NCBI GenBank assembly: GCA_008632985.1
Contig: QPGO01000058.1
Coordinates: 62,001 to 126,000 of the forward strand
Origin: Psammoneis japonica
Taxonomy: Eukaryota
Length of the DNA stretch: 64,000 nucleotides
Direction of reading: 5' to 3'
In this document: one piece after another, positions 1 through 64,000 of the stretch
Layout of the letters: each line of letters starts with the position of its first letter
Numbering within the stretch: the stretch's first letter is position 1
Program-made: the position numbers and the translations under genes
Notes under the pieces: model-generated
The model's input: only the letters and a program-made list of their open reading frames with translations
Told to the model about the DNA's origin: nothing
Database searches by the model: none

Positions 1-921
1 TTTCCCTGGAACGGTTGCAAATTTGTGAATATGGCAGTTCTTCATCTCATATCCAAGCCCGACGCCGAATCCAAGAGGAACGCTGTCCGTTCGGTGAGCC
101 GATCGTTAGGTGGGTTTCAACTTCCATCTTCGGGTAAAGTCGCTCGCACCCGTTGGCCAGGGAAGCTGTCCGAGGTAATGTCTTTGGCAATGGACAAGGC
201 CAGAGAAGCTGGTATCTGCACCGCAGTTCAAGTGAACCTTACCGATGTAGAAATCATGAGAAACCCCAGCAAAGGTTTGTTTCGAACTCGTCCTGGTACG
301 TACGCCCACAATTTCGTCTCCACCATCTCCCCTGATGGAGTCTATTTCTATCAAGGTTACGGTCCCCGTGGGTACACCCTACTGCAGAACATGCAGTCGC
401 ATAACGTTGATGGTGAAGGCACTCGCTATCCTCTTTCGTTCGAGGATGCAAAGGTTTGGTTGCAGCACTTTGAAGACTTAGCTTACGAAGCAAGCGGGAA
501 ATGGACGGTGGAGGTAAACGCCGCGTATAAGTTTTGTTTTGATGTGGACTTAGCGAAACTCGGGTGCATGAAGATTGGAAACCAGCTGGATCTCTACTAC
601 AAAGTCGATATCATTGAGTTTGATGTTGATCGGATCGAGAAAAACTTTGCCCTCCTTCCTGCTAAGTCTCCTTCCAAGTACCCGCCTTGCAAGGATGGTG
701 ATATTGCCAAGGCGGCCAGCCCCCCTCCAGAATACACCCCCGATGGAGGCGTGCCGCACTACTACACTCCCGAACTGAAATGCTGTGTTCGCTGTGGAAA
801 GGAACCGGTCTCAGTCAAGCGTTGCGCAAAATGTCGCAAAGTGACTTACTGCTCCAAAGAGTGTCAAGTTGCAGATTGGAAACAACGACACAAGTACGCC
901 TGCAAGCATTTGCGCAAATAG
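1..921 (+). CDS. MYND zinc-finger domain protein (5' end probably outside the window)
   Basis: Frame is open from base 1 to TAG at 919-921. The C-terminal CVRCGK...KRCAKCRKVTYCSKECQVADWKQRHKYAC is a canonical zf-MYND. Confidence 0.85.
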   Translation, partial: FPWNGCKFVNMAVLHLISKPDAESKRNAVRSVSRSLGGFQLPSSGKVARTRWPGKLSEVMSLAMDKAREAGICTAVQVNLTDVEIMRNPSKGLFRTRPGTYAHNFVSTISPDGVYFYQGYGPRGYTLLQNMQSHNVDGEGTRYPLSFEDAKVWLQHFEDLAYEASGKWTVEVNAAYKFCFDVDLAKLGCMKIGNQLDLYYKVDIIEFDVDRIEKNFALLPAKSPSKYPPCKDGDIAKAASPPPEYTPDGGVPHYYTPELKCCVRCGKEPVSVKRCAKCRKVTYCSKECQVADWKQRHKYACKHLRK

Positions 922-1633
922 AAAGCAAACTTAGTCTTCTCGTACCCCTTCTCCCGTGTAGTTTTGTTATGTCGATCAAAACAGACTGCTACACAATAAC
1001 CCGCTTCTCTGTTCCCCAGACACGAGCATCTAGTCGTACCGTATGCTACATGTGAAGCAGTAGCACACGCCTACCTGCAGCTCACCTTCGCGCATTAGAG
1101 ATGCCGTAGAACGTAATAGAAGGCCTTTCTTCGCTAAACGAGTCGCTCATCTACGGATATTTCACTTTTGCCAATCCCAGAGAACAACACACCAGTTCTC
1201 CGCATTAGAGCATAATTGTTGTCACCCGAGGCGGGCTTGGCAACTGACAGAGCATGGACGAAGAAGCATTGTAACCTGTTTTCTGGGGGACTTGCACGAA
1301 GGGACAACCGATGGGAATGATGCTGCTCGAGTGTGAGCCATTTGTGTGGCATTTTTGATGGATTTTTGTGTGGCAGTCTGAGGCATTCCTCGTGGAGTTT
1401 TGCAGCTCAGCCGACCAAAAGTCCGTAAAGGCAGTATATATAGTGCTAACTCGTGGCAATCGTTGAGTTGATTGATTAATTTCTAAACGAAAATACGATT
1501 AATTTCTCCCACAGATCCCGAACCATTCGCCCGTCACCGTAGCTAGCCGCCAACTCACCAGCAAACCTGGTACACCTCAAGATTCGATAGATTAGCAATA
1601 TCATACCCGCCCGACTTGCACAGTATGCAGCTG

Positions 1634-2285
1634 TTACTGTTTCTCGTCTCTCCTCTCACTGCACTCACGTTTTTGTCCCTTGAGCCATCCCTTTCGTTGA
1701 CATTCTTGAGAACAATAAAATTTCTGTTTGCATCGACTGCATCGCTTTAGTTTGTACCCAAGTGCGCATTTTCCGCAAACGTCGCAAGGCTCCACGGCGT
1801 CACCAAGGCGTCGTCCTCGAAAGCCATCAAGAAGTTCATCGACCTTTTTCTCCAGCAATCTCCATGGTGACGTCCTCGAGAGCTCCTTCTGGCTTTTCCG
1901 GAAGACAAGCATAAAAGGTCCAACAGCGGACAAAAGCTTCGAACAATCTCTTTTCTTCTTCTTCCGGAACTGGCTCATCTTTGTTGTCATTCATGAATCC
2001 GAACGTTTGCCCTCCATGCAGCTTGAATGTTCTCAGAAAGGCGACCCACTCATCTTCTGTCCACTCTTGTCGCTTTGACCAGTCGCCTACTGGCATCCAG
2101 GAAAGCCCCATGGCAGAAACCGCTGCACACCTGTCTGCCAACACCCGCCAGCATTCCCTCCAGCCTTTCTCGGTGTTTGGGGTCAGCACGATTTGATGAT
2201 GATTCGAGGGTGAACCAAACACTCTCCATCCCAGCCTTACAAAAGTTGACTTGTATGGTTCCTGAGCTTGTTCCTTTGTGGACAT
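1634..2285 (-). pseudogene. MYND zinc-finger protein interrupted by a 1-bp frameshift (pseudogene or assembly indel)
   Basis: ORF 1836-2285 (...MEIAGEK) joins the 1634-1990 frame (VDELLDG...CDVCGK...KRCSRCKQKFYCSQECQRKGW) if one base is removed from the T5 run at 1845-1849. Confidence 0.7.
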
Positions 2286-2607
2286 GACGTTCTATACGAG
2301 ATGCGGGGCAAGTAGTGGGCAAATGTAGCGTCATCGTACAGCATTATCGTGCGTCGCGGTTTCGTTTTGAGGGATGAGCAAGAGTTTTTCGCGGGCGCAC
2401 ACCAGACGAAAAGATTCGCATCATTCAAAACCTTCAATGACGAAGGTTATGATTAAGTCTAGCAATTTTTTCGTCGCTCGCTCGTCTCTCGTCTCTCGTC
2501 GCGTTCGGCACCACAATGGCGTCAATCTTTTGGTTGCTGCGCTCTCGCTTGCTGATCTCTGAATAATCATATAAATCACAATATCAGTCTTCCTCTCTGT
2601 TGCCAGC

Positions 2608-4188
2608 ATGTGGTGGCAAGCTTTTGTGGTCGTTGCGACGGCCATGCCTGTTTGTACTATGGCCCGAGCTGCAAGACGACCCATGATGATGAGATTTACG
2701 CATGCGGTTCCCGTACATTCCGCTGGAAGAGATGACGACGCCTCATCACCCGGTATGGTTGTAAACTGCTCGGAACTCTACTTTACACAAGAGATGGATC
2801 ACTTTGCTCCGTCACCAGCGACGTTTGAACAACGCTACTTTCTCAACGATGAGCATTACCGAACGGGCGGTCCCATGTTTTTTTACCTGGGCAACGAAGC
2901 AGACGTGACGCTCTATGTCAATGCGACAGGTCTCATGTGGGAAAATGCCAAAGAGTTTGGTGCGCTTGTTGTCTTTGCAGAACATCGATACTACGGAAAG
3001 AGTCAACTCTTTCCAAAGGACCCCCTGTCGGACCTTGGCTTTCTTTCAACGGAACAGGCAATCATGGATTATGTGGTTTTGATTTCTCATTTAAAAGAGG
3101 TATACCGTTTCGAGGAAGCTGACGCAGTTATTGGTTTTGGGGGTAGCTACGGTGGGATGCTGGCATCATGGGCTCGGTTCAAGTATCCTCATGTTTGGGA
3201 TGGATGCATCGCGGGGAGTGCACCTATCGTATCCTTTGAAGGGATGGACCCTCCTGTACCGCCAAACTTTTATGCGGAAGGAGTCACCTATGATGTCACT
3301 CAGGCAGCTGGAGCAAGCGAATTCTGCGAACAAAACCTGCGCAAACTCTTTGCAGGAGAAGGGCTCGCTCATGTGGACCCCTTGCTTATTCGCTCTGCCT
3401 TTCAGATTTGCAAGGATGATGATACTGCTGATGAAGATCTGCCCTTGAGCGTCACCGAATGGTTGGGCGAAGCACTGAGCTACATGTCCATGGGGAACTT
3501 TCCCTATCCGAGTACATACATTCTGAATGGGGACGGGCAATTGCCAGCTTTTCCCGTTCGTGTGGCCTGTGAGAACTTGGCCAAAGACATGACTGGCAAT
3601 GATCAGATGGAAGCGTGGCTGGCGGGTTTGGCAGCGTTTGCAGGCGTGTACTACAATTACACGTCTGCGCTGGAGTGCAACACCCTTGCAGCACCCGTCA
3701 ACAACGAGAGCATGATTGTAAACACGTTGTGGAGCTATCAGTACTGCACTCAAATCTTTCAAATATTTGGGCAAACCCCCGACGATCACGACATGTTCTC
3801 GGATCACCCCTGGGACGGTGATGCAACAGCTGCGAACTGCGTGAGGCAGTACGGCACTTATCCGGACCGCCTTCACTTTGCATTGTCCTACGGCAATCCT
3901 AGCGACTGGGCCCGTGAAGCGTCAAATATTGTCTGGTCTCAGGGAGAGTATGACCCATGGAGAGGCGGTGGTGTAGTTGAAGAACTGAATGATTCGCTCG
4001 TTGCGGTTGTAATCGCAGAAGCTGCTCATCATTTGGATTTGTTCTTTTCCCATCCGAACGATACTGATGCTGTGATATCCGCTCGCAAACTGGAAATGGA
4101 CAATGTGCGAAAGTGGATCAAGGAGAAGAAGGAGAGAGGAATGGCGCACGAACCGAATGCAAGCCTCCAAGGAAATCGAATCGCGTAG
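2608..4188 (+). CDS. PRCP: Serine carboxypeptidase S28 (lysosomal Pro-X carboxypeptidase-like), secreted
   Basis: Hydrophobic signal peptide. Motifs QEMDHF, FFYLGNEA, EHRYYGKS, nucleophile GGSYGG, DPW and AAHHLDL. 526 aa, intronless. Confidence 0.92.
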   Translation: MWWQAFVVVATAMPVCTMARAARRPMMMRFTHAVPVHSAGRDDDASSPGMVVNCSELYFTQEMDHFAPSPATFEQRYFLNDEHYRTGGPMFFYLGNEADVTLYVNATGLMWENAKEFGALVVFAEHRYYGKSQLFPKDPLSDLGFLSTEQAIMDYVVLISHLKEVYRFEEADAVIGFGGSYGGMLASWARFKYPHVWDGCIAGSAPIVSFEGMDPPVPPNFYAEGVTYDVTQAAGASEFCEQNLRKLFAGEGLAHVDPLLIRSAFQICKDDDTADEDLPLSVTEWLGEALSYMSMGNFPYPSTYILNGDGQLPAFPVRVACENLAKDMTGNDQMEAWLAGLAAFAGVYYNYTSALECNTLAAPVNNESMIVNTLWSYQYCTQIFQIFGQTPDDHDMFSDHPWDGDATAANCVRQYGTYPDRLHFALSYGNPSDWAREASNIVWSQGEYDPWRGGGVVEELNDSLVAVVIAEAAHHLDLFFSHPNDTDAVISARKLEMDNVRKWIKEKKERGMAHEPNASLQGNRIA

Positions 4189-4372
4189 TACCTACTGTGT
4201 GGGGAGTTTTTGCGAGAGTTAATCAGGTAGCTTAATTTCTTTAGGTCCGTTATGTACATCAGTGCCTTGCTGGTCTGATTTCGTAGTACCTACTGTGTGG
4301 GTAGTTTTTGCTAGAGTTAACTAGGTAGCTTAACTCCTTTAGGTCCGTTTTATACATCAGCGCCTTGCTGGC
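4184..4372. repeat. Two-copy ~98-bp tandem direct repeat in the convergent 3' intergenic region
   Basis: cgtagtacctactgtgtggg...catcagYgccttgctgg occurs at 4184-4273 and 4282-4372 with few differences. Confidence 0.9.
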
Positions 4373-4420
4373 TTTAGGGGACATTGTGACACTTCGCTAC
4401 GCAGCTCAAACTTATGCTCG

Positions 4421-5875
4421 CTAGACAACGCACTTGACGCATCCTGAGAAGCGGCAGTTCTTATCAGCGCGTCGGCGTGCTCCCTTCTTGTTCTTTCTGG
4501 TCAGTATCGCATGGTCGCTGGCAGTACTGCCAGACATCGATGCGTCATCGCTGGTCTGGAATGCCCAATCCAAATTCTTGTTTGGAAAACCATGGCTGTG
4601 AGTGTTTAGTTGGTAGTAGGATACTACACTGCTTGGAGAATTCCTATTCGTCGAGACTCTGGACTGTCCACTTGAGCTCATATCCGAAGAAGCGACAGTT
4701 TCTGCAGTTCCATCTCCAGGTATCCACTTTGGGAGTTCCCTGACTGATTTGGGTGTTTGTTCGATTGGCTCTTCTTGTGTAATAAAGTAGGGAAGGTTCA
4801 ACCTTGGCACAAGCTTGCACGATTTTGGTGTCCTCTCATCTTGCCCGCTGTTGTCGGAGAACCTCGAATGACCAGCACCATTTCGATTGCGAGTACCAAA
4901 CGAGCTAGCGCTCAACGCGACCGACTTGCTGGAGCATGACGACGGAGAAATCGATTTAACTGGTTTCTTCTTCTTTTTAGCTGTGCAAGACGGCGTGCGA
5001 GGAGGTTCGTCATCCTCAAGCAGAGAGATGTGTGACCCACTCGCACTAAAGAACGTATCTTCAGTACAAGATTGTTCCAGGGAGCATTCAATACCCACCT
5101 CCTCGACGGGTGGAAGGAACGCCGGATCTTGAGTAAATTTCACTTCATAGGAGCTACTACTGTCAGAATCCGATCCTAATAATCCAGCTTCCACATAATC
5201 TGGAGCAACAGACGGAACAAAAGGTTGGCCAGTAATGTTTTTGACAGATGCAAAGTAGGAAGTCAAATCTGGCCCTCTCTCTGTAACTTCAGGCATGATG
5301 TGTCTGCGGTATTCTTCTTCATCAATCGACAGCGACACGTCATTAAGGTACACCAACAGCGTTGCAACCTGCTCTCGACTCTTCTCTCGCATACGTTTAA
5401 TCTCAGGCTTTGATGAGTAGTAGTCCTTATGAAGTGGCAACACCTTGGTCATGAATTTCACCAGTCTGTGGCCTTGCGTAAAGGATTCGAGCAGGTTGGA
5501 CCAATCATCCTCACCGAGACCTCTCACGAAGTACTGTTTGACCATCCATTTGGCAACAAAGTCGTTCATAATACGCCCCGCCAGTGCAAAGTAGTCCTCC
5601 ACTGGCACTTGTTGTCTGATGCAAAAAGAGAGACCGCCAGCCTCCTCATCTTTTTCAACGAGCCTGTCACGCAACTTTCGTCCTCGTTCTCTCCAGTACG
5701 CATCCTCTCCCTGAGCAGCGAGCGACAGCCTCTTCTCTTCCAAGTTATTTCGACTGCTTACATCAAAAGAGCCATTGTACGCATCATACGGATTTTGGCC
5801 AAAGGAAGGAGCGGTCTTTGAACGTGCAGGAGGGATCATGGTGAAAATTGTTTTCGTTTCTCGACAAAACTTCAT
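4421..5875 (-). CDS. Hypothetical protein: N-terminal USP8-dimerisation/AMSH-MIT-like helical domain plus Ser-rich disordered tail
   Basis: 484-aa ORF (start may be 5839). VEDYFALAGRI...QGHRLVKFMTKVLPLHKDY resembles the USP8_dimer domain. Clear paralog at 9027-10179. Confidence 0.7.
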   Translation of the reverse strand: MKFCRETKTIFTMIPPARSKTAPSFGQNPYDAYNGSFDVSSRNNLEEKRLSLAAQGEDAYWRERGRKLRDRLVEKDEEAGGLSFCIRQQVPVEDYFALAGRIMNDFVAKWMVKQYFVRGLGEDDWSNLLESFTQGHRLVKFMTKVLPLHKDYYSSKPEIKRMREKSREQVATLLVYLNDVSLSIDEEEYRRHIMPEVTERGPDLTSYFASVKNITGQPFVPSVAPDYVEAGLLGSDSDSSSSYEVKFTQDPAFLPPVEEVGIECSLEQSCTEDTFFSASGSHISLLEDDEPPRTPSCTAKKKKKPVKSISPSSCSSKSVALSASSFGTRNRNGAGHSRFSDNSGQDERTPKSCKLVPRLNLPYFITQEEPIEQTPKSVRELPKWIPGDGTAETVASSDMSSSGQSRVSTNRNSPSSVVSYYQLNTHSHGFPNKNLDWAFQTSDDASMSGSTASDHAILTRKNKKGARRRADKNCRFSGCVKCVV

Positions 5876-6449
5876 CGTTGTGACGCTCTGGCTCGTAATT
5901 TCTGGTTTGTGGTTTCTGATCCTTTTTTACTTTTTACGTGAGAATTAGTACTGGATAACGTACAGTAACGTAGATTGCGTAACTCGTACGTTTCGTACTG
6001 ACTCATTGTAAATGCGACACATGAACAATAACGGCTTTTCCTAAACACGCTAACGCCACGTAGCATCACTATCTGAACATATCGTTGAAACTCTCTAAGA
6101 CAAAATTTCGTTTTCCCATCAACGCTCCAAAGCTCTTATTGATTCATATAACATTTATGACTTATTCAGTTTTTATTGATTTTAAAAAGAAATTTAAATT
6201 CATATAACCCTTATGGGTAAATGATTCAATGAATGTCGCCAGCGTGTCTTCGCTCGTCCTTCACCCGTGTCTCACATTTTGTTTACACGGACATGGACAG
6301 GCATTTTGGCGCGAACAAATCCTTGCAAACGGAATTCTTCAAACGCGATCCTGCCGCAATAACCGGTCATGCTGCATTCAACGGTGCGTGGCGGATTATC
6401 ACTCCAGATTCAGAGCTGCAGCAGACGAGAGTACGCCATCTGTACCACC

Positions 6450-8852
6450 ATGCCATCATCTAGACGTAAAGATGAGAATGGCCTACCCCCCGTGAAAAAG
6501 GGCGGGATCCCGTTATGGGTCTTTCGCTTGATTCGCTGCTTGCTGTGTCTATGCCCGTTCGATGCATATGTTATGTTTCCGCTCATGATATTAATGGGAA
6601 TTGCGGTCTTGGGTATTGTTGCGTCCTTTGCCAACAAAGAGGAAGGGCGACTGGCGTATTGGATCCCCATGGGTGTCTTGGCTTTTCTGTTCATGGCGCT
6701 TTGGCTGAAATGGGCCAGGACGCATCCTCGTGTCCCTCAAGAAGACGATGTCGCCAAGTTTTCAATTCGCGACGAAACTTGTCCACGAGCACCAGTCGCG
6801 CCTCTGCGGGGTGAACTTGTGGCCAAGGGTGACTCGTGGTTCAAGGACGAGCTTGGAAGGAGGATGCTTTTGCGAGGAATCAACCTACAGAGCGGCACAA
6901 AACTTCCTTTTTATCCTGAAGATCAACGAGGCACGCATCTTGCCAATGAAAATTTTGAGAATTATGGCAGCGTCAGTTTTGTGGGTCGTCCCTTTCCACT
7001 CGAAGAAGCGGACTTGCATTTATGCAGGCTTCGAGCCATGGGGTTGACCTTTTTGCGTTTTCTCGTAACGTGGGAGGCGATTGAACACGAGGCTCCCAAT
7101 GTGTATGATTTGGAGTATCTCGACTATTTGAAGAAATTGGTGCAGAAATGCAACGCGCATGGATTGAGCCTCTTTATCGACCTGCACCAAGATGTTTGGA
7201 GTCGCTGGACAGGAGGTGACGGTGCTCCTGGTTGGACTTTGGAAAAGGTTGGATTTGCGCTAGACAAGCTGGATGACAGCGCGGCTGCCATTACGCATCA
7301 AAAGTGGAAAGAAGGCGAGTTTCCAAAAATGGTTTGGAACTCCAACAACTCGAGGTTGGCTGCAGGTACCATGTGGACGTTGTTTTTTGCTGGTAATGAC
7401 TTTGCACCCAAGACAAAGATTGATGGAGTCCCAGTACAAGAATACTTGCAAAGTCATTTTATCGCAGCAATGGCTATGGTGGCCAAAACCCTCAAAGATG
7501 AACCCAACGTGGTTGGCTTTGACATTCTCAATGAACCCTCGGTGGGCTTTGTTGGAGTAAAAGACGCCCGTGATATCGGGCCGAATTCATACTTTGTGGG
7601 CTACAGGGTAGATCCGTGGTCTGCCATGAAAATGGGAGCTGGAGAGACTTGCACAGTTAATTTCTTTTCGAGTTTTATGCTTTACGATGGAAAACGCAAG
7701 CTCAACACGGACAATGTGTGTGCCTGGAAGAATGGGCCAGAGTCGTGCGTCTGGCTTGATAATGGCGTTTGGAAGATGAACGAAAACGGCAAGCCTCAAC
7801 TGCTCAAGCCATTTCACTTTGCCACCAATCCAAACACAGGAGAACCGATTGAGTTTGTTCACGATTATGGTGTCCCATTCTGGCTGGATGCAGCCAAGGC
7901 GATTCGAGAGCACATGCCAGATGCAATCATCTTTGCCGAACCGATTTTAGATATGACTGATCCGAGCAAGGAAGAATTTCCCATGCTTACGGACGAGCAG
8001 GTTGGTGCTGGCTATGTGTGGGCAAGTCACTACTATGACGGAATGACACTCATGACAAAGACCTTTAGTAGATATGCTGGCTTGGATTCAGTCACGCAGA
8101 GGCCATCAATAGGTATGGACTCCATCGCGAACTCGTACGGAAAGGGCATTGCGGTTTCAAAGAAGGAGGCCGGAAGTATGGGCACAGGTGGTTGCCCCGT
8201 TCTGATTGGTGAGTGTGGAATCCCCTTTGACATGGGCGCAGAAGGCCTGCGGAACCCTCTGTTTTTCCGTGATCGAAAGAAGAGGGCTGCATTCCAGACC
8301 GGTGATTTCTCCATGTGCACCAACGCTCTCAATCGGACAATGGAAGCACTGGACGTGGCTCAGGTTTCGTATACGATATGGTGCTACAATCCCGACAACA
8401 CCAATAAAGATGGTGATGGGTGGAACGGAGAGGATCTGTCCTTGTTCTCTCGGGATCAATGTGTTCCAGGAGAAGAGGACGACCTATTCAACGGTGGGAG
8501 GTCTTTGCTTGCTGCCATTCGACCGTATCCTCAGAAAGTCGCCGGAGATGTGGATCGTTTCTCGTTTCAACTCTACCGAAAGAATCGACGATTCGATTTA
8601 GTTTTCAACGCCGACCAAAGTCTCGCCACAAAGGAAACTGTGATTTTTCTTCCGAAATATCAGTATCCTCACGGTGTTGACGTTCGAATCAAGAAGGGAG
8701 AAGGGTCGTACGAGATCGATTGGGATTTGCAGACTCTAACGTACACTCACAGCGAAGAAAGCACCGTCAACCATCTCGTCATTACAAAGCTTCCACATCC
8801 AACCCCGAGTGAAGGGGGGGCTCCTGATTTGGGGCTGCAACCAGTTCAATGA
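6450..8852 (+). CDS. Glycoside hydrolase family 5, endoglycoceramidase-related/glucosylceramidase-like, with N-terminal TM helices
   Basis: LRGINL, FVGRPFPLEEAD, WEAIEH, DLHQDVWSRWTGGDGAP, acid/base NEP, nucleophile GECG, DGWNGEDLS and IRPYP. Two hydrophobic segments near the N-terminus. First ATG at 6450. Confidence 0.88.
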   Translation: MPSSRRKDENGLPPVKKGGIPLWVFRLIRCLLCLCPFDAYVMFPLMILMGIAVLGIVASFANKEEGRLAYWIPMGVLAFLFMALWLKWARTHPRVPQEDDVAKFSIRDETCPRAPVAPLRGELVAKGDSWFKDELGRRMLLRGINLQSGTKLPFYPEDQRGTHLANENFENYGSVSFVGRPFPLEEADLHLCRLRAMGLTFLRFLVTWEAIEHEAPNVYDLEYLDYLKKLVQKCNAHGLSLFIDLHQDVWSRWTGGDGAPGWTLEKVGFALDKLDDSAAAITHQKWKEGEFPKMVWNSNNSRLAAGTMWTLFFAGNDFAPKTKIDGVPVQEYLQSHFIAAMAMVAKTLKDEPNVVGFDILNEPSVGFVGVKDARDIGPNSYFVGYRVDPWSAMKMGAGETCTVNFFSSFMLYDGKRKLNTDNVCAWKNGPESCVWLDNGVWKMNENGKPQLLKPFHFATNPNTGEPIEFVHDYGVPFWLDAAKAIREHMPDAIIFAEPILDMTDPSKEEFPMLTDEQVGAGYVWASHYYDGMTLMTKTFSRYAGLDSVTQRPSIGMDSIANSYGKGIAVSKKEAGSMGTGGCPVLIGECGIPFDMGAEGLRNPLFFRDRKKRAAFQTGDFSMCTNALNRTMEALDVAQVSYTIWCYNPDNTNKDGDGWNGEDLSLFSRDQCVPGEEDDLFNGGRSLLAAIRPYPQKVAGDVDRFSFQLYRKNRRFDLVFNADQSLATKETVIFLPKYQYPHGVDVRIKKGEGSYEIDWDLQTLTYTHSEESTVNHLVITKLPHPTPSEGGAPDLGLQPVQ

Positions 8853-9026
8853 TGTGGAAAATCTTTGTCTACGAAGTTTTCTGGCTGTTGCACATTTTCT
8901 ACGTCTTATTTCTCCAGATAGGCATGTACTTGTAGTAGTAGATTTTAATATGGATGATTTATATCATGAGGGCCCTACCCTCCTCCGATTACCCCCAACT
9001 CCCCACTGCATATCCAATAGGACCTG

Positions 9027-10179
9027 CTACTCTAGGACAAATCGAATGCAACCCTTGAAGCGGCCCAATTTGTCTTGTCGTCGTCGTTGTTGTCCAGAGC
9101 TGCTCTTGTTTAACGACCCATTGATGAGTGTCACACGATCGTCAGTGGATTCTTTCCAGCTGCTTGAAGCGTGACGCTCGGTTCTTTTGCTGGATATGAA
9201 GGCGCTATGAGCATCCAACTTCTGGAATCGAAACGATCCTGATGAGGCGGTGTCTGCAGAAAAGACCGTGGATGCAGTCGCTTCCTCGTGCTTCGACCAA
9301 GACCGGTCGTTTGGCGAGGAAGTGTCACCAAAACCGAATTGCGGGCAGATTATTTTCTTTTCGACACAATAGTCTCGTGAGGCACTCAGTTCCCAATTGC
9401 TCTCGCTAAGCTCTGAACTGGAACTCACATTGAGAGTTGTTTCGTGAGGATAAACGTATTTCATGGGCGTTCGCACTTTTAATTTCATTGGAGTTGTAGC
9501 ATCTGACTGTTCTAACAAGGAAATGTTTGACCCGCCAGGGCGGAAGAATGAATTGACGGCATTAGGCTCCGATCCTTCAATCTGAGTGCTGGAAGCGTCG
9601 CTATCAAGTGACAAAATCTCCAATGGCGGGTCTTGACTCGCCCAATGCGACTCGTCATGCATGAGCTCTTGCGGGCGTTTCGTAGACTTTTTTGCTAAAA
9701 CCAGAAGGCACTTTGGGTCCACGACCGTCGTCACGGCTTAGGGCACGAGTTACTTGCTTTCGAAATTCTTCTTGATCAATCGTTAACGCGCCTTCCTCCA
9801 ACATTTCAACAACGGTGGAGAGATCTCGATTGCACTTCTCTCGCATCCGTCGTACCTTGGGATCCATCGAAAGGTAGTCTTGGTGCATGGGCAAGACGTT
9901 GGTCAAAAAGTTCACGATTCGATTGCCTTGTTTATACGATTCAAGCAACTCGATCCATTCTTCCTCACCGGTCGACTGGTTGGTCTTCCACCTGGATAGA
10001 AATTCGTTCAAAATCTTGAGAGCGAGTTTAAAGTACTCGCCGATATCAACATTTTGCTTGATTGAAAATGTCAGACCACCAGCTTCTTCATCCTCACGAA
10101 TGAGCCTCTCACGCAGACTTTGTCCATGCTGTCGCCACAAAGCAGCTGTTAGGTTGCTTTCCAAGTTGTACTGCTGCAT
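9027..10179 (-). pseudogene. Paralog of the 4421-5875 gene, split by a frameshift
   Basis: Shares LRERLIREDEEAGGLTF, VLPMHQDY and C-terminal RRRQDK..RFKGCI with 4421-5875. ORFs 9655-10179 and 9027-9734 join if one base is removed from the T6 run at 9688-9693. Confidence 0.7.
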
Positions 10180-10796
10180 TTTTTGCTGGGAATGATTCTG
10201 CTACTTGTAAACTGCAATCCTGAGTTTCTCCAGCCTATGGCTTCGATTGCTGTCGTTTCGCTTTGTTGACGACTTTGGTCTCTGGAACTTGCAACAAGGC
10301 GGTCGTTCTCTGAGCAACATAACTGCTTGCCGTGAGATCCTTCAAGAGGAAGAAGAGAGGATGATGTGAAACACGAGAATTGACCGCGCCGGCCGTTTTG
10401 ATTTTTCAAAAAATATCTCAATACTGAACGGATTGACGTAGAAGCTACTACACATTCAAATATACAAACCTAAGAATCTGAAGGAAGCATTATCCTGAAG
10501 ATGCCATACAGAAGATGTAACAATAGATTCAAGTATCAATACAGAAAATAAAATCGACCGTTGAGTTGGCTTTCTCGCGCCATTTTCTTGCCATTTGAAA
10601 ACTTCAGTCTCTACTTGAACCCCAGTATCTATCTACAGCATGTAGATCCTACATGATTTTGTACCGGATGCAATTGCCCCCAATGATTTCACGTTTCGAT
10701 AATCTCTGTCTCACAACATCATCATCATGAAGAGCATCTCATCGAGATAGATCGCTAGCGAGACAATTGTAGCGCATCAAAGCAACGACAACAAAC

Positions 10797-13411
10797 ATGT
10801 TACAGTCCTTCCAAAGAAAAAGTACGAGAAGGCATGGTGTAGCTGTCTTCGCTCGTACAGCACGACGAACAACAAGCGCTACCTCTAGGCTCCATCACGG
10901 CTTGTCGAGACCGCGGCTCGGTGCCGCTGACAATCGTTGTTTGACATCTCCTGTTGCGACTTGTGAAAAGAGCATTTTCGATAGATCAGCGTTGATACAA
11001 ACACGTCCACTCTCGTTATTGAGCTTATCAGGTATGGATCATGACAATAACAGCTCTCCCCGTTTCAGATCAACTCAGGTTCGAACCAAGGTTTTTGTTT
11101 CTCGGCACAACACGACACTGAATGTGACGTCCGCGCAGATTTTAGAGCAATGTTCCAACCATGGCATTTCCACTGCAGATGCTAGAACGTCACAGTCACA
11201 CGTTATTCTGAAAGAATGCCCCTTTTGTCCGAAACCAACCAACAACAAGGCCGATAATTTGTACAAGCTTTACATTGGGATTGGGGGAGGCGCTTACTTT
11301 TGTCATCGTTGTGGTGCCAAGGGGAGTTGGTATGATTTTAAAATGAAGTTTGGCGGTTATGATGTTGTACAGGCAACCGATAAGGGAAGCTCGACTCATG
11401 CAGCGTCCTTGGCACAAGAGGCGAACTTTTCTTCAAACAACATGCAGTCGCGCAGTAGTAGGAGTCCCAGCAATATTCGATGCCTACCAATGCCAGAGAA
11501 GCGTTTACAGGCAGCGTACATTACGAGACTTATGGATCAACAAAACAGAGCTTCCCAAGAGGGTCTCCGGTACTTGAATGACGTTCGGGGTCTTAACCAT
11601 CAGACGTTGCGGAAATATGGTGTCGGACTCGGAGTTTACAAGTTCCCATCGAATGATGCAAGCTTGCCACCAGGACACATGTTTGACGCAGAGTGTATTA
11701 CGTTTCCGTGGATAATGCGAGCTAGTGATATTGCAGAACAGGAAGGCTTACGTGGAGCGACATTTGAATGGAAAGCTCAAGAGGATCAAGAGAGCGAAAG
11801 CTCGAAGGAGTCGTCGTCCGTGGACGAGTCTGCCTCAGATGACGCAAAAGGACCGTTTGTGACTCGGAGGATCAAGGCTCGCGCTTTGAACAACAAGGCG
11901 TGGCAACGTTTGGATCCAGCTGGAGGCGGCTGGGGGCTCTTTGGGTATCACACGGTTCCTCCGGATGCTACCGAGATTGTCATTACAGAAGGAGAATACG
12001 ACGCCATGGCGGTCTATCAGGCTACCGAGAAACCCGCAGTGTCGCTCCCCAACGGATGCCGATCTCTTCCCGTCGAGGTGTTGCCCTTGCTCGAGAAGTT
12101 TGAAAAGATTTACCTATGGATGGATAATGACGGTCCTGGACAAGAGGGAGCGGAGAACTTTGCCAAGAAGCTCGGTTTGAACCGGTGTTTTATTGTAAAA
12201 CCGTCAACGACGGGGGCGCACGAACCCAAAGACGCCAACGAGGCGCTGCTCAAGGGAGTTGATATTAAAGAAATGTTGGATCGGGCTAGCATAATGCCAC
12301 ATGAACGAATCATGCAATTTACTGAGCTTCGATCACAAGTGCTGCACGAAATCATTAATCCTCAGAAGTATGTCGGAGTGGCGGTGCCTAGTCTTCCTGC
12401 CTTTACCAGCATTGTAAAAGGCTTTCGACGCGGAGAAATGACTGTATTGACCGGACCAACGGGATCTGGAAAGGTAAGTTACGTAATTGGTCGATGAAGA
12501 AAATGCTACCATGTGATAGTGACTCGCTCACTGGTTTAGTATCATTCTAGACAACCTTTCTTGGACAAATGTCTTTGGATTTTGCAGAACAGGGTATCAA
12601 CACTCTGTGGGGTAGTTTCGAGATCAAGAATACCCGCCTTATGCACAAGCTTCTCCAACAGCATTCCAAGGCGCCACTTCCGGTCGGACAAGCCGAGTCT
12701 ATTGCAGCTCTTGAAGCTGTGGCAGACCGCTTTGAACAGTTGCCGCTCTTTTTCATGAAGTTTCACGGCGGATCCGACGTGGATGATGTCTTGGACGCCA
12801 TGGACTATGCAGCCTATGTTCACGACGTGGAACACGTGATTCTCGATAACTTGCAATTCATGATTACGCGCAACACCGGCTTTGGGTCTTTTGACAAGTA
12901 CGACATTCAAGACATGGCGATTGAAAAGTTTCGAAAGTTTGCAACCGAAAAGAATGTGCATGTGACACTCGTGGTGCACCCCCGCAAGGAGGATGAAGGG
13001 GCCAAGCTCGGTATTTCGTCCATTTATGGCAGTGCCAAGGCGACGCAAGAAGCAGATACTGTTTTGATTCTTCAGAATGACGGAAGACGAAAGTACTTGG
13101 AAGTCAAGAAGAACAGATTTGATGGAACTTTGGGATATTCTCCGCTACATTTTCAACACGCCAGTGGTCGGTATACGGAGACACCCGAAATGGCATCCAA
13201 AGCTTCGCCAAAGACATCGAAACCACCTTGTCAACCAGCTGCTTCTGGATCGTCTCAACCTAGCGCCACCCAACCCGTGGCTTTCGTTCCCCGTTCTACC
13301 GGTAGTTCCGTTGACGGACAGCAGGCAACATCCGATCAAGACAAGGATAGCGAAGTTGAGAATCACTGGGACTCAATATTATTTGAGTCAAATGATCCAG
13401 AAGAAAACTGA
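10797..13411 (+). CDS. TWNK: Twinkle-type (T7 gp4-like) primase-helicase, probably mitochondrial; exons 10797-12473 and 12551-13411
   Basis: Zn finger CPFC...FCHRCG and TOPRIM ITEGEYDAM / WMDNDGPG / PKDANEAL. Walker A GPTGSGK|TT is reconstituted across GT-AG intron 12474-12550. ILDNLQF, LVVHPRK, GSAKATQEAD, KNRFDG. Arg/Ser-rich N-terminus. Confidence 0.95.
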
Positions 13412-13611
13412 GTCCTGATGGGAGTTAATAAACAGAGAGCATTGTAGCTACATACAGTCGATAAAGATATTCTTGCGTTTTAGATAATATCCTATTCACC
13501 GATAATAACAAAGACATGCTGCTAGACGAGTAGGCTATAAGCTAAGAGGCCGTCGAAGATTTTACTGCCAATGGGTTACGCAGACACACGTAGGTCTTCT
13601 CTCCCTCGAAG

Positions 13612-14169
13612 CTACTTGCTAACGGCCTCCTTAAAGGCGGTGTAGGCTTTGAACTTGGGGCGGTCCTTGGCTGGAATCGACAATGGTTCGCCCGTGCTTG
13701 GATTTCTGCCGGTGCGCGCCGAAGAACGTTTTGACTCGAACGTACCAAAGTTGGCGATGCTAACACGCTTGTCTTGTGACACGGACTGAAGAAGATTGTA
13801 AGAAAATACAGCATAGATGGGGTTAGACGGCAGCATGGAAAACGGACTACCGTATCAAATACGGTAGATCATAGCTCTGTCTCTACTGTTGCCAAAACCA
13901 TAACATAAGAAATCAGCAGAGTCATTCTCGCTCTTTCTTACCTCGGAAATCGTATCAAAAAGAGACGCAATGATTCGACTCGACTTGGCTACAGTCAAGT
14001 CATTTTGTTCTGCAATCACCTTCGCCAGATCCTGACGGGTTACAACCTCCTTCTTCTGCTTAGCTTTGGTTACCAAACTCTGCCTCCAGGTCCAGAAGCT
14101 ATGACGATTGGTTGTCTTTGCCTTCTGGGCAATGCCTTTGAGCGTAGCGGCAACCTGAAGACTCGCCAT
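13612..14169 (-). CDS. HU: Bacterial histone-like HU/IHF DNA-binding protein with N-terminal extension; exons 14169-13942 and 13785-13612
   Basis: TRQDLAKVIAE...SLFDTISE|SVSQDKRVSIANFGTFESKRSSARTGRNPSTGEPLSIPAKDRPKFKA is the HU signature. Phase-0 intron GTAAGA...TTCAG at 13941-13786. Confidence 0.92.
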
Positions 14170-14600
14170 GGTGAAATCTTGACGTTGTTTCTGTCTTGCT
14201 CTGTCAAAACTGCCAAACCGTTGTCGCAACGCTTGCTCGGAATTTGAAAAGTTTAGCCTACAATGTGCACAAGTTAAATTTTGAATCGGAAAATAAATCA
14301 CGTAGGGCCCTACCGGTATGGGAGTAGAAATGACATTTTCAGTTTGATGCGTCTGTACGTCATCATTGAGCGGCGTAGCAATTCGCTCGATCGCGCGCGC
14401 GCGCACACTCCGCAAAGGGCGCACATCGCCCATCAGAGATCGGCCGGTTTTGAGGTTGACACTGGCCATGGCGGCGAGAAGCGAGAACAGCCTGTGCGAG
14501 AACGGCGTCGTCAAGCTGAGGGACGAGTGATCCTTTCATAAACTATGACTAAAATCAACCGTATGTTTGTTATGCTTTAAAAACTGAATGGTCAATAGCC
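14170..14600. promoter_or_regulatory. Probable bidirectional promoter shared by HU and the POP-like gene
   Basis: 431-bp gap between head-to-head ATGs (14169 minus, 14601 plus). Contains a CG-rich core (cgcgcgcgcgcgc near 14392-14404). Confidence 0.5.
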
Positions 14601-17600
14601 ATGTTGAGGATTTTGTCTTCTTTACGCTCACCGACCGGTACGCAGTGCAGCTCTCGTGTTTTTCGGAGCACATTATTTGTTAATCAACACGCTCTTTGTT
14701 TTGAAGCATCAGTCCTCTCGAAATCAGCACGCTTTTCCACCAAGGATGCTCCTCTTAAAAGGGCATCCAAAGCATGGAAGAAAGGACTGGAAGAGTTGAA
14801 AAGTTTCAAGGAACAACATGGCCACGCAAGAGTGCCTTTTCGCTATGTCAACCACAAAACGGAGGGAAAGCCGTACAAACTAGGGAACTGGGTATCACGG
14901 CAACGAACACAGTACCGATTGTTTGTAAAGGGAGAGCCATCCTTTTTAGATAGTAAACGTATAGCGGTTCTGGAAGAGCTGGGCTTTCAATGGGATGCAA
15001 AGAAAGGGCCAGTAAAAGCAAAGCGGAGTGAGAAAGTTGTAAAATCATGGACAGAACATTACGAGGAACTGAAATTGTTTAAAGAAAAACATAGTCACTG
15101 TAACGTACAGGATGCGAAAGCGGATGCATCCTTGTTAAGATGGGTTCGGCAACAACGACGACAATACAAACTGCGGGTTCAGGGAAAGCCAGCTTCCCTT
15201 AAGGACGAAGATATTGTAGCTTTGGAGGATCTGGGTTTCATTTGGGATCCAAAGTATGCTGATTTGCACAATTTATCATGGAACGAATGGTTTGGGATGC
15301 TGCAGGAGCATGGCGACTGCTCTGTCCCAAAGAGAGAAGGAAACTTGCTTGGGAAATGGATCGCCTATCAACGAAGTATCTACAAGATCCTAAAAGAGGG
15401 CAACGTGATTGTTCCGTCCCTAACTCCAGAAAGGATTAAAGCCCTAGATGAACTCGGATTTAAATGGGAGAGTCCAAGGAACCGATCATGGGAGGATTGG
15501 CTGGAGATGTTGCGACATTACAAGGCTGAACACGGCGACTGTCATGTGCTTGCCAGTTCTGGACCATTGGGCTGTTGGGTTGCTCGGCAACGAGGCTTTT
15601 ACCGTCAGCGCCAAAACGGAAAACACACACCTCTTACAGATGAAAAGATACATCAACTCGAAGACCTGGGGGTGAAATGGGTGGCATCCAACGCAAAACG
15701 CGAGACCAAGTGGAACGAACGTTTGGACGAACTAAGATTATACAAACAAACGCACGGGAACTGTAGAGTACCTACAACTGCTTCAATTGGCGGGCTTAAA
15801 AACGAGCATGCACAACTTGGAATTTGGGTGAAATATCAGCGTGAGCAATACAAACTCTTCAACGAGGGTAGACCAACGTCCATGACTAGTGAGCGGATTG
15901 CAGCTTTGGAAGACTTGGAATTTGAGTGGGAGCTCCGGCCACATGAATCCAGGTATAAAGAGGTGTGGAAGGCGTGGCGAAGACAACTGTTGCAATATAA
16001 GGAAAAGCACGGGGATTGTAGGCCGTCAAGGGAAGAAGGGAACCTCGCTAAATGGATAGACCAACAACGATACCAGTATCACTTGTGGAGACGAGGAAAA
16101 GAGTCGTCAATGAACTCTCAAAGGATTGCATCTCTCCTGGAGCTAGGGTTTGAATGGGATAATCACAAACATGAAGCTCCCCGTCAAACATTGAACGGTA
16201 CCTGGAATCCAGCAGATCCACTGGTTTGGACTAGTTCGTTCGGGAGACGCTCTGCCAAAAGTGAAGAAATGCTTCGTCGTCTTGTGCAGCTTCAGCCGGG
16301 TGAGCTGGGTTACTTTGACGTATCCGAAACTGTAGTTCCAAGTGTTTCTATTGTTCGAACCAAAGACCAGGCAAGAACTGCTTTGGACCGCCTAGTGAAG
16401 TCAAGTCCAAGCGTTCTTCATGCATGCGACGCGAAAGTCATGGGCATTAATCTGAAGAAAGAAGGCCCGGTTGGCAATGGATACGTAACATCCATGACGA
16501 TATATTCTGGTCCTGATTTTGATTATGGCTTGGGTGATGGACCTGGAACAACTCTCTGGATTGACAACCTTGACGAATCTTATGGTCTTGTCAGGGAGTT
16601 CACATCATGGCTGGAGAATGATCGGCATGTTAAAGTATGGCACAATTATGGGTTCGTTCGACATTTGCTTTGGAACGAAGGGATCGATTGTCATGGTTTT
16701 GGTGGTGACATTATGCACATGGCGCGCCTTCAAGACACACGGCGAGCTATCACCGGCAATCGGACTGGTTACAGTCTTGACGGGCTTCTATCAGCTATTT
16801 TAAAAGAATGGAAGCCTGCCATGATGGACGAGTTGGCATCCAGACGACAACAAGTCATGGTGAAAGAACAGTTATCCCGCCAGTCGAAGTCATGCAGCGT
16901 GATCCTAGATTTCGCGAAAAGTTCATCAAGAATTTTTCTTCTGACACCAGAGGCATATGGGGGCTACGGAACGAGCTTCAGCGAGAGTTGGAGAGGATGC
17001 CTTGGTTCGGCAGTCACAACATGTATGACTTCTACTCAATGTATATGAAGCGGTTCGGGGTAGTTTTGACGGAAATGGAAAGACGGGGTATCAGGTTGGA
17101 TACAGAAAACTTGATGTCTCGAGTCAAGGAAGAACTCCAGAACGATCGAAAGATGCACGTTATGGAATTTCGAACATGGGCGTCCTCAAAGATCGGTCCG
17201 AACGGTTGGACTCTTGATCCAGAGGACCCAATGCAGCTTCGTACTTTTCTTTTTGGGGACTCTGGGGAACAGACTACCTTGAATCTTCCATACGAGGACG
17301 TGCCTTTTGAAGATATGAGTGATTTACAGCTTCGAGCACTCTGCAAGAGTCGGGGTCTTGACATTTCAGGGAAGAGACTAGAATTGCTTATTCACTTGGG
17401 GCTAGACTCCACCGAGGCGTGGAGTAGGATCCGTGTCAACGAGTCGGCTCACCAGGAAAGAGAAAAACGATTTACTGTCCAGCGGTCAAGGTTGCAAGAA
17501 GATAAATGGGACTTGCACTTGAACGAGCTTCGTGAGTACCTCGCCGCACATGGACATTGTCACGTCCCAACTAGCGCGGGCTCTTCTCTTTCAAATTGGG

Positions 17601-19006
17601 TCTCTCGTCAACGACATGAATACTGGCGCCGTGCGGAGGGCAAATCTTCATCGATGACAGACGAGCGAATCGCAGCGTTGGAAGAATTGCGCTTTGAATG
17701 GGTATTGAGAGAATCGACCGCAGCAGAGATCAGGGCTCCGAGTGGCGACAGATTTGATGTAGTCATTACTAGCCTTGGAATCCCAGCTGAGAGGCTCGAC
17801 AGCGATGGCGAAGCAAGCGTTTCTACTGACGTACTGCGAAAGCTGGCTGGCAATCCATTCCGAGGAAAATACGGATCGGTATGTATTTAACGTGACGTCC
17901 CGTTGGCTTGTTGCAAAGCACCCATCGTCGCTTCACTCAAATGTACTCTATTCGCTCGTACTGAACCAGGCTTACGACTTCTTTGGAGGTGGAAAGGAAG
18001 GCCACGATGCCTGCGTTGCATTGTACAGTCTTTATGAAATCGACGTGATCAATCGTCACAAAGCCAATTTTTGGACTCACCTCGAGTCTGTGGCTGATGA
18101 ACAAAGTCGAGTTCACTGCTCCATCAATTTAAACACCGAGACCGGAAGAGTTCTTTCGCGTCGACCAGCTCTTGAGAACCAACCATCACACTTGATACGG
18201 AAAGTTTTCAATGCATCACCAGGAAACAACCTTATTGTTGCCAACTACCGACAGCTGGAATTTCGTCTCCTTGCAAGCATGTCGAATTGCGATTCCATGA
18301 TTCGTTTGTTCCGAGAAGGCGGTGATATACACGCCAGGACCACTTACGACATGTATGACCATGTCAAAAAGGCTGTTATGAGGAAAGGTGCTTGTTAGAG
18401 TGGGACTCGAGCCAGGGCAAGCCTAAACATCCTCTTCTTTGCGACATGTTTCCGAATGAACGTCAAATTGCAAAGGATCTGAATTTCCTCGTTCTCGCTG
18501 GTGAACCCGTGAGTACAATCTCCCTAAAAACTGGTCTACCACAGACAACAGTATCAAGCATACTAAAAACCTGGCACGAATCTTATCCAGAGACATTGGT
18601 GTGGCAGGCGGAGAAGAAATACTTCGCAAAAAAGCACGGGGTTGCACGAACCCTCCTTGGACGATACCGGCTCTTGCGAGATGGCAACGGTGCGGCGATA
18701 TCACCCATTTCCGATCGAGTAAGCATGACAACACCTATAGAGGGCAGCGTTGCTGACATTTCCATGTTGGCAATGCTAAAACTTAGTGAAAGCGACCTTC
18801 TGAGAAGACTGGGATGGGTGTTGTTGATGCAAATGAACAATGAAGTTCTTTTGGAAGGACCGAAGGAGACGGCAGAAGAGGCCTTATTTGAAGTTAAGCT
18901 TTGCATGCAAGAACAATGGGGCGTGGCGCTGAAAAATTCTCCTGTGCCAATAGAAGTCGATGGAAGTTGCAAACATTCAAACTGGTTCGATGCCCAGGAG
19001 TTCTGA
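14601..19006 (+). CDS. HA-repeat / SAP / POP-type family A DNA polymerase-like protein with degenerate catalytic motifs; intron 17879-17969; two apparent 1-bp frameshifts (~16833, ~18377)
   Basis: Six N-terminal HA repeats (W..L..YK..HG.C.V...LG.WV..QR....L..LGF.W). POP exonuclease region HACD..V..I.LK..GPVGNG, KVWHNYGF, MHMARLQD. PPVEVMQRDP, EMERRGI, a SAP motif, a 7th HA repeat, YGS|AYDFFGGG, RVHCSINLNTETGR, GGDIHART and LLEGP. Confidence 0.85.
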
Positions 19007-19064
19007 GCAGAATAGTAAATCTCGGTAGCACAACTCCTTCGCCCATGCTATGATGACGAATATC

Positions 19065-19679
19065 TTATTTCTGATCGCTTGAAGAGTTCACCCACTTTGT
19101 GAGCGCCTTTAAAGCCCCCATACGTTCTACTCCGTGTTGTCGTGCTGTTGCTAGGGCCTCTTCTGTTGCTTCCTCAGGTGTGAGCTTGTACCGGTAAACG
19201 AGCCAACCCGCGGCAACCCGACCAGATCTGCCCATACCGTGGGTGCAATGCGCCACAGCTCGTTCTTCCCGTCTTTCAATTTCACCTAGCTTTGTCATTA
19301 TCAAATCAAACGAACCTTCTTTACTAAATGGAGTGTGATGAACATTCAATTCAGGAGATGCACTCTTGTATGCTTCCAACAAGCCGGGAGGTTGGTAATC
19401 CAACAATTCATCTTCCCCCAGCAAAACAAACACGTGCTGGATCTTGTGCTTGGAAATGGCGCGAACCCATTCTTCTACAACCCTTTTCGTATCCAACTTG
19501 CAATTTCCGGGAGGATCGCCCCCAGGTCTCTCGCACGTGAAGAGCACGGTGTCTCTTGCGGAAGCTGGGCCAAAATTGCAAAGACAGTCTGGTTTCTTTG
19601 GCGTCACCACAGTCTCCTCGCCGTTCATCTCCATAGTTCGATCTCCATCTTGAAGTTTGATGCCGGTAGTGCTACTCAT
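19065..19679 (-). CDS. Dual-specificity/tyrosine protein phosphatase
   Basis: CX5R active-site motif AHCTHGMGRSG. 204 aa. Confidence 0.88.
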   Translation of the reverse strand: MSSTTGIKLQDGDRTMEMNGEETVVTPKKPDCLCNFGPASARDTVLFTCERPGGDPPGNCKLDTKRVVEEWVRAISKHKIQHVFVLLGEDELLDYQPPGLLEAYKSASPELNVHHTPFSKEGSFDLIMTKLGEIERREERAVAHCTHGMGRSGRVAAGWLVYRYKLTPEEATEEALATARQHGVERMGALKALTKWVNSSSDQK

Positions 19680-19899
19680 TGTGGCTTTTGTAAACGTCTT
19701 CTCTATACTGTCACCGGTACCACCGATCCTCTCTACCGGTAGCTAGTAGGTGTGTATGGTGGATGGCAAAACGCTACCGTCATAAACTGTAGTTGCAACA
19801 GCATTCATGGCGCCGCCGCGACCTGCGCTGGAAATCTTCAGTCGAAGAATCATCCCTGGTCGAATCTGGGTCGAATCTCTTGAAATCTTCTGCGGTTAT

Positions 19900-21365
19900 G
19901 GGCAACTTCGTTCGCGCGTGTGAAGAAAAGGCGTGGCGGGTCTTTGTCAACACTGTTTAGATGCTTTTTGAACACTGTGCTGCATTTTCAATCCAATTTT
20001 GCTCTCTTTCCAAGTCAACAACATTGGGGTGGAACCACTGCAGCCACTTCACTCCAAAAGATTCCTTTTGAACACAAATTGCTGCTGTTGCCCTCTGCAG
20101 GAAAATGCAAAGACACTGCGTCCTTTGCTTTCTTGGCGCTGTCTGACACCACACAACAACTCAGCCATTTCTGACTCTCAGCTTGGCATTTTGCTGGATT
20201 TAACTTGGTGCTCTTTTTTGCCATGTCACAACTTTTTTGGCTGCACCAGCCCAGTTGTGGACGTCACAGTGTTTGACAGCTGCAACTCAACATGCACAAA
20301 TCAGCACCAGCTTTTTTTGCCACAGGGTTGCAAAACAGCAGAAAGCACCTCACCATGGTGATTTGGTGATCACCCTTTTTCTTGATGGAATCACCATCAA
20401 GAGCCTCAGCAATCAACACCACATCATTTTTTCTTGCTGCCGGCCCAGCCATTGCCAGAATGGGGTGGGGGCATCATGGCATGTGACAGCCAGCTTCAGA
20501 TGCATGACTCAGCCCAGCATCAGTGTGAAATTCATCACAGGATTGTAACATCAGAAACAACATCACCATGGTGGTTTGATGGTCACCTTTTTCTCAACAG
20601 GAGCAGCCACAACATTCAACAGCATGCCACATCTTGTGTGATTTTGTGTGTGGAAGAATTGATGTGTTTGAGTGCAACAAACTTGCTCTGTGTTCATGTG
20701 GTCAAATCAGCTGGCAAAATGTCGAACACTTTAGAGCACAGAAAAGCATGAGCACATGTCACAAATTGTGCACTGTCTGCACATGTTGGCATCGTGGTGA
20801 GTGGGTGTTGTTGATGCTGGGATGTGCACTGTGCTTGCAGCCCACCGTTGTCATTGTGTTTTGACAAGTCATGGAAAATTTAAATGACCAACCATTTGTG
20901 ATTGTGAGTTGGTCAATGTGCACAGGCTTGTGAAATCTTGCCTGCAGAATCTCTGCACATGTTCCTGTGAGAAGGGCTCAATCTCATTGAGAAACGCCAA
21001 ACCAGCTCAAGAGTGCTGCTGCTTCGCTGGCTGGCTGGGTGGGTGGGGGCTGACCAGCACTTCCAGCACAGCACTGGGTTGGCACCCAGTGGCAACAGCA
21101 CATGCATCTGGCGCAAAGTGCAAAGCACTTCACACTTTCTTTGAACTTCACTTCAGCCCAGGCTTGTCAATCACAGAAACCCAATTTTGAAGTCTGGCAG
21201 TCGAGTGGGTGTGTGGTGTTCTCTCCAACAAAATCCACCAACACACATTGCTGTCTCTCCCAACCAAATGTTGTTCTTGAAGCTTGTTGCAAACTGCCAT
21301 CAGCTCAGCCTCAACAAGGCACAGCATTGTGATGATTGCCCAGCACGTGTGCAGCATGCGACTGT
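19900..21365. other. TpA/CpG-depleted hypermutated block (degenerate repeat or gene relic, family not identifiable)
   Basis: Only 5 TpA counted by eye in 19921-21360, 4 of them TTAG/TTAA. Abrupt return to TA-rich sequence at ~21366. Confidence 0.85.
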
Positions 21366-22149
21366 TATATGCATATTCATAATTATATATTATTTATATG
21401 TCAATCGTACCACAGTCGTGGATACGTACAAAGGACAGAACGATCACACAGAGTTGATCGGATGTCGAAAATTGCAAATACGATCGATTGACGATGTTGA
21501 CATCTTACGTGTCAATAGCAATCGTATCCGGACAATCTGTTGTCACGAATATATTCTCCGAAAGGCCTTTTGTCTGTAGAAGCAGTACAGAAGCTTTAGG
21601 CCATTGAGAACTCGTTCGGAGAAACCAAAAATCACAGAGCAAAATTTAATCTCATAATTTTCACTTTTCATGCTTGATTCTACTTTCGTTTATACTCGTT
21701 CTTCGAGCATAGTGCTCGTGTCCTTGAACCTTGAACTGGCTTTTTGTGACTCCCACAATTCCCACCACGACCAAACTGTTTTGCCAGTGCACCAACAACT
21801 GCTGCAGGTGCGCAGCACACTTGTCCACTGCTGTCAGTGCTCTGCTGCCAGCAGAGAGCAGCTCTCTACTTTCTGCTCTCTGCTCCAGCCAGACTTAGAG
21901 AGCTGCTCTCTCTCTCTCTCTCTCTGCTCTGCTGAAGCTAGCAGCAGTGGCTGGCTGCCCTGGCTGCTCTAGAGTTGGAGCCCGGTAGAGTGGCAGGGCC
22001 CTGGCAGAGAGTGGCAGTGAGGAGTCTACATGAAGAGAGAAGCACGACTGAAAACTTCTGAAAATTCACGCGTCCTTGACAAAGCAAGAGAAGCACTGCA
22101 AACAAAAGGTCTGTGTTTCTTTTCGTTCTCTAGAGTCGCACCCACCCAC

Positions 22150-22212
22150 TCTCTCTCTCTCTCTCACACACACACACAAGAGAGAGAGAGAGAGAGAGAG
22201 AGAAAGAAAGAG
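22150..22212. repeat. Compound microsatellite (CT)n(CA)n(AG)n
   Basis: ctctctctctctctcacacacacacaagagagagagagagagagagag read directly. Confidence 0.9.
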
Positions 22213-22270
22213 AAACAGTTTGCATCAAGGCAAACAGCAAGACTTGTCTTCTGTGGCTCAAAAAAAAGCA

Positions 22271-23233
22271 ATGTTGCAAAGGATGTTGAATGCCTGCACA
22301 GATGCAAGATGCAAGGCATGCAATTTTCTCCTCTTTCTGCTCATTCTCATCTTTGCCATGATGGCTGCTTGCTTGATTGTTGGTTTCATGGGGAGTGTCA
22401 CACTTCTGTTTGGTGGCCCCTTTACTTTCTGCTGTGCACTGGTGTTTTCTGGGGACAGAAGGAAGCCAGTGCAAGAGCACATGGAAAAGGGAATGCATGT
22501 GTCAGGTGTTGTTGAGCGCCAGTGGACAGAAAGGGTGGACTGTGATTCTCCACTTGTTGAGAAGATGATTGCTGGTTGTGATGGCCCGGACGGCCATCGA
22601 CATCAAATGAAAATGAAGCTGGACCAAAAGACCAAAATGTCCATTCGTGGTGGCACAATTCCCATCATGGTTCTACCAGATTGTCCAGCATCAGGCTGCC
22701 CAAGATCCCTGATTGATCCTGACATGTTTTGGTTGTCAGTCTTGGGGTGATGTTTGGAGTTTCTGTGTGGTTGCACAATCACCGGATTTGGTGTGACGAT
22801 GCTTTTCCTTTTAATCAACATTGGCATTGAACACTTGACATTAACTTGGACTTTGGTTGTGGCATCCTTGGAACTGGCATTGTGTTTGGCATTAACTGCA
22901 TTAACCCTCGTGGTGTGTCGTCCTGTCAATTGCATTGAACTTCTTCAGTTCAGCAGAAGAATGGATGGGGAAGCCGTTTCTCTTCTGGAAATTCTGGAAC
23001 CAATTGATCCAATCACATACATCTTGACATTGACCGCGCAATTTTACATAGCAGGCAAGGAGACAAGAAGCAATGACTCGCATGAAACACATGAAAATGC
23101 TGAACACAGTAGCGTAGCTGGAGGGCCTCACGACTGCCATACGGAAGCTGAGGATTCGCTCTCCCAGGATAGTGTTGAAACGATGGAAACAATTTCCGCG
23201 CAGCAAGAGTCCACAGGCCATGATGAAATATAG
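22271..23233 (+). pseudogene. Degenerate multi-TM membrane protein gene
   Basis: ORFs 22076-22750 and 22754-23233 are in the same frame, separated by TGA at 22748-22750. Several hydrophobic segments. The 5' part has no Tyr and is TpA-depleted, while the 3' ~200 bp has normal composition. Confidence 0.55.
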
Positions 23234-23675
23234 TGCAACTGCTTTGAAACTTGGAAGGAACCTATGCTTAGAGGCCAATAGGAGAAATTAAGCTGACCAG
23301 GTTTTCTTGTTGTTGGTCAGTTGGCAGTAACATTATTTAGAATAGTGTGTTGCAATCACAGGCTGGTACTCTCTCTCTCTCCTCCTCTTCCTAGTTTCAT
23401 TAAACGCGGAGCTACCTACGTGGCTGGACATATGCTCGCTTCTTACTAGAGTAGGCTAGAGAGGGGCCCTCCAGCGATCGCCTACTAACTGTGTCTGTGA
23501 CGAATCAGATTACTGCCGGTTTCGCTCCCTAGTAGAGTACCTACAAGTGCATCAAGTCAACGTGGTTCTATATAAAATACCCATTTGTTGAGACTCTGCA
23601 AATCCACAATGCGAGTCCATGGTACATCATGTCCATAAAAAGTTTCCCCATTCAAGCGTGCCTTTCCCCATGCTC

Positions 23676-25406
23676 TTACTCTTCTCCTTCTTCCTGCTCT
23701 TCTTCCATTTCTTCTCGAGTCGTCAAATTGTTCAGATGGAGCACATATCCCTTTTTCTTGCCCGCAAAGAGCTTTCTCACTTGATCGGCCCGTAGTTTCT
23801 TGGTTTCACGGCACTTGAGTCCCAGGTGCCGGTACATGCGACAAATCTCCAAGGTCATCATGGAATTCATGTTATCGATATCATCCACCGTCATGCTCTC
23901 GGGGAGCTGAATATCCCGCGTGGTTTGAATGGGCGGCAGCTTGATGGCCTTGGGGTCCTCCACCATGGCGGCGCGGTTGGGAGACGGAGGCCGTTCGACC
24001 GCACGCTTCTTCGTCGCGGTCGCCTTTTTGACCGCCTTGGCGGACTTTTTGTTGCGCGGCTGCTTGACGGCAAGCACCTTTTTGGCCGTTGGCTTCTTGA
24101 TGGTTTGCACGCGCTGCTTCTTGTTCGATTTGGTGCTCCGGGACGACGAAATCTTGGAGATGACGGTTTCCACATAATTGTCGTCATTGCAAAGACGCCC
24201 GGCAGCTTCTTGAATGCGCTGTTTCTCCTCCTTGAGGTCGCGGCACTCGCGCTGGGTCGCCTTGAGTTCCTGTAAAAGCAAGAGTCGTTCGGATCGGAGC
24301 GATTGAATCTGGCTCCTCATGGCCTCGCCCGAGTTTTCGTCCTTTCGCGTGCTCTCGTAGAGCGCCTTGGAAAGGATGCGTTCCAGCATGCGAGCTTGAG
24401 CTCGGGCCTTTTCCAATTCCAACAAGGGGTCTTCGGGGTGGGCCGTGTGATTCGACTATATAGAGAGAGCGAAACAGTAAAAGTTAGGTTCACACAAAAA
24501 TCAGAAACAAAATCGTAGTTTGCCAATCAAATACACACCATTAGATCGACCTCGTGATGGTTGCTCGATTCAAATTCCTCAAAGAGCTGGTCGTCCGTCT
24601 TCAAATGAGCATCTTCCGGACGAAAGGGAGCAACGTCTGCCGTACCATCAAACAAGAGCGCGTCATGGTTTGCCGTAGGAGCAGCAGGTGCTGCTGCAGC
24701 ATGTTGCGTGTCGGTGCCTTGAGTACTCGTGCTCGCTGGAGGGATTGTCTTTTCCGACTACAATAGGAAAAACGAGACAACATGAGATTATAAAACCGTG
24801 CACGATTCAAAACAATGCTCGAGTCACACACAACAACACACACCATGAGTTCGCACTCCTCTTCGGTTTGCGGCTCAAAGTTTTCGAAATCATCCTTTCG
24901 ACGAGCAATCACGGGCGGACACGTGGGCGTGATTTGAACACATTCTTCCGTACCGTCCTCATTGCCACTGCTGGCGGTAATGTCACTTGTGGGAGAGCCG
25001 CTTCCGGGACGGGTCACCTACGTACAGACGAGTAGTATCAACGTTGAGATCTTGTAAGTCGCAGTACCAAAACGAACAATCAACATTGTTTGCATACCAT
25101 GAGTTCATCTTGATTGGTAGTAGGAGGCGTCACAAAGTCTTCATCAAAGAGTTGATCATCCTTTAAACGAGCCACGGCGGCACGAAACGGCGTGACGGCT
25201 TTTCGTGCATCAAAAATCAGTTCGGCAGCATTGCTCTCGGAACTCACAGCCGGGGTTACTTCGTCATGCTGCTGCTCTTCATCCATGTGCTTGCGCTTTT
25301 GACCACGCGTTGTAATAATCAAGGATGGCGATACTTCCGATGATTCCGCAGTAACGTTGGACGGTGACGACGACGACATCATGGCGGCAGTAGTATCCGA
25401 CGACAT
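23676..25406 (-). CDS. Hypothetical four-exon protein (exons 25406-25098, 25017-24844, 24757-24539, 24455-23676): acidic repeated exons, coiled coil, Lys-rich region
   Basis: Three phase-0 GT-AG introns give one continuous frame into ORF 23676-24425. Each of exons 1-3 ends in E/D-L-M|GT. Confidence 0.75.
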
Positions 25407-25802
25407 GGTGTGTGGGTTTGATCGAGTCTACTCTAAAAAAATCGGTTGTTTGTGTGGGGTGCCGGCCCGTTGGTGTCGTGTCTCGCGTTTTGAAAGCCCG
25501 CGCCAGCTTTGAATGGGCGAGCCGGCGCGCTGTTTTTGGCGGCAGTTTTGGTACTGATTCCACTTCTAATTCTACATACGAATTATCTTACGAGTGTTGT
25601 TGGTATTTGAACATTCATTTGAATTCCGCGTTCTGATTCAACGTGTCAACTTGTCTGTCCGTCTTGCGAAAAAGATCCGATAGCCGCCGATCCCGCGCGC
25701 GGCAGACGCGCATACCCAGCCGACAATCGACACGCGACGCAAGCGGCACAAGGCCATGGCGAAGTAAGTGCCGCTTATTCCGATCAACAAATCAACTGAC
25801 GC

Positions 25803-26913
25803 ATGATGAAGCACAATAACAGCGCAAGGACGCTCTTTATATCGATAGTATGCTACTTGATTCTGTCGTCATTTCACGTTTCAGCAACAAAGTTTTCTGC
25901 CACTGGCCCCATTTTGACTCTGACGCTCAAAGATCCCGACGACCATGCAAATTCAGAAGCTAGCAGCAAAACGAAAAAATGGGGTTTGAATTTGTCGGCA
26001 TTGCGTCCTTCTGCGCTATGGTCAATTCGATCACTCGACAAACCTCTACCAAAGTGGCTTCCATCGTTACGATATTGTCGTGGAACCGTCGGATATCGTT
26101 TTGAAGATTTCAAACAGGCACCCACCATGGTGGAAGGAGAAGCAAACTTTTTTGTAAATAGTGTTGGAGAATTGCATGTACAGCCAAGTGTGGATTTGAA
26201 ACGACGACGAATGAGCTTGCTCGTACATGCCGTACGGGGTGAATCGTATGGACTCATCAAAATTGCAACAAGAGGAAAACGAGTGAGTGAGGAAGGAAAA
26301 GGTGAATGTTATGTCGGGAGATTTTTTCATGTTTTCTTCTCAAACCGAGTTCTTCTTTTCTCTCTGTCTTTTCTTTAGTTTATTGAATTGATTCGAGCGT
26401 CATATCGAGCCAATTTGCCCTTTTCGTCCATGAGTGCTGTGAGGGTTACTCCCACGTTTGATTTTGTACAATCCAAACCGTCGTGTACCGTGGAAAGCAT
26501 AACCGGATCCGGACGCACCAAGGCGGTCCTGAGCCTGTCACTAGACAATCCCACGTTGGCTGTGGTTCATAATTTGGATCAACGGTATGTTTTCATTATC
26601 TGACGTGCATTGATACAGTTGCAAACGTTTCGTCTCACTCACGTTTCTCTTCGTCTTTGACTGTTTTCTGCTCAGAAACACAATTGCTCCGGAAATATCC
26701 TTACAGTCAGCCAAGATTGTCTATCTTTGGAACGTCGTTTTGGATTCGGGTTCGATTCGTACACGGGTCGATCCAACCTCGGATATTCACGTTACGTGGA
26801 CCGACAAGAGCGCCAACGGAAAGTGGGTTACTGACTTTAAATTGCCACTTTCCGGAACCACGGTGGGGGCGCTGGCCTCTCAAGTTCGTGTCCGACGGCA
26901 ATTTTCATTTTAA
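25803..26913 (+). CDS. Signal-peptide protein of probable all-beta architecture (exons 25803-26282, 26379-26584, 26676-26913)
   Basis: GT-AG introns 26283-26378 and 26585-26675 join the frames. Final exon RNTIAPEISL...KWVTDFKLPL...VRVRRQFSF*. Confidence 0.75.
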
Positions 26914-27099
26914 CAAAATGAGAAAAGGATGCCATGATGAAATGCAAAAACTTGTCTATATATCGAATACCGTTACTGCTTTTTAAAGATAAACGAGCAA
27001 GCTACAAATGATGATTAGTTTTTGTTTTGGAGGTTGTGTTCCACGAATAACCTTACACGGAATTGATTCAAATGCACTACTTACTCTCTAGCTAGAGGG

Positions 27100-29637
27100 A
27101 GCCTACCACAACGGTCATGTTTTTGTTCGCAACGACGAAACGTTGGGAGGCATCACTAAAATCAGGAGTGGTCTCATGTGCTGTTCCATCACATGATTGG
27201 CCTGCCTGCCTGCTGTCGGTGGTGTCCTGCCGGCAGTTCGAGGGTCGGAGGGAAGAGGACTTGTACGTAAATCTCCTCTCCAGAGGCACTTCTAGAGCTG
27301 CACAGCATGTTGTTGCACCTCCAAGCCCAATGCTTTGCCCTGGATTCTGAGCACATCAGAGAACACTGTTCAGATTTTCCAGCAGCTCCCCTTCCAAAAG
27401 CATGACAGAAAGGAGATTGTGCATGGACTGGAAAGTCCTTTCCATGCCTTTCACAACAATGGGGGTTTCTCGTTGCAATCCGCACAGTGCTTCATTGCAT
27501 GGTTGCTCCTCAGTCTTCCCAGATGAACCCTGATCTTGAAGAGTGCAAGCCAAGTTGCCCATTGAAACAAGAGGGTCAATGCGAGTGTCCCCCAGCAAGC
27601 TTGGGCATGATTGGATGAGCAGTTGGCAGAAGTGATTGGTGTCTTCACACATTGCCCCATGTCATGCAGGGGTGTTGTGCAGCCTTTGACTGGGTGTGGC
27701 AAGAAGCATGTCAGCCTCAGAGCTGTCACTGCTGTGACAGCCTTTGATTGCCTTGATGCAAAGCACGCACCAGCCCAGGCCAGCTTCTTCTGTTTTGCCT
27801 TCATCATGCAGGGTTGCAGCCAGATGCAAGTGCCCCATGTGGTGCAACAGCAACTCAGAGCTTGTGAGAAAGCTGTTTGCTCCACCAGAAAGATTGCTTC
27901 TAAAAACAAGTTGTCTCTTGTGGAAGATTTCAGATCCCATCCTGACAAGCCATGTCCACACAATGCAAAGGATGTGAGTGTTGACATGACGGACATCATG
28001 GCAGCCTCGCCTTTGTCCCCAAGTGTCTCACTCTGTGTGGAGAGGCACACATTTTTGGTTTTCTCAGGGCTGCACAATGTTGCCACCTTCTGTGTGCATC
28101 AGCTCAGGCAAGGGATCAACTGGCATTTTTAAAGCCTGATTTGGTGAGAGGAGATCCTCTTGGTCAACAACTGAACCATGCTCAGCTTCCATGAGCAGCA
28201 TCCCCAGCTTGGGCCAGCTTGTTGCCCTCCCCTTCTCCCTGTCCACCAAGGAGACTCAACATCAAGGTTGTGCATTTGATTTGATCAATCTGCTGTCAAA
28301 GGTCTTGTGGAAAGCCATCCTTGAGCTTCTTCATTCCTTCATCTTTCAGCTTCCCTTGGTCAGCACAGATGATGTCTGTCCATGAGTGTCGCCCTTTCCT
28401 CAAATTGCAGTGTGGCAATGTTTGCATTCAATGTCACACACACCAGTCCATCCACCTGTCCATCTGTTGGGGAGGTTGGAGGGAAGATTCGCAACTTCAA
28501 AAATTCAACAACAAAAACTTGCAACCATGAGAGTTGTGCAGTCATGATGCAACGAGCTTTGCTCTTTGAACACTGTCATTCTTTGTGGGGGTGCACCAAA
28601 CCCTCTGATGACACACATGGTTTGGTGCAGGGTGAACTGGACACAAACAACTAGAATGAAAGAAACAATGGAGAACGGCTTTGAAGTGCACAAAAAATTG
28701 TGATGAGATTCAGATTCAAACCAACAACATTCAGGGCTTTGCTTGCCCCATGCATCAATTGAAAGTGCCAAGGAACAAAGATGAAACACCACTGTTGTCT
28801 TTGACTTTGGGATCCACTCTTCTTCTTTGTCAGCAAGCAACTCTGTGGCTTTCCCATCAATCACAAGGCCCTTGCCAAAACCAGTGAGAATCTCCAACTG
28901 TTCATTCGACCCTTTTTCAAAGCATCCAAGAGCCAAGATCCAGATGACCAATGTGCATCAGACAAACATTGAAAGGTTGTGGAGGACTTTGTCAACAAAT
29001 GCCTTGTGGTGAACCCAAATGGCATTTCTTGTCCACACCCATTGAGAAGTGGGTGGTTTGGCTTGTTCATGCCTGTGTTGGCGGGCTGGCAGAGGAAGAA
29101 ATTTCTGTTTTTTCAAACTGGGTCTGCTGATGGAACCACCACCAAGCAATTTTGATGGTTCTCAAGCTTCTGACTGAGTCCATTGGCACCCTGACAACAA
29201 ACCAAAATGGTCTTTCATGTGTGATTTGAGTTGCTTCATGACAGAAGGTGCTGCGTTGTGTGCCTCTGCAACGATGCAGCCAGTGTTTCTGGCCATGTTC
29301 TCTGGCATGACATCCCAGGTGAAAGCAATCATTTCTTGATGCAGGAGTGAGTGACAAGCTTCTGAATGAGTTCATTGGTGCCCTGACAACCAATGAAAAG
29401 GTTTTTTCATTGGTGATTTGAGTTGCTTCCCAGAAAAAGGGGTGGCAGTGTGTGCTTCTGCAATGACACAGTGTTTCTGGCAGTGTTCTCTGGCATGCCC
29501 TCCCAGGTGAAAGGAACCACTTCTTGTTGCAGGAGTGAGTGAGAAGCTTCTGAGTGAGTCCATTGCTGCTCTGATGACAAATCAAAAGGGTTGTTTTGCA
29601 CTCAACAGCAGTGCTGCTTGGCTTTCATTGTGTCCTT
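27100..29637. mobile_element. Heavily hypermutated repeat relic, host of the Plavaka-like insertion
   Basis: TpA/CpG-depleted, and similar composition resumes at 37075-37270. The only hint of family is NVHQTNIERLWR (~28949-28985), weakly resembling the IS1595/Merlin H.N.IE..W motif. Confidence 0.4.
29165..29590. repeat. ~190-bp tandem repeat, about 2.3 copies
   Basis: Units begin aagcttctgaNtgagtYcattg at ~29165, ~29356 and ~29544, and share gtgatttgagttgcttc and tcccaggtgaaag. Confidence 0.8.
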
Positions 29638-31633
29638 CATCAGAGTGCACGACATCGTAATGTCTGCACACATGACAAAAATGTGTTGCCACATTGTAAA
29701 ATCTACTTGTCTGCACATGATGGTTTTTGTTATTTGGTTGATCATTGATCTCCTGCTGTTCTTCATGTTTGAACACAGATGCTTTTTAATTTTTGTGCTC
29801 AGCCTTTTTCACAACAACTGACGATCTTTAACGACAAGCCAAACATTGCAATTGCATGCAATGAAATTTTCATCATGCAAAGTGTGCACCAATCATTTGA
29901 TCAACAACTGTGCTCCAATTGGCCTGTTCGTCCACATCGTCCTCTTCATTCCATGTGTCTTGTCCGCTCTCTTGCAAGAATTTCAAACACACATGCCGCT
30001 GCCGCGTTGGATGTTTCCTCGTCACTCTTCCAAAAAAGCCACACTGCATTTCTTGCATTTGGGCGAACATCATCGAGAGGAAGAGGTCCCTCGAAATGCA
30101 GAATCGCATCGCTGCTCCCCTCTTGACGTCGTGTTGTCTGCTTCTTTTTCTCTTTCTTCATTTTTCCCATCCTGTTTTTCTCTTCCTTCTTCGTCTTGGC
30201 GCCACCTGTTTTCACCGTCTCCGGTGTCTTTCCATCCGAATCCTTCTTTTTCATTGATCCTGTTGCCGTCGCCTTCATCGTGTGTTGCTTTGTTTTGGAT
30301 CCATGTTTCTGACTTCTCTCCATGCCATCCCCATTTCCGAATGTTTCTTTGTGATTGTTCGCATGCGTCACTTGAAGGCACCCACGTGTTCTTCATGCAC
30401 CTTGACGCGTGTGTAGAAATCCATGTTGTTTTCCAGTGCATGAACCCTTTCTCCTGATGCTGTTCCGCACAACATTTTCTTCCATCAATTCTACACTCCG
30501 CATTGCCCTTTCCTGGTGCAATCTCACATGGGATTTCTCTGGGAGAAGTCACATGCGCGTCTGGTGGGTTTTTGTGTGTGAAACTCCAAATCCTGCCAGG
30601 CGCGCATGTGGCTTCTCCCATGCACCACTCTGGCATGTTTCCACAGAAACCAGAATTTTGTGACTGACGCACGACCAATCTGGTGAATGCAACGGCGGAC
30701 CCACGACCACAACAATCAGAGCATTAGAAGAAAACCATGTCAGATGAACTCCGTCTGTCCGCTGCTGAGGATTTTCGTTGCCGGATGATGGAGACAGTTG
30801 GTGGTTTTGTTCACGCTGATGCTGCTCGTTGTTCAGAGGAACAGAGAGCAAAGGATGCAAAGGCTGCTGTGTCAAGATCGGCAGAAGCAATGGCAGAAGC
30901 CCGTTGTGCCATTGTGGCTGCAACGACCGCACTTGACAGTGCTTTGTTAAATCAAGCAACAACCACTCGCGAATTTAAGCACATCTGTGCGCAGTTGATT
31001 AAGTCATCGATCGAGACACACTGTTCAGACAATGACTGTGTTGTTGCAGTGGAAAATTGCAGCAAAGCGGAAATGAGTCTCCAACGCTTTCTTCACGGCA
31101 ACGCATTTGTGACGCAAAAGAATTGGGGCTCCCAATCTCCGTTGCGGGACATCAAAAATCAGAATTGAGGCTGCACATGCTGCACAGCTGTGACTCGACG
31201 TTGCTTCTGAGAAGCCTCAGGGCAAATTCTGACACAGACGCCAACAGAGCAGTGGAGAGGGAGCAATCTGCAATTGACAGCATCAACAAATCCATCCACT
31301 GCCGTGCCGTGCCACTCCTTCGAAGGCGACATCTAACACAGCCGCTGCGCATCCTGAAGGCTGCAATCACGTTGCTCCACGGGGCCCTTGACGATTTGAG
31401 AAGGAAAGACGTTGCCTTGCAGCGACAGTGGCAAGCTTTGTATGATCTGTGGCCAGGCACAGATCAAATGCGGGGAGGGACATGGACCGCGATCCGGGCT
31501 GTGGACGAAGAAGCCATGGCAAGAGAAAGGGTCCTGCAGTTGGCATTGCAAATCGAGGCACAATTGGTGGCTGTCAACCAGCCTGACCACAGCGCCGACT
31601 TTCAGCAGGCGATTGTGGCTGCCAGGGAACATT

Positions 31634-34600
31634 TCATGGTGCAGGATGACCAAATGGACCATGCAAGTGGACACTGCATAGAATCTGTGAGGAAGCAATT
31701 GCTCTAAAAATGCACACACTGTGAGTGAATGACAGATTGATGCGCGTGTCCCATTTTAGAAACAAATCTGACCAACACTTCCTTCTGTCCTGTGTGGCCC
31801 AAACAAATGGGGCCTTTTCTTGCGCTTCTGCTGCTCCTGGACATTCTTCATAAACCAAAACATTGTCCCCAATTGCTTCGACAGGGACAACACGTAACTC
31901 AGGTGAGTGCTGAGTCTTCTCAGGCATTGAAAGCCAGTTGTTTCGTTTGTGATCAAGCTGCCAGCGACCAACCAAGTCTGCATGCTGACACCGTTGCCTC
32001 ACAGTTCTCTGGTCAGCTTGACAAGCAGTTGGATGGACAACTGCAAAAATCGATCCTGTGTCTTCCTGTTCGAAGAAACACAGCAAACGGGAGGGAAACT
32101 GTTGATCACCCTTTCGTGTGCCAAAGGTCACATGGGCAAAGTCACACCATGGTCCTTTGCTTTTGAAATCAGGGTGTGCACGGCATGTGTCCCTCCCGTT
32201 TGCATTGCAAAACTCTGTCTTACAAGTCAGGTGTGTATTTTCACTGTCTTCACCAACACAATCCTCCCACTTTTCCGACATGAAGTTTAGCAACACCGGA
32301 TGAACTTGGCAACGAGTGTGCTCACTGTTCCACTCAAACGTCACAGCGCCGATCCCTCGGTTGTGGGTGAGAGTGAACGCACTTCCTCCCAGCATGTGAT
32401 TGTCCATCCTGACTCTTGATGATTCCTTTTTCCCAGTTAGCAAAATCCAACTGTTAGCTGAAATTGCGGCATTGAGCCTCATTTGGTCCTCCACATGCGA
32501 CACGACCTGCTTCAGAAAACTGTCGAGGTTGCATTGTTGTGTGGCAGATGACGGCAGCTTGAAAAAGTCTTTCAAGAGACATTCCCCCAAGCCTGCATCA
32601 AAGTTCATCGCGTGTCGGTGACAACAAAGAAACACTGGGAGATGGAGTGTTTCATGAAGCTTTTGAAGCTTCCATCCGTGTCCTTCTGTTCGCGGGACGA
32701 ATTGCACCATCTGGTCAATGAGGAGACAGATTTTCTTGTTTATTTTCTGAACAGATGAACTGGGAGTCACGCTTGTGATGGGTGGATCGCCCAGCCTGTG
32801 CCATGCATGGAAGACAAGAAGGTCCTTGAGCAATTGAATGAATTGCCGGACGCTGCAGTTGAGTCTTTTTCCCTTGCATTTTTTCTTATTTTGGTTGTCG
32901 TCACCATCCTCAGCCTCACTCTCCTCTTTCTCATCCTCATTTTCATCCCAGTCACCCTCTTTGGACTCCTCCGACCTTTCATCGTCAGAGTCGTCCAAGT
33001 GCTCACTAGGTTGGCAGCAACCCTCAAAGTTCACTTTGGGCATGTTGCAATTCTCTGGAACAATGGGCTCGTCTGCGTCCTCGTCAAGGAAGCATGACTC
33101 ACATGCATTTCGTCCCTCGCTGGTCAACAGGAGAAGGTAGAAAACAAAAGCCATTCCAGCCCAGTGGTGAGAGTTGAGGAAGGCAAGCGATGTTGCTCCT
33201 CCTTTGAAGTTTGTTTGCAAAAAGGATGCTTTGCAAGTTGACCTGTGATTGCTGAAAATCCTTTCCACTGTGCTGTCCACCTCACTTGCGACCACAGGTG
33301 TCATGCTGTCTACAAATGAATTGATCACCCTTTTCAAGGTGCCGTTTTCAAAGAGATGCATCATGTCGCTTGCTGTCGCAAGGGTGACGCCGCATGGTTG
33401 TGCGCCAAAGTCTGCCTCAAAAAGACAGTTGGCAGGCACGTTGTGTTGCTTGAGGCAATGCAAGATGCCCAACCAGTGCTTCCTTTCTTGGTCTGATCTG
33501 TTGTCATCGTTGGCCTCAGTTTGCACTTGGTGAAGATCCAGTCCTCAGACAAACTCACATTCAATCCATGGGTCGTCCAGTTTGTTGAAGCCAGTCAGGC
33601 AAAAACGACAGCAACGTTGACGACAGTTGTGACCTCCGCATCGTCCGACGAAACAGTCACTGCTTTTTGCATCTCCTATGATGAGAACGATCAGTGGGAT
33701 TGCGTGGAGGCATCACATCTCATCCCCTCGTCGCACGCATGTTTTCATGCCTCCTTTTCTCATGACTTCCATAAGTGGCTCCAAAATGACATGCAAGCAA
33801 GTGTGGCAGTCTCTTGACGAGCGTCCCTTCTCTGCCTTGCGATTGTTTGAGAGATTCTTTGCCGCAGATGACGACATCTTTTCCAAATCCGGGAGATGAC
33901 CAATTGGTTTCCAGACACTCTTGTCCGACCATTTGTTGAAGGCAACATGCGCAGAGGTCATGATCACTGGTTCTCCGCAATGTGATCCCATCCCTTGTGT
34001 CCTGCCAGTCTTGTCGAGGTAAATGACATTGCACTCGAGAGAAATTGTTTCTCCAGGTCAGTCATCCGTTCTTTGTAACTGTGCCTGCACCACTCACCCG
34101 CCAAAAGGCACTTGTCATCCGGTCCCTTTGCTTTTCACCTCCCAAAAGGATTGTCTGGATCGGCCACATTCTCTCTGCTGCACCACAGGTGAGGATCGAG
34201 CAAAAACTGTTCCCAAACCTTTGTGAAATCCCATCTTGGTGCTGACACTCATTTTGGCAAACCAGTTTTGAAATTTTTTGTTTCTAGAGTGACAGGAATA
34301 GACTCGCTGGGTGGAGGAGGGAAATGCTTGGTTAAGGTGCGCATCAACTCTTTTCTCCTTGGCAGAACTGCACCAAGCTTGATGTTGCTGTTGCCAGTGT
34401 GCCTCTCAATGAAATCAACAATGCAGTCGTACAATTCCAGGGGAGCACCACGTGTGTCCATGAGCTTCTTGCACAACTCTACGCAAGCTCCATCAAGATT
34501 TGTCAAAGAGGGAGTAGAAGCCAAGGCCTCTTCTGCAGGAGCGTCATGCCTCCTCCCCAAACGTTGATCCTCATCGTCAATGTCCTCTTCCTCCTCCATT

Positions 34601-35028
34601 GTCATGTCCAACACTGCAGCAAAGGATTGACCACCACCAACATCCAAATCGTTCATTGCCAAAAGCTCAACTCCTTGCATGCTGTGGTTTGATGAAACAG
34701 AGGACATGTCGTCCATTCCGTGCGGTGCGTCATCCGGGGAGGGGAACAAGGGGCTGCTGCTCGGATCACTCGTTGAAGATCTTGGGAATCTGCTGCGAGT
34801 TGATTGCCTCGGATGGGATTTGTCATCATCAGAGGACAAAGAGGAAGAACTGCCGCTTTCTTTGGGTGGCCCCTCTGTTGTGGCAGGAATGTCGCTTTGA
34901 TCTGGGATTGGATCTTGGGTTTGCAACTCTTGTGCAACTGAGTGACACGTCGGTGAGTGTCTCCAATGGCAGGCCATTCGCAAAAAACTTTGGCCACAAC
35001 CGGGACAGAGAAGAGGGTTTCCGTCCAT
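31634..35028 (-). pseudogene. Plavaka-type transposase remnant
   Basis: N-terminal CPGCGQSF...HWRHSPTC, then GEPVIMT, WKPIGHLPDL, IIGDAKS, DMMHLFENG, GWKLQKLHETLHL, NFDAG.GE..LKDF.K and RAHPDFKSKGPWCDFAHV. Broken by stops and frameshifts. Confidence 0.75.
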
Positions 35029-35535
35029 TGTAAATCAGACAATGTTGACAGGGCCTTCATCAAGACTCATGCTCGTTGCCCTTGTCTTGTGGATGAGAAG
35101 GGAAAAAAGAACAACACACAAAAAATGCCGGGAAATTGGCAAACATTACATTGTCTTCCAGATTGGGATGATTCTTGTGGGTGTGACGTGTCTGCATTTT
35201 GATTGTTCATCTGGCATCCACAATGAACATTGCACTTTTTATTTGCTGTCAAAATGCAGGATGTCATCTCTGTTGAAACGCAATGACAGCCATGTCAAAA
35301 AGCAAGTTGGGCTGTTTGTTGTTGCACACAAATGTGTTTTCAAATTTCAATGTTGCTGACAACAATTTGTGCAATGTCACAGAGAAAAATGGAGTGCCTG
35401 GCTGTCTCAACACGACCCAAACGATGGCTGCACTGTCGAACAGTGCCACTCCTCTCATTGTTGCCGTGAAAAGATCAAGATGTCGTCTCCAGCACAACCG
35501 GCAAAAAGAGAAAGAAAAATGAGACTGTTGAGCCA

Positions 35536-36777
35536 ATGAGCCCAAGACTTCAGGCAGTGTTGAAGAGAACAGGTGCGCAGGCAGCGCATGGTGCATTGAA
35601 ATCAGAAGCAGAGAAGGTGGCTAGAAATGATCTCTTTCCACAGGTGAAGTTTCTCAGTCCATCAGAATTGGCAAGCAATGGGAGCGTCTCAATGTTTGTC
35701 AAGAAACGGATTGCTGGTGGCAACATGGACACTTCAAATTGGTCAGGAACTTGGGAGGAATGGGCAAAAAAGGCGGTAAAAAGGCAAATTGACAATCGCA
35801 GAAACACGGTGTGTTCAGCTGTTGGGGCGGAGGCAATGGCCCGCAAGTCAAGTGACCAATGTGTGTGATTAGAGAGTTGCATGTGTCTCACAAGAAGATG
35901 ACGGTGATGCTTTGTCTGTGTGGGCATTGTCACTGAGGAAGAGGGAAAGGAAAAAGAAAAGAAACTCAAGGCGGCAAACAGGAGGAAAAAGAGGAAAAAG
36001 TCAAGCCATGACAAGAATGAAGAGAATGACATCCCATTTGTGCTGACATGGGATCCGTTTAGCCTGGACACTGTCACTGGCGGCAAACGAAGGAACAAGC
36101 AGGCACGCAAGTGGTTCTGTGATCACATCCTGCCTCAAACCAAGCAAAAGCAGGCATGGAGCAGCACCGTCAAAACTGGGAACGCACAGGTCTCACAGTT
36201 GTTTACGGTCGGTGATGAAGCTTTGGTGCCATCAGCTGTGGAGAATTGTTGGCAGGTGTGGGCATGCAGGAACAAGGAGGAGGCGGTGGAAGAATTGGGT
36301 GAGGAAATGGAGCCCAAAGAAACAAGGCCTGCCCCTCGGCACACGAAGCCAAAGAAACAATGAGTGTCTTGGGGAGACGACGGAATCAATCGGTTCAACG
36401 ATTTGTGCAAAGAGGTGATGAAAGATGGAGACTCCAAGGAGGGCAAGGAGTTTGAAAAGTGGCATGCGGAGATCAAGAAAAGCGAGCACGAGAAGTCCGG
36501 AGAAGCAAAAAAGAAGAAAAAGAAAGCACCAACCGGCGACACGGATGAGGTGAAGGCAATGAACAGCCTGATGGTGGAGAGCAGCAGGGATGACAACAGT
36601 GATGACGATGAGCAGGAGGAAGGTGCAAAAGGCAAAATGGACGATGGAGGAGACGAGTCCGATGGAGACGAGTCCGATGATGATCGTCAGCTTGGTTTGA
36701 GAGAGTTGCAGCAAGAAAATGTGCGCACAGTTTACATGGCACTCGGTCATTGCACTGCAGACGTAACAAGGGATTGA
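35536..36777 (+). pseudogene. Accessory ORF of the Plavaka-like element, divergent from the transposase
   Basis: LFPQVKF...KAVKRQIDNRR, TVGDEAL...ENCWQVW and WGDDGINRFNDLCKEV resemble the accessory protein I associate with such elements. Acidic tail; internal stops. Confidence 0.6.
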
Positions 36778-37701
36778 CCCAACCGATGAAATGCTTTTTT
36801 TGTTTAAAATGATGTTTACGAAAATTAACAAACCAAGGATTGTGTGGAAATGCAGTCGCGCATTGGCACATGGCAACAAGGTGGAGGCAGACACAGCGAT
36901 GTGGATGTGGTGAAAAACAGCACACATGATTCTTGATGAGTTGTTGCAACATTGGCACAGCAAACTTGTGACCAGAGGTTGGCCTTTCATCACATGACAA
37001 TGATGTTTTGCAACATTTTGACAAATTGTCATCATGCAAATCTACACATTTTTAACATTTCGTGCACTCTGATGTTCTTGACGTGGTGTCAGAATTTTGC
37101 TGAGGAAGTTTGCTGAGGATGCTGCTTTGCTGACACAGGGACTGTGGCAAAGGGCAGGAACACATGCTTCCAAGGCTCACAGTCAGCATCCAGCCTCTGC
37201 ACAAGCTCTTTGTACATCTGGGAGCAACAGGATGATGGTGACACGTAGTCCATCAACAAGCAAACGCACCGGCCTCGAGCTACGTACGACGTACGAACAG
37301 CACTAGTACTGAGACTCACGTAGCCTTCTACAGTCATATTTTTTGTCACATTCTGGCCTCTCGCTCGTCATTCCGCGCTTTTGGAGAGACAGGAGCGACA
37401 GACGGCAGATTTGGAGGCCGCAGCGCAAGTAAATTTCGGAAAGGTTGTTGTGTCCGTTCGTTTGATGGATGAGGATGTTAGGGTTGTTTGACATCATCCT
37501 TTACGAACATGACGATGCGTGCCAATAAATGTTGCCGAACATTTATGGTGTTGTTTTTATGTTCGGTTCGCATCTTGAATCTCCTACGAAAACAGACTTC
37601 CTTTGACACCCCCAGGCTTCTCGCTTCGCCTCGAGAGCAGCTGTGATCACAAATCACAAATACGATTGATTGAGAACACTAACAACAACGCTAACAACAA
37701 A

Positions 37702-40700
37702 ATGAAACACAGCTCTGTCCTACTTCTTTCCGGACTGCTCCTCTCTCCATCAACGTTGGCGAAGCGTGATGAGACTGTCAAGGAGCCTATCCGTGGATTT
37801 CTTCGCGGGCCTGAGGTGAGAATGTCGCAAAATGAGAGATGAGAATGGTACAATAAGTGTCAAGAGTGGAGTTCTCAAATAATTGTGTTCGATCGTGTCA
37901 ATGCTTTCCTACATAGGCTCGAGGAGAGGAACCTCCGGTCAATGACACGGACTACACTGACATTGCGGCGAAAGGGTCGGTCTACTCCAAAGACCCCAAG
38001 TTGGCTTTTCGTAGCCTTTACGATTCCAAGGTTAAAGGCTCGGATGGACTGTTGCCAGCAGACGACTCGAGCACTTTTACAACCCGTGCCACTGCTGCCT
38101 CCAAGCTAAGGGCAATCAGCACTCATGATGCTGTGAGAAGTGCGGTGTTTGGTGACGGCGCTGTGGCAGGTACAGGCTGTTTCGCAATCGTCAACAAACC
38201 CATTGAGAAGAACTACGCCGTCCCTAATGTCGAATCTGCCTTTGCAAATCTCGCCCATCAAGGAGAGTGGCAAGGTTTCTACCTAACCAGACACGAGAAA
38301 GACGGGAAGGTATTCGAGTTGTTCCCTGGGAATGCCAAATCTCATGTTCAGGGAGTCGCTCGCTCCCCGCGTACTGGTCAACCACCGGTGTTATACGTTT
38401 CCGTCAGTGCCCACGACACTTACCCTGATGGAGCCTATGGTGGTATCATGGTGGTACAGATGAACTCGCGTGAAGAATATGGTGAGCGAATGGGCTCCAA
38501 TCGCCTGCAGAAACTAGGCGGTGGTGATCCCCTGCAGAAAGTAGGTAAGATGGACGGAGACACCATGTTCACTTTGCCAGTCAAGGGGCCCTTATACATG
38601 CACGAGAGGAGGCTGGACAGAGTTGTCGATATCATCGAGACAAATAATGGCCACCCCTCTGGCATGTCAATGGTTGGAGATATTCTTGCGGTTCCCATGG
38701 CTGGGTTTGTCCATTTTTACGACTGTAGAGACCCGCTCAAACCGTATCGGATGGATTACGCACTTCCACTCATAGATTCTGAGGGAAACAGAACCGGGGC
38801 ACAAGGTGTGGCAATCACGAAACTGCCACCGAGGAATGCTTCCGACCCAAATGATCATGGACGCTTTCTGGTGATAGGAATTAGTGGCGGTGGTGCCCAT
38901 TTGTACGTCTCTTACGATGACAAGACAAGCTTCTTCGAAGAGGATGGCAATACACAGGTTGGAGATATCTTCTCTGAGTCATGCGACGATGCAACAAAAT
39001 GCAGTGAATGGAATGACACCAACTCCATGAAAAAAGACAATACTGAATCGGGTGTTAAAGGCATCAGGTACCGGGTCTTTGACTCGCAGTACAAATACTT
39101 TGATTACGAGAGGTACCTGAAGAAGTTGAAGTTGATGACAAAGCATGGCAAAGTTATAGATGCCTGGCCGACGAAGAACGACGACCCTAAAGACCCAAAG
39201 AACAGCCGCAGATTCCAGGGCCTGGACTTGGTGAACCAGGTGGACGGCAGTAGTCCCGAGAGAATATACCTCATGGGCTCGGACAACTCAAACGAATGGT
39301 CGCCTGTACAGTTGTTTTTAGGAGATGACGAGATTTATCTACTGGAAGTAGTCAATGGAGAACAGGATTGCCATTACGAGACAAACGACCCAAACCTCAA
39401 CTTGTGTCACGGATTGAGCAGTCTGAGTCCCTCCAACGTGAACATTCGAGGTATTGATTACGCCAAAATGGGAACGCGTAGTCCAGGTCACCGACATTCA
39501 AAATTGCACATACCAGGCTCGGACTTCCTAAGCGAGATTAAAAACAAAATTCCAAAGGCTTTGCGCTGGATTCTCGATGTGGTAGATAAGTGCAAGCCAG
39601 TTGTTCAAGACCCTCCCCAGTTTGAATACATGTATCAGGGCTGGGCTGAGAATGATATGTGCAAAGCGTTTGATTTTAAATTTAAGATATGGTTTTGAAG
39701 ATAAGGACTGTGTATTGCCCATGTTCATCTCCAAGCGTTGGAATGCAAATTTCAATGCAGGTGCAGGGGCATTTGTCAGTCCTACGGGAGAGCTACTTTT
39801 CTATTGAGTCCATCATTATGCAGATGGTGAGCTTTCTTACGGTGCACATCATAATCAAAGGGGTCGATGGAAAGAATTCCGTAAAGACGATTTCGTGAAG
39901 ATGGCGGAGTTTTCGCATAGGACTGTGTCTTCTGATGGCAAATGCGGTGTGCCCAAGGTCAGTGTCGGTGGTCCCTACGAGATAAGAGAGGGTGAAACTC
40001 TGCAAATGGATGGCATTGTCTACACAGTTGAACCTTGGGTCAGAATGTATGCGAGCGGCAGTTATACTGGAATGAGTGTCATGATGGATTGGCGGCATCA
40101 ACATGAAGATGACTATGATGACTTCAGGAAACTCGATGGCGAGAAAGGCGAGTGTGATAAGAAGGAGTGGTATTGTTGCAAGCTTAAGGACAAAACTTAT
40201 GTTGATGGTGCCAGATGTAAGGATGATCTGGAAGGATTTGGTAACTGCATGTCTTCACTGAGCTGGTGTGGTCCTCCAGGTGCGAGACTGGTGCTTTGCG
40301 TTAATGAGTGGGACGACGATTACAACAATGAAAATGGTTGCGCTCCTCCTGATGCAGGTGACCCCCCTACGGCTTTCTGGCTCGATGGTACCGGTCAGAC
40401 GGAGCATGTGAGCATTGATACCGGTAGCAAAAAATACTTCAATGACAGGATCAAATCCGCGAGGATTATTTGGAGGGATGCCAACGGAGTGGTACTTGAT
40501 CCCCGCGACGCCGCCGGTGCTAGCGGTGACTACAGTTGGACCCTTGGTGGCGACGCAAAGGGCGCTTTGCAGGAAGATTCGACTCTCCCCTATCGTGTGA
40601 CATACACGGCGCGAGGTGTCTCCACCAACGTTGTCACTTTGACGTACATGCATTTGCAGAATGAGTATACCACCAGCACCACTATCACGGTCCACAACGC

Positions 40701-42000
40701 GCCGCCTTCGATTCTGGACTTTCGTGTTACTACACTGCCGCCGCATTATGAGGGAGTGCTGACATTCCAGGGTAAATGGAGCGACCCGGGTTCGTCTGAG
40801 GTGAACGTGACGATTGATTGGGGTGACATGACGAATGACTCCGCTGTTCTCACTGGCGAGCTTCCCTCCGGCTTGTGCCCCAATTCCTACAACGGCACGT
40901 TTGACTTCCCCCACGTTTTCTCGCCTGGAGCCTATAACGTCACTGTGTGCGTGACGGACGACCACGGCGCTGAGACGTGCGATGAACCTCTGCGTGTGAA
41001 AATCCTTCATGAATTCGTACGCTCCTGTGTGTACGGTAATTGCGATGGAACGACAATAGAGAAGGACTCCATTGTAGATTGCCAAGTTGCTCCTGGCATC
41101 GGCAGCTATGACAAGGTTGACATCAAAGAGAACGTTACCATCAAGGGCTCTCTCTTTAGCATCAAAGACAAGATTGACATCGACAAGAAGAGCGCTGTGA
41201 CAGGCAATCTGGACGCTCTTAAAGATATTACCGTTGGAAAAGAGTCGCACATCAACGGCGACATCGCATCGAGAGAAGTGGAGGTGAAAGAGTATGCCCA
41301 GGTGGAAGGTAGTATCACTGGTGCCAAGGTGAAAGTCGAGAAAAACGCTATTGTGCAGGGCGATATTGGAGCTCCTAATGTGGACATAGCTTCGACTGCA
41401 ACTGTCCATGGCATTATTCATGACGCTCCCATTAAGGCGCCAGATATCCCAATGATTTCATGGGGGTCGATGTGCATGATGAAATCCAGCAGCGACGAGG
41501 ACTCCAGCGACGACGAGGACTCCAGCGATGAGGAAACTTGCACTCTCAAGGAATACGCCACCCTTGTTCTGCACCCGGGCATCTACAATGATACGAAAGT
41601 TGACAAGTGTGAAACTCTGTTGATCTCTGCAGGCGAGTATATGTTCGAATCACTCAAGTTGGAAAAGGCGGCTACACTTAGACTGAATTTCTACTTGGGT
41701 CCCATCATTGTCAATGTGCAAAAGAATTTGGAATTCAGTGAGGGAGTGCAGATGATGAACGACTTCTCTGGCGTGGGTGAACCGAGTGACATTCTGTTCC
41801 GTGTTGAAGAGGGCGACGTGGAACTGAAGAAGAATGGCAATTTCCTTGGTACCTTTTGGACTCTTGGTGGTAGCGTGAAGATGGGCAAGAATGCCACACT
41901 AACTGGAGCCATGTACGCTGCCAAGAAGGTCAAGGTGGAAAAGGAGTCGTACGTTGTTGGCGTTCCTGCGTCTACTGACCTCTTTGAATTGCTCTTGTGA
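37702..42000 (+). CDS. Large secreted multidomain protein (bacterial-like N-terminal region, PKD/Ig-like domain, C-terminal beta-helix-like repeats); intron 37816-37916; frameshift ~39680 and in-frame TGA 39805-39807
   Basis: Signal peptide MKHSSVLLLSGLLLSPSTLA. Exon 2 from 37917 is in frame with ORF 38001-39698. The next frame runs NFNAGAGAFVSPTGELLFY*VHHY...VKMAEF into ORF 39895-42000, with WSDPG..VTIDWGD..PGAYNVTVCVTDD. Confidence 0.65.
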
Positions 42001-43962
42001 GATGGTTTGGGAAACTGTCGCAGGGCCTTTTAGTGAAGATTAGTAGAGAGAGGTGCGTATCAAAGGACGAGTTCAATGAGATAAATGCGCCATTGATTCT
42101 TCGATTATTAGCAGACACTGGTCATGGATGGGTGAATGTGGCTGTGTGATAAACAATTAGACATTAACATCTTTTAGCTGAATGAATTTGCTTCTCATCA
42201 ATTTCGAAAGGCTCTTCGATTGCATTTTGCTTCTATGTGAAATGGAGTCAATGAAAAGGAAGACGGTTGTGAACACGAAACTGAGGTGGTGTGCTCATGT
42301 GGACATGGCCATCAAAGCAGATGTTGTGATGGTTTTGTGTGCTGTGCATTTTTGTGTCAATGATGACTGCACATTGTTGTTTGCACAGCACAAAGCAAGC
42401 TCATCATGTGAAACCAGACTGGAACGATGATCTTGCATTCACATGTCACTCGCTCTGCTGCCACCAATTTTCTGGTGATCAGCTCTGGCTGTCAATCAAG
42501 GGAGATGCTGCTTGTGATCAACAAATGTTTGACAGATGCACGTGCCAAACAAACCATTCCATCCATTTTGGAATTATGTGCATGCTTTTGATGGTGTCTC
42601 CAATGACCACCTCTGCTTTTGACTGTGGCACTCTAACTTTTTCATCAAGGTGTGTTTGTGGCTTGCCACCAAGAAGGAGCGTTGGGCAGAGCACTCTTGC
42701 TGCATGATGAGGGAGTTTGTTTTGAGCTCTCACACGATTTCAAATTGGCAATCCAGGCAACTGGTGGTGGACATGAGGTGTGCCAATTTGTGAAGCTGTG
42801 TTGCAGTGCACTGATTGCACTGCTGCTGCTGTGGCTCATTGCACTTGAAGCAGTTTGAAGAGACCATTTCTTTTGCATGAACGAGCATTGTTTCTTCTTC
42901 ACAAATTGGAAGCTTGTTTCTCTTTCTTGAGCAGTGTTGATCTCAATCACAACAGAAAGAGTTGCTTCAAGCTTTGTGGTGCTCATGAGTGCTGCATCAT
43001 GTTTGTTTTAGTTGAGACCCATGCTGATTTTTGATGCCGATGCTGTGCAGCAGCAGCTGATGCTCTTTTTGTGCAGGTTCAATTGTTTTGTGTCCCTCAT
43101 CTTTGTCAGGGAGTGCATTTTTGTTGTTCTGGCTGACCACTTTGGGGACACCAGGTGTTGGTGTCTCCAAATCTTTGGGTTGTTTTTGCAAGAAGAAAGA
43201 TCATGTTTTGATGGCCAACCACATGCTCTAATTTCTGCCAAGCCAAGTTGCAATCTAGAAAGATTGCCACATCACTGCTTGATTGCCGTGTTGACAGGAT
43301 GAGCAATCATGTTCAGTCCAGAGCAGACATTTGTGGTGAGATGAGAAATTGTGGCACCCACACTGAGAAGGAGCTCTGACTGGTTGCAGTTTAAACATTC
43401 TTGTGACTTGTGACAATGTGAGCCATGATCAATTCAAGAATCTTTCCATTGTCCAATCACAAGTTTGTGGTTTGGCATGTCAGCATCTCTCTGCAGCAGG
43501 AAAAAAATCAGCTCTTTGACGTGTCATTGTCACAAATGCAAGCAAGGTGCATCTGTGTTGGCAGGCAGAGAAATGACATTGACAAAAAATGACAAAACAA
43601 TTGTCATGTGCTCCCTGATGTTGCATGTTGAGGGAAACCCATTTTTTGTGCCGCAGTTGATGGCAAAAACTGGAGCTCATGTGCACTTGTGTTGCTGCTT
43701 CTTTGCATCATTTCTCTGCAGTCATTGTTGCTGTCATCACTGCTGCCATCCTTTTTTTTTACTTTCCACAAATGCGTGCATTCTTTGTGACTTGTGCACC
43801 CTCATTAATTTTGAATTCTTTGCTTGTGGGCCATCTGAAACAGATTTTCAACCCAACGGTGCTTCCAGTGATGAGATAAAGAAAGTGACATGAGGCCCCA
43901 CAGAAGGCAATCAAAAAATTCAAGCAAGCAAGAAAAGAAGCTGCTGGACCATCATTGCAGTC

Positions 43963-44020
43963 ATGGCCTTCATCTTGGTTTCAATGGCTGTTGTTGCTCC
44001 TGTTGTTCTGACTCAGTCTG

Positions 44021-44089
<69 letters not shown>

Positions 44090-45642
44090 CTTCTCTTCTC
44101 CTCAAAAATGTGATCAGAGAGTCATTGTTCAGTGAGGGAGACACACCTGCCCCCAGTGCAGTTGTTGCAGTGGACTTGTTTTTCCCATGAACTCTCCCAC
44201 CCATGGACCAAGCCTTTTGGAGTTAACACCAAAGAAATGATGCCTGAATTCTCACCCACTTCAGCATCAATTCTTCCACCATTGGCACTGACTTTGTCCC
44301 CATTGGCTGCTTCCACAAGCTCCCCCTCAACACCTCAAACTGCCACACTCCCAACAACTCCAGTGCTGACCACATTTTTGGCAACAACCTTGTCTCCTTC
44401 AGCTTCTCCAATGCCACCATCATCCTCCACACTGCTTCCAACTCTTGCACAAGCAACTTTGTTTCCTGTGGATTCTCCTTTGGTCATGACCATCATGTCA
44501 CCAACTGCACCTCCCCTTTTGATGCCTTGGAGACTTCAAGCAAGAATGCTGCCAAACAACATTGCATCATGTGATCACTTTTCAGTCCGAGTGTGATGGT
44601 CAGTGGAAACGCAACTGTGGTGGGTTCTCCTGCTGCTGCTGATGAGGATGGTGACAGAAGTGGCACTGCCTGTGTTCATTTGTGGAAGTGTGCATGTTTT
44701 TGTCCAGACAAGTGTCACACAGAGCCAACAGGGCAAACTGGTTGGCAGTGTGACCTGGCATTGTCACATGACTGCTCATCCTTCAACACAGCTGTCAGCA
44801 GCAACACGGTGCTCATTTCCTGTTCTTCTGATGATGGCCATGGCAAAAGCAGTGGTGGTGCTTCTGTCTTTGTTTGGTCTGGCTCAGCCTGGAGTCAACA
44901 AGCAAAATCACAGCCAATGATGCCATTGCCGGAGCAAAGTTCAGTTTTGACATTTCAGCCAGCAGCAACACTGCAGTTGTGGGTGCTCCACATTTCATGA
45001 CAAGGGTCAGGCACATGTTTGCACCAAGACAGGCTCAATGTGGAGCCAGCAGACCAAGTTGACAGCCAGTGGAACCATGAATCAAGTTTGCTCCTTTGGC
45101 TGCAGTGTTGGCATCAGTGGGGTGTGGTTGTTGTTGGGGCTCCTGCTGGCAGATTGCTGGCTTGCATTTTTAGGTTCACAAGCGGGGAATGGATTCAACA
45201 AGCATGTGGCCACAATCCAGAATGGGTGGATTTAGCTTGAGTGTGTCCATCAGTGAATACAGTGCCATTGTTGGTGCTCCACATGAGGACTCAAACCATT
45301 GAAGGGCCTTCATTCATGTCAGCAATGATGGGGGATTTTGGAGAATCAAAAAGCAACTTGCAGATTTGTCTTGTTGGGATGAGCATTGTGGTGACTGTGT
45401 TGACATCTCTGATGATGTGGCTGCAGTTGGCACATGTGAAAAAGATGTGGGCTCAAACAGTCCACAGGCTCAAGGGTGCCACAGTGGCACTGGCTTTGTT
45501 TGCAACAAATTTGCAGAACCAGTTGTTGCATGAAGAGCAAGGGGGCGGTCAGAGATGCAGAGCAGATTCTCAGTGTTGCAGTGGAAGGTGTCCTTTTGTT
45601 CTTTGTGTTTCAAGTGCATGTGAACAACAGCTGATGCCATGA
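43963..45642 (+). pseudogene. Degenerate secreted FG-GAP-repeat (beta-propeller) protein with Pro/Thr/Ser-rich stalk
   Basis: Signal-like start and P/T/S-rich segment. Fragments in shifting frames: VSGNATVVGSP, GKSSGGASVFVWSGSAWSQQAK, ITANDAIAGAKFSFDISASSNTAVVGAP, WSQQTKLTAS...FGCSVGISG. Confidence 0.7.
44021..44088. repeat. (AAC)n microsatellite, about 22 units
   Basis: Uninterrupted caacaacaa run. Confidence 0.95.
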
Positions 45643-46279
45643 AGCAACTGAAGAAGGCAGAAAGCTCTTGGGTGCATGCCCCTCAGCAAGAAATCTGCCA
45701 AGTGCTGCCAAATGACTTCATCCACACTTTTGAAATGTGGCAAATGGCAGTGTTCTTCTGACAAGCCATGCCATCAGCCCAAGTGACTGGCAAACAGACT
45801 TCTTGCAATGATGCTGACAATGCTGTCAACAACACAGGTGGTTGATTTGCCATTGACGGCACAAAACATGACAGCCTGACAGAACTTCCAATTTTGTCAT
45901 CAGAGCACGCAACATGGTGATCATCACACATCTTTTCATTGTGATTTTTGTTCCTTTCACAGACAATTTTTTTATGGTTTCAAACCTCATCAGTTGTGTG
46001 GCTGGCAATGACATGTCAACTGTGACAGATTAACATTTTTGTGCTGTGGGATCAGACCCCCCCTCCCTGTGAGAAAAAATGTTTCACCATGAAACAGGGA
46101 CACGTTTTCCCTGTGAGAGTGCCCACCCTCTATCCCTGCAAAACCTGTAAATTAAAATCATTTGCATTGCACCATGAACACTCCATTTTGTTGTTTACAT
46201 TTAAATTAAATGACGCCGATGGAGACAACACCCCAGAGTCTGCAGCAGTTGCAGCTCACTTTCTTCAAGTGCCACTGCT

Positions 46280-47400
46280 TGCAGCCACCTTGTTCATTGC
46301 CAAAAAAGTGCAGAATGCGTTGTGAGAGTACAATGTGGATGAACTGACACCACCAACAGGAACAGCAACATAGACTCACCGGTGCATCCGGCACCGCCGA
46401 TTCTGGAGCAGGTGAGTTTGTGGCAGCTGCTGCAGTTCTCTTTCTTGAAGAGCCACTGCCAGCACTGGCAGCCACCTTGTTCATTGTTGAACGGTGTAGA
46501 AAACGTTGTGAGAGTGCAACAAAGATGAGCCAACCACAGCCAATGGAGACGTCAATGCACAGACTTGCCTGTGTGTCCAGCGCCGCTGATTCCGGACCAG
46601 GTGAAGTGACACTGCTCTGATCCACCTTGTTCATTGCAAAGAAGTGTAAAATGCTTTGTGAGAGTGTGTAGGACAACAACAGCAACCAATTGAAACCGCA
46701 ACATGGACTTGCTGGTGCATCCACCGTGGCCGATTCAGTCGCTTCTGCCGCCGGTTCCCGACCCCGCGAAGCCGATTCAGGACCATGTGAAGCAACATTG
46801 CTCTGATCCACCTCATTCAGTGCAAAGAAATGCAAGGTGCTTTGTGAGAGTGCACGGGACAACAACAGCAACCAATTGAAACCTCAACGCAGACTCACAG
46901 GTGCACCCGCCGCCGCCGCCGATTCGGGAGCTTCTGCTGCCGGTTCCCGACCCATCGACATGGAATTGGCAGCTGCTGCGGTTGTTGCAGTCGACCCCCC
47001 CCCTGCTGCTCTTGACTGCAAACAGCGGAGAGACTTGGGAAGCCTTTAAAAATGAGCCCAATGACTCAGGCAACCTCCAATGGGTTGCCTCCCCACTCTC
47101 TGCCTCTCAGTCTTTCTGGATCTGGACACAGAAATTGGAGAAGACGGATGCAACGTAAGTGAACACATCAAAAACAAATGAAGCTCTTTTTGTGCATGCC
47201 TTTTTTGAAGAGTGTCACACATGGTAAAGAACTTTTCACATGAGTGATTCTGAGAGCTGCAGGAACAAGCACCGCCTGCAGTCTTTCTGGGTCTGGACAC
47301 AGAAATTGGAGAAGACGGATGTGTTGTTGGCGAATGCATCAAAAACCAATGAACCTCTTTTTGCACATGCCTTGTTTGGACAGTGTAATTTATGGCAACT
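46280..47400 (-). repeat. Tandemly repeated modules resembling exon+intron units
   Basis: ccacctYRttcaKtg...tgtgagagt recurs at ~46286, ~46473, ~46622 and ~46808, with agactcac (GTGAGTCT donor on minus) between units. A second unit cagtctttctggRtctggacacagaaattggagaagacggatg occurs at ~47108 and ~47279. Confidence 0.7.
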
Positions 47401-49693
47401 TGTGATGATTCTGGATGCAAAACTCTGACGTGCGCGATTATGACAATGCTGTAGAAAAGCAAGTTTGTGACGTGCGTGCACACAACACACAACAACACGC
47501 CAGCAGCTCAGCATTCTGGACGCGGCAGATTCGTGACAGCACACTCGCGATCCCAAAATTCAAGCTGCGCCTGAACAAAACCCCATCTTGACCAACCAGA
47601 AGGATGGCAGGTATCACCACATGTTGAGCTGCTGTCATCGGCCAATGGGGTGAAGTCTTTCACCACCATGGCTGGTTGTCGATTTGCAGATTTGCGACCA
47701 CACGTAGGATCCACGTGAATCACAACAGCACGCGCTCTCGTTTTTCAAACTTTGGGGAGAGGGTGCACTGTTATGAAATGTGTAGAAAATTGTGCATGTA
47801 AAACACATTCTGAAAACGCCGTAGACCAACGGGCTGTGCAAAGTGAAGAAAAATGAAGGTGGGTCACGTGTGTGCGTGAAGTGCTGCAGACTGCACACGT
47901 GCAAAGACACACACACGTGAGTGAGGAGGACAAAGTTAAAACCAAGTTCAAATTGATTACGATCAAAAGGAAACCAAACCATGCACAACAAAAAACAGAT
48001 TTTGACCCTAATTAAATTAAACATTGCATGCATTTGATTGAAGCTTGTGCAAGAAAAGTTAATGAGACATCAGATGAAATGCAAAAAACAGCTTCATTTG
48101 ACAATGCACACTCAAAATTTTACAAAGGAAAGTGGAAACCACTACATTGCCACCTCTGATGGTTAAGATTGCAGCATCCATTAAAAAGGCAGCCTGTTGG
48201 CACTTGTGGATTCCCCAAACTGCCTTGAATCTGTCAAGTTGCACGCAAAGCATGACAACCATGGCAACTTCAGACAATCCAGGTGAGTGGCTGGCGCACC
48301 ATGTGCTCTTGTGAGCTGTGTTCACCTGTCTCTGATGATTGACATCATGTGAGCTTGGACTCATGTTGGAGGCAAAATGTGTTTCAGAGAAAGAACGATG
48401 TGCATGTTGACTTTCATCCTCCAAATGCATCCATGCTCATGCTCTGCTGCTTTGTTTTCTGTCTTTCTTGTGGAGCACATCCAGGCAAGAAACTGGACAT
48501 GAAGCTTGAGATGCAAAATGAAAAAGGTCAATGTGGCCACAAAAAGGCAAGGAGTTCTGAGAACATGCTGCTTTCTGCCATCATGCTGCAAGCCAGAAAT
48601 GACACTGACCACTGGATTTTTGACTCATGCTCTGACTTGTGCAAGTTTGTTGCTGACCCAAGAAGTGCTGGGAAGAATTTTCAATGGTGCCCAATGGGAG
48701 CATGGCATCAACAAGCCCTCTGCTGTCTTTTTGGGTTAGAAGCCCTCCAGATGTCTTTGAGTCAATGTCAACTCCATCGTGCAAATCACACCATCATAAT
48801 TCAACCCTCTCCCCAAGATTCTTGGGATCTCCAGCACAAGCAATTTCATGAATGCTTCAAGCCCATGATCCATTTCATGCTGCTGGGTCAGCTGTAAATT
48901 TTTGCATCACCAGAACCAATGAGACAGCACTTGGCTGCTTCCATCAGCACAATCACTTTGGGGTGATTGTGCTTGGCTGCTGCTGCTGCACTTTGTTTGT
49001 TGTGAGGGGCACAAGGGCAGTGAGAAGCCATGAGTCCAGCAAACAAACAAACAGAAAGGCACTGCACCCCCCTTTGCACAACAATTGCATGCAGCCTTGA
49101 GCCAAAGCCATGAAGCAAGTCATCAACGAATGCCTCGACACTGTTGCCAGCATGCATGCTCTGTGGTTGAGCAGCAAGGAGGATGGGGTCAAGTGTTTCT
49201 GGAGCAAAACGTGTGCATGCTTGGCAGGTCCAGGACGGCAGCAGCAGTGGCAGCAGCAGTGCCAGCAGCATTGGTTGAGGCTGGCAAAAGCACTTTGTCA
49301 GCAGCTTGCAAGACTTCTGAGGGTGCTGTGGCTCATGGCACCAGTTGAGGATGTGTGGACATGCTCCAGCTCTAGGTGGGACCTTGCACTGCTGCACTGT
49401 GACATCAACAGTTTTTTGGATCGCATCGCATGTCGCGCACGCACATTTCTGCGTGTCATGTTCTACGAAATTGTTTCATGCTCCCTGTTTTGCGAAGCCA
49501 AAGGCTTTCTATTTTCAACATTTGTGAGAACAAAAATGTGCTGGGCACATTCTTTAATGTCTGTAGAACACACCTGGGCAAACTGTCAATGATGCACTGC
49601 AAGCATGAAGGAGGAGATGCATTCGTAAAATTGCCTCTTTTTCTGTTGGCGATCATTTGCATTTTCATGCAGCACAAATTTGCTGCGGAGCTC

Positions 49694-51903
49694 TCATGCA
49701 GAATTCTGCGGGCCCTTGCCATGCACTCGAGCATGAGCAAATGGGAGAGATCCATGGAAACCTGTTGCCGTTTCATCGCATGCTGCACATGTCCAATCAA
49801 TGAGAACAAACACCTCATCGTTCCTGTCAAAAACAACATTTTCAACTCGCACGTCAAGGTGAACAACATTTCGGGCATGAGCATGACTCAGTCCGGTTGC
49901 AATGTCCATCCACATGCTTTGTGCCACTTCCTTCTTTGGTTTCAAATTGACCTCCACAAGTGGAGTGCCTTTGCAAGAGATTGGGATGGCGGGAACGGCT
50001 GCAGCCGTCTGGCGGATTTCACAAACAAGCTTTCCCATGCCACAGAGATGAGAGATGTTGTTGCACTTCACTCCAGCATTCAACGCACGCAGTGCGCGCA
50101 TTTCCCATGTAATGTGTCGGGTCTCCCCAGCTCGAGATGCTTTGATGCACTGGTTTTCGTCATTGGAGACCCTGCACACAGTGCCATGAGCCCCGGCACT
50201 GACCACTGCTCCCGCAGACAGATTTTTGCCAAATTTTAAAGTCGGGGACAATGACCATGGATGGAAGGAAGCAGTTTGATTCTTTCATTTCTGATTGTCA
50301 AAAAAGGATGTGCCGAGACTTTCCTCTGATGCATGCAACAACTTCCAAAGTTGCTCCAACCCTTCCGGGACAGCAGACTTCAATGAACCTGGCGGAAAGA
50401 GCTTTTTCTCGAGATGTTCTCCAGACTTGTCGTTTGTCACCAACTTCTTGAAAATGTCTTGATCGACCAGTGGGAACATCTCTGCATGGCTTGTCTTCAC
50501 CTCCACACTGAGAGTCCCCATGTTGACAAGCTGGAGCCGCAATGCTTGCATGCAGACCGGTGTGAGGATTGGCCCCATTGCACTTCCGTCCACGCCTGCA
50601 TTCCCCAACTCAAAGGCAATGAGCAGCCATTTCGCACCATGCCCCACCTGCTGTTTCATGTTCTCCTCGTGCATGCTCTTTGCACTCCGTTGTTTGCTGG
50701 AGACATTCTTGACTTCCGCAGCCCCGGCCATTGTCTCCATTCGCAGCATTTTCGGTGCGCATTGGCATGACTTGCCAATGTCAAAGTCCAAAGAGCGCCC
50801 CATGCCAACAGCATGAGTTCGAGCAAATTTGCTTTCCCAGTGAATGTCTTCTCGTCCACTTGTGCCCATGTGCGACAACACTTGCATCAAGCTGCACATG
50901 AAGCCACCTCATCTGGGAAAACATGGACACCACATCACCTTCACTCTTCTCTTCATTTCCCCAGGACCAAATTGATTGGCAGTTTGTTGCATGCCAGAAA
51001 TGCATGACTCTTTGTCCTCAGCACTCCAGCTCCACTGCAATGGCTCCTTGAGCTCAGCTGCTCCAATCAAGTTGTTCCAAAACCTGGCGAAACGCTCTAA
51101 ATCCGTTCTCACATCCTCACACCCCACTGTCCACCAAGGGTTGACTGAGGGGCTGTTGACTGCATCAACGAACTTCTTCTCTTGCGTGCAAGGGCTGGGA
51201 ATCTTGACCCCATTCATCAATTCCTGAACTTGGCTCAAGTGAAACGATTCATCATCAGAGGTCACGCAACTCACTGACGAAAGACCGCTTGCCGTCTTCG
51301 TCTCGTTTTTGTTGGAAAACAGACACACAGATTCTTCATTTTGTTTCGCACCTCTTCCAGTCTTCCTGCTGACTCTTGCATTGGTTCTTCAATGCAACAA
51401 TTTAGACCAAATCCTGTGCTGCGGATGACGTTTTTTGCTTCATGACAAGACTCAGCATTGCTTTCCAACAAACACTTCAATGTGTCGTTCATTTCTGACC
51501 AGTCTGGCTCCAAGTCATGATTGCGCATGGTTTCATCTTGCGCAAGGCTGTTCACAAGCCCTGAAACCAGTTGCTTGCTGCTCTCGGGGCCACTGTTCGT
51601 GTCGCGCGACAGTTCATGGAGGACCTTTTTCGCATCTTTCACTTTTTCAAACCGCTCTTTCCAGCATTGGACAGTGCCTTTTGGAGCCTTGGGAAAGAGA
51701 GAAATGAACAAATCCAAAGCTTTGTCATCATCGCATGTGTGTTCATTCTCTGTAACTCCGTCGGCGGCGGTGGGCTTGGTCACGACAGCATGCTGACCTG
51801 CGCGATTGGTGCTCTCCCAAGCCCGTCGCTGTCTTTTCCCAATTCGAAAGGCAATTGAATCATCGTTGCTTTCGAGATCCCGTTTCGTGTCCGAAGTCGC
51901 CAT
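49694..51903 (-). pseudogene. Degenerate protein kinase-domain gene
   Basis: C-terminal kinase fold: AGAHGTVC (Gly loop), IKAS, LSHAHARNVVHLDVRVENVV, VLIDW and GSLPFA. Upstream fragments back to ATG 51903 are broken by stops and frameshifts. Confidence 0.75.
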
Positions 51904-52445
51904 GGCGTATGAGTTGTACGGTGTCGACCGACCTGGGTTGACGATGCTGATGGTGCAATGGGCTATCGTAGCCAGCGATGTTGATGTTTGATGTTGTTTG
52001 TTGTTTTTGCCTGTGTTCACTTCTGTTTTTTTTTTTTTTTAGTTTTCACCGTACCGTGGGGCGCTATTACCGTACAGTATGAAATCAGCAGTAGTCCCAT
52101 GTGCTTTCCAAGTTGAAGTTTGTTAGTAGATACCTAGTAGGCAGGCTAGTACCGTAGGCGAGGTTATGTTCAATTATGTTCTCTGCAAAAAAACTTATTA
52201 CCTTCCTCCTTGAGGTTTTAGACTAGATTCTAGATTTGTGATCTGCTGCAAGACAAGTCGGGAGGGAGTGGAGAGTGGTCGACAACACTGCATGTAGTCT
52301 AATCCCAAACTACGGTAGTCTGAAAACCACTCTTTATTTCAATTGTGTAACTGCATACGAGTACAAGTACTGTACCGTACGCTGTTGAGAGTGGAGTGGT
52401 GTTGCGTCTCTCAGCCACCGAATTCTCATTGCTACCCATCAACCA

Positions 52446-54068
52446 CTATCGCCGACGGATTCGCCTCGCAAGACGCTTTCCAATCCAATCTCGTTTACTA
52501 TGGGGCAAAGCCAATGAAGCATTACTTGTAGGCTCAACTTCATTGATAGGATCCTCAACTGTTTTCACCTCTTCTGGTTTTAAATCGACTACCATGACGC
52601 TAGAAGAGTCTGCATCCACGGTAGGTGCCAATTCTTGAGGCCTTCTGTTCGAGTACTTGCCTGACATGCGCCCTTCCAATTCTTCTTCTAATCCCTCCAC
52701 CATATTCGCTAGCACAATCACGACATTGTAAGCTCCCCTGCCTGAAGGTTGCCGCAATTCATTCACGATACCCAATGTAAGAGCTATACCGAAAACAATA
52801 AAGGAAAGATACCAGGATTGGACCTTTAGAATACCCAATCCACCAATAGTTTGCACACCAGCACCCAAAACGGGGAATGTACAGAGCACAACAGCAGCCA
52901 AACTATACAAAAGTATCATATGTATTGGAGGCAACTTCTTCTGCAAGGCACCCAATCTTCGGGCACGAGCTTGTCTCAGAGCTCGCACGGTTTTGTAAAT
53001 GATGCTTGGTTCTCCAACCGAGGTTAGAAACATGACGCGCTCAAAAGGATCGTCCACCGGACGAGCTGATAACAGCACAGCTGGTTCGGTTGCGGTTTGA
53101 AGCAAATCTTCACGGACGTAAACATCAATGCACTCCAAGATGGATTGATACATGGCCTTGCGTCCTTGACAAACCAGTGCAACTTGCTCCAGTAATGACT
53201 TGGCCACAGTCACCTCGTCAAAGAGTGCATAGTATATTTCTTCTTGTTGTTGATACATGAAATAATAAGTTTGTCCTTAACAAGTGAGAGATGGTGTTGA
53301 GTTAGTGACACAATAGAAGTAATAGTCAATAGCACTTCTACTTTGCATGGTGTAAAGGGATAGAAAACAGTGCTTCTTACCCACAAGAATGGAAAAGGTG
53401 AGTCCGCATGTTGTAAGAATGTTCTGAATATACTGCGAGTTGTCTTGGGCAATCACACCAAAGGCCTTATAGTCGTCAATCATTGCCGCCAGTGTAAGAG
53501 ACAAAGCTGGATAGACAAATGCCGCAGCGGCTCCAAAGAGTAAGGCGGGCATCCCGACACGAAGCAACGTGACAATCTGAACATAATTCTTCAATTCACG
53601 AGGATCGTCCTTGAAGTCGGCCGACACAAAGTTCTTAGCAGCTACTTCCCACACGGAAACACTCCCTCCCATATCAAGATTCTCATAAAGGCTTTCATGG
53701 TCTCTGACAGATGCAAGAAGAGAAGTCGCACCCGTGAGTCGGATGGGATATCTATGCAGGTGCGACGTAGTAGCACCGAAACAACTGAGTTTTGCGCCCA
53801 TACTATGCAGGGGTGATGACGATCTAGTAGTTGCTTGAGTGGGAAAAGAGAAACCCTTGTTTGCCATACAGGCCAAAATTATCATTGACATGAAGAATGT
53901 TGTGTATGAGCAACATGGAGGGCGGTTGCGTTTTCGCGTCATGTTGCTAATGTCGTCGGTAATCATCATCGTGGGTCGGTCAGAGAAGTGAAAAAGAGAT
54001 GGATGATGGATGCGGGTGACGGTTGATGGACAGGACAGAACCGAAGCCATTCTTTCAACAACGGCCAT
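52446..54068 (-). CDS. Integral membrane protein, possibly DUF4239-like and plastid-targeted; intron 53380-53276
   Basis: Splicing gives CGLTFSILVGQTYYFMYQQQEEIYYALFDEV. About four TM segments. The true start may be 53942 or later, ahead of a signal-peptide-like FFMSMIILACMANKGFSF. Confidence 0.75.
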
Positions 54069-54109
54069 GTCAAAGCAGTGGCTGTGCTCATGTCTTTGCT
54101 TGGTCTAGC

Positions 54110-54600
54110 TCAACCTGGAGTCGAGAATGACACAAGAGAAGCAAAAAAAAAACTTGCAGCCGACAGTGTGCCCTGTTGCCAAAAAAGAAAACTCACCAGC
54201 TTCCCCCCCCCCCCACCCAGCGCTTGCTTTTGAAGCACAGCAAACGACTGTCTTCTTCCAAAAAGCTCAGACATTGACCCCAATAACTGGCAGCAGTTGC
54301 TCCAAAAGGGTGCCAGCAACACCACAATGAATGCTGCTGTTGCCCCAGCTTGATTTGCCTCTCTGCACGAGCAAAACAGCACTCCAGCCTGTCGCTCTTG
54401 GGCTTTCCGAGAGCTGCCTCAAATGGATGATTTTTTTTGTCATCAAGGATTGTTCGCACATTTTGGATCTGTGGCCAACCTGGTCCTGCAAGCCAAGCCA
54501 CTGCGAAAAGGCAAGGAAAGCTGGAAGCCAAGCAACGCAAGCGAATGTGAGGGCGGAGATTTTGGATCTTGAGAAAGCACACCAAACTGTGACTGATCAG
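54110..54600. other. Short TpA-depleted island between divergent genes
   Basis: Only one TpA seen between 54110 and 54600. Confidence 0.6.
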
Positions 54601-54783
54601 TGCTACGTCATTGTATGAGACGATCTTATCGTGGGTTTTACACACGTAAGATTTATACCAGTGGCTACGCAAAGAGGCAGCTGCTTGGCATCTCGCTGAA
54701 AAAAACACAAGGTCTGTGTCATCGCAACATCAAAGCCGTCGTGGTCTCTTCTAAAGAACATCATCTCGAGTAGAACAGACATC

Positions 54784-55116
54784 ATGAAACTATTATCAAG
54801 CAAGGCCTTTATCTTTCAAGTCACGCTATTGGTGCTTGCTGTACTGAAGTCCGCCACGGCGCTTGGCTTGCCGGTGCCGGGCTGCTATCATTGGATGGGC
54901 CAGTACGAGGACAAGGAACTCGACGAATTCCCTCTGGAGGACCCCGATGCCGAACCCGTGGTGAAAATGGTTGGCCGAAAAAAGAGCTCGGACGTGTATT
55001 TGGAGGATCCACCCGTGATTATTCCTGCCCAGGAACTTTCCAAGGAGGAAATTTTTAGGCGATACACGGGACCACGCGCAAGGAGTCGTGACACCAACAG
55101 CGAAGAGTATTTCTAA
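54784..55116 (+). CDS. Small secreted acidic protein, unknown function
   Basis: 110-aa ORF with a clear signal peptide (MKLLSSKAFIFQVTLLVLAVLKSATA) and coding-like composition. Confidence 0.65.
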   Translation: MKLLSSKAFIFQVTLLVLAVLKSATALGLPVPGCYHWMGQYEDKELDEFPLEDPDAEPVVKMVGRKKSSDVYLEDPPVIIPAQELSKEEIFRRYTGPRARSRDTNSEEYF

Positions 55117-55582
55117 CAAACGAAAAAGAGTGTGAAATAACGTCAGAACGATTTGGCTGCACGAGGTGCTATTAGCATTGATCGATATGACGAATCGTTC
55201 TGATGGAGGACTCACGCTCGACAAAAAATTGAAATCCAACTTATGGATCGAGGGAATGAAGCTCACACGCGTGAGAGCTCAGCACCTGCGCTAAAATAAT
55301 AAAAATTTAAAAGATAAGAGAGTGGTTATGCTCTCTCCATTGCTCATCACTATCGTGCATATAATATTAGTTTCTGATCGGTGTCTCTTTCTCGATCTAA
55401 GCGGTAATTCGCTGAAATAAAGGAAGGGAATGTGGCAACATACCAAAGCTAAGATCTATCTCTAGCTATTTTTAAGAAAAGAAGCACGAAACATCATTGC
55501 AAAGAAATTTTACTTTTTGGCAAGCAAGGTCTTCTAATAGTGCATAAACAATCCCTTATATTTCCAAACAAAAAGTAGTACT

Positions 55583-56099
55583 CTACAATCCAAGTTTCTG
55601 TTCCATGGCCGAGTGAGGATTGTTGGTGGTTGCCACAACGGAGAACTCGGGCTTGCTGAGATAGTCTCCAAACTCGAGCTTGACGTCATTGCCCGTGACG
55701 GTTTCCATCATGACATTGCTGTCCGACACGGCATCCAAACCCGGCAAGCGTCCACCCACTTGCGAAGCCATGCGTCGCTCGGTTGCCAACCTCATGGCCA
55801 ATCCCGAGCCGTACACGCGGCAGACACTGTCTAAATCAAAGGTGAGCGGTTCTGAATAAAAAAACAACAAAAGAGGAAACGAGAGAGGTATCAGTATAGG
55901 AACTCATTAGAATGACAATCGCATCGACAAGGATCGACGACATATATATCATGAACTTACGATTGGAACGCTGCAATTGATCGATTGGATGCCGCTGCAG
56001 AGAACTCGAAGCCAAGTTATCTCCGTTTGGTCCAACTTCCATCACGTTGGAGGGATGCTTCATCATGGGAATGGTTGCATCGTCACTCATGGTTTCCAT
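55583..56099 (-). CDS. UMP1: Proteasome maturation factor UMP1/POMP; exons 56099-55961 and 55851-55583
   Basis: HPID motif, RVYGSGLAMRLATER, RLPGL..SNVMMETVTGNDVKLEFGDYL and PHSAMEQKLGL. Phase-1 GT-AG intron 55960-55852. Confidence 0.85.
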
Positions 56100-57555
56100 G
56101 TTTATTCAAAGTACTTTGCACAATAACAGCAACGCAAAATGCCGTCAACAACAACAACGTGCCGCGAGCGGTCGAAGCGTGGAGAATGCCGCAGAAATTG
56201 CTGTTGTCTGTTGTGTACGTTTGTCGTTTAGATTTTCGTATGCGAAGATAGACTGCATGCTACTGAAACGCAAAATTTGCGAATCGCAAATTAATTTATA
56301 AAAACAAATAGCTCGAATTTTTTCGCGATGAAAGCACGTGCGAGGTCTCTGAGTGCTTCATTTTTCGCTTCAAATGAGCAAATGCTACTGTTTCGACAAC
56401 CGAAGGTCTGTAAGTGACATGAAATAACAAACCAATCAGATTATTATCATTATGAAGAGCTATATGACGTTTTGTTTGTGAGGAAAGGCGGTGTAATCAT
56501 CCAAAAAGGTCATTTTTTGTTGAAATCTTGCGATGCGTCGGCATGAGTCTGCACCTTGAATTGCACCAGAGGATGTTGGCCGCGTCGCAAAGACGATCTT
56601 GGAGGGTGACAAGGGTCGTTTCTCGACTCGCCGCGCGATGATTTCGATTGTGCGGGGATTCGGAATTTGTCGCAAATTTTGCGATGTCGCAAATTTTTCG
56701 ATTCGGTAGCATGGAATTTTTGGCGCGAAGTTTTAGTAACTTCCAAACTTGTTGTGCTCTTCGTCTTGTCTTCGTCGTAATCTTCCTTTCAGATGAAGAC
56801 CTACCGCATACATAGTGTTAATTAAGCACGGTTGACTTAGCTGCTTCGTTGCCGGACGCCGACTGGGTGCCAGGTGCACTTCCTTGGTGTGGCATGAACT
56901 AGTCTTCCGTAGTGCAGACAAGAGAAATCGATACAATCATTCACGATCCGCGGGCATGACATTACGGAACCTACAAAAAAGGCTCTTCAAAGACCACCTC
57001 GACAACTCAACCGAAGAGTGGACGATACTCGGTCTGTGATGAATCCAGCATCCAACTGAATATGGAGAGGTGGCATCGTCGTCTGAGTCGGAATATGCAT
57101 GCAGGAGGAAGAAAAACAAGCTACGACAACTGCATCAGAGCCGCGAGTAAGCGCTGCCTGCTCTCCTTGGTGTTCATAATGTCATCATGAAGTAAATTGC
57201 ATTGTCAAGATCGCACACGTTTTTGAACTCCATTTACGTAGTGTATGGAAACTCCAATGATATCCATGCTACGCTATTGTAGGTTGAGGTGTCGATTACA
57301 GTATTGGGGACTACTGGATTCAGCCTATAAATGTAGAGTGACGTACAAGACGAACCGGCAGAATCGACCGACCGATCTTTCTTAAGTTGAGGGAGTCAAA
57401 AAGCTTCAGAAGGCTGGTATGGGTGACCAGAGCTATGAGCGAAACCGTTTTAGCAGAACAATGCGATCAGGACGAAGAGGTTTTTTGTCGTGGAGTATTC
57501 ATTTACGAGAAGTGAGGTATACAGCCTAAATACAGATATCGAAATAGTCAAATTT

Positions 57556-58098
57556 CTACACCACACCCGTTCCCGACTGTTTCGTCAATTCCATATCTGT
57601 AGGATGCCCGTATCGTTCTTCGATTCTCTCCTGACGAGAATAGGCTGCGGAAACTCGCAAAGCAATGCCCAGTACGACGAAAATTGCAAGAATACCGCCT
57701 AGTATGACATGGACAATATACTTTTGGGCAATTTCCGTACATACAAGATCATCACACTGCGGGTGCGCCGCATCCCATTCACAGCGAACCCATTCCTCCA
57801 TCTCGTCAATGCAAGCTCCGCAAGATCCTTTGCAACGATTCATCGACCGGCAAAGTTCGTGTTCTAGAACCACGCACTCGCCCCTGGATTCCACATTGGA
57901 TTCAAGCTCCTTCAGAAGACAAGAAGTGCAATCCTCGCTTCCAGTGACACCAAAATCCGTCAACAGGCACGTCACAAGAGAATCCATGTTGGATTCGCAT
58001 GGATCATAATCCCACACTTGTTGCGCCGCTGAATCTCTCGTCCCAACGGCAAGCAACAGCGAGACGACTTGAACGACAGAGCAGACCGCAGGCTCCAT
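57556..58098 (-). CDS. Small type I membrane protein with Cys-rich ectodomain
   Basis: 180 aa: signal peptide, multiple Cys, single TM (IVHVILGGILAIFVVLGIAL), short tail. Degenerate duplicate at 61.0-62.7 kb. Confidence 0.75.
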   Translation of the reverse strand: MEPAVCSVVQVVSLLLAVGTRDSAAQQVWDYDPCESNMDSLVTCLLTDFGVTGSEDCTSCLLKELESNVESRGECVVLEHELCRSMNRCKGSCGACIDEMEEWVRCEWDAAHPQCDDLVCTEIAQKYIVHVILGGILAIFVVLGIALRVSAAYSRQERIEERYGHPTDMELTKQSGTGVV

Positions 58099-58248
58099 AG
58101 TTGTTCTGAGATACAGTCTTTTGCGAAGAGTGTTTATCGTGGAGAAGCAAGAGAGATGGAGATTTTAGTTCCCCCACGATCCATGACTCAAAATGAACGC
58201 GGTTGAATTTTTGTTCCTCCAAAAAAATCTTGTGTGGGCTATTGCTTG

Positions 58249-60126
58249 CTACCGGAGGACTCAACCGGTCCCGGCGTCCGTGACTGAAATTTCACCACGG
58301 TGAAGCACGAGAGTCGAATAATTCGATTGGACTCAACCGGTCCCGATTTTGCATTGAAAACGGCATGTTGTACTTTGATGCATCTCGCCATGGCATACAT
58401 CGTTGGGTCGATGTATCTTTCATGTGGGATCTTTTTCTATCGTTGTTATAAAGAGGTTGATGCATTGGTTTGGTTTCCTGGGGGGCTTTGGTGGCGACAC
58501 ACGGTACAAACGGTTGCGTGCCTCGACTCGTGACTCGATTGCTGCACGGTACGGGTGACATCTGAATGGTCGACAACGTTGCCGTGGTAAGTTCTTTCTG
58601 TGTTTTCTCATTTTATACCGTTTATCTACTCACTAAAGATGTTGTTTGTGCTTTGTTACAGCTTCATAGGAGGATATATCGTCTCGTACGGTCGATTATT
58701 GCATCTGCAATATTGGCATCTTTTTCACGTCGTCGTCATCACAAAAGCGCATCCGTTTGGGAGCCTTGTGCTTCATCCCACTCCACATCTTTTGGTACAT
58801 CTATTTTTACTATTTATTTGGACTTGTGACAAGCTTGATATGTTTTTGAAGGTCTTGGTCGGCTCGTAATCACAGCATGTCGTTTTTCGGCGATAACAAT
58901 TTCTTGAAAGTGCATGCCGTGGGAACAAAACGATGCGATGGAGTCTCGGGGATACTCACGACATTGGCATTTGTCAGACAGCCTTTCCATAGTCCAAAGA
59001 AGGTAACCCTGTGAGCATGTTGTGATTGATTGAGTTTTGGACTCGTTTTGACGAAACTTGCATACCTCACGAGCCTTTTTTGGTGCGTCTCGATCATGCG
59101 CACAGGTGTCTGGTCCTTTTTGACCCTTTCCACCTACCCTTCAACCGCATTATCATCATTATCTAAGACACAATATTGTCCACGTTATTTTGGGAGATCT
59201 TTGTGGCGTAACTACGACTCTAGGCTTTGCAATGGGTAAAATGGGAAGGTTGAGGCTTGTGTTGGCGGGTTCATCGCCTCCTCTTGAATGCGCGGATGCC
59301 ACGAACCGCTGATGTTACTTGGGGGCATAAAAATTAGTAAGGCGACTCAGCTCTACATTTAAAAGGTGCCCTAGTGAGTATACTGTGACATGTAACCCCA
59401 ATGGATTATTATTGTGTACGTTGTTCCACTCATATTTTCATTTTGCCTGTCATTTTCCAGTGTGACTGTCGTTGACCGTTAAAGCTTGCAGTGGCATTTC
59501 CAGGCCCATGTTCTACATGACAGATATCTTTTGATACTCTTTGCTCATATGGGGAAATCAGATCCTGGAGCACTCAGTTCCTAGTCGGGTGTAGAGAGGT
59601 ACAAGTGCAATGGATGAAATTTGGACCAGGGCACAGATGGAGTTGGGGCGAACGTGCTGTTTCTTCTCGCTGGTAGAGTTAGTTAGTGTGGGTGTGCGTG
59701 CGGATGGCCTCTCTATTTAGGGCTACTACTCTCTAGAGTGCTACAGTGCCACTCTAGAGTAGAACTTGGCGCAAAAGGTAAGAGATCAATTTTTTTGTGA
59801 TTTTCGACTCGTCGCGGCATCTTCGGCGTTGTCCGTTGACGACGATAAGCAATCCATTGAAATGACTTATAGACTTATAGCATTTTGTTGTTCTTTAGAG
59901 ATATGATTGTATAGCTTCTAGTATTCTAGCTTTCTTCAAGGGTAGGATTGTATCGCATGTCCTTCGGGAAGAAGTCGCTTTGCGTTATCATTGCGTTGTG
60001 GCGGCACTCTCAAACTCATCCATCGCGGCGGCTTGTGCGTAGGGCTACGTACTAATTCTAGCGAGCGTCCGTCAGTCAGCCGGCGGGACCGGTTGAGGCA
60101 GCGGGACCGGTTGAGTCCGCCGGTAG
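58249..60126. mobile_element. Non-autonomous TIR DNA element (1.88 kb) with 4-bp TSD CTTG
   Basis: The left end CTACCGGAGGACTCAACCGGTCCCG matches the reverse complement of the right end CTACCGGCGGACTCAACCGGTCCCG at 24 of 25 positions. CTTG at 58245-58248 and 60127-60130. Subterminal copies of the motif at 58329-58345 and 60083-60097. Absent from the duplicate site at ~62830. Confidence 0.85.
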
Positions 60127-60130
60127 CTTG

Positions 60131-60340
60131 AGAGTTGTTGCTGTTGTGTACGTTTGTCGTTTAGATTTTTGTTTTGGTCTCCATCCATCACTCGCGCACG
60201 TCAAAACCAAATTCGACAAAATCAACAACGTTGATAAAATCGAAAAATGACGCCAACCGCCGAGGCCGAGACCGCGACCATGGAGAGGTTTCCCACTGCA
60301 CTGGCCTTGACAGGTGTCGTGGAATTTACCTCCTTACACA
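60131..60340 (+). pseudogene. Truncated duplicate of the MFS transporter promoter and first codons
   Basis: Aligns to 62837-63145, e.g. accatggagaggtttcccactgcactggccttgacaggtgtcgtgga vs accatggagaagtttcttattgcactggccttgacgggtgtcgtgga. Confidence 0.8.
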
Positions 60341-60614
60341 TGAGCAAAACTGGTCAAGTTTCATACAAGGGATGAATGAATCTTTGAACAGGAGGATTGC
60401 ACCCAATCTTCTGGCTAGAATCACGTCCAGCGCCAGCCGCGCTCTTTGCGCTGAAGGCATCGGATGGCGTGTTCGGTGATCTGCCATTCAGACAGACAGT
60501 GTCTTCTTTCAGACGCTTGTTGTGCAGATGGATGAAAAGTTCAGCAATGAAAACATCCAAAACAGACCACCTTTAGAAACAATCTGTGGCAAATGGAAAC
60601 GGCCTTCAAAATTG

Positions 60615-62836
60615 CATCTCATGTTCGCCACATCACAAAGCAAATTGCATCGTCAAGATCGTGCACATTTTTGAATTCCATTTGCATGGTCCATGGAAAC
60701 TCCAATGCTGTCCATGCTGCGCCATTGCAGGTTGAGGCGTCAATCACAGCATTGGGGAACACTGGATTCAGCCCACATGCAGAGTCGCACGCAAGATGGA
60801 CCGGGAGATTCGACCTCCCAATCTTTCTTAAAAGTTGAGGGAATCAAAAAGCTTCAGAAGGATGGCATGGGTGACAAGACCTGCAAGCAAAACCACCCCA
60901 GCAGAACAATGCAATCAGGGCTGAGAGGTTTGTTGTGTCGCGGAGCATTTGTTTGCACAAAGTGAGGCACACAACACAAGTGCAGCTGTCGAGTTGGTGG
61001 TCAACAAGTTTCCACACCACACCCCTTCCTGGCTGTTTCTGCAATTCCACATCTGCATTTTGAGTGGGCACCCACATTGTTGTTGGATTTTTTCCTGATG
61101 CTTGCAGGCCACAGCACCCCTGATGCCTGCAGCAGGCTGCAGAAACTCAACAAGCGATGATGCCCAGCACAAAGAGACTTGCAAGAATGTCGCCCCTGGA
61201 ACAAAAGGGCCAAAATGCTTTTGTGCAATTTCCACACATGCAAGGTCATCACACTGCAGGTGTGCTGCATCCCACAAATGGTGGCAAACCCACTCCTCCA
61301 CATGTCTGTGTGCAAGTTCTGCAAGATCCTTTGCAGCGATCCATCAGCAGGCAAACTTTGTGTTCTAGAACCACACACCTGCACATGGATTCCAAATTGG
61401 ACTCAAGCTCCATCAGAAGACAAGAAGTGCAACCCTTGCTTCCAGTGACAGAGGGTGGATGGCTGGTTGGATTTAGCAAAATCACCTGACTTTGGCAAAT
61501 TGAGAATCCCAATGTCCGGGTTGCCTGGGGCGCGTTGGGCAGCCACCATCTCCTGGTTGCTTGAGGTTCACCCAGTGCATTGCATGCGAAGCTGCGCGAC
61601 ATCACGGCACATGATGTGGCATTTTGAAGTTGCACTGTGGCACATGATGTGGCATTTTGAAGTTGCATCTCATGCAACACTCAGAACAACAAAAAACACC
61701 GCATCTCCCACCGCACCATGGGACTTGATCATTTGTAGATTGATGGCCGCAATGTCGATCAAGATGAGAGTGCAGTCACACCACTGTAAAATGGTGCTTG
61801 TTTTGATGGTTGCGCTGGATTTCTTGGCACTGTTGACTGTCATGCCACATTTGGACATGCCAACAAGCAGTGTGTTTGCTGACTTTTTTCTGCAGGGCTC
61901 TCACGACCGCTGTGTCAACAAGTCTGCAATCACTGGGTTGATTTCTGCTGCAGATGCAATCATTGGTGTCCAAGGAAACACTGGCATCTAAGGAGTGCAC
62001 ACGCATGGATGGCATCATTTTGTTTCCACCAGTTTCCCATGACAGATGCAGAAAATGATGCTCTGATTTCCAATGTCGACAATGCATCGTGTGGGTTACA
62101 GAAAAGAAACAATGGAGTGATTTTTTTCAAAGAGAGAAGAAGAGCTGGTTTGTGCAGCAAACGCTGTCGTCTGTCATTGGACGCTGCAAACAATTGTTGG
62201 CACCTTGTTTGGAACATTTTTTGCTTCCCTGTCAAAGCAACAGCAGCAATCACAACACCTTGCTCATTTTTGCATCATGGTGTCAATGCAGCTTGGCTGT
62301 GTGATGCAGCACGTGGTGTGCTTTGTTGCGGGAGAGTGCGTGAAACCAAAAGTGCAACGGACGGGAGCTCCAAACCATCGGCAATCGGATCTGGAACCAG
62401 CTCGTCAAGCTCGTTCCAAATCCATGCTCAAATGGATCGGAGCGGCTGTCCTTCATTGCATCTGCACGTCATCCGCACAGCAGCTGATTTCACCACCAGT
62501 GGACACTCTAACTGGCCAACCACCTGACACCAAAATCGGTCAACAGGCATGTCACAAGAGAGCCCAAGTTGGACTCACATGGGTCATTGTCCCACAATTG
62601 TTGCACCACTGAATCTCTCATCCCCCAACAGTGAGACGACTTGAACAAGACAGAGAAGAGACTGCAGACTTCGCAGCTGTTCTGGGGTGCAATCTTTTTC
62701 GAGGAGGAGCGCTCATCTCATGAAGAAGCAAGAGAGATTGGAAGATGAAGAGTTTTCAGCAGTTGCCCCGTGATCATCCATGACTCAAAAGCGGTCACTG
62801 TGTTCCCGTTCCTCCATCCAAAAGCAATCTTGCTGT
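60615..62836 (-). pseudogene. Hypermutated duplicate of 57170-58240 (Cys-rich membrane protein gene and flanks)
   Basis: Collinear alignment by eye on both sides of the 61451-62524 insertion. Differences are dominated by TA>TG/CA and CG>TG/CA. Confidence 0.9.
61451..62524. mobile_element. ~1.07-kb insertion with imperfect TIRs and TGACA target duplication
   Basis: The intact copy reads ccagTGACAccaaaatc. Here TGACA flanks both ends (61446-61450, 62525-62529). Ends GGTGGATGGCTGGTTGGA vs reverse complement GGTGGTTGGCCAGTTAGA. Confidence 0.75.
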
Positions 62837-63083
62837 AGAGTTGTTGTAGTTGTGTACGTTTGTCGTTTGGATTTTCGTGTTGGGTCTCGATCATCCATCA
62901 CTCGCGCAAAGGTGACATCAGCAAAACGTCAAAACCAAATTTGACAAAATCAAAAAATTGAAAAATCGAAAAATGCCGCCGACGCGCGCCGACGCCAAAA
63001 CAATAACGCCTTCATTTTTTTTTCACGACGCAATAGTAAACGTTGTGGCGAGCAATACCCTTTTCCCTTCTCTGTTGGCCACC

Positions 63084-64000
63084 ATGGAGAAGTTTCTTAT
63101 TGCACTGGCCTTGACGGGTGTCGTGGATGCTATTTCCTACATGGTGGTTGCGCCAAGCATTGTCTTTTATGTGCTACAAGTCGGCGGCACCAAGGAGCAG
63201 TACGGCCTTGTTTTGAGTGCCTTTTCCTTTGCCTCCTTTTGTGCCAAGCCTTTTTTGGGAGCCTTTTCCGACAATATCGGCTTTCGATTTCCGTATATAT
63301 CGAGTCTCGCCATTTCCTGTACAGGAGGATTCTTGTATTTGATTGCGTCGCGGTTTGAGAGCGTCCGATTGATTCTCGCCGGACGCATCTTGGGAGGTGT
63401 CGGTGCCGCCAATTCGGCGCTGGCGTACGCGTACATTTCCAAAATGGTTCCCAATGAAAAGCAGACACGCATCAACTCGTTGTTGAGTATGGTGCGAATC
63501 TTTGGAATGGCGGCGGGGCCCGGAATGAATATCTTTTTGGCAAAGATTGACACTGACATTTTTGGGAGCTTTCATTTGGATAGTCTCAACTCGGTGGGAT
63601 TGGTTCTCATGCTGTCGAATCTGCTCGCAATCACTTGTATTTTCTTTTTGTTGGAAGAACCACCGTCCAACAATGGTACAAGTGACAGTGACAATGACGA
63701 CAAGGACGTTGTGGGCACGCTTGAAAAGGACGACAAGTTTGCCGTCTTGAAGGCGGTGCTTACCGCTGGGATTTTGGTCCCCATGCTGGCCATTTTTACG
63801 TTCAATGCGAACTTCCAATTGTACGTACTTGATGATGTGATTGCTTTGTTTATATCGTGTTTCTCACACGCATATGCTCACGGCCTTGTGTGTTGTTTGT
63901 AGAATTGAAACCGGTTTTGCTCCCGCCGCAAACCACGCTCTTGGTTGGGGCCCAATTCAAACTTCTGCGGTCCTTGGATCCATATCCATTATTATTTGCT
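63084..64000 (+). CDS. Major facilitator superfamily transporter (3' end outside window); intron 63821-63902
   Basis: Multiple TM helices, GAFSDNIGFR (MFS motif A-like) and GRILGGVG. Splicing continues NFQL|IETGFAPAANHALGWGP. Confidence 0.9.

Follow-up and report, generated by a model that had tools for sequence, protein, structure and literature searches.

A POP-like gene with replaced catalytic residues beside the Twinkle and HU genes of the diatom Psammoneis japonica

Described organellar replication proteins and layout of the locus

In diatoms, POP is regarded as the polymerase that replicates organellar DNA, and plastid import needs a signal peptide. Polymerase domains that were inactivated and have non-catalytic roles are known from the C-terminal half of the catalytic subunit of Pol epsilon and from archaeal family B polymerases. 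Primase-active Twinkles keep a CxxC...CxxC zinc finger. The HA domain (PF03457) is abundant in diatoms and has, to our knowledge, no known function.

Only one POP gene, presumably dual-targeted, is reported for each of P. tricornutum and T. pseudonana (excerpt of PMC6523293), POP-type polymerases are bound by Twinkle in Arabidopsis (excerpt of PMC6554949), and a mitochondrial role of Twinkle has been inferred for the red lineage and diatoms (excerpt of PMC3914683). Eukaryotic HUs form one clade, mainly from plastid-bearing lineages including stramenopiles, and are mostly plastid proteins, often with signal peptides (excerpt of PMC5499826); HU is nuclear-encoded in apicomplexans (excerpt of PMC2528193).

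We analysed 64,000 nt of Psammoneis japonica (GCA_008632985.1, contig QPGO01000058.1, positions 62,001-126,000 of the forward strand), hereafter the window. Three adjacent genes are found there in the following order: Twinkle at 10797-13411 (+), HU at 14169-13612 (-) and a POP-derived gene at 14601-19006 (+). The gene models were obtained by reading the sequence and then comparing it with read contigs (X1 and X2); their parts are listed in Table 1. An initial annotation of this locus had placed the stop codon of Twinkle 200 bp from that of HU, and HU head-to-head with the POP-like gene across 431 bp. The coordinates reproduce both spacings and the adjacency of the three genes; the Pfam matches, the PDB matches and a tree confirm their identities by descent. 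The explanation which we favour, and hold to be rather probable as a whole, is that of a nuclear locus of a diatom where three genes for proteins of organelle DNA lie side by side and are transcribed separately (an intact Twinkle, an HU and a catalytically dead POP derivative) in a lineage-specific cluster which is not a working replisome cluster.

Table 1. Parts of the three genes and of the spacers between them (positions in the window)
Feature	Positions	Strand	Content or evidence
Twinkle exon 1	10797..12473	+	ORF; basic presequence, zinc finger, Toprim primase; ends inside Walker A (GPTGSGK)
Twinkle intron, 77 nt, GT..AG	12474..12550	+	sequence; frame resumes GPTGSGK/TTFL
Twinkle exon 2	12551..13411	+	SF4 helicase domain and low-complexity tail, including stop codon
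Twinkle/HU spacer, tail-to-tail between stop codons	13412..13611		200 bp
HU exon 2	13785..13612	-	beta-arm with RNP..G motif, including stop codon
HU intron, 156 nt, GT..AG	13941..13786	-	X2 contig joins 13785 to 13942
HU exon 1	14169..13942	-	ATG at 14169; basic N-terminal extension of about 42 aa and first 34 HU-fold residues
HU/POP-like divergent spacer, between start codons	14170..14600		431 bp
POP-like N-terminal part	14601..16181	+	basic presequence and six HA (PF03457) domains
HA domains 1-3	14784-14993, 15036-15245, 15258-15467	+	Pfam HA, repeat coordinates
HA domains 4-6	15471-15680, 15720-15929, 15948-16157	+	Pfam HA, repeat coordinates
Degenerate 3'-5' exonuclease-like domain	16182..17050	+	tblastn with diatom POP P0017
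SAP motif, single	17306-17380	+	Pfam SAP E 5e-6
Seventh, internal HA domain	17492-17701	+	Pfam HA E 7e-18
POP-like intron, 91 nt, GT..AG	17879..17969	+	X2 contig joint 17877 to 17969 (cut +1)
Family A polymerase domain, dead motifs	17970..19006	+	Pfam DNA_pol_A E 2e-20, 3e-20; stop 19004-19006

Compared to Twinkle and T7 gp4-type primase-helicases, the Twinkle of the window (845 aa) shows nothing unusual: the zinc finger (CPFC ... CHRC in the translation, a CxxC...CxxC arrangement), the Toprim primase domain and the SF4 RecA-type helicase domain with its Walker A motif (GPTGSGK/TTF across the exon junction) are all there. Pfam detects Toprim_2 (E 1.3e-8) and AAA_25 (E 1.4e-15), and the solved structure 7t8b is matched at E 5e-34 by the N-terminal half and at 9.3e-59 by the C-terminal half. 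The intron joint is predicted from the sequence. This Twinkle is probably an intact primase-helicase serving the mitochondrion, in agreement with the role assigned to it by the initial annotation and with PMC3914683, as far as the excerpt goes.

The spacer between Twinkle and HU shows allelic indels of 3, 4 and 1 nt in the read contigs, as expected for non-coding DNA. In the divergent spacer, the X2 contigs stop at 14176 on the HU side and begin at 14457 on the POP side.

A POP derivative with most scored catalytic residues replaced

In a tree of 41 rows (the bacterial-type row P0135 was left out after a long-branch artefact), the POP-like protein falls inside the diatom-type POP clade of 38 rows, which is split from plant and green-algal POPs with an SH-aLRT of 100. 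Its end branch measures 2.34 against a median of 0.29, that is, it is about 8-fold longer, so that its exact place inside the clade is left unresolved. Besides this descent, the protein shares with diatom POPs the succession of an exonuclease-like domain, a SAP motif and a family A polymerase domain, and it has a basic, presequence-like start resembling the internal-Met part of canonical POPs. It differs from them by the replacement of most of the scored catalytic residues at both active sites, by the addition of seven HA domains, by a single SAP motif instead of the three of P0017, by the apparent lack of an upstream signal peptide and by this 8-fold longer branch. Its identity to the POPs retrieved does not exceed 49%. 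The search for an ortholog of the dead form gave ordinary POPs and nothing else, with best identities of 64% in the exonuclease part and 48% in the C-terminus of the polymerase, and nothing points to a conservation of this form over long times.

The N-terminal HA block is recognised by Pfam in six stretches (E 1e-90), and HA is absent from all 120 listed relatives; in P0017, Pfam finds three SAP stretches and no HA. The SAP motif and the internal HA domain stand together at 17306..17701, where canonical diatom POPs have SAP repeats. The Pfam score for PolA is about 146 bits in the window protein (two pieces summed) as against 251 bits in P0017, and PF01612, which is detected in P0017, is not detected by Pfam in the exonuclease pieces of the window. 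The initial annotation had overlooked that about half of the protein consists of HA repeats, as well as the two breaks in its frame and its replaced catalytic residues.

The exonuclease of a POP is marked by Exo I (DxE), Exo II (D) and Exo III (YxxxD), and its polymerase by motifs A, B and C with the two metal-binding Asp, the Arg, Lys and Tyr of motif B and the His of motif C. In the tblastn comparison with P0017, Exo I, which is DTE there, is D-A-K in the window (codons 16428-16436); the Asp of Exo II is a Val (16656-16658, YGFD reading YGFV) and the Tyr of Exo III is an Asn (16931-16933, YSCYD reading NFSSD). Hence three of the five residues scored in Exo I-III are replaced, while the Asp of Exo I and the Asp of Exo III are kept. 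In the HMMER alignment to Taq polymerase, the Asp of motif A is an Asn (18243-18245), the Arg and the Tyr of motif B are a Gln (18464-18466) and an Ala (18497-18499), and the His-Asp of motif C is Asn-Asn (18836-18841). Expressed in Taq numbering, the changes are D610 to N, R659 to Q, Y671 to A, Q754 to E, H784 to N and D785 to N; a Lys, a Phe and two Glu residues of the polymerase motifs are retained. Judged by motifs A, B and C, and likewise by Exo I-III, the protein falls outside the POPs.

These positions hardly vary elsewhere. Among 136 retrieved relatives, counting at each position those with a residue there, the Glu of Exo I is conserved in 130 of 131, the Asp of Exo II in 130 of 131, the Tyr of Exo III in 129 of 132, the Asp of motif A in 53 of 56, and the His and Asp of motif C in 51 of 51; the set of changes seen in the window is common to none of the 136. 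More broadly, 41 full-length POPs agree to 97% or more in 212 columns, of which 66 are changed here and 146 are kept. The initial annotation had noted that Twinkle and POP form the organellar replisome in many protists; that Twinkle and this POP-like protein do so is not supported by these data. We rejected the POP-like gene as a replicase: the protein cannot be one, because both metal-binding Asp of its polymerase domain are Asn and three of its five Exo residues are replaced. An annotation of this genome should accordingly not list the gene as its organellar replicase.

Frame, expression and constraint of the POP-like gene

In the window sequence, the POP-like gene contains two frameshifts, after 16832 and after 18377. 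The X1 and X2 contigs both have an additional T after 16832 and an additional A after 18377; the only contigs covering these sites in X1 and X2 are in-frame there, and with the two added nucleotides the frame of 1,438 codons is open without any stop. Two other indels in the coding sequence, of 3 and 12 nt, keep the frame. The assembly carries single-base indels that break real genes; the frameshifts of the window may be a real null allele and not an assembly error. Contigs of X2 from which the intron of HU and that of the POP-like gene have been removed precisely are present, from which we conclude that both genes are expressed (X2 is recorded as 'DNA?', and its RNA nature is deduced from these spliced contigs). 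An unspliced contig across the POP-like intron is also present.

When the 909 POP-homologous codons were randomly substituted down to 85% amino-acid identity, 0 of 300 replicates remained stop-free; the actual gene is stop-free at an identity of 49% or less, which speaks for selection for a translated product. Constraint at the present day may be weak, because the allelic differences (5 synonymous, 13 non-synonymous) are indistinguishable from the 22% synonymous expected by chance (binomial p 0.57). In the phosphatase gene next to it, there are 7 synonymous to 4 non-synonymous differences (Fisher p 0.12 when compared to the POP-like gene).

One could also suppose that the POP-like gene arose by a recent duplication and is now decaying while still transcribed, and that it stands beside Twinkle and HU by chance in a compact genome. 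The two frameshifts, the neutral look of the allelic changes, the very long branch, the failure to find an ortholog, the loss of Pfam detection of PF01612, the unconserved linkage (see below) and the fact that the rest of the window contains no further recognised organelle-DNA gene (82 ORFs scanned) all go in this direction. However, the only contigs covering the frameshift sites are in-frame, the coding allelic indels are of 3 and 12 nt, 146 of the 212 near-invariant columns are kept and a spliced transcript form exists; moreover, 1,438 codons are free of stops at 49% identity or less, when simulated drift gave stops in 300 of 300 cases already at 85%. We consider such a decay unlikely.

According to the explanation which we favour, the POP-like gene is a 1,438-codon derivative of the diatom organellar POP, whose product keeps the exonuclease and polymerase fold and has acquired HA domains, six at the N-terminus and one internally. 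The protein would be unable to polymerise or to proofread and would survive as a non-catalytic DNA-binding protein, be it a nucleoid component or a replisome accessory, and a working POP would have to be encoded elsewhere in the genome. As judged from its sequence, it is probably a DNA-binding, mitochondrial pseudo-polymerase without catalytic activity. The C-terminal half of Pol epsilon and the inactivated archaeal family B polymerases resemble it in that the fold is kept, the metal-binding carboxylates are lost and a structural or binding role is presumed. Those examples belong to family B and have been conserved over very long times, whereas the protein of the window is of family A, organellar, fused to HA domains and so far limited to one lineage. 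Our literature search found no pseudo-polymerase of the POP family, and in PMC10877234 the terms 'inactive', 'catalytic residues' and 'pseudogene' occur 0 times each. An expressed, in-frame, non-catalytic second POP-derived protein would, if real, be the first pseudo-polymerase of this family known to us.

Destination of the products and linkage in other genomes

The initial annotation had described all three N-termini as basic, poor in acidic residues and devoid of a signal peptide. A crude measure taken over the first 40 residues (R+K count, D+E count and best 10-residue hydropathy) agrees with this description, giving 10, 0 and 0.78 for Twinkle, 9, 0 and 1.41 for HU, and 4, 1 and 1.56 for the POP-like protein; as a control, four canonical diatom POPs with a signal-peptide-like core score 2.29-2.93 in hydropathy. 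In the canonical POPs P0017, P0016, P0028 and P0094, the hydrophobic start resembles a signal peptide and is followed by an internal Met and a basic stretch. The POP-like protein opens directly with the basic stretch and, by hydropathy and charge counts, the signal-peptide-like core is absent. Because this start resembles the internal-Met presequence of dual-targeted POPs without the upstream signal peptide, the protein would be sent to the mitochondrion only.

The HU product (133 aa) has a complete fold: exon 1 corresponds to positions 1-34 of Bac_DNA_binding (PF00216; 18.6 bits) and exon 2 to positions 36-89 (E 1.6e-17, 63.9 bits), the beta-arm with its RNP motif reads GRNPSTGEP, and there are 32 HU/IHF matches in the PDB (best E 3.6e-12). 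It resembles organellar HUs (apicoplast PfHU, Chlamydomonas HLP, red-algal plastid HU) in its complete fold, its beta-arm and its N-terminal extension, and the apicomplexan HU in being nuclear-encoded; it differs from organellar HUs in that, by the hydropathy measure, it has no signal-peptide-like start. The 5' end of the gene was placed with the help of a single contig end and is provisional, since the frame upstream of the ATG stays open as far as 14535.

The three products might also go to different compartments, HU to the plastid nucleoid, in which case the trio would have no common function. The frame upstream of the ATG is open, a hydrophobic stretch stands at the start of P0157, the relative closest in the core (55% identity), and the eukaryotic clade is mainly one of plastid-bearing lineages, often with signal peptides (excerpt of PMC5499826). 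However, the HU start stays at 1.41, below the 2.29-2.93 of the signal-peptide-bearing POPs, a start further upstream, at 14469, would give an acidic N-terminus without hydrophobic character, and one allele in the read contigs lacks 1 nt at 14274, which argues against a coding stretch upstream of the ATG. Of the HU relatives that carry an N-terminal extension, many also begin with what looks like a mitochondrial presequence. We regard separate compartments as a possible but rather doubtful outcome. A mitochondrial destination of HU is possible because its start has no signal-peptide-like core; it would be unusual for the clade as described in the excerpt of PMC5499826 and, if true, would widen the known range of eukaryotic HU.

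Linkage was looked for in 80 metagenomic Twinkle loci, of which 47 extend for at least 1 kb and 13 for at least 5 kb on the downstream side of Twinkle, and 12 for at least 2 kb on its upstream side. HU or POP was found beside Twinkle in 0 of these 80 loci (matches at E of 1 or below), and no other ORF of the window matched them either. The Twinkles concerned are 41-81% identical to that of the window, its close relatives lying outside the sample. A conserved linkage of Twinkle, HU and POP, as expected by the initial annotation, thus received no confirmation in a test which is weak because no other gene of the window is syntenic in those loci. The clustering would most likely be a lineage-specific arrangement and not a conserved operon-like module; HU and the pseudo-polymerase could still be expressed together from the 431-bp divergent promoter. 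The motif GCGAGAA occurs three times at 14474-14502, in the HU/POP-like spacer, and once upstream of Twinkle; it is not enriched over the window (11 matches against 8.5 expected).

All this bears on the idea that the three genes are a co-regulated cluster for the mitochondrial replisome and nucleoid, with Twinkle and the POP-like protein replicating the mtDNA that HU packages. The adjacency, the head-to-head promoter and the basic N-termini without a signal-peptide-like core were confirmed, Twinkle does bind POP-type polymerases in Arabidopsis (excerpt of PMC6554949), and GCGAGAA is placed as such an idea would have it. Yet the motif is not enriched, HU and POP are missing near Twinkle in the 80 loci, and a polymerase with Asn for both Asp, together with the replacements in Exo I-III, makes this idea very improbable.

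A further reading starts from the explanation which we favour and goes beyond it: in diatoms of this lineage, a duplicated POP would have become a dedicated non-catalytic subunit of the mitochondrial DNA machinery, whose dead polymerase and exonuclease scaffold would keep the Twinkle- and DNA-binding surfaces, and whose seven HA domains would act as a tether to DNA or to Twinkle. The gene would have come to share its divergent promoter with a mitochondrial HU beside Twinkle, and the whole would form a young co-expressed nucleoid module. We hold this elaborate version to be quite unlikely.

An HA domain is also inserted in the Twinkle of another, diatom-like organism (metagenome locus L040), in-frame and in the linker; the Twinkle of the window is without HA. 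The HA domain thereby gains a concrete context in two different organellar replication proteins, the POP derivative and the L040 Twinkle.

The three genes and their neighbourhood

The DNA of the window appears to be diatom nuclear, on account of its GC content (44-51%), its short GT..AG introns and its best protein matches, which are diatom proteins. Three genes, coding for Twinkle, HU and a protein derived from POP (the organellar family A DNA polymerase), lie next to one another in the interval 10797-19006. The initial annotation had placed the stop codon of Twinkle 200 bp from that of HU, and the start codon of HU 431 bp from that of the POP-like gene; our gene models give the same distances.

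Gene models at the Twinkle/HU/POP-like locus and properties of the first 40 residues of their products
Gene	Position	Strand	Product or structure	R+K/D+E	Top 10-residue hydropathy
Twinkle	exons 10797-12473, 12551-13411	+	845 aa	10/0	0.78
HU	14169 (start) to 13612 (end)	-	133 aa; intron 13941-13786, 156 nt	9/0	1.41
POP-derived gene	14601-19006	+		4/1	1.56
CDKN3/dual-specificity-phosphatase-like gene	19065-19679	-	ends 58 bp past the POP-like stop		

The 77 nt intron of Twinkle interrupts Walker A. The translated product has a CxxC...CxxC zinc finger and the Pfam domains Toprim_2 (E 1.3e-8) and AAA_25 (E 1.4e-15), and it is matched by 7t8b, a solved Twinkle mtDNA helicase (E 5e-34 and 9e-59). An antisense open reading frame over the helicase exon (12545-13144, minus strand) was rejected as a gene: its "conservation" in more than 50 loci is an opposite-strand artefact. 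As for HU, exon 2 matches Pfam Bac_DNA_binding with E 1.6e-17 while exon 1 corresponds to profile positions 1-34, and 32 solved HU/IHF sequences match the window HU; exon 2 used as a query against longer proteins gave no match. The frame upstream of the HU start is open for 122 codons (14170-14535, minus strand), an event to which we assign a chance probability of about 0.2% from the base composition, and it contains an in-frame ATG at 14469. We set aside a start of HU at this ATG: the stretch is acidic, not hydrophobic, and it carries a 1-nt deletion allele at 14274, which argues that it is non-coding.

Among the 82 other ORFs of at least 130 aa in the window, Pfam detected no further recognisable organelle-DNA gene; the domains found there are zf-MYND, peptidase S28, GH5, CDKN3/DSP phosphatase, bactofilin, kinase, a bestrophin-like domain and MFS.

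Catalytic residues of the POP-like protein

Judged by its sequence, the POP-like gene is a POP by descent. The full-length diatom POPs P0017 (the canonical POP of Cylindrotheca), P0066 and P0016 align with it end to end in tblastn, and in a tree of 41 rows it falls inside the diatom POP clade, its exact place within the clade being unsettled. (A first tree had put it beside P0135, a bacterial-type row; this was a long-branch artefact and the tree was rebuilt without P0135.) Its best identity to ordinary POPs is 64% in the exonuclease part and 48% in the polymerase C-terminus. We read the polymerase motifs from HMMER alignments to Taq polymerase, and we counted the residues of 136 aligned relatives column by column.

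Catalytic motifs of the POP-like protein and column census in the retrieved relatives (counts refer to rows with a residue at that column)
Site	Reference	Window	Change	Kept in relatives
Motif A	canonical LDYSQIE	ANYRQLE	Asp -> Asn	Asp 53/56
Motif B	canonical RRAAKTINFGVLYG	ERQIAKDLNFLVLAG	Arg -> Gln, Tyr -> Ala; Lys + Phe retained	
PVQG site	canonical Gln	PIEG	Gln -> Glu	
Motif C	canonical QVHDE	QMNNE	His -> Asn, Asp -> Asn	His + Asp 51/51
Exo I	Cylindrotheca POP DTE	DAK	Asp retained	Glu 130/131
Exo II	Cylindrotheca POP YGFDRH	YGFVRH		Asp 130/131
Exo III	Cylindrotheca POP YSCYD	NFSSD	Asp retained	Tyr 129/132

The rare deviants in this census are truncated or bacterial-type rows, and the combination of catalytic changes seen in the window occurs in none of the 136 relatives retrieved. 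The changes extend beyond the motifs: 212 columns are at least 97% conserved in 41 full-length POPs, and the POP-like gene has changed 66 of them and kept 146. Pfam DNA_pol_A is detected in both halves of the gene, with 73.5 and 72.8 bits versus 251.5 bits in P0017, and the Pfam exonuclease family, detected in P0017, is not found in the POP-like protein. The degenerate exonuclease piece, compared by sequence with the PDB, had no match with E <=1, and the ESM Atlas returned for the N-terminal 744 aa exonuclease-like clusters only (at most 0.81), which are leads at best.

The activity of family A polymerases is abolished once both metal-binding Asp are replaced, as Klenow mutants show. Both are replaced here, and we concluded that the POP-like protein would neither polymerise nor proofread. 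The initial annotation had grouped this gene with the organellar nucleoid/replication genes; it fails on both catalytic counts, polymerase and exonuclease residues being replaced alike, and hence should not be filed as the organellar replicase of this organism. A working POP is expected elsewhere in the genome.

Reading frame, expression and constraint of the POP-like gene

In the window, the tblastn match of the POP-like gene contains one intron (17879-17969) and two frame changes, near 16830 and 18380. The latter would suit a decaying duplicate, that is, a copy of POP on its way to becoming a pseudogene. We compared the region with contigs assembled from two public read runs of one sample, X1 and X2, each frameshift site being covered by one contig per run. 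Both runs carry one base more than the window at each site, a T following 16832 and an A following 18377. The two sites (16832/16833 and 18377/18378) are short homopolymers, and both insertions bring the frame back. As the frameshifted version is backed by no contig of X1 or X2 (one contig per site per run), the frameshifts are most likely assembly indels, or belong to one allele at most. Single-base indels of this kind may break further gene models in the assembly.

X2 is recorded as "DNA?" only. In one of its contigs precisely the predicted POP-like intron is missing, in another precisely the HU intron; a further contig runs unspliced through the POP-like intron. We infer from this canonical intron removal and from the patchy cover that X2 is RNA-derived, in which case the HU and POP-like genes would be expressed and spliced as modelled. 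The X2 contigs leave Twinkle 10400-13225 and the spacer 14177-14456 uncovered and bear on neither.

Other observations also point towards decay. No ortholog was found among the relatives retrieved, all matches being ordinary POPs, and the end branch of the POP-like gene in the 41-row tree measures 2.34, versus a median of 0.29. Of its allelic differences, 5 are synonymous and 13 non-synonymous, where chance would make 22% synonymous (binomial p 0.57); of the 11 differences in the phosphatase gene next to it, 7 are synonymous and 4 are not (Fisher p 0.12 versus the POP-like gene). The present-day constraint on the POP-like gene thus looks weak. However, the frame, which with an X at the two breaks counts 1,438 codons and no stop, is open over this whole length in the read contigs, and the only further indels in the coding sequence, 3 nt (X1, 14671) and 12 nt (X2, 15303), are in-frame allelic insertions within the HA-repeat region, versus indels of 3, 4, 1 and 1 nt in the flanking non-coding DNA. 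Moreover, when the 909 POP-homologous codons were substituted at random down to 85% amino-acid identity, stops appeared in 300 of 300 replicates (mean 7.9); the POP-like protein itself shares no more than 49% identity with any of the POPs retrieved. The open frame and the simulated stops together indicate that most of the divergence arose under selection for a translated product. We consider a decaying duplicate unlikely, and we favour, with fair confidence, a non-catalytic pseudo-polymerase. The nearest comparable cases are polymerase domains that have been inactivated and kept for structural roles. Our literature searches brought up no dead paralog of POP; in the main text of PMC10877234 the terms "inactive", "catalytic residues" and "pseudogene" are absent.

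HA domains, N-termini and gene order

The POP-like protein has six HA domains (PF03457) between residue 56 and about residue 520, and a seventh that follows its one SAP motif and precedes the polymerase domain (Pfam), whereas in P0017 there are three stretches of SAP and HA is absent. PF03457 is present in none of 120 relatives of the exonuclease part, among the matches listed. Tandem Repeats Finder reports no array in the HA region, which means that, at the level of DNA, the repeats are old. In the metagenomic locus L040, which has a diatom-like Twinkle, one 448-codon open frame (127-1470, plus strand) comprises the N-terminal part of Twinkle, an HA domain, Toprim and the start of the helicase; the HA domain (E 6.8e-16) is an in-frame insertion into the linker that joins the N-terminal primase part to Toprim. 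Taken with the POP-like fusion, this means that HA was joined at least twice, independently, to organellar replication-type proteins. Nucleic-acid binding by HA is a suggestion of Pfam and putative. The modelled HA unit is a three-helix bundle (pLDDT 92) for which Foldseek gave no match with E <=0.001 and VIA-align gave a best Z of 6.5, with 2kta, a domain from structural genomics that has no known function (others Z <=4.7); no match being informative, we draw no HA function from the fold. In another metagenome locus, L008, the gene immediately upstream of Twinkle (3676-6308) is a distinct one that encodes four HA domains (2170-3285, plus strand; Pfam E 1.9e-47); should HA genes be abundant, this position may be fortuitous.

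We read the compartment of the three products from crude charge and hydropathy counts and from the literature. They all have the basic, acid-poor N-termini that had been noticed at first and, by these counts, no signal-peptide-like core: their hydropathy reaches 0.78-1.56, versus 2.29-2.93 in the control POPs P0017, P0016, P0028 and P0094. These four begin with a signal-peptide-like hydrophobic core, ended in one of them by an AFAP-type site, then have an internal Met and a basic stretch, an arrangement which suggests dual plastid/mitochondrial targeting of canonical diatom POPs by alternative translation starts. The POP-like protein, unlike them, starts straight with the basic stretch, and the frame extends no more than 16 codons upstream of its ATG, which suggests a mitochondrion-only destination. 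In PMC3914683, C. merolae Twinkle is mitochondrial by GFP localisation, and diatoms, where DnaB is encoded in the plastid and DnaG in the nucleus, are argued to use Twinkle in mitochondria. A shared mitochondrial destination is least secure for HU, because PMC5499826 describes eukaryotic HUs as one mainly plastid clade in which signal peptides are often present. Among the best 150 representatives of 6,289 matches to HU exon 2, many have mitochondrial-presequence-like N-terminal extensions of 30-100 aa; P0157, a close relative, has a hydrophobic start. We lean, by a little, towards placing all three proteins in the mitochondrion.

By a rough estimate, three consecutive organelle-DNA genes are unlikely to arise by chance (of the order of 10^-4 per position, if some 100 genes of this kind exist among about 10^4). 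Scanning metagenomes with the helicase domain of Twinkle, we obtained 80 loci (41-81% identity), with at least 1 kb downstream in 47, at least 5 kb downstream in 13 and at least 2 kb upstream in 12. No HU or POP match with E <=1 lies near Twinkle in any of the 80, which speaks against a conserved linkage, weakly, since none of the other window ORFs matched these loci either; what the survey shows is limited to a lack of wide conservation of the linkage and does not extend to close relatives. The three adjacent genes and their spacers stand as observed, and the co-regulated mitochondrial DNA maintenance cluster proposed from them stands only in part, its polymerase being in all likelihood catalytically dead, not a replicase, and its linkage not widely conserved.

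Between the X2 contig ends at 14176 and 14457 there is room, about 280 bp, for a putative divergent HU/POP-like promoter. GCGAGAA occurs three times within 29 bp of the 431-bp HU/POP-like spacer (14474-14502) and a fourth time, in the opposite orientation, at 10572-10578, 225 bp upstream of the start codon of Twinkle; we rejected it as a shared promoter motif, as it is not enriched (11 in the window versus 8.5 expected). Short head-to-head spacers are ordinary in so compact a genome.

Follow-up and report, generated by a model that had tools for sequence, protein, structure and literature searches.

A putative non-catalytic paralog of diatom POP DNA polymerases with seven HA domains and a thumb-tip SAP motif

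POPs are family A organellar DNA polymerases. Canonical diatom members, such as P0177 from Cylindrotheca fusiformis and P0228 from Seminavis robusta ('polymerase I B, chloroplastic/mitochondrial'), comprise an NWNP...GYFDV region, an exonuclease domain, a thumb with a SAP-bearing tip insert, palm and fingers. Elsewhere in family A, the accessible text of two reports describes APEX/PolA2, Taq and Bst Pol I as keeping a proofreading fold without DxE-type residues (PMC10201439, PMC12926913), and the accessible part of a preprint attributes a polymerisation-independent role to POLIC, an organellar family A polymerase of Trypanosoma brucei mitochondria (bioRxiv 10.1101/730523). Inactivation of a family A polymerase beyond its proofreading domain is not described in the open-access literature that we searched. 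Dead polymerase homologs serving as scaffolds are already known in other families, as in family Y, where, according to the available portions of the sources, ImuB and iPolY have the polymerase fold without its catalytic residues and form a non-catalytic part of a DNA-synthesis complex (PMC12926913, PMC6511836). A different set of proteins, found in diatoms and bacteria, consists of arrays of HA domains (PF03457) in tandem units of about 65-75 residues.

Here we describe a locus in which an HA array and a POP core are joined. Within the window, the whole stretch of 64,000 nucleotides that was analysed, positions 14601-19006 (plus strand) hold one gene with two exons, one intron and 1438 codons (Table 1). 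Its product runs from a presequence through six HA domains and a POP-type exonuclease-like domain to a thumb-tip insert with a SAP motif and a seventh HA domain, and ends with palm and fingers. An in-frame stop codon lies 5' of the start codon at 14547-14549, and zero stops are found across the 1438 codons once two single-base breaks are bridged. One neighbour encodes a Twinkle-like primase-helicase; the other is an HU-like gene in divergent orientation that begins about 130 bp away on the opposite strand. Rfam gave zero matches within the window.

Table 1 Features of the gene in window coordinates
Feature	Position	Strand	Evidence or remark
Exon 1	14601..17878	+	start codon at 14601; open throughout only with one base added behind 16832
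Presequence-like stretch MLRILSSLRS...	14601..14774	+	no acidic residue among first 34; no upstream signal peptide
HA domain 1	14775..14996	+	Pfam PF03457 and unit borders
HA domain 2	15048..15248	+	Pfam PF03457 and unit borders
HA domain 3	15279..15470	+	window allele without 4 residues of helix 1
HA domain 4	15489..15683	+	Pfam PF03457 and unit borders
HA domain 5	15711..15932	+	Pfam PF03457 and unit borders
HA domain 6	15966..16160	+	Pfam PF03457 and unit borders
POP-specific N-terminal region and 3'-5' exonuclease-like domain	16197..16997	+	53-58% identity to canonical diatom POPs; 53-64% for the exo region across diatom POPs
ExoI HACDAKV	16419..16439	+	relatives HACDTEV; T>A, E>K
ExoII WHNYGFVRH	16638..16664	+	relatives WHNYGFDRH; Asp to Val
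Frame break 1	16832..16833	+	window GAGTTGG; one T more in both read-derived contig sets
ExoIII NFSSDTRG	16931..16954	+	relatives YSCYDAEG; Tyr to Asn, Asp kept
Thumb-tip insert	17252..17749 (approximate borders)	+	profile-to-PDB alignment and diatom POP alignment
SAP motif	17315..17401	+	Pfam PF02037, 26.2 bits; also in canonical diatom POPs
HA domain 7	17507..17704	+	Pfam 65 bits (cut-off 28.4), ORF 16808-17890
Intron, 91 nt, GT..AG	17879..17969	+	sequence; joined flanks in 58-nt X2 contig
Exon 2, palm and fingers	17970..19006	+	stop codon 19004-19006; open throughout only with one base added behind 18377
RPALENQPS	18162..18188	+	relatives RPNLQNQPALEKDKY; conserved DNA-contact motif altered (PNLQN>PALEN), adjacent 5-residue deletion
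Motif A LIVANYRQLEFR	18231..18266	+	catalytic Asp to Asn at 18243-18245; also G>R, L>F
Frame break 2	18377..18378	+	one A more in both read-derived contig sets
Motif B (O-helix) ERQIAKDLNFLVLAGEP	18458..18508	+	Tyr to Ala; G, R, K, F retained
MTTPIEGSVAD	18725..18757	+	relatives INTPIQGGAAD; Asn>Thr, Gln>Glu
Motif C LLMQMNNEV	18821..18847	+	His-Asp to Asn-Asn at 18836-18841; Glu retained

The protein descends from the diatom POPs: in our tree it falls within their clade, with an SH-aLRT of 100 against four non-diatom POPs, on an end branch of 1.59 compared with a median of 0.22 (about sevenfold). Pfam DNA_pol_A is recognised in the open reading frames 17775-18398 and 18392-19006 (73 bits each), and palm and fingers are 49-54% identical to those of diatom POPs. 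The POP parts follow in the same order as in the canonical enzymes, and the N-terminus, putatively of mitochondrial type, resembles their internal M[MIL]RR second start, which in those proteins lies behind a signal peptide whereas here none precedes it. It departs from the canonical enzymes further in its longer branch, the six HA domains in front, the HA domain that replaces a second SAP-like stretch, the 5-residue deletion beside PNLQN and the replaced catalytic residues of both sites. This combination of a position nested in the diatom POP clade with substituted catalytic residues supports a POP paralog in which both active sites appear to be disabled, as the original prediction of a catalytically dead polymerase paralog had proposed from the same locus. 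Unlike APEX/PolA2, Taq and Bst Pol I, in which the polymerase site is active, its polymerase site would be dead as well. ImuB and iPolY differ in belonging to another polymerase family, in being bacterial, in lacking HA and SAP domains and in having a known partner complex. POLIC presumably keeps an active polymerase domain, and we take it to be neither a POP nor the bearer of an HA array. The HA units of our protein match those of HA-array proteins in length, but a POP or DNA_pol_A domain is absent from all 20 HA-array proteins among the 25 proteins that we scanned with Pfam.

We examined the 133 closest database relatives: wherever the relevant region was covered, ExoI, ExoII and motifs A, B and C were intact in all of them, and an HA-like array was seen in none of the 133. 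Protein database and metagenome searches found no ortholog with the same substitutions: the metagenome scan yielded three loci, two of which (L001 and L002) encode the canonical ADYGQLELR, the third (L003) being 27% identical. A word-based search with the C-terminal piece was insensitive: it returned 13 proteins in all, and the diatom POPs were not among them. When the thumb piece, HA7 included, was used as the query, 9835 proteins were matched at E<=0.001; HA-array proteins made up most of the best 150 of these, and the thumb itself was matched by only five of the same 150, all five being fragments of canonical diatom POPs. Consistent with the earlier statement that no description of this architecture was known, our literature searches, which covered open-access text, returned none.

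Residues of the active sites were audited against Taq and, in an alignment, against 34 full-length diatom POPs. In the 34-POP alignment the counterparts of the polymerase motifs are LIVADYGQLELR, ERRKAKTLNFSIAYG and LLMQIHDEV, and every relative covering the region has ADYGQLELR and QIHDEV where our protein reads ANYRQLEFR and QMNNEV. The change of the catalytic Asp of motif A to Asn thus lies where it had been predicted, at 18243-18245, with Asp in the aligned relatives, and the predicted HD>NN replacement in motif C is equally clear. The assertion that motif B has 'no YG' was half right: its Tyr is lost (Y>A), but the Gly is kept, as are R, K and F of the O-helix. Two further stretches, RPALENQPS and MTTPIEGSVAD, are altered, the latter at two positions that we take, from the Klenow literature, to be minor-groove contacts. 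These changes in DNA-contact motifs of the cleft weaken the case for continued DNA binding there. By a hand count, for which no enrichment is claimed, 6 of 12 listed functional residues of palm and fingers are lost, compared with a background of 34%.

The exonuclease-like region retains 62 of 76 invariant columns, its less conserved columns being more changed, which is a sign of constraint; three of the five exonuclease catalytic residues are gone (ExoI Glu, ExoII Asp and ExoIII Tyr). The predicted D>V in ExoII is evident from the 34-POP alignment. For ExoI, which had been given as CDAK in place of DTE, the replacement of Glu by Lys was confirmed, but the first Asp is retained and the changes are limited to T>A and E>K. 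The loss of Tyr from ExoIII (YSCYD>NFSSD) is an addition to the list of substitutions in the original prediction.

With these polymerase-site and exonuclease residues lost, the protein would be expected neither to polymerise nor to proofread. A DNA polymerase or exonuclease that is still active with unusual catalytic residues could point to the retained Glu of motif C, Glu of motif A (QLE) and Arg, Lys and Phe of the O-helix. However, both metal-binding Asp residues are Asn, the motif C His, the motif B Tyr and PNLQN are changed, and the three exonuclease residues named above are missing. In Klenow-type enzymes, mutating either metal-binding Asp abolishes activity, and we regard retained activity as exceedingly improbable.

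The HA profile PF03457 scores 298.4 bits over six stretches in the open reading frame 14601-17048 (cut-off 28.4), in line with the six tandem HA domains that had been read ahead of the exonuclease-like region. Although the units are only 33-53% alike, the HA consensus is kept in seven of seven. On the Bst Pol I chain, the alignment that flanks the thumb-tip insert stops near residue 243 and resumes near residue 283, and the SAP profile PF02037 is matched in the open reading frame 16808-17890 at profile positions 2-26 of 37, above its cut-off of 23.9. Canonical diatom POPs have one or more SAP domains in the equivalent insert, and their consensus alignment contains two SAP-like stretches; the SAP motif here aligns with the first, and HA7 occupies the place of the second. 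The predicted SAP motif and seventh HA domain inside the thumb were therefore both found above the Pfam cut-offs, but the SAP motif is not peculiar to this gene, being common to canonical diatom POPs. An AlphaFold2 model of the residues encoded by 16835-17878, built from a 24-row alignment, reached a pLDDT of 73.4 and a pTM of 0.42; Foldseek found no match to it in the PDB at E<=0.001, its best rows being at chance level and the third of them a SAP domain. A phmmer search of PDB sequences with the thumb and exonuclease pieces gave nothing useful, and the only solved structure found to be related to the HA domain was 2kta, a 'Putative helicase' (E 0.017).

We then considered the gene in contigs derived from two public sequencing runs, X1 and X2; the three listed runs stem from a single sample in a single study, and the assembly may itself derive from them. 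The two single-base errors or variants in the window copy might raise suspicion of an artefact of assembly or annotation, such as a mis-assembly or the chimeric joining of a POP gene to an HA-repeat gene. Against this, a single unspliced X1 contig of 5447 nt spans 14401-19200 in one piece, a single X2 contig spans 14457-17879, from upstream of the HA array into the thumb, and the ORF list places HA6 and the POP core in one unbroken reading frame, all of which makes an artefact most unlikely.

The same contigs bear on the frameshifts that had been noted at ~16833 and ~18377 and on the proposed check of reads across them. Both breaks are present as single missing bases, but the frame changes three times, and the third change (17879-17969) is a canonical GT..AG intron. 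Contigs from X1 and X2 alike have an extra T behind 16832 and an extra A behind 18377, which restore a single frame, and an intact allele of 1438 codons therefore exists. Introns were rejected as the source of the two breaks, there being no GT..AG of plausible size at either and the contigs differing by exactly one base. Programmed frameshifting or RNA editing was also rejected, because the extra bases are already present in the DNA-like X1 contig. The 58-nt X2 contig connects 17878 to 17970 and is thus spliced across the intron. X2 is not registered as an RNA run, and the evidence for the putative expression of the gene comes from this spliced contig together with the form of the X2 contigs.

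The remaining indels relative to the window are all in frame, namely +3 nt in X1 and +12 nt in X2. The 12 bases added in X2 behind 15303 supply, as read by hand, the HA consensus L..Y...HG in HA3. The window allele thus differs by two 1-base deletions and a 12-base deletion of four residues in HA3, and since the latter also occurs in X1, at least that deletion is a real allele. The other long open reading frames of the window lack such breaks, with the Twinkle gene intact apart from a clean intron, which is a mild argument against a high general rate of indel errors in the assembly. The two frameshifts of the assembled allele may be consensus errors or may represent a real null haplotype.

Such a haplotype would fit a lineage-specific duplicate that no longer has a function and drifts towards becoming a pseudogene, transcribed and open in one allele by history, with the assembled copy (two frameshifts and a damaged HA3) already null. 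Several observations are compatible with it. Beyond the deletions themselves and the failure of our searches to find an ortholog, the 18 coding polymorphisms comprise 5 synonymous and 13 non-synonymous changes, which is neutral-like (expected synonymous share 0.22, binomial p 0.36). In palm and fingers, moreover, the ancestral residue is lost in 0.34 of invariant columns compared with 0.18-0.37 of variable columns, and this even loss across conservation classes would look like the pattern expected if all old constraint were gone.

However, 84 of 282 POP-invariant columns (30%) have changed, and when 902 codons were allowed to drift to that degree in simulations, a mean of 14.7 stops arose and none of 2000 runs remained stop-free; with the 344 codons of palm and fingers considered by themselves, at 34% change, 4 of 3000 runs did. 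The catalytic residues have thus been lost while the frame was maintained beyond what simulated drift allows. Replacements at the 55 lost invariant columns of palm and fingers are also milder than random single-base changes, with 63 of 5000 shuffles reaching the observed mean. Together with the two real indel polymorphisms, both multiples of three, the HA consensus in every unit and the intron that is still spliced, these results imply that any loss of function must be very recent. They support the conclusion that the gene has not been a simple decaying pseudogene for most of its history, and drift of a functionless duplicate seems to us possible but the less probable account.

On balance we lean towards an expressed pseudo-polymerase that is maintained by selection and is probably mitochondrial, DNA-associated and non-catalytic. 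The gene, which is nuclear and belongs to a diatom-type alga, would have originated by duplication of a diatom POP, a canonical POP being assumed in the same organism. In the copy, Asp>Asn changes in motifs A and C would then have removed the metal-binding carboxylates from the polymerase site, and three of five exonuclease catalytic residues would have been lost too. It would have gained a six-unit HA array between presequence and POP core and, next to the ancestral SAP motif of the thumb tip, a seventh HA domain. Evolution since then would have proceeded about seven times faster than in relatives, with the 1438-codon frame kept open. The full-length protein is most likely made and then imported into mitochondria, to which its presequence would direct it, and may use its HA and SAP modules and the remaining POP surfaces to bind nucleoid partners or organellar DNA. 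Repurposing as a nucleic-acid-binding scaffold or regulator, which the original prediction put forward, is a hypothesis. A more specific and only tentative extension, which we rate less likely than not, is that the seven HA domains and the thumb-tip SAP motif hold organellar DNA and that the protein modulates or tethers a Twinkle/POP replisome, maybe with co-regulation of the HU-like gene.

The locus also calls for caution in annotation, as pipelines would call it a DNA polymerase, or else a pseudogene from two single-base breaks that are absent from the read-derived contigs. A POP copy with both sites apparently disabled and its frame maintained would point to a non-catalytic player in organelle genome maintenance in a major marine algal group, and the gene would offer a well-delimited setting in which to study HA domains, which are highly abundant in diatoms and lack a known function. 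If the proposed role is true, family A would have its first known polymerase serving purely as a non-catalytic component of a nucleoid or replisome, and the gene would provide the first functional clue to the large expansion of HA repeats in diatoms.

The window appears to derive from a diatom-type algal nuclear genome, as indicated by the short GT..AG introns in its genes and by the source names of the closest relatives of the dead-POP protein, which are diatom proteins. Its dead-POP gene, a paralog of the family A organellar DNA polymerase POP in which both active sites are altered, occupies four overlapping or abutting reading frames, with three frame changes that correspond to one intron and two single missing bases. 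We placed contigs of three public sequencing runs from one sample (X1, X2 and X3) on positions 14401-19200, a stretch that X3 did not cover. X1 spans it in a single unspliced contig of 5447 nt and, with a longest record of 315 kb, is DNA-like. Near ~16833 and ~18377, where the original prediction had called for reads across apparent frameshifts, X1 and X2 contigs each carry an extra base, and adding both yields a single frame of 1438 codons (read with X at the breaks). The two deletions may reflect errors in the consensus or belong to a genuine null allele, the contigs being compatible with either. X2 contigs over the gene end exactly at intron borders, and a 58-nt contig links 17878 to 17970 like spliced cDNA; since X2 is not recorded as RNA and the runs share one sample, this is no more than a hint of expression. 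An X2 contig also spans 17969 through 19200 and 486 bases further.

Features of the window, including the domains of the dead-POP gene
Feature	Position	Strand	Remarks
S28 serine carboxypeptidase gene	2608-4188	+	intact; no frame breaks
GH5 cellulase-like gene	6369-8852	+	intact; no frame breaks
Twinkle-like primase-helicase gene	10797-13411	+	Toprim_2, AAA_25; directly upstream of dead-POP gene
Twinkle-like gene intron	12474-12550	+	77 nt, clean GT..AG; interrupts Walker A (GPTGSGK/TTFL)
HU-like gene	13612-14469	-	Bac_DNA_binding; long N-terminal extension, one intron
Dead-POP gene	14601-19006	+	
Presequence-like stretch	N-terminus	+	before HA1
HA1 to HA6	14775-16160	+	
POP-specific N-region and exonuclease-like domain	from 16197	+	
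Frame break 1	16832/16833	+	one base missing; extra T behind 16832 in X1 and X2
Thumb helices	between exonuclease-like domain and thumb-tip insert	+	
SAP	17315-17401	+	in thumb-tip insert
HA7	17507-17704	+	in thumb-tip insert
Dead-POP intron	17879-17969	+	91 nt, canonical GT..AG
Palm and fingers	17970-19003	+	
Frame break 2	18377/18378	+	one base missing; extra A behind 18377 in X1 and X2
Dual-specificity phosphatase-like gene	19065-19679	-	CDKN3, DSPc matches; convergent with dead-POP 3' end
701-residue reading frame	39895-42000	+	bactofilin match (42 bits), weak ice-binding-like match

As predicted, Pfam searches of the dead-POP gene identified six HA domains (PF03457; 298 bits), a SAP domain (PF02037; 26.2 bits) and a seventh HA domain (65 bits), together with the family A polymerase domain DNA_pol_A in two halves of 73 bits each. 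When a diatom POP profile was aligned to Bst Pol I, ~258 profile positions fell between chain residues ~243 and ~283, the thumb tip. Canonical diatom POPs, the relatives with intact catalytic motifs, already possess an insert of roughly 200 residues with SAP domain(s) at this site; the SAP of the dead-POP protein is therefore ancestral, and within the insert only HA7 is new, at the position of the second of two SAP-like stretches visible in the canonical consensus alignment. Similarity among the seven HA units is 33-53%, yet all keep the consensus; none of the 133 closest database proteins examined contained an HA-type repeat.

Residue audit of the dead-POP protein
Motif	Relatives	Dead-POP	Change
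Motif A	ADYGQLELR	ANYRQLEFR	catalytic Asp>Asn
Motif C	QIHDEV	QMNNEV	His-Asp>Asn-Asn
Motif B	RRKAKTLNFSIAYG	RQIAKDLNFLVLAG	Tyr>Ala
ExoI	DTE	DAK	Glu>Lys
ExoII	FDRH	FVRH	Asp>Val
ExoIII	YSCYD	NFSSD	Tyr>Asn
DNA-contact motif	PNLQNQP	PALENQP	plus adjacent 5-residue deletion
Motif around 18725	INTPIQGG	MTTPIEGS	Asn>Thr, Gln>Glu

Comparison with 34 full-length diatom POPs and Taq bore out the replacements proposed for motifs A and C, ExoI and ExoII. Motif B, described originally as lacking its YG, has indeed lost the Tyr but retains the O-helix Arg, Lys and Phe. Of the 133 proteins, all those extending over these sites show the canonical residues. A maximum-likelihood tree (39 rows) nests the dead-POP protein within the diatom POP clade (SH-aLRT 100 versus four non-diatom POPs), at a position that this tree does not resolve, and on an end branch of 1.59 against a median of 0.22. 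The original observation at this locus is confirmed and the idea of a dead paralog is supported; a role as scaffold or regulator is possible.

Identity to canonical POPs is 53-58% in the exonuclease region (median among canonical 70%) and 49-54% in palm and fingers (median 78%), and 84 of 282 columns invariant across all 34 relatives are altered. In the exonuclease region this affects 14 of 76 invariant columns, less conserved columns being altered more often; in palm and fingers it affects 55 of 161, with loss about even across conservation classes. This pattern implies that the former polymerase constraints have mostly been lost from palm and fingers and that the exonuclease region still retains part of them.

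The main rival, a recently disabled and drifting duplicate, is possible but rather unlikely. Coding polymorphism points toward such decay, with 5 synonymous and 13 non-synonymous differences, some possibly assembly errors, matching the no-selection expectation; the assembled allele may also be null. Database and metagenome searches found no ortholog, which is weak evidence because the protein itself was missing from all results, the databases evidently lacking P. japonica. Drift simulations, however, argue against long-term decay: 902 POP-derived codons taken to 30% amino-acid change acquired a mean of 14.7 stops (0/2000 runs stop-free), and when the 344 codons of palm and fingers were taken to 34% change, 4/3000 runs remained stop-free, so that the C-terminal domain too has stayed translatable. 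Also against decay, the 55 invariant palm and fingers columns that were lost show milder replacements than random single-base changes would give (63/5000 shuffles reach the observed mean), the HA consensus is kept, and the two real indel polymorphisms both have lengths divisible by three. X1 has 3 extra bases at 14671, adding one Leu to the presequence in frame; a 12-base deletion in HA3, common to the window and X1, is a real allele, and by hand reading the longer X2 allele (12 more bases at 15303) restores the HA consensus and completes HA3 helix 1. Relative to the window, X1 and X2 share 5 substitutions and 2 indels, with 9 substitutions and 1 indel in X1 only and 7 and 1 in X2 only, a pattern that fits random sampling of two haplotypes.

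In many canonical diatom POP gene models, a signal peptide and an AFAP-like motif come first and an internal M[MIL]RR start comes after them, and other models begin at the second Met; this looks like dual targeting via alternative initiation. The dead-POP start, MLRILSSLRS, resembles the internal one, and no signal peptide precedes it (the frame is closed by a stop 17 codons upstream), from which we infer that the protein goes to the mitochondrion rather than the plastid. The first ATG of the HU-like gene (14469) lies ~130 bp from that of the dead-POP gene, head to head and divergent, so that with the Twinkle-like gene three organelle-DNA genes adjoin in a row.

SAP, HA, inactive POPs and the SAP-bearing thumb-tip insert of canonical diatom POPs go unmentioned in the relevant passages of Hirakawa and Watanabe 2019 (PMC6523293), which cites a single POP gene for each of two model diatoms, Harada et al. 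2024 (PMC10877234) and Czernecki et al. 2023 (PMC10201439). The accessible text of a 2026 bacterial polymerase survey (PMC12926913) reports inactive Y-family homologs and, in family A, only exonuclease inactivation. Searches for PF03457, the helicase-associated domain in diatoms and SAP in organellar DNA polymerases returned nothing relevant in open-access main text, in agreement with the original statement that no description of this architecture is known. The best reading, which we modestly favour, is that the POP scaffold would have become a non-catalytic organellar protein, probably DNA-associated. We class it as a polymerase-derived pseudoenzyme, seen so far in one genome only.

Follow-up and report, generated by a model that had tools for sequence, protein, structure and literature searches.

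The window, a 64,000-bp stretch of DNA, consists of segments of normal composition, which carry genes and have spliced contigs on them, and of blocks that are poor in TpA and CpG (Table 1). An earlier inspection of the letters (the sequence-only reading) had described such domains for about 40% of the window and had assigned every recognisable open frame in them to transposable elements or broken genes. Using a two-state HMM on TA density across the window, six blocks with a total of 25,013 bp were called (39% of the window), with limits within ~100-150 bp of those proposed before. The earlier TA counts made by eye, i.e., 5 in 19921-21360 and 20 in 42121-46040, proved to be exact. In agreement with that reading, all recognisable block contents are mobile elements or broken genes, namely a Plavaka-like transposase, a decayed duplicate of a neighbouring gene, a frame-broken kinase-like gene, and repeats on which many contigs of the public run X1 pile up. 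Tandem repeats are present within the blocks.

Table 1. Blocks, elements and duplicated genes in the window
Feature	Position	Strand	Basis and remarks
Block 1	19791-21365		HMM; joint TA/CG-poor core ~19940-21365
Block 2	22028-22811		HMM; start probably near 21721
Block 3	27294-37212		HMM; strongly CpG-poor flanks (27294-29637, 37075-37212) enclosing nested transposon
Candidate Plavaka/KDZ-like DNA transposon, 7.4 kb	29638-37074	-	Terminal repeats and transposase homology; wholly TpA-purged
Transposase C-terminal half, 636-aa open frame	31637-33544	-	Open but mutated; Tyr 0.3%
Upstream transposase frames	33716-34057 (Plavaka domain remnant), 34252-35034	-	Pfam
Block 4, mosaic of parts 4a-4d	42235-51907		HMM
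Protein-kinase domain fragment of frame-broken gene	49697-50284	-	Pfam PF00069, E 4e-8
Block 5	53961-54603		HMM; 643 bp
B, normal-composition paralogue	57183-58193	-	TA O/E 0.64, CpG 1.07
a, unmutated partial duplicate of transporter gene 5' end	60131-60335	+	Alignment to a'
Block 6	60417-62835		HMM; decayed gene copy B' and 1,074-bp insertion
B' part 1, mutated paralogue of 57183-57949	60631-61450	-	73.6% identity over 825 bp (four letters)
Insertion splitting B', 1,074 bp	61451-62524		Gap in B/B' alignment
B' part 2, mutated paralogue of 57945-58193	62525-62790	-	Alignment
a', 5' untranslated part and first codons of MFS transporter gene	62837-63139	+	Starts at block 6 border

As described in the sequence-only reading, TpA and CpG are low in the blocks; TpG and CpA are high there. 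The observed/expected ratio (O/E) of TpA is 0.08 in the blocks (142 TA) vs 0.58 outside, that of CpG is 0.41 vs 0.97, and TG and CA reach 1.70 and 1.71 compared to 1.16 outside, at a GC content of 0.48 both in the blocks and outside. The mass balance of blocks vs normal segments shows a deficit of 858 TA and 784 CG (1,643 in total) and a gain of 1,681 TG+CA. The longest TA-free run measures 1,006 bp and 29 runs are at least 300 bp long, whereas 200 first-order Markov simulations of the window yielded no run above 487 bp and never more than four runs of at least 300 bp. This confirmed that the TpA/CpG-depleted blocks are genuine and far above chance expectation.

Summed over the 12 block borders, 108 TA lie in the outer 200 bp vs 9 in the inner 200 bp, and for CG the corresponding counts are 118 and 81, i.e., the edges of CpG depletion are less sharp than those of TpA depletion. 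At the border 21365/21366, where an abrupt switch had been noticed earlier, 484 bases without TA are directly followed by a TATAT-rich stretch; the second switch, placed at 37280, is actually found at ~37212-37240. Block 6 ends 1-2 bp short of the start of the a' duplicate. Block 1 begins with a drop of TA at 19791, while CpG stays dense up to ~19935. The core of this block has 5 TA (O/E 0.05), a CpG O/E of 0.16 and a TG+CA O/E of 1.99, and for the region 21721-22811 the values are 0.13 for TA and 0.23 for CpG. The postulated CpG depletion thus holds for the blocks overall but is uneven, with sub-blocks at ~0.1 and others at ~0.6. In block 4, parts 4a (42235-46200; CpG O/E 0.11) and 4c (48001-49200; 0.10) are CpG-poor and parts 4b (46201-48000; 0.63) and 4d (49201-51907; 0.61) are depleted just moderately, with TA O/E of 0.07-0.20 throughout; such differences are consistent with nested insertions of differing age. 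Furthermore, 29751-30500 combines a CpG O/E of 0.9-1.0 with a TpA O/E of 0.06-0.07, and 51707-51907 contains 18 CG and 1 TA. A simple link to methylation fails, since at 3 of the 12 borders the TpA-poor zone reaches into CpG-normal DNA, and the TpA purge is in part uncoupled from CpG loss.

Block 3 contains the best-defined unit of the window. Candidate terminal inverted repeats (29638-29660/37052-37074; 23 nt, 87% complementary) match in position the steps in CpG content, which changes from left flank to transposon to right flank from 0.10 to 0.59 to 0.11 (TA O/E 0.02, 0.11, 0.00): a younger transposon was inserted into older, CpG-poorer sequence. Inspection of the ends of the transposon revealed no clear target-site duplication. 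The 636-aa frame gave 830 matches at E<=1e-3 among 1.84 billion representatives, the best with 3.8e-238 (62% identity), followed by 2.4e-112, and five of seven scanned relatives carry PF18759. The element shares with Plavaka/Kyakuja-Dileera-Zisupton (CACTA-like) transposons this homology to PF18759 proteins and the candidate terminal inverted repeats; it differs in that its own domain remnant stays under the Pfam cut-off (E 1.7e-4, 21.4 bits vs 26.3 bits) and in that the copy is mutationally dead. The Tyr share of relatives is 2.7-3.3%, and at the 18 sites where the closest relative has an aligned Tyr, the window transposase has Cys seven times, His six times, Tyr twice and another residue three times. 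These Tyr to Cys/His replacements reflect TAY to TGY or CAY changes.

Among 53 related metagenome loci none has any 1-kb window at TpA O/E <0.2. Several of them show a CpG O/E of 0.01-0.2, and CpG-poor relatives (down to 0.01-0.05) hold a normal TpA O/E of 0.55-0.59. The TpA purge is specific to this host, and it is neither a trait of the element family nor a product of CpG decay alone. The suggestion that the blocks are a fossil of silenced chromatin can be followed in one part: the CpG decay fits past cytosine methylation. It fails for the main feature, the loss of TpA, because the CpG-decayed related transposons keep theirs, and we know of no case in which TpA loss results from methylation or heterochromatin. 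The blocks instead record A:T to G:C hypermutation that affects TpA in a specific and context-dependent manner.

Further contents of the blocks are less well defined. The minus-strand translation of the kinase-like gene (48891-52038) shows stops and frame drift, and its start at ~51903 is near the block border. Block 5 and 44.8-45.8 kb of block 4 give two collinear matches in purine/pyrimidine space (63 each; top value for shuffled queries 67), suggestive of a short, transition-rich similarity. The X1 contigs, which were assembled from 31-letter words (longest 315 kb, word depth ~60), pile up at 45.3-48.7 kb and 49.3-50.0 kb in block 4, and several wholly purged stretches have single-copy-like depth. 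Four pieces wholly or mostly in blocks differ between X1 and the window in 16 of 7,263 letters. This bears on a read-level artefact, in which a long-read basecaller misreads heavily modified bases (e.g., in TpA or CpG) as TG/CA; such misreading would produce TG on reads of one strand and CA on those of the opposite strand, which is the pattern observed. So close a reproduction is hard to obtain with error-prone reads, but it is not independent proof because X1 may be the window's own source sample. The unequal CpG loss among sub-blocks and the state of the gene copy B', which has indels, the 1,074-bp insertion and ordinary divergence besides its altered dinucleotides, likewise contradict an artefact, which we regard as very improbable.

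The copy B' lies 3 kb from its paralogue B, whose ORF (57556-58164, 202 aa) codes for a protein with signal peptide, Cys-rich region and transmembrane segment, and which is RNA-covered; X2 contigs extend over 56681-57878. In purine/pyrimidine space the identity between B and B' part 1 rises to 90.7-91.6%. B' retains one of the 44 aligned TA of B and has TG/CA in place of 37; for the 57 aligned CG, the corresponding numbers are 10 and 37. TpA sites carry 0.46 transitions per base and CpG sites 0.33, whereas the remaining sites have 0.094 transitions and 0.058 transversions per base. The control duplicate a/a' belongs to an MFS transporter gene (ORF 62916-63902; PF07690, E 2.1e-24) and shows 19 transitions and 14 transversions at 203 aligned sites (0.094 and 0.069). 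Since the divergence of B/B' outside TpA/CpG equals that of a/a', both pairs are of the same age. The excess in B' is confined to TpA and CpG and the remainder is at a/a' level; therefore, the signature arose in place via transitions, with its direction, from TpA and CpG to TG/CA, read directly from one paralogue pair, B/B'.

The duplicates also bear on a mechanism akin to RIP, in which pairing reveals duplicated DNA, which is then mutated. B' is a duplicate, tandem repeats occur in the blocks, and the X1 pile-ups show that block parts are repeated in the source sample; this includes the insertion in B', where the summed X1 word depth, which is not a copy number, is ~490-500 vs 40-75 in adjacent bins. 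However, just one paralogue was mutated and B retains 46 TA, a and a' are both unmutated (the non-functional a adjoins the block and yet is not purged, with TA O/E 0.28 and CpG 1.32), purged stretches of single-copy-like depth exist, and the chemistry is reversed, as TpA is destroyed and not created. We consider repeat-induced mutation of this kind quite unlikely.

Foreign DNA with a composition of its own (an island from a virus or from horizontal transfer) could be envisaged, as could selection against TA, given that the targets described for Bigelowiella natans are integrated viruses (Mettrop et al., bioRxiv 10.64898/2026.01.13.699255). Yet B' descends from a resident gene, and almost all of its departures from that gene are at TpA and CpG, TpA is normal in related transposons, block GC equals host GC, and coding and non-coding DNA are affected alike with destruction of Tyr codons, which leaves this explanation with practically no weight. 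Alternatively, transcripts could have been hyper-edited by an ADAR- or ADAT-like enzyme, reverse transcribed and inserted, so that the blocks arrived pre-edited. In favour of this, the borders are sharp, the B' homology corresponds to about one transcript (the ORF and ~370 bp downstream of B), and U-A is the favoured context of known adenosine deaminases, which the preprint on B. natans also cites (bioRxiv 10.64898/2026.01.13.699255). An RNA origin is nevertheless extremely improbable: the transposon is a DNA element without RNA intermediate, its older flanks are purged as well, TG and CA are equal across strands, and the mutations in B. natans are described by the preprint as having appeared in resident DNA during culture.

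The purge is strand-symmetric, with TG equal to CA in every large unit (331 TG and 313 CA in the transposase coding part), and prefers T-A-Y (R-T-A on the opposite strand). The per-strand rates of TpA loss are 2.14, 1.38, 0.81 and 0.21 for T, C, G and A as the base 3' of A, and a model with this base is superior to a single rate (likelihood-ratio chi-square 118, 3 df); CpG loss depends weakly on context (chi-square 18). Among the residual TA, TTAA is the best survivor (29 observed/46.8 expected) and ATAT the worst (0/77), where re-created sites may be included and would blur the context preference. The dependence on the 3' base amounts to an enzyme-like specificity. A tenfold neighbour effect together with near-complete loss at ~15% background divergence requires a very large site-specific rate. 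This is difficult to reconcile with passive decay, i.e., silent chromatin in which a spontaneous TpA lesion or mispair escapes repair (e.g., transcription-coupled) and in which no dedicated enzyme or targeting takes part. Dead elements in the blocks and the CpG decay accompanying the purge are in its favour, whereas borders change over tens of bp, CpG-decayed relatives elsewhere retain TpA, and so do untranscribed-looking spacers near the blocks, namely the TA/CG-rich ~355 bp between blocks 1 and 2 (21366-21720; TA O/E 0.81, CpG 1.61) and windows within 51751-52500 (0.84-0.96). Passive decay is thus unlikely.

We consider it probable that the host rewrote the DNA of the blocks, consisting of a transposon, repeats and dead gene copies, in place by targeted TpA and slower CpG transitions. 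A first process would convert TpA to TpG or CpA, i.e., by A:T to G:C transitions, near completely, on both strands about equally and with T-A-Y favoured. A second, slower one would convert CpG to TpG or CpA, for which deamination of methylated cytosine would be the simplest cause. Both would break off sharply where a targeted unit ends, sparing the neighbouring genes and the intact paralogue. The TpA process is presumably enzymatic, with a DNA adenine deaminase of the ADAT2/TadA type or a thymine-modifying enzyme as candidates, which may be recruited by whatever flags DNA as silent or foreign. On this reading the process would be a genome defence of the B. natans kind.

Methylation-driven CpG decay of silenced transposons is found in vertebrates, plants and many protists. 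It resembles the second process in changing CpG to TpG/CpA within elements, also in Plavaka-like loci with CpG O/E down to 0.01, but it spares TpA (0 of 53 control loci purged), and here TpA loss outpaces CpG loss. RIP of ascomycetes converts CpA to TpA, lowers GC, creates stop codons and hits both duplicate copies. Common to both systems are a dinucleotide-specific transition hypermutation that inactivates mobile or duplicated DNA, sharply bounded blocks of odd composition, and homology searches that fail unless the mutation bias is allowed for; in the window, however, TpA disappears, GC stays constant, no stops arise from the TpA process and one paralogue is spared. ADAR and APOBEC, deaminases that edit retroelements and viruses, and the tRNA adenosine deaminases ADAT2/TadA have RNA or single-stranded DNA as substrate, and their tracks are strand-asymmetric. 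An A to G outcome and a 5' U/T preference are shared with the window, where however double-stranded, resident DNA was changed and both strands bear equal tracks.

The closest counterpart is B. natans, for which 230 of 231 new mutations in two integrated viral regions of mutation-accumulation lines were reported to be A>G or T>C, all of them on TpA, together with 124 genomic clusters poor in TpA and rich in CpA+TpG and an enrichment of transposase and reverse-transcriptase domains among TpA-depleted genes; the authors propose the ADAT2/TadA-type deaminase family (Mettrop et al., bioRxiv 10.64898/2026.01.13.699255). By this account, both systems share TpA to TpG/CpA changes that are nearly all transitions, on both strands and in particular nuclear regions, as well as long-term TpA depletion with CpA+TpG gain in an otherwise normal genome and transposase domains among the targets. 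They differ in the host, a rhizarian there and, judged by one protein, apparently a bolidophyte-like stramenopile and not a diatom proper here, in the extent, with a Rho of 0.45 in the B. natans viral region and a purge near saturation here (O/E 0.02-0.2), and in that de novo mutations were recorded in culture there, while the process is read from sequence here. Measured against the accessible part of the preprint, the marked CpG loss and the T-A-Y preference are extra features of the window. A targeted TpA mutation footprint has been described once before, in this unrelated alga in 2026, with giant-virus/virophage insertions as targets; in the window, the purge has instead hit a DNA transposon, repeats and the duplicate of a host gene.

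Along the window, TpA is distributed bimodally around an overall observed/expected ratio (O/E) of 0.39, and a two-state HMM on TA density delimited six depleted blocks that sum to 25,013 bp, i.e., 39% of the window (see the table). TpA O/E is 0.08 in the blocks (142 TA) versus 0.58 outside, a depletion of about sevenfold; CpG O/E is 0.41 versus 0.97, TG O/E 1.70 versus 1.16 and CA O/E 1.71 versus 1.16, and the GC content is 0.48 in both compartments. The longest TA-free run measures 1,006 bp and 29 runs reach at least 300 bp, compared with a longest run of 487 bp and at most four runs of at least 300 bp each in 200 simulated windows (first-order Markov). The borders are sharp: summed over the 12 block borders, the outer 200 bp contain 108 TA and the inner 200 bp contain 9. 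The counts of the sequence-only reading, 5 TA in 19921-21360 and 20 in 42121-46040, proved exact on recounting, and its observation of depleted domains is confirmed. Within the blocks CpG O/E falls into two classes of about 0.1 and about 0.6, and at three borders the inner 200 bp still hold 10-18 CG each. At the block edges 19791-19935, 51500-51907 and 60417-60630 TpA is already lost and CpG is at normal density, so that the TpA-purged zone is slightly wider than the CpG-decayed zone.

Positions of the depleted blocks and of other features in the window
Feature	Position	Strand	Basis or location
Depleted block 1	19791-21365		HMM
Depleted block 2	22028-22811		HMM
Depleted block 3	27294-37212		HMM
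Depleted block 4	42235-51907		HMM
Depleted block 5	53961-54603		HMM
Depleted block 6	60417-62835		HMM
Transposase open frame, 636 aa	31637-33544	-	block 3
Candidate terminal inverted repeats	29638-29660 / 37052-37074		block 3
Kinase-domain fragment	49697-50284		block 4
B, normal paralogue	57183-58193	-	normal segment
B', mutated copy	60631-61450 + 62525-62790	-	block 6
a, duplicate of transporter gene 5' end	60131-60335		flanks block 6
a', transporter gene 5' end	62837-63139		flanks block 6
S28 peptidase gene	2575-4188
Gene with HA and SAP domains	14553-17890	+	normal composition
730-aa frame with bactofilin domain	39808-42000	+	normal composition
Region between B and a	58194-60130	+	unpurged
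38-bp motif, three copies	56202-56239, 60136-60172, 62842-62878

Compared with the normal segments, 858 TA and 784 CG are missing from the blocks and 1,681 TG+CA have been gained. This near-exact balance points to transitions from TA and from CG to TG or CA, and the same transitions explain the unchanged GC content. GC-biased gene conversion is ruled out, as GC is unchanged and the effect is confined to TpA, and codon selection is ruled out, as non-coding DNA and all Tyr codons are affected. The direction of change is based on one paralogue pair, B and its mutated copy B', and on protein comparisons. The pair was found by self-comparison, in which 57183-57949 and 57945-58193 of B match the two parts of B'. 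One of the 44 TA sites of B is kept in B' and 37 are TG or CA (23 CA, 14 TG); of its 57 CG sites 10 are kept, 24 are CA and 13 are TG. Transitions and transversions per base amount to 0.46 and 0.057 at TpA sites, 0.33 and 0.099 at CpG sites, and 0.094 and 0.058 at other sites. The duplicates a and a', both of normal composition, serve as age control and differ by 19 transitions and 14 transversions in 203 sites (0.094 and 0.069). This divergence equals that of B and B' at other sites, indicating that the duplicates are equal in age and that B' differs only by the excess at TpA and CpG. Together, the site rates and the age control show that the signature arose in place, after the duplication and in one copy of the pair only. 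The identity of B and B' rises from 73.6% in four letters to about 91% in purine/pyrimidine reduction. B retains a 202-aa open frame and carries contigs of the public sequencing run X2; B' has indels and a 1,074-bp insertion. Another paralogous pair, 9688-10137 and 5238-5695, is of normal composition in both members and reaches 77% identity in purine/pyrimidine space with a score of 111 (top score of a shuffled query, 67); in four letters its identity is 59% with transitions and transversions mixed, in contrast to B and B'. By tblastx of blocks against normal segments, no paralogy besides B and B' was found.

Plavaka/KDZ DNA transposons are recognised by the Plavaka domain (PF18759) in their transposase, by terminal inverted repeats and by duplication of the target site. 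A search with the 636-aa frame in block 3 gave 830 relatives at E<=1e-3, the best being 62% (E 3.8e-238) and 42% (E 2.4e-112) identical, and the frame's matches to relatives include a range from E 2.4e-112 to 1.9e-86. PF18759 was detected in five of the seven relatives scanned, in four above the cut-off, all five being full-length proteins of 1,123-1,242 aa; a neighbouring frame in the window matches PF18759 at E 1.7e-4, which is below the cut-off. By its transposase, the candidate element at 29638-37074 is Plavaka/KDZ-like. Its candidate inverted repeats (23 nt, 87% complementary) may match by chance, which is estimated to happen about once per 10 kb of such biased sequence, and no target-site duplication was confirmed at its flanks, which have only 'TT' in common. 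CpG O/E steps from 0.10 to 0.59 and back to 0.11 at the inverted pair, suggesting that an element of 7.4 kb is nested in a block that is older and has decayed further. Tyr makes up 0.3% of the frame versus 2.7-3.3% in the relatives, and Cys and His are raised. The 18 aligned Tyr of the closest relative correspond in the window to Cys (7), His (6), Tyr (2) and other residues (3), so that 13 of 18 are Cys or His, a replacement that equals the codon change TAY to TGY or CAY.

Methylation-driven CpG decay, where it acts alone, removes CpG only, and the other dinucleotides track base composition. The transposase was aligned with 12 relatives, and with this alignment 53 related loci were retrieved from metagenome contigs as controls. 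None of the 53 has a TpA O/E below 0.2 in any 1-kb window, and TpA O/E per locus is 0.39-0.82. Several are strongly CpG-depleted, down to an O/E of 0.01, and those with CpG O/E of 0.01-0.05 have TpA O/E of 0.55-0.59. As the control loci keep TpA, neither the element family nor CpG decay accounts for the TpA loss. In the window itself, TpA O/E is 0.06-0.07 at 29751-30500 despite a CpG O/E of 0.9-1.0, and 51707-51907 contains 18 CG and one TA; TpA loss is saturated in both CpG classes and is thus the faster process. Methylation-driven CpG decay alone is ruled out, since TpA loss is larger than CpG loss and partly independent of it. Nine of the control loci (L026, L029, L031, L033, L038, L040, L049, L050, and L053) have CpG O/E of 0.01-0.21 with normal TpA and evidently represent ordinary methylation-type decay in other hosts. 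A separate observation concerns P0262, a Plavaka-like transposase of 1,290 aa from an ENA metagenome contig, which has one Tyr (0.08%), where 150 relatives have a median of 2.95%; at the 37 aligned positions at which P0255, a relative 41% identical to it, has Tyr, P0262 has Phe (12), His (10), Cys (6) and Tyr (1), among others. P0262 looks like another TpA-purged element.

As judged from the nucleotide patterns, the cause of the blocks is a specific A:T to G:C hypermutation at TpA, giving TpG or CpA. The earlier idea that the blocks are a fossil of silenced chromatin holds in that they are dead or targeted units; as to their cause, chromatin decay as such gives way to this hypermutation. The degree to which TA survives varies with the flanking bases (observed/expected: ATAT 0/77, GTAC 2/92, CTAG 9/42, and TTAA 29/47), and a model whose per-strand rate is set by the nucleotide following the A on its 3' side (T 2.14, C 1.38, G 0.81, A 0.21) fits well and beats a single rate (chi-square 118, 3 df); CpG loss depends little on context (chi-square 18). 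TG and CA counts are equal in all large units (331 versus 313 in the transposase coding region), which argues for action on duplex DNA, or equally on both strands. No strand bias remained after multiple testing (13 tests); B' alone gave p=0.016, and CA exceeds TG already in B. In the tandem repeats the CA/TG double differences of four alignments, one of them trivial owing to overlapping ranges, were uninformative. RNA hyper-editing followed by retro-insertion leaves strand-asymmetric A to G tracks on elements with an RNA intermediate, and is made unlikely by the equality of TG and CA in the large units and by the defined element being a DNA transposon. Fungal RIP changes C to T at CpA, creates a TpA excess and a lower GC content, and mutates both duplicate copies. 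The window does not match its chemistry, TpA being depleted about sevenfold at an unchanged GC of 0.48, nor the mutation of both copies, as B keeps its TA and CG with B' purged and both a and a' are unmutated. That one of B and B' is purged, and neither of a and a', argues against homology-triggered targeting, and the full TpA density of adjacent spacers argues against a mere lack of repair. A read-level artefact from modified bases could imitate such changes, and X1, a second public run with contigs on the window, may be the source sample of the assembly, its library type not being recorded; yet four X1 contig pieces in and around the blocks differ from the window at only 16 of 7,263 letters, and an artefact is unlikely.

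Hypermutation of the B. natans type is directed at foreign or selfish DNA such as viral insertions and transposons. In the window the purged content comprises one Plavaka-like transposon, several repeats, the host-gene duplicate B' and a kinase-like pseudogene. The last lies in block 4, where the kinase-domain fragment is part of a frame-broken gene and is accompanied by weak FG-GAP matches and tandem repeats; a search for longer relatives of the fragment found none. No viral genes were recognised among the 138 block ORFs scanned, and Rfam gave no match in the window. X1 contigs heap up on 45.3-48.7, 49.3-50.0 and 61.3-62.7 kb, which are therefore repeated in the source sample; on other purged parts X1 depth is the same as on adjacent genes. 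Among the X1 variants listed, all 15 in blocks are transitions, 13 of them CG/TA <-> TG/CA, and 20 of 25 in normal segments are transitions, a weak tally, as there are 215 further places and some rows come from repeat copies. X2 is recorded as 'DNA?', but its contigs skip intervals with GT..AG or CT..AC ends, so that it behaves like spliced RNA. The bins without X2 contigs (44001-50003, 50671-52004, 54006-54672, and 60009-62676) are largely the blocks, with a depth of 0.41 on 50004-50670; this lack of cover is not counted as evidence. Frames of at least 70 aa are over-represented in the blocks, with 181 of 382 in 39% of the sequence, because the blocks have hardly any TAA or TAG and no stop codon can arise from the TpA process, so that dead DNA stays open. 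Gene predictors are likely to call false genes in such blocks, and homology of the purged DNA is hidden unless it is compared by purine/pyrimidine class.

The host appears to be a bolidophyte-like ochrophyte, sister to diatoms, on the basis of one protein, the S28 peptidase, whose closest named proteins are from Triparma verrucosa (76%), Tetraparma gracilis (61%) and a Thalassiosira transcript (60%). Genes of normal composition include one with at least seven helicase-associated (HA) domain repeats and a SAP domain, and the 730-aa frame, which has weak Ig-like and ice-binding-like matches besides its bactofilin domain. In the region between B and a, X2 shows GT..AG skips at 58585-58661, 59000-59104 and 59373-59461, and the summed depth is the highest in both runs (about 900-2,150). 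The region has no open frame above about 108 aa and no Rfam match, and it may be a highly expressed, possibly multi-copy short-exon gene or a non-coding RNA. The copies of the 38-bp motif are 92-95% identical and each lies upstream of a gene or gene remnant; a promoter element common to them would be one reading of the motif, the terminus of a small mobile element another.

In a literature search, a description of TpA-restricted hypermutation was found only in one 2026 preprint, on the chlorarachniophyte Bigelowiella natans, and the search gave no comparable case in diatoms, bolidophytes or stramenopiles. The words TpA, dinucleotide, methylation and hypermutation do not occur in the Parmales genome paper (PMC10328945). 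According to the accessible part of the B. natans preprint, two integrated viral regions took 231 of 302 new nuclear point mutations in mutation-accumulation lines, of which 230 were A>G or T>C, all of those reported to be at TpA, at a rate about 1000-fold over background and active in some of the lines only (Mettrop et al., bioRxiv 10.64898/2026.01.13.699255). The same part reports 124 TpA-poor, CpA+TpG-rich clusters in the genome and proposes an ADAT2-like DNA adenine deaminase (bioRxiv 10.64898/2026.01.13.699255). The window is probably a second case of this kind of hypermutation, first described in 2026. A second, saturated case in a distant lineage near the diatoms would make TpA hypermutation a candidate for a widespread genome defence, not a curiosity, and the age-controlled paralogues, flanking preference, strand symmetry and CpG uncoupling constrain the enzyme. 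An enzyme that occurs in nature and turns A:T into G:C in duplex DNA would be technically interesting. We tentatively propose, at somewhat less than even confidence, a double-stranded-DNA-editing defence common to stramenopiles and rhizarians, maybe ancestral to SAR, that erases TpA, with T-A-Y preferred, from silent or foreign-marked units independently of cytosine methylation. If this is true, the defence would employ a naturally occurring enzyme that edits A:T to G:C in duplex DNA, and from the TpA footprint, units silenced over the long term could be mapped by sequence alone in stramenopile and rhizarian algae.

Compared with fungal RIP, the chemistry in the window is opposite. With B. natans, as far as the accessible part of that account goes, the window has the defining signature in common, namely transitions at TpA to TpG or CpA that are confined to regions. 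Unlike the B. natans case as described there, it belongs to a different lineage, its targets are a DNA transposon and a host gene duplicate, and the purge is near-saturated and accompanied by CpG decay. To that part of the account it adds two paralogues whose age is controlled internally, a preference for certain flanking bases, symmetry between the strands and a partial uncoupling from CpG loss.

Follow-up and report, generated by a model that had tools for sequence, protein, structure and literature searches.

Sparing of YTAR sites in TA-poor blocks of Psammoneis japonica DNA suggests a TpA-directed mutator with a T-A-Y half-site preference

Results

TA-poor blocks in the window

The window is a stretch of 64,000 nucleotides of Psammoneis japonica (assembly GCA_008632985.1, contig QPGO01000058.1, positions 62,001 to 126,000 of the forward strand), and coordinates below are positions within it. 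Conversion of TA to CA/TG is nearly total in about 40% of the window. Employing a two-state HMM over the window, we called six TA-poor blocks of 25,133 bp in total, which contain 148 TA, 560 CG and 5,366 TG+CA (Table 1). The observed/expected ratio (O/E) in the blocks is about 0.03-0.15 for TA and about 1.5-2.1 for TG+CA. The six blocks alternate with seven normal segments, so the depletion is confined to discrete regions beside normal DNA.

Table 1. Features of the window, with residual dinucleotide counts
Feature	Position	Strand	Remarks
TA-poor block	19962..21357		1,396 bp; 4 TA (3 YTAR), 12 CG, 347 TG+CA
TA-poor block	21719..23016		13 TA, 8 YTAR
TA-poor block, 9.9 kb	27299..37242		58 TA: 24 YTAR, 4 RTAY
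636-aa open frame, transposon-type protein family	31637..33544	-	inside TA-poor block
Plavaka transposase, weak match	33716-34057		just upstream of the 636-aa frame
Region named in the earlier note	42121..46040		left part of block 42236-51751; 20 residual TpA, 13 YTAR
TA-poor block, 9.5 kb	42236..51751		62 TA: 27 YTAR, 3 RTAY
Short TA-poor block	53981..54601		2 TA
Duplicate copy, normal composition	57183..58193		proxy for the ancestral state; 46 alignable TpA
TA-poor block with mutated duplicate copy	60477..62834		9 TA, 6 YTAR
Mutated copy, first part	60631..61450		versus 57183-57949, 73.6% identity
Surviving TTAA in mutated copy	60828..60831		homologue 57382-57385 (T at 57383)
Surviving CTAG in mutated copy	61365..61368		homologue 57864-57867 (T at 57865)
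Mutated copy, second part	62525..62790		matches 57945-58193

Transposon remnants, tandem repeats and degenerate gene copies make up the blocks. The transposon-type frame has 49 relatives; it retains 2 Tyr, compared with 18/571, 11/357 and 14/570 in homologues, and homologous Tyr positions are now Cys or His. Kinase and FG-GAP remnants were recognized as weak matches in the window, in which no viral hallmark genes were seen. The 9.5-kb block is multi-copy at 45672-48339 and 49007-50340 and has single-copy depth at 42337-45671. A Logan contig of the DNA run X1, matching the flanking genes in depth (60), spans 37049-44011 with 6 differences from the window in 7 kb and crosses the edge between normal segment and block at about 42.1-42.2 kb; a second X1 contig covers 44104-45939. 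The TA-poor blocks are real DNA, with the proviso that X1 is possibly the sample from which the window itself was assembled, in which case its support is not independent.

Loss of CpG is merely partial in the 9.9-kb block; in 500-bp bins from 30001 to 31500, CG O/E is 0.69-0.99 with TA O/E at 0.07-0.10. Eleven transposon relatives with decayed CpG (CG O/E < 0.3) have normal TA, a YTAR share of 574/3,499 (16.4%) and no product asymmetry (0.359 vs 0.364; see below). With TA and YTAR share normal in these relatives, CpG decay was ruled out as the cause of TA loss.

YTAR is enriched among residual TpA

Of the TpA left in the blocks, 69/148 (46.6%) are YTAR (TTAA, TTAG, CTAA or CTAG), versus 259/1,553 (16.7%) outside (Fisher p = 1.5e-15); RTAY makes up 7/148 (4.7%) versus 482/1,553. 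An earlier note on this DNA had proposed this comparison of NTAN inside and outside the blocks, equal YTAR fractions counting against the sparing of YTAR; the fractions differ. Its counts of YTAR were exact for both regions given, 13 of ~20 in 42121-46040 (13/20: TTAA 5, TTAG 5, CTAA 2, CTAG 1) and 4 of 5 in 19921-21360; its chance expectation of a quarter was too high, the actual baseline being about one sixth. In 43 related transposon loci from elsewhere, YTAR accounts for 16.4-16.7%.

The observed share exceeded that expected from first-order block composition (30.9% YTAR, p = 8e-5) and from how CA/TG sites in the blocks are distributed over the flank classes (21.8%, p = 2e-11). The excess was present in all six blocks (41-75%, with 0-18% in normal segments) and was retained after 200 bp had been trimmed off each block edge (62/138). 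Clearly, YTAR is spared as the earlier note had observed; the effect is large and confined to the loss of TA. TA loss does depend on context, and it does so independently of CpG decay.

TA survival depends on the base 3' of the A

To estimate survival, we used as a baseline the purine/pyrimidine pattern, which transitions cannot alter, and assumed the ancestral composition of the blocks. TA survival was 0.437 (CI 0.33-0.56) in the YxxR class, 0.135 (0.10-0.17) in the mixed class and 0.022 (0.006-0.039) in the RxxY class, YTAR outlasting RTAY about 20-fold. Over the same classes, survival of CG was flat (0.36, 0.40 and 0.43, respectively). For the mixed class, the additive prediction from the class values is 0.098 and the multiplicative one 0.17, about equally good fits to the observed value.

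A half-site model with 4 parameters, in which the two strands escape independently and the base that follows the A of a strand sets its escape, fitted all ten classes of NTAN (deviance 6.5, 6 df, p = 0.37), as compared with a deviance of 138.5 (9 df) for uniform survival. The four levels of escape, TAA 0.84, TAG 0.47, TAC 0.26 and TAT 0.11, described the data better than a purine/pyrimidine division (likelihood ratio p = 4e-7), and 22 related transposon loci, used as an independent baseline, gave the same ranking (A 1, G 0.54, C 0.31, T 0.13). The +2 base also had an effect: half-site survival by (+1,+2) was RR 0.33, RY 0.17, YR 0.106 and YY 0.041. The distinction between R and Y is an approximation; the order of 3' bases for escape is A > G > C > T.

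Changes in the duplicate pair

The following counts rest on the sole pair of a normal and a mutated copy in the window. Segments 60631-61450 and 57183-57949 are 73.6% identical, or about 91% if purine/pyrimidine differences alone are scored. Substitutions in the pair comprise A>G 45, T>C 50, G>A 36 and C>T 25, with each transversion at 4-13; indels also separate the mutated copy from its partner. Of the 46 TpA of the normal copy, 44 are lost, and 37 read CA (23) or TG (14) in the mutated copy. The TTAA (~57382) and CTAG (~57864) that the earlier note had listed as retained are the only survivors, i.e., 2/6 YTAR vs 0/40 in other contexts (Fisher p = 0.0145). CpG sites changed to CA or TG in 35/54 cases, with transition rates of 0.38 at ACG, 0.32 at CCG, 0.30 at GCG and 0.33 at TCG.

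None of the 137 CA/TG sites in the pair has become TA (upper 95% bound 2.2%). The change runs from TA to CA/TG. Because both TA kept in the pair and both Tyr codons kept by the 636-aa frame sit at ancestral TA positions, and no new TA arose, the residual TA open to such a check are survivors rather than newly made sites.

Other changes listed earlier are also present in the pair: cTAc>cCAc, TG>CG (3/57) and CA<>TG swaps (7/137). CA>CG is present as well (1/80). Swaps in the expected direction were RTGR>CA 3/17 and YCAY>TG 1/23, and those in the reverse direction 1/28 and 0/14. Cycling of YpR steps through CpG, as had been suggested, is plausible and is represented by few events.

Strand and product of the changes

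The fraction of RCAR+YTGY increased from 0.311 outside to 0.514 in the blocks, and that of RTGR+YCAY only from 0.285 to 0.369. In the mixed class, RCAR+YTGY relative to all CA+TG was 0.582 in the blocks vs 0.522 outside (p = 4.6e-6), with 0.576-0.651 in the six blocks. Forward simulation of a per-strand model gave 0.494-0.504 and 0.336-0.370 for the two fractions, close to the observed 0.514 and 0.369; a model with 50:50 products gave 0.444-0.451 and 0.384-0.420 and did not reach the observed values. Outside TpA, T>C was commoner after a purine (38/216 vs 17/231, p = 0.0014). Apparently, the preference acts strand by strand, A>G at TAY being the same event as T>C at RTA.

Directly polarized products agreed less well. 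At R/Y-asymmetric sites, 14/24 were as predicted (CI 0.37-0.78; 10/17 in the pair and 4/7 at Tyr codons), whereas the model predicts about 82% agreement (P for 14 or fewer of 24 = 0.006). GTAT/ATAC became GCAT/ATGC in 11/12 informative cases (11:1). For this win of the TAC side to agree with the lowest survival of TAT, one has to assume that flanking bases mutate too; an ATA>GTA flank change was found at no fewer than 4 ATA[C/G] sites of the pair. Changes on the two strands of the pair are interleaved and show no strand clustering (runs tests, z = -0.7 and -0.14). The enzyme-like TAY/RTA preference proposed earlier is thus borne out in part: YTAR sparing, the half-site fit, block composition and the simulation speak for it; four base levels outperform its R/Y form, the +2 base matters too, the polarized products match in only 14/24, and the 11:1 ratio contradicts the order of TAT and TAC survival.

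Discussion

We give a probability of about 0.54 to the following overall reading: a DNA-level TpA mutator with a T-A-Y half-site preference on each strand, on which CpG decay is superimposed. Such a mutator would act on discrete stretches, where it would convert A:T to G:C at TpA steps of either strand and so yield TG or CA. It would attack TpA most readily where pyrimidines follow the A (T-A-Y, more so T-A-Y-Y), which on the other strand is a T after purines, and least where purines, above all A, follow. YTAR, being a poor half-site on each strand, would therefore outlast other TpA. CpG decay, such as is ascribed to methylation and deamination of cytosine, would have acted in the same stretches. 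The abundant C:G>T:A changes probably belong to this separate process, since CpG loss is context-free and some blocks without TA keep most of their CpG. By analogy with the proposal made for Bigelowiella natans (see below), the chemistry may be that of an enzyme deaminating DNA adenine to inosine.

It is rather unlikely that the mutator reads the duplex tetranucleotide as a whole, either as a dimeric enzyme on a palindromic RTAY-like site or through deformability of the TpA step, and changes a random strand, YTAR being the worst whole site. The near-even products at asymmetric sites (14/24), class survivals that multiplicative rates fit about as well as additive ones, and the lack of strand-coordinated runs in the pair (z = -0.7, -0.14) are in its favor. 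The 50:50 simulation, however, falls short of the product asymmetry of the blocks, and the 11:1 ratio at GTAT/ATAC and the raised T>C after purines outside TpA point to a strand-wise effect of neighbors.

The change could also originate on the T side: a thymine in R-T-A, enzymatically modified (e.g., by TET/JBP-type oxidation), would pair with G and yield T>C without an adenine deaminase. Modification and mispairing of T would leave the same footprint as deamination of A, as A>G and T>C on the opposite strand are indistinguishable in sequence. Plavaka-class transposons accompany TET/JBP genes in fungi, and one block contains a weak Plavaka-type transposase match; in dinoflagellates, 5-hydroxymethyluracil favors TpA. 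Such an origin is improbable, the window containing no evidence of such an enzyme or base.

More improbable still is that residual TpA are new TA from later C>T at CA/TG, biased to YCAR (e.g., TCA>TTA), which would make YTAR uninformative about the mutator. With 5,366 CA/TG in the blocks, a few percent of back-transitions would equal the TA count seen, and TCA has the top non-CpG C>T count in the pair (5/38). Against this, all four residual TA that can be polarized (TTAA, CTAG and two Tyr codons) are at ancestral TA, and 0/137 CA/TG sites of the pair became TA, so the C>T changes at TCA made no new TA and are probably CA>TG swaps. Uniform creation would give 21.8% YTAR and 24.5% RTAY, where 46.6% and 4.7% were observed, so that one would still have to invoke context-dependent removal.

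We see very little room for an explanation without a dedicated enzyme, namely that poor mismatch repair or error-prone repair synthesis in silent chromatin produces TA>TG/CA as its local error spectrum. The T>C after a 5' purine occurs outside TpA as well in the mutated copy, and T:G mismatches from CpG decay in the blocks could recruit repair. TpA loss, however, is near total (O/E 0.03-0.15), while other R-T sites changed in 38/216 cases; the process in B. natans, as described in the main text of the preprint, is >1000-fold local and confined to TpA (bioRxiv 10.64898/2026.01.13.699255). Furthermore, TA was lost at 30001-31500 with CG kept at an O/E of 0.69-0.99, and CpG-decayed relatives elsewhere retain TA. 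An artefact, whether from assembly, polishing or the calling of modified bases, has almost no probability: there is no record of the library type used for the runs and some platforms make systematic transition errors at modified bases, but X1 contigs (possibly from the window's source sample) reproduce the TA-free sequence at depth 60 with 6 differences in 7 kb, and the mutated copy carries indels and transversions relative to its partner.

Returning to the TpA mutator with per-strand preference, the closest known system is found in Bigelowiella natans, for which TpA-specific hypermutation of silent integrated viral DNA is described in the main text of a 2026 preprint (Mettrop et al., bioRxiv 10.64898/2026.01.13.699255). 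Two viral insertions carried 231 de novo mutations; 230 of them were A>G or T>C, all on TpA, and the authors proposed adenine deamination (bioRxiv 10.64898/2026.01.13.699255). According to that text, the two cases share A>G/T>C at TpA on either strand yielding TpG/CpA, confinement to discrete regions, a target that may be single-copy, and long-term TpA-poor, CpA+TpG-rich clusters, which in B. natans are enriched in transposon and viral domains. They differ in host (a rhizarian versus, in the window, an ochrophyte alga for which Parmales gave the best named matches by homology), in target (viral DNA versus transposon, repeat and pseudogene DNA), in extent (rho 0.45 in the viral region versus TA O/E of 0.03-0.15, near exhaustion) and in the other transitions (almost no G:C>A:T versus G>A 36 and C>T 25 in the pair, with CpG decay overlaid). 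Flanking bases are not treated in the main text of the preprint; a YTAR or half-site rule is accordingly not described there for B. natans.

RIP of filamentous fungi is likewise a dinucleotide-directed transition mutator at the DNA level; it disables repeated or foreign DNA by acting on both strands, and blocks of skewed dinucleotide content remain. It causes C>T at CpA and makes TpA, whereas TpA is destroyed in the blocks of the window (TA O/E 0.03-0.15); it mutates both duplicates, whereas the copy at 57183-58193 keeps normal TA and CG; and at least 3.3 kb of a block in the window is at single-copy depth. RIP was rejected for its opposite direction and the untouched duplicate copy.

Hyper-editing of double-stranded RNA by ADAR produces A>G with a preference for 5' U/T and 3' G. 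The blocks share A>G with a 5' T; in contrast, TAY is preferred in them and TAG relatively spared (0.47 vs TAC 0.26 and TAT 0.11). As the blocks run contiguously across unrelated elements and tandem repeats with changes on both strands interleaved, they fit action on DNA rather than on one RNA strand. ADAR-type editing carried into DNA was rejected, there being no 3' G preference and no strand clustering.

Deaminases of the TadA/ADAT2 type, which act on tRNA, offer a candidate A>I chemistry, and their natural target, A34 after U33, is a T-A context; the bacterial TadA target in tRNA is U-A-C-G, which would match TAC. In E. coli, amphioxus BjADAT2 is reported to act on DNA at A in GAA and at C in TCG contexts (PMC10354150); unlike these, the window shows T-A-Y preference and CpG loss without TCG preference. 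Decay of methylated CpG explains the flank-independent CG>TG/CA component but leaves TpA untouched.

A defence like RIP but chemically opposite, erasing TpA, has so far been the subject of one report, the 2026 preprint on a rhizarian alga. The window contains the same kind of footprint, near completion, in a relative of diatoms. What it adds beyond that main text is a neighbor rule: T-A-Y(-Y) is lost most rapidly and TAA/TTA half-sites most slowly, leaving over TTAA, CTAA/TTAG and CTAG (often TCTAGA). The rule constrains enzyme candidates, as neither the 3' G preference of ADAR nor the GAA context of BjADAT2 agrees with it, and the YTAR share of residual TpA is a simple statistic for finding such islands in other genomes. 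Tentatively, TpA editing could be an old and widespread defence of SAR (Stramenopiles, Alveolates, Rhizaria), of which the window would represent the TA-exhausted end state, with an enzyme that reads single-strand T-A-Y-Y; this extension is speculative. If it were true, YTAR/TTAA sparing would be a fingerprint for pinning down the enzyme and for recognizing the defence in any genome, and it may explain why elements remain readable after the purge, as TA>CA/TG makes no stop codon and the 636-aa frame is open.

Blocks of TA-poor DNA lie among intact genes

The window has a G+C content of 48% and densely packed genes. Among the intact ones, one encodes a protein in which six helicase-associated (HA) domain stretches were matched; others encode an S28 peptidase, a GH5 glycosidase and a Toprim/AAA_25 protein. 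For the S28 peptidase, the highest-scoring named matches came from Triparma verrucosa, at 76% identity, and from Tetraparma gracilis, ahead of diatoms and oomycetes, which makes the source organism an ochrophyte alga close to the Parmales/diatom lineage. Amid this normal DNA lie six TA-poor blocks, 25,133 bp in total, which contain 148 TA (observed/expected ratio, O/E, mostly 0.03-0.15), 560 CG (variably reduced) and 5,366 TG plus CA (increased 1.5- to 2.1-fold).

Logan contigs of a DNA run (X1) matched the block sequence at a depth of 60, the same as that of adjacent genes. A single X1 contig spans a block edge and differs from the window at 6 letters, and a second one lies further within the block. 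X1 is possibly the source sample of the window, so this match excludes polishing artefacts but is not an independent confirmation. Parts of the block 42236-51751 are single-copy by depth and others draw numerous contigs; one segment was left out as a repeat family because its very high depth probably came from a CAG-type low-complexity stretch. A Pfam search with 113 open frames from the blocks returned only weak remnants of Plavaka, FG-GAP and protein kinase domains, without any hallmark of a virus. Contigs of a second run (X2) within 37001-57000 covered normal parts only, which we did not take as evidence that the blocks are silent. Like spliced transcripts, these contigs jump three stretches of ~100-110 bp, of which the last has CT..AC ends; X2 is therefore probably RNA, and the skipped stretches are probably introns of flanking genes.

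Three further features were seen. A region of normal composition drew X1 contigs in large number, their depth summing to 465-1,566; it therefore holds a multi-copy element that, in contrast to its neighbours, was not purged of TA. One block contains an (ACA)23 microsatellite with no imperfect unit. An MFS transporter gene has its upstream region and initial codons duplicated on either side of the last block; both copies are normal in composition, so that this mutated block stands between two unmutated direct repeats.

Coordinates of features in the window
Feature	Position	Remark
TA-poor blocks	19962-21357, 21719-23016, 27299-37242, 42236-51751, 53981-54601, 60477-62834	
636-aa open frame	31637-33544	minus strand
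Homology to P0123	31637-34024	minus strand; extends upstream of the 636-aa frame
Duplicate pair, normal copy	57183-57949, 57945-58193	
Duplicate pair, TA-poor copy	60631-61450, 62525-62790	
X1 contigs	37049-44011; 44104-45939	
Single-copy by depth	42337-45671	likeness at least 80%
Numerous contigs	45672-48339, 49007-50340	
Left out as repeat family	49007-49673	
Jumped by X2 contigs	37813-37915, 53274-53380, 55851-55961	
Multi-copy, normal composition	55677-57000	
Microsatellite (ACA)23	44021-44089	
MFS transporter frame	62916-63902	
MFS duplicated stretches	60131-60323, 62837-63127	
38-bp piece of the MFS-upstream stretch	56202-56239	recurrence
Residual TA in A/T-rich runs	46148-46207, 48009-48018	

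YTAR sites are in excess among residual TpA

The earlier note had claimed that TpA sites left in two stretches are mostly YTAR (TTAA, TTAG, CTAA or CTAG). Its counts were exact: 13 of 20 in 42121-46040, the left portion of the block 42236-51751, and 4 of 5 in 19921-21360. The chance expectation of roughly a quarter had to be corrected, the true baseline being one sixth. In all blocks together, YTAR accounted for 69 and the opposite flank class, RTAY, for 7 of 148 residual TpA, against 259 and 482 of 1,553 outside (p = 1.5e-15). YTAR made up 41-75% in every block and 0-18% in every normal segment. Among control loci of the same transposon-protein family, the share was 16.7% (1,370/8,225) in 32 loci with normal CpG and 16.4% (574/3,499) in 11 CpG-decayed loci. 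The excess of YTAR was confirmed, far beyond chance.

Because the flanking bases are also mutable, we used a second baseline immune to transitions, namely the TA share of all YpR steps in each purine/pyrimidine flank class. On this baseline, TA survival was 0.437 in YxxR, 0.135 in the mixed class and 0.022 in RxxY. CG survival in the same classes was nearly equal (0.36, 0.40 and 0.43), which confines the context effect to the TA process.

Residual TA was bunched in short A/T-rich runs like TAAATTAAAT; 33 neighbour distances were below 30 bp, with ~24 expected.

A duplicate pair and an open frame give the direction of change

The two copies of the duplicate pair aligned at 73.6% identity, or ~91% if scored as purine/pyrimidine only. 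The pair supplies polarity, the TA-poor copy being the derived state. The 46 TpA of the normal copy are now CA (23), TG (14), unchanged (2) or other (7); 9 of its 54 CpG were kept and 35 became CA or TG. Most substitutions were transitions: A>G occurred 45 times, T>C 50 times, G>A 36 times and C>T 25 times, whereas each type of transversion occurred 4-13 times. TTAA (~57382) and CTAG (~57864), which the note had named as retained, are the sole surviving TpA (YTAR 2/6 versus others 0/40, p = 0.0145). A purine/pyrimidine-coded self-comparison, in which weaker matches were mostly two-letter-alphabet noise, found no further normal/mutated pair in the window.

The 636-aa open frame has three database relatives, at 61, 42 and 39% identity. 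It contains 2 Tyr, the relatives 18/571, 11/357 and 14/570, and positions that are Tyr in the relatives are Cys or His in the frame. These replacements are an independent witness of the direction of change. Tyr codons were kept in 2/9 cases after pyrimidine versus 0/7 after purine (p = 0.48, small numbers).

The frame remains open within a TA-exhausted block. Stop codons are unobtainable by TA>CA/TG and obtainable only by CGA>TGA; survival of the frame may be due to this and to the partial retention of CpG there. A metagenome scan with an alignment of the frame yielded 49 related loci, none of them TA-poor (TA O/E 0.43-0.77; lowest 1-kb window 0.34), so that these loci are usable as controls only and give no extension to other organisms.

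Recognition on each strand is probable

Survival alone fits both strand-wise A>G at T-A-Y and recognition of the duplex RTAY as a whole site, and we therefore used the products to separate the two. Per-strand action predicts that sites with one good half (RTAR, YTAY) give RCAR and YTGY. The share of these products in their class rose from 0.311 to 0.514 in the blocks, that of the opposite products from 0.285 to 0.369. The RCAR+YTGY ratio was 0.582 in the blocks versus 0.522 outside (p = 4.6e-6), ranging from 0.576 to 0.651 across the six; the 11 CpG-decayed control loci showed no asymmetry (0.359 vs 0.364). Forward simulation on the window's normal DNA gave 0.494-0.504 and 0.336-0.370 with per-strand action. 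With an even product split, as for whole-site recognition, it gave 0.444-0.451 and 0.384-0.420, an asymmetry short of that observed. Outside TpA, T>C was commoner after purine (38/216 vs 17/231, p = 0.0014), and GTAT/ATAC became GCAT/ATGC in 11/12 informative cases, both in the direction expected of per-strand action.

Directly polarised products spoke for whole-site recognition: 14/24 asymmetric sites had changed in the predicted direction (pair 10/17; Tyr codons after pyrimidine 4/7), which is compatible with no bias and under the ~82% expected from the per-strand model. There was also a conflict in that TAT was most vulnerable by survival yet lost to TAC in competition, which may arise if the flanking A mutates as well (ATA>GTA; 4 of the listed ATA[C/G] sites). 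Runs tests for strand-coordinated editing in the pair were negative. On balance, action on each strand is the more likely reading and whole-site recognition the less likely.

Residual TA could also be newly made by back-transitions at CA/TG, a few percent of which (5,366 sites) would equal its number, but 4/4 polarisable residual TA were ancestral, no new TA arose at 137 CA/TG sites in the pair, and uniform creation predicts 21.8% YTAR and 24.5% RTAY where 46.6% and 4.7% were observed. Under a steady state, neighbours would alter removal ~10-fold instead of ~5-fold, and the conclusion would be the same in kind.

The neighbour rule is graded

A Poisson model, in which the strands escape independently according to the base 3' of their A, fitted the ten NTAN classes (deviance 6.5, 6 df, p = 0.37), with escape values of 0.84 for TAA, 0.47 for TAG, 0.26 for TAC and 0.11 for TAT. 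Uniform survival was rejected (deviance 138.5, 9 df), and a plain R/Y model was worse than the four-level one (deviance 35.9, likelihood ratio p = 4e-7). An independent baseline of 22 related transposon loci gave the same half-site ranking. The +2 base also matters, half-site survival being 0.33 for RR, 0.17 for RY, 0.106 for YR and 0.041 for YY; a typical survivor is TAGA/TCTA. YTAR therefore summarises well a rule that is in fact graded: 3' pyrimidines promote loss and purines, A foremost, protect. As to the enzyme-like TAY/RTA preference proposed earlier, a neighbour preference of the TpA mutator is supported and its per-strand form probable, whereas the split into R and Y is only approximate.

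CpG loss is probably a second process

CpG transition rates were 0.38, 0.32, 0.30 and 0.33 in ACG, CCG, GCG and TCG, and CpG loss is context-independent. It is separable from TA loss, because TA is gone but CG kept in 500-bp bins of 30001-31500 (TA O/E 0.07-0.10, CG O/E 0.69-0.99). Ten metagenome relatives of the transposon (L020, L023, L025, L027, L031, L034, L043, L045, L046 and L048) had CG O/E of 0.01-0.18 and normal TA; in these other organisms, CpG has strongly decayed and no TpA has been lost.

Differences between X1 and the window within blocks were CG<>TG/CA in 12/15 of those listed; at 50861-50862, X1 has CA and the window TG, a swap polymorphic between two close sequences. The CA<>TG swaps and TG>CG changes reported earlier are present in the pair (7/137 and 3/57). 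In the proposed cycling through CpG, R-T>R-C would create a CpG whose decay would then yield the swap; the swaps lean this way, but the numbers are small.

Relation to known systems

A literature search for a TpA-erasing mutator gave a sole match, a 2026 preprint on Bigelowiella natans; the Parmales genome paper does not mention dinucleotides, methylation or deaminases in its main text. According to the main text of the preprint, 231/302 new mutations fell in two regions of integrated viral DNA, and of these 231, 230 were A>G or T>C, all at TpA; the genome has 124 clusters poor in TpA and rich in CpA+TpG, and a putative ADAT2-like DNA adenine deaminase is proposed (bioRxiv 10.64898/2026.01.13.699255). 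The words flank, context, trinucleotide and tetranucleotide are absent from that main text, while its figures or supplements may hold a motif. As far as that text goes, both cases share the core change, regional confinement and tolerance of single-copy targets. The window differs in lineage, in near exhaustion of TA, in superimposed CpG decay and in the targets seen, which are transposons, repeats and pseudogenes, not viral DNA.

RIP was rejected, since its direction is opposite and one duplicate copy is untouched here. ADARs prefer G on the 3' side, which mismatches the neighbour rule of the window. The contexts of amphioxus ADAT2 on DNA, GAA/TCG in the text of PMC10354150, also differ from it.

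The window is best filed as TpA-directed hypermutation as in the chlorarachniophyte, now in a second eukaryotic supergroup, and the flanking-base rule is a new, directly testable element beside that case.

Follow-up and report, generated by a model that had tools for sequence, protein, structure and literature searches.

The window, by which we mean the whole stretch of 64,000 nucleotides analysed, has two copies of a small gene near its right end. Copy 1 is intact and lies on the reverse strand at 57183..58193 (BLAST and MAFFT; 3' flank included). Its TpA content is normal and it is found in a normal segment, with TpA o/e 0.63 by two-state segmentation. The open frame, 57559–58098, has about 180 aa: its N-terminus is hydrophobic, then follows a part rich in Cys and, close to the C-terminus, a further hydrophobic stretch. 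A search for homologues of this protein found none. Copy 2 is on the same strand, broken in two parts by BLAST and MAFFT. The 3' part (60631..61450) is a mutated paralogue of 57183–57949, with 73.6% over 825 columns in BLAST; the 5' part (62525..62790) corresponds to 57945–58193, with 73.7% over 274 columns. They are split by an insertion of 1,074 b (61451..62524, delimited by BLAST), which is TpA-purged as well. We looked for coding content in this insertion and recognised none. Its summed word depth is about 900 in the public run X1, which hints at a member of a repeat family.

Other features surround the pair. Between copy 1 and a duplicated promoter there is an element at 58248..60127 with terminal inverted repeats of 26 nt (arms 58248–58273 and 60102–60127, 96% complementary). 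It is not TpA-purged (TpA o/e 0.67–0.92); its summed word depth is high in both X1 and X2, of which X2 also has GT..AG joints. The duplicated promoter, at 60131..60323 on the forward strand, was found by BLAST and includes the first codons of an MFS transporter. Its partner is 62837–63127 (76.5% over 162 columns, 88% over 50 columns) and its composition is mostly normal. The transporter gene itself, of which the window has the promoter and the 5' part, is intact at 62837..64000 on the forward strand (MFS_1, E 2e-24) and has normal TpA. The purged DNA that contains copy 2 ends sharply at this gene: the last purged stretch ends at 62835, and there are three TpA in the next 20 b.

Two-state segmentation of the window gives six TpA-poor blocks, which cover 25,013 of the 64,000 b and have TpA o/e 0.08, against 0.58 outside, while base frequencies are identical in the blocks and in the remainder. 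They are 19791..21365 (TpA o/e 0.06, CpG o/e 0.31), 22028..22811 (0.05 and 0.28), 27294..37212 (9.9 kb; 0.09 and 0.47), 42235..51907 (9.7 kb; 0.09 and 0.37), the small 53961..54603 (TpA o/e 0.05) and 60417..62835, which includes copy 2. This last block has only 9 TpA in 2,419 b, with TpA o/e 0.06, CpG o/e 0.45 and CA/TG o/e 1.8/1.7. The six blocks range from 0.05 to 0.09 in TpA o/e and the seven normal segments from 0.47 to 0.75. The blocks contain 140 TpA, where about 1,000 are predicted from the TpA density elsewhere in the window: a depletion far beyond chance. They have thus lost about 90% of their TpA, the broken copy at 60.6–62.8 kb included. CA/TG o/e is 1.70 in the blocks, the reverse of the TpA excess which fungal RIP produces by C>T at CpA/TpG; the first-pass annotation of this DNA had proposed a polarity opposite to that of RIP, and this is supported. 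CpG is also reduced, with o/e 0.41 compared with 0.97 elsewhere, in a different manner: per 500 b its o/e spans 0.0–1.0, with patches visible inside 27294..37212, whereas the loss of TpA is uniform. Seven 500-b windows have TpA o/e of at most 0.25 and yet CpG o/e of at least 0.75.

The blocks contain a transposase-like relic, kinase and FG-GAP-like pseudogenes, a duplicated host gene and candidate terminal repeats. A viral family or hallmark was sought in 115 frames (35, plus the 80 listed out of a further 89) and none was found. We also applied the cut-offs for clusters used in a preprint on Bigelowiella natans: 3 or more 1-kb windows in a row, having a Rho of at most 0.43 for TpA and of at least 1.52 for CpA+TpG (Mettrop et al., bioRxiv 10.64898/2026.01.13.699255). 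In our case 20 of the 64 1-kb windows fall within these values, with runs of 3 (27–30 kb) and 9 (42–51 kb).

The gene pair was the starting point of the first-pass annotation, which described the alignment of an intact with a mutated copy as direct evidence for a RIP-like process. The alignment is sound: the five examples of TpA change that it quoted are all found as given when the pair is aligned with MAFFT over the coordinates of that annotation (1,064 aligned positions). The 45 aligned TpA of copy 1 read CA (23), TG (14), TA (1) or something else (7: TC 2, TT 2, AA 2, CG 1) in copy 2. It was also correct that hardly any TpA survives in 57181–57620, where about 30 sites and a single surviving TTAA had been counted. 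All 29 aligned TpA are altered there, 28 to CA or TG and one to CG; the TTAA at 57384 of copy 1 sits at an alignment gap, and copy 2 has a TTAA at 60829. Decay of CpG, noted as well, is present in 37 of 59 sites (CA 24, TG 13; CG is kept in 10 and 12 have other fates). Single-base differences from copy 1 to copy 2 are A>G 48, T>C 56, G>A 38 and C>T 27, with 82 transversions. When the two strands are folded together, the share of adenines with A>G is 40/87 after T, 18/140 after A, 13/139 after C and 19/153 after G; TpA exceeds the other contexts several-fold in rate, a comparison which the annotation had put forward as a check. The CA and TG outcomes are interleaved along the pair (runs test, P 0.24), which indicates that both strands are changed.

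Nevertheless, 'direct evidence' is an overstatement, since an alignment of two copies is unpolarised. The polarity of the pair would follow by analogy with other purged blocks and from the intactness of copy 1. The pair is old: its 1,064 positions include 82 transversions, transitions outnumber transversions by a factor of only about 2 overall, and by itself it does not separate a burst from a slow bias. The term 'RIP-like' is adequate for a regional hypermutation. It is not adequate in the sense of repeat induction, of which there is no sign, because only one copy is mutated and the mutated domain extends past the duplicated part.

The sites which survive depend on the neighbouring bases. Survival of TpA in purged versus normal DNA, in which true escapees are combined with TpA re-made from CA or TG, is 0.62 for TTAA, 0.32 for CTAA/TTAG, 0.26 for GTAA/TTAC, 0.21 for CTAG and 0.12 for CTAC/GTAG. 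It is lowest for ATAA/TTAT (0.10), ATAG/CTAT (0.06), ATAC/GTAT (0.03), GTAC (0.02) and ATAT (0). A multiplicative model applied to each strand agrees with all ten classes. Counted as hits over exposure, the gene pair gives 22/30 for TAC, 8/20 for TAG, 7/29 for TAT and 2/9 for TAA; TAC exceeds TAT by 11 to 1 where the strands compete. VAY has 0.17 and VAR 0.05–0.07. The target preference is TAY > TAG > TAA. TTAA is the commonest survivor because the frequency of hits falls from TAC and TAT through TAG to TAA.

The direction of change was established by outgroups in two blocks other than that of the flagged pair. In the block at 27–37 kb there is a transposase-like relic on the reverse strand (31637..33544), with an open frame of 636 codons and 15 TpA left. 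The neighbour frame 33716–34057, on the same strand, has a weak match to Plavaka (E 1.7e-4), under the cut-off. Tyr makes up 0.3% of the relic, against 2.5–3.2% in its homologues. Seven columns are all Tyr in at least two homologues: the window has C in 4 of them, H in 2, F in 1 and Y in none. Conserved columns of other residues are retained completely (H 12/12, C 5/5, F 19/19, W 9/9). When the relic is compared with 49 environmental loci and three proteins, Tyr is retained in 0/5 columns; one column has Y in 46 of 47 relatives and H in the window. Low TpA is not a trait of this family, as none of the 49 relatives is TpA-poor (TpA o/e 0.40–0.79). Eleven relatives with CpG o/e of at most 0.14 have TpA o/e 0.42–0.53, which supports the earlier claim that loss of TpA is distinct from CpG decay. 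The second case is a protein-kinase relic in the block at 42–52 kb (49697..50284, reverse strand; Pkinase 33.4 bits, cut-off 31.7), with 0% Tyr. None of its three Tyr columns is retained (the window has C, H and C there), in contrast to the columns of H (5/5), C (2/2) and W (2/2), which all are. With these two outgroup comparisons and the six blocks, the proposal of a region-targeted change of TpA to TpG/CpA is supported. The frame of 636 codons, still open with 15 TpA remaining (chance expectation 1.5e-5), is an indirect hint that bears on the speed of mutation.

Other explanations can be weighed with these data. The opposite polarity would require that the CA/TG-rich state is ancestral and that copy 1 and the normal genes have gained TpA through C>T at CpA, as in RIP. 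The unpolarised alignment of the two copies allows it, but CA>CG and TG>CG would then be needed at 37 sites, and the conserved columns with Tyr in the outgroups and His or Cys in the window (Tyr kept in 0/7, 0/5 and 0/3), together with the absence of TpA-poor relatives, refute it for the two blocks at 27–37 and 42–52 kb. We find it hardly credible for the window. An artefact of sequencing, base-calling or assembly at modified bases in silenced DNA should also be considered: in nanopore data modified bases can give systematic purine/purine and pyrimidine/pyrimidine miscalls, and no record names the platform behind the assembly or X1. However, the purged sequence is also present in X1. Contigs of this run match the region of the purged block at 44104–45939 (1,836 b, 4 differences), 48114–49387 (1,274 b, 1 difference) and 49639–53273 (3,635 b, 11 differences), at a word depth of about 63–69. 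An artefact is therefore unlikely, the purged DNA being found nearly letter for letter, although X1 is not fully independent because it may be the sample behind the assembly of the window. Over 6.7 kb of purged DNA these Logan contigs, with word depth around 60, show 16 differences from the window, an agreement for which accurate reads are needed; in copy 2 there are also indels, an insertion of 1 kb and 82 transversions, about 90% of the sites are completely changed and the edges of the blocks are sharp. Taken together, we consider an artefact very improbable. We give still less credit to RNA hyperediting of ADAR type fixed by reverse transcription, or to foreign DNA which arrived free of TpA. 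The 5' U preference of ADAR is mentioned in the Discussion of the preprint (bioRxiv 10.64898/2026.01.13.699255), and the blocks do contain relics of mobile elements. Yet copy 2 is in place beside the duplicated promoter and is no retro-copy, CA and TG are interleaved where one strand per event would be expected, and AA is not raised, though it is also favoured by enzymes of ADAR type. As for foreign DNA, a working genome cannot be without Tyr, and here conserved Tyr has been replaced.

Two further readings accept a real change in DNA and differ in its chemistry. The loss of TpA may be a side effect of how methylated chromatin is repaired: where 5mC is deaminated, the resulting T:G mismatches would be processed in error-prone patches (Pol eta type), which mutate nearby A:T. 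It is true that the same blocks show both losses, and that gain and loss of GC balance nearly exactly. But the Pol eta hotspot is WA, which includes AA, and A>G after A is at the baseline. Furthermore CpG loss is patchy, with seven 500-b windows poor in TpA alone, eleven CpG-decayed relatives of the transposase relic have normal TpA, and the bursts of B. natans (230/231 AT>GC) came without C>T alongside, according to the preprint. We judge this reading quite improbable. A start on thymine has somewhat more in its favour, but is still unlikely. An oxidase of TET/JBP type would convert the T of R-T-A to 5-hydroxymethyl- or 5-formyluracil, which would pair with G and give T>C. In dinoflagellates 5-hydroxymethyluracil replaces T, with a preference for TpA and TpC; 5-formyluracil, for its part, can pair wrongly with G. 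The signature is strand-symmetric, so T>C at RTA is indistinguishable from A>G at TAY. On the other hand the window offers no evidence of a base or an enzyme of this sort, the preference for TAC is matched more specifically by the UAC which TadA-type deaminases prefer, and the authors of the preprint favour adenine deamination, as a hypothesis. The chemistry which we propose tentatively, at somewhat less than even odds, is that a TadA/ADAT-like deaminase turns adenine into inosine, which is then read as G.

Our preferred interpretation is a real mutator, targeted to certain regions at TpA, whose footprint is that of a DNA-level A-to-G process; we assign it a probability of about 0.78. Such a mutator would change the A of 5'-TA-3' to G on either strand, thus TpA to TpG or CpA. 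It would work in chromosomal domains with dead, duplicated or mobile DNA and spare the adjacent active genes; the TpA purge in the window would be its accumulated footprint, nearly complete. A second process, slower and patchier, would take CpG from the same blocks, most likely deamination of methylated cytosine. Genes would be killed by missense, because TA>TG/CA is unable to make stop codons: every Tyr codon would be turned into a codon for His or for Cys, with long spurious open frames as a remnant.

Several known systems can be compared with this process. Deamination of 5mC is alike in the change of CpG to TpG/CpA within the same blocks, and it dominates the listed differences between the window and X1 inside the purged block: of the 11 found there among 40 of 1,308 rows, 8 are CpG transitions and only 1 is TG/TA. 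It is ruled out as the whole signature, since it leaves TpA alone and CpG-poor relatives keep TpA o/e 0.42–0.53. Fungal RIP, which depends on a methyltransferase-like enzyme of RID/Dim-2 type and has premeiotic timing, also disables duplicated and mobile DNA permanently by regional transitions and reshapes its dinucleotide content. However, RIP makes TpA from CpA/TpG and creates stop codons, whereas the process in the window destroys TpA and cannot create them. Under RIP each copy of a repeat becomes mutated (PMC2621366), over the length that is duplicated; in the window copy 1 has escaped change, and the purged DNA at 60417–62835 takes in non-duplicated sequence and the insertion.

TadA and ADAT2 have the same A-to-I chemistry, read as G; TadA recognises UACG (PMC13170351), and the natural U-A-C(G) target parallels the requirement for TA and the preference for TAC in the window. 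In nature these enzymes work on loops of RNA. A deaminase gene behind the purge would be expected to have the HxE-PCxxC motif, and its product to act on TAY in DNA. Adenine deaminase activity on DNA is known in engineered base editors derived from TadA, and amphioxus ADAT2 is active on DNA according to the B. natans preprint.

The closest system is that of B. natans itself. The first-pass annotation knew of no described mechanism, but the same spectrum has been measured in mutation-accumulation lines of this alga: two silent regions of integrated viral DNA received 231 of the 302 new mutations, 230 of these 231 were AT>GC, all on TpA, and the rate was about 1000-fold over that of the genome remainder (bioRxiv 10.64898/2026.01.13.699255). 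In both cases A>G/T>C occurs at TpA only and gives TpG/CpA, the change is limited to particular regions with normally mutating DNA adjacent, and the long-term footprint consists of clusters poor in TpA and rich in CpA+TpG. By this analogy the two are probably the same kind of process. There are also differences. B. natans is a rhizarian, while the window appears to come from a bolidophyte-like stramenopile, as judged from one protein, whose best named match is Triparma verrucosa (76%). The targets are viral in B. natans; in the window they are transposase, kinase and FG-GAP-like relics and a duplicated host gene. The footprint is deeper here, with TpA o/e 0.05–0.09 against Rho 0.45 in the giant-virus region of B. 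natans. In the window CpG loss goes alongside and the preference TAY > TAG > TAA is seen; the preprint text does not discuss the former or mention the latter. New mutations were measured in B. natans, whereas the process in the window is known from its accumulated footprint alone. The signature of a natural A-to-G mutator of DNA has been reported once before, in this unrelated alga.

The observed/expected ratio (o/e) of TpA, taken per 500 b, is bimodal along the window: it is either about 0.4–0.9 or about 0.0–0.2, with few intermediate values. A two-state segmentation gives six purged blocks, in which TpA is almost wholly rewritten to TG/CA. They are found in positions 19791–21365, 22028–22811, 27294–37212, 42235–51907, 53961–54603 and 60417–62835, and sum to 25,013 of the 64,000 b. 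TpA o/e is 0.08 in purged DNA versus 0.58 in normal DNA, CpG o/e is 0.41 versus 0.97, and CA and TG o/e 1.70 versus 1.16. Base frequencies are equal within about 0.01 (purged/normal: A.256/.257, C.242/.230, G.239/.246, T.264/.266): the GC gained by TA>TG/CA is offset almost exactly by the GC lost by CG>TG/CA, a balance which may be either coincidence or coupling. Within the blocks the loss of CpG is patchy (o/e 0.0–1.0 per 500 b) and the loss of TpA is uniform, which indicates two processes, the TpA one being more complete. The edges are sharp: the last block stops at 62835 and there are three TpA in the next 20 b, in the promoter of a live MFS transporter gene. The block in 53961–54603 has just 643 b, flanked by two normal minus-strand frames; it could represent either a small insertion or the margin of a larger, old one.

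The last block contains a broken paralogue (copy 2) of an intact small gene with normal TpA (copy 1). BLAST aligns 57183–57949 with 60631–61450 and 57945–58193 with 62525–62790 at about 73.6% identity; 60131–60323 also matches 62837–63127. Judged from these matches, the duplication at about 57–63 kb is tandem-like. Its unit comprises the minus-strand small gene, the promoter between the genes and the opening codons of the MFS transporter. The first unit has the open frame of copy 1 (57559–58098, minus strand) and an inserted element of 1.88 kb (58248–60127) with 26-nt terminal inverted repeats. In the second unit copy 2 is frameshifted and interrupted by a 1,074-b insertion, and the MFS gene is intact.

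The alignment of both copies covers 1,064 positions. The 45 aligned TpA of copy 1 appear in copy 2 as CA (23), TG (14), TA (1) or other dinucleotides (7), the 59 aligned CpG as CG (10), CA (24), TG (13) or others (12). Read directly from the sequence, the copy-1 protein has four tyrosines, at which copy 2 has His, Cys, Cys and Asn. The mutated copy which the first-pass annotation had placed at 60615–62836 is thus borne out by BLAST and by the alignment, where its five examples of TpA change are all present. It had also claimed that the TpA of 57181–57620 are lost, and all 29 aligned ones have changed, with a TTAA surviving at 60829; its remark that CpG also becomes TpG/CpA applies to 37 of the 59 sites. 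This is the only informative pair among the 10 found by self-BLAST of the window, which gave no second normal/purged pair. The copy-1 protein has no homologue among 222 candidates, so that the pair has no outgroup.

The first-pass annotation had named the A>G rate at TpA against other contexts as a check. With the strands folded, A>G per adenine is 40/87 after T versus 18/140 after A, 13/139 after C and 19/153 after G; about 85% of the TpA sites are destroyed, because a single hit suffices for each. The base which follows also counts. Survival of TpA in purged versus normal DNA is 0.62 for TTAA, 0.32 for CTAA/TTAG, 0.26 for GTAA/TTAC, 0.21 for CTAG, 0.12 for CTAC/GTAG, 0.10 for ATAA/TTAT, 0.06 for ATAG/CTAT, 0.03 for ATAC/GTAT, 0.02 for GTAC and 0 for ATAT. 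All ten classes are fitted by a model in which the two strands escape independently, each with a factor set by the nucleotide 3' of its A (A 0.81, G 0.45, C 0.25, T 0.12). In the two gene copies the hits per exposure are 22/30 for TAC, 8/20 for TAG, 7/29 for TAT and 2/9 for TAA; when TAC and TAT face each other at one site, TAC is hit 11 times to 1. Without a 5' T, A>G is still 0.17 at VAY versus 0.05–0.07 at VAR. CA and TG outcomes are interleaved in copy 2, therefore both strands were hit, which fits a process at the DNA level. Runs tests detect no strand-coordinated runs in this copy (P 0.24 for TpA, 0.73 for CpG), a result which at saturation speaks neither for nor against processive single-strand events.

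The outgroup check of polarity, also proposed in the first-pass annotation, was run on two other blocks. The block at 27–37 kb contains an open frame of 636 codons (31637–33544, minus strand), with a chance expectation of 1.5e-5 even in stop-poor DNA. It is a transposase-like relic with three protein homologues, at 61%, 42% and 39% identity, and 49 related environmental loci. Tyrosine is 0.3% of its residues versus 2.5–3.2% in the homologues. At the seven columns with Tyr in all of at least two homologues it has Cys (4), His (2) and Phe (1), never Tyr; other conserved residues are retained (His 12/12, Cys 5/5, Phe 19/19, Trp 9/9). Against all 52 relatives it keeps 0/5 Tyr columns, one of which has Tyr in 46/47 relatives and His in the window. 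In the block at 42–52 kb a kinase relic (Pkinase, 49697–50284), compared with the best 17 of its 162 matches, has Cys, His and Cys at the three Tyr columns and retains His 5/5, Cys 2/2 and Trp 2/2. A tyrosine codon TAY gives His when changed to CAY and Cys when changed to TGY. Conserved tyrosines read as His or Cys thus show, in both blocks, that TA is ancestral and the purged state derived.

Methylation decay as the sole cause of the TpA loss is rejected by comparison with the environmental relatives. In 11 of the 49 loci (L020, L023, L025, L027, L031, L034, L036, L043, L045, L046, L048) CpG has been lost (o/e 0.00–0.14) and TpA o/e is still 0.42–0.53; they show what methylation decay of the ordinary kind does in other hosts, and make a useful contrast. 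None of the 49 is TpA-poor (o/e 0.40–0.79), and by this comparison TpA poverty is no trait of the element family. An artefact is also unlikely: the purged sequence is real DNA. Contigs of X1, a public sequencing run, match purged DNA with four differences in 44104–45939 and one in 48114–49387, and with 11 over 49639–53273; they have a word depth of about 63–69 and come from one study with platform unrecorded, X1 being possibly the source of the assembly itself. Among 40 listed of the 1,308 rows of the comparison, 11 differences between the window and X1 lie in a purged block, eight of them CpG transitions and one TG/TA; they fit ongoing CpG decay where TpA is already spent, and are uninformative on present TpA activity.

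No RNA data set is listed for the window. In X2, another run, there are GT..AG joints and the cover sits on normal segments, with next to none over 44–52 kb and zero over 60.0–62.7 kb, although missing cover does not mean silence. The summed word depth of X1, which is not a copy number, is high in 45.3–48.7, 49.3–50.0, 56.0–56.7, 58.0–60.0 and 61.3–62.7 kb, which hints at repeats of both kinds, purged and unpurged.

The content of the blocks is varied. Among 35 frames of the purged blocks Pfam gave one match above the cut-off, Pkinase, together with weak FG-GAP_2 and DUF3043. Another 80 of 89 further frames, with the nine at 60551–62274 left out, gave four matches, all weak (Plavaka, FG-GAP_2, DUF2615, DUF6529). 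No viral family was found among these 35 and 80 frames, and neither the transposase-like relic nor any of its three homologues matches a Pfam family. The Plavaka-transposase match (E 1.7e-4, below the cut-off) is in 33716–34057, minus strand, next to the 636-codon frame. Candidate 23-nt inverted terminal repeats (29638–29660 and 37052–37074, 87% complementary, 7.4 kb apart) bracket this frame; taken together, these features could represent a Plavaka-like DNA transposon that has been purged. Kinase and FG-GAP-like relics, a duplicated host gene and tandem repeats of about 186–190 b, 77–85% alike (29163–29595 and 46242–46953), are also purged; the second tandem repeat coincides in part with a region where the summed depth of X1 is high.

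The name RIP-like, used in the first-pass annotation, holds only loosely for the process and does not seem to suit its trigger. One of the duplicated copies is mutated and the other is not, and the purged domain takes in the non-duplicated 60417–60630 and the insertion. The repeat-flanked element in 58248–60127 (arms 96% complementary, internal GT..AG joints in X2, summed word depth very high in both X1 and X2) has normal TpA and resembles a live DNA transposon, present in many copies, which escaped purging. For these reasons the trigger does not look like that of RIP. A domain-based trigger would fit better, for example silencing nucleated by an insertion and halted at an active promoter.

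An S28 peptidase (2575–4185) has Triparma verrucosa as best named match (76%), followed by Tetraparma gracilis (61%) and a Thalassiosira transcript (60%); oomycetes have 42–46% and no match exceeds 79%. The window is not from Bigelowiella natans. Its affinity would be with a bolidophyte-like stramenopile, a placement which is tentative since it is based on one protein. In 10773–13408 and 17763–19003 there are Toprim + AAA_25 (a Twinkle-like primase-helicase) and a family-A DNA polymerase split over two frames; these genes are probably nuclear and serve the replication of organelle DNA. In 14553–17887 there is a protein with at least six Helicase-associated (HA) domains, then a SAP + HA frame.

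The central proposal of the first-pass annotation, a region-targeted mutator from TpA to TpG/CpA, is supported by the six blocks, the outgroup polarity and the TpA-specific rate. A wider reading, to which we give a probability of about 0.3, is a genome defence common to Rhizaria and Stramenopiles (distant SAR lineages) and perhaps wider, based on a dedicated adenine deaminase of DNA which prefers T-A-C/T in a TadA-like manner. This defence would mark silenced or invading DNA and erase TpA to completion, beside cytosine methylation, killing genes by loss of tyrosine codons and not by stops. If true, it would be a natural A-to-G editor of double-stranded DNA, an ancient counterpart, of opposite polarity, of the RIP and APOBEC defences. 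We know of no natural enzyme established for motif-specific A-to-G change in chromosomal DNA; to our knowledge the sole tools for such change are laboratory-evolved base editors. The order TAY > TAG > TAA is a concrete biochemical prediction. Purged DNA has practically no TAA/TAG stops and no tyrosine codons, so that gene finders will predict long spurious genes and real relics will be missed in searches by homology; annotation would gain from a 'de-purging' step, comparable to deRIP for fungi.

The first-pass annotation knew of no described mechanism; for the phenomenon there is a precedent, the only description of the TpA signature which we found in the full-text literature. According to the text of this preprint, of the 302 new mutations in mutation-accumulation lines of the chlorarachniophyte B. 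natans, 231 lay in two regions of integrated viral DNA, 230 of the 231 being AT>GC, all at TpA, and the rate in these regions was about 6e-7; 124 clusters poor in TpA and rich in CpA+TpG are counted in the genome, and the authors propose an ADAT2-like adenine deaminase (bioRxiv 10.64898/2026.01.13.699255). The same text has no mention of wider context, CpG or diatoms; its Methods and supplements may hold context data. No paper combining TpA, CpA, TpG and diatom was found, and the terms TpA, dinucleotide, methylation and hypermutation are absent from the main text of the Parmales genome paper (PMC10328945). To this precedent the window adds another lineage, a distant one, together with purging that is almost complete, a preference for TAY, TpA loss decoupled from CpG decay, and a duplicated host gene among the targets. 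The footprint of the process caught in the act in B. natans is the same here, near completion, in an apparent diatom relative, therefore the process is no quirk of a single species. By comparing both lineages one could reduce the candidates for the enzyme, asking which deaminase, oxidase or reader genes are present in footprint genomes and absent from those without it. UACG, given as the recognition sequence of TadA (PMC13170351), agrees with the need for TA and the preference for TAC in the window, and may be taken as a lead. Fungal RIP has the opposite polarity, and the resemblance of the two processes is only loose.
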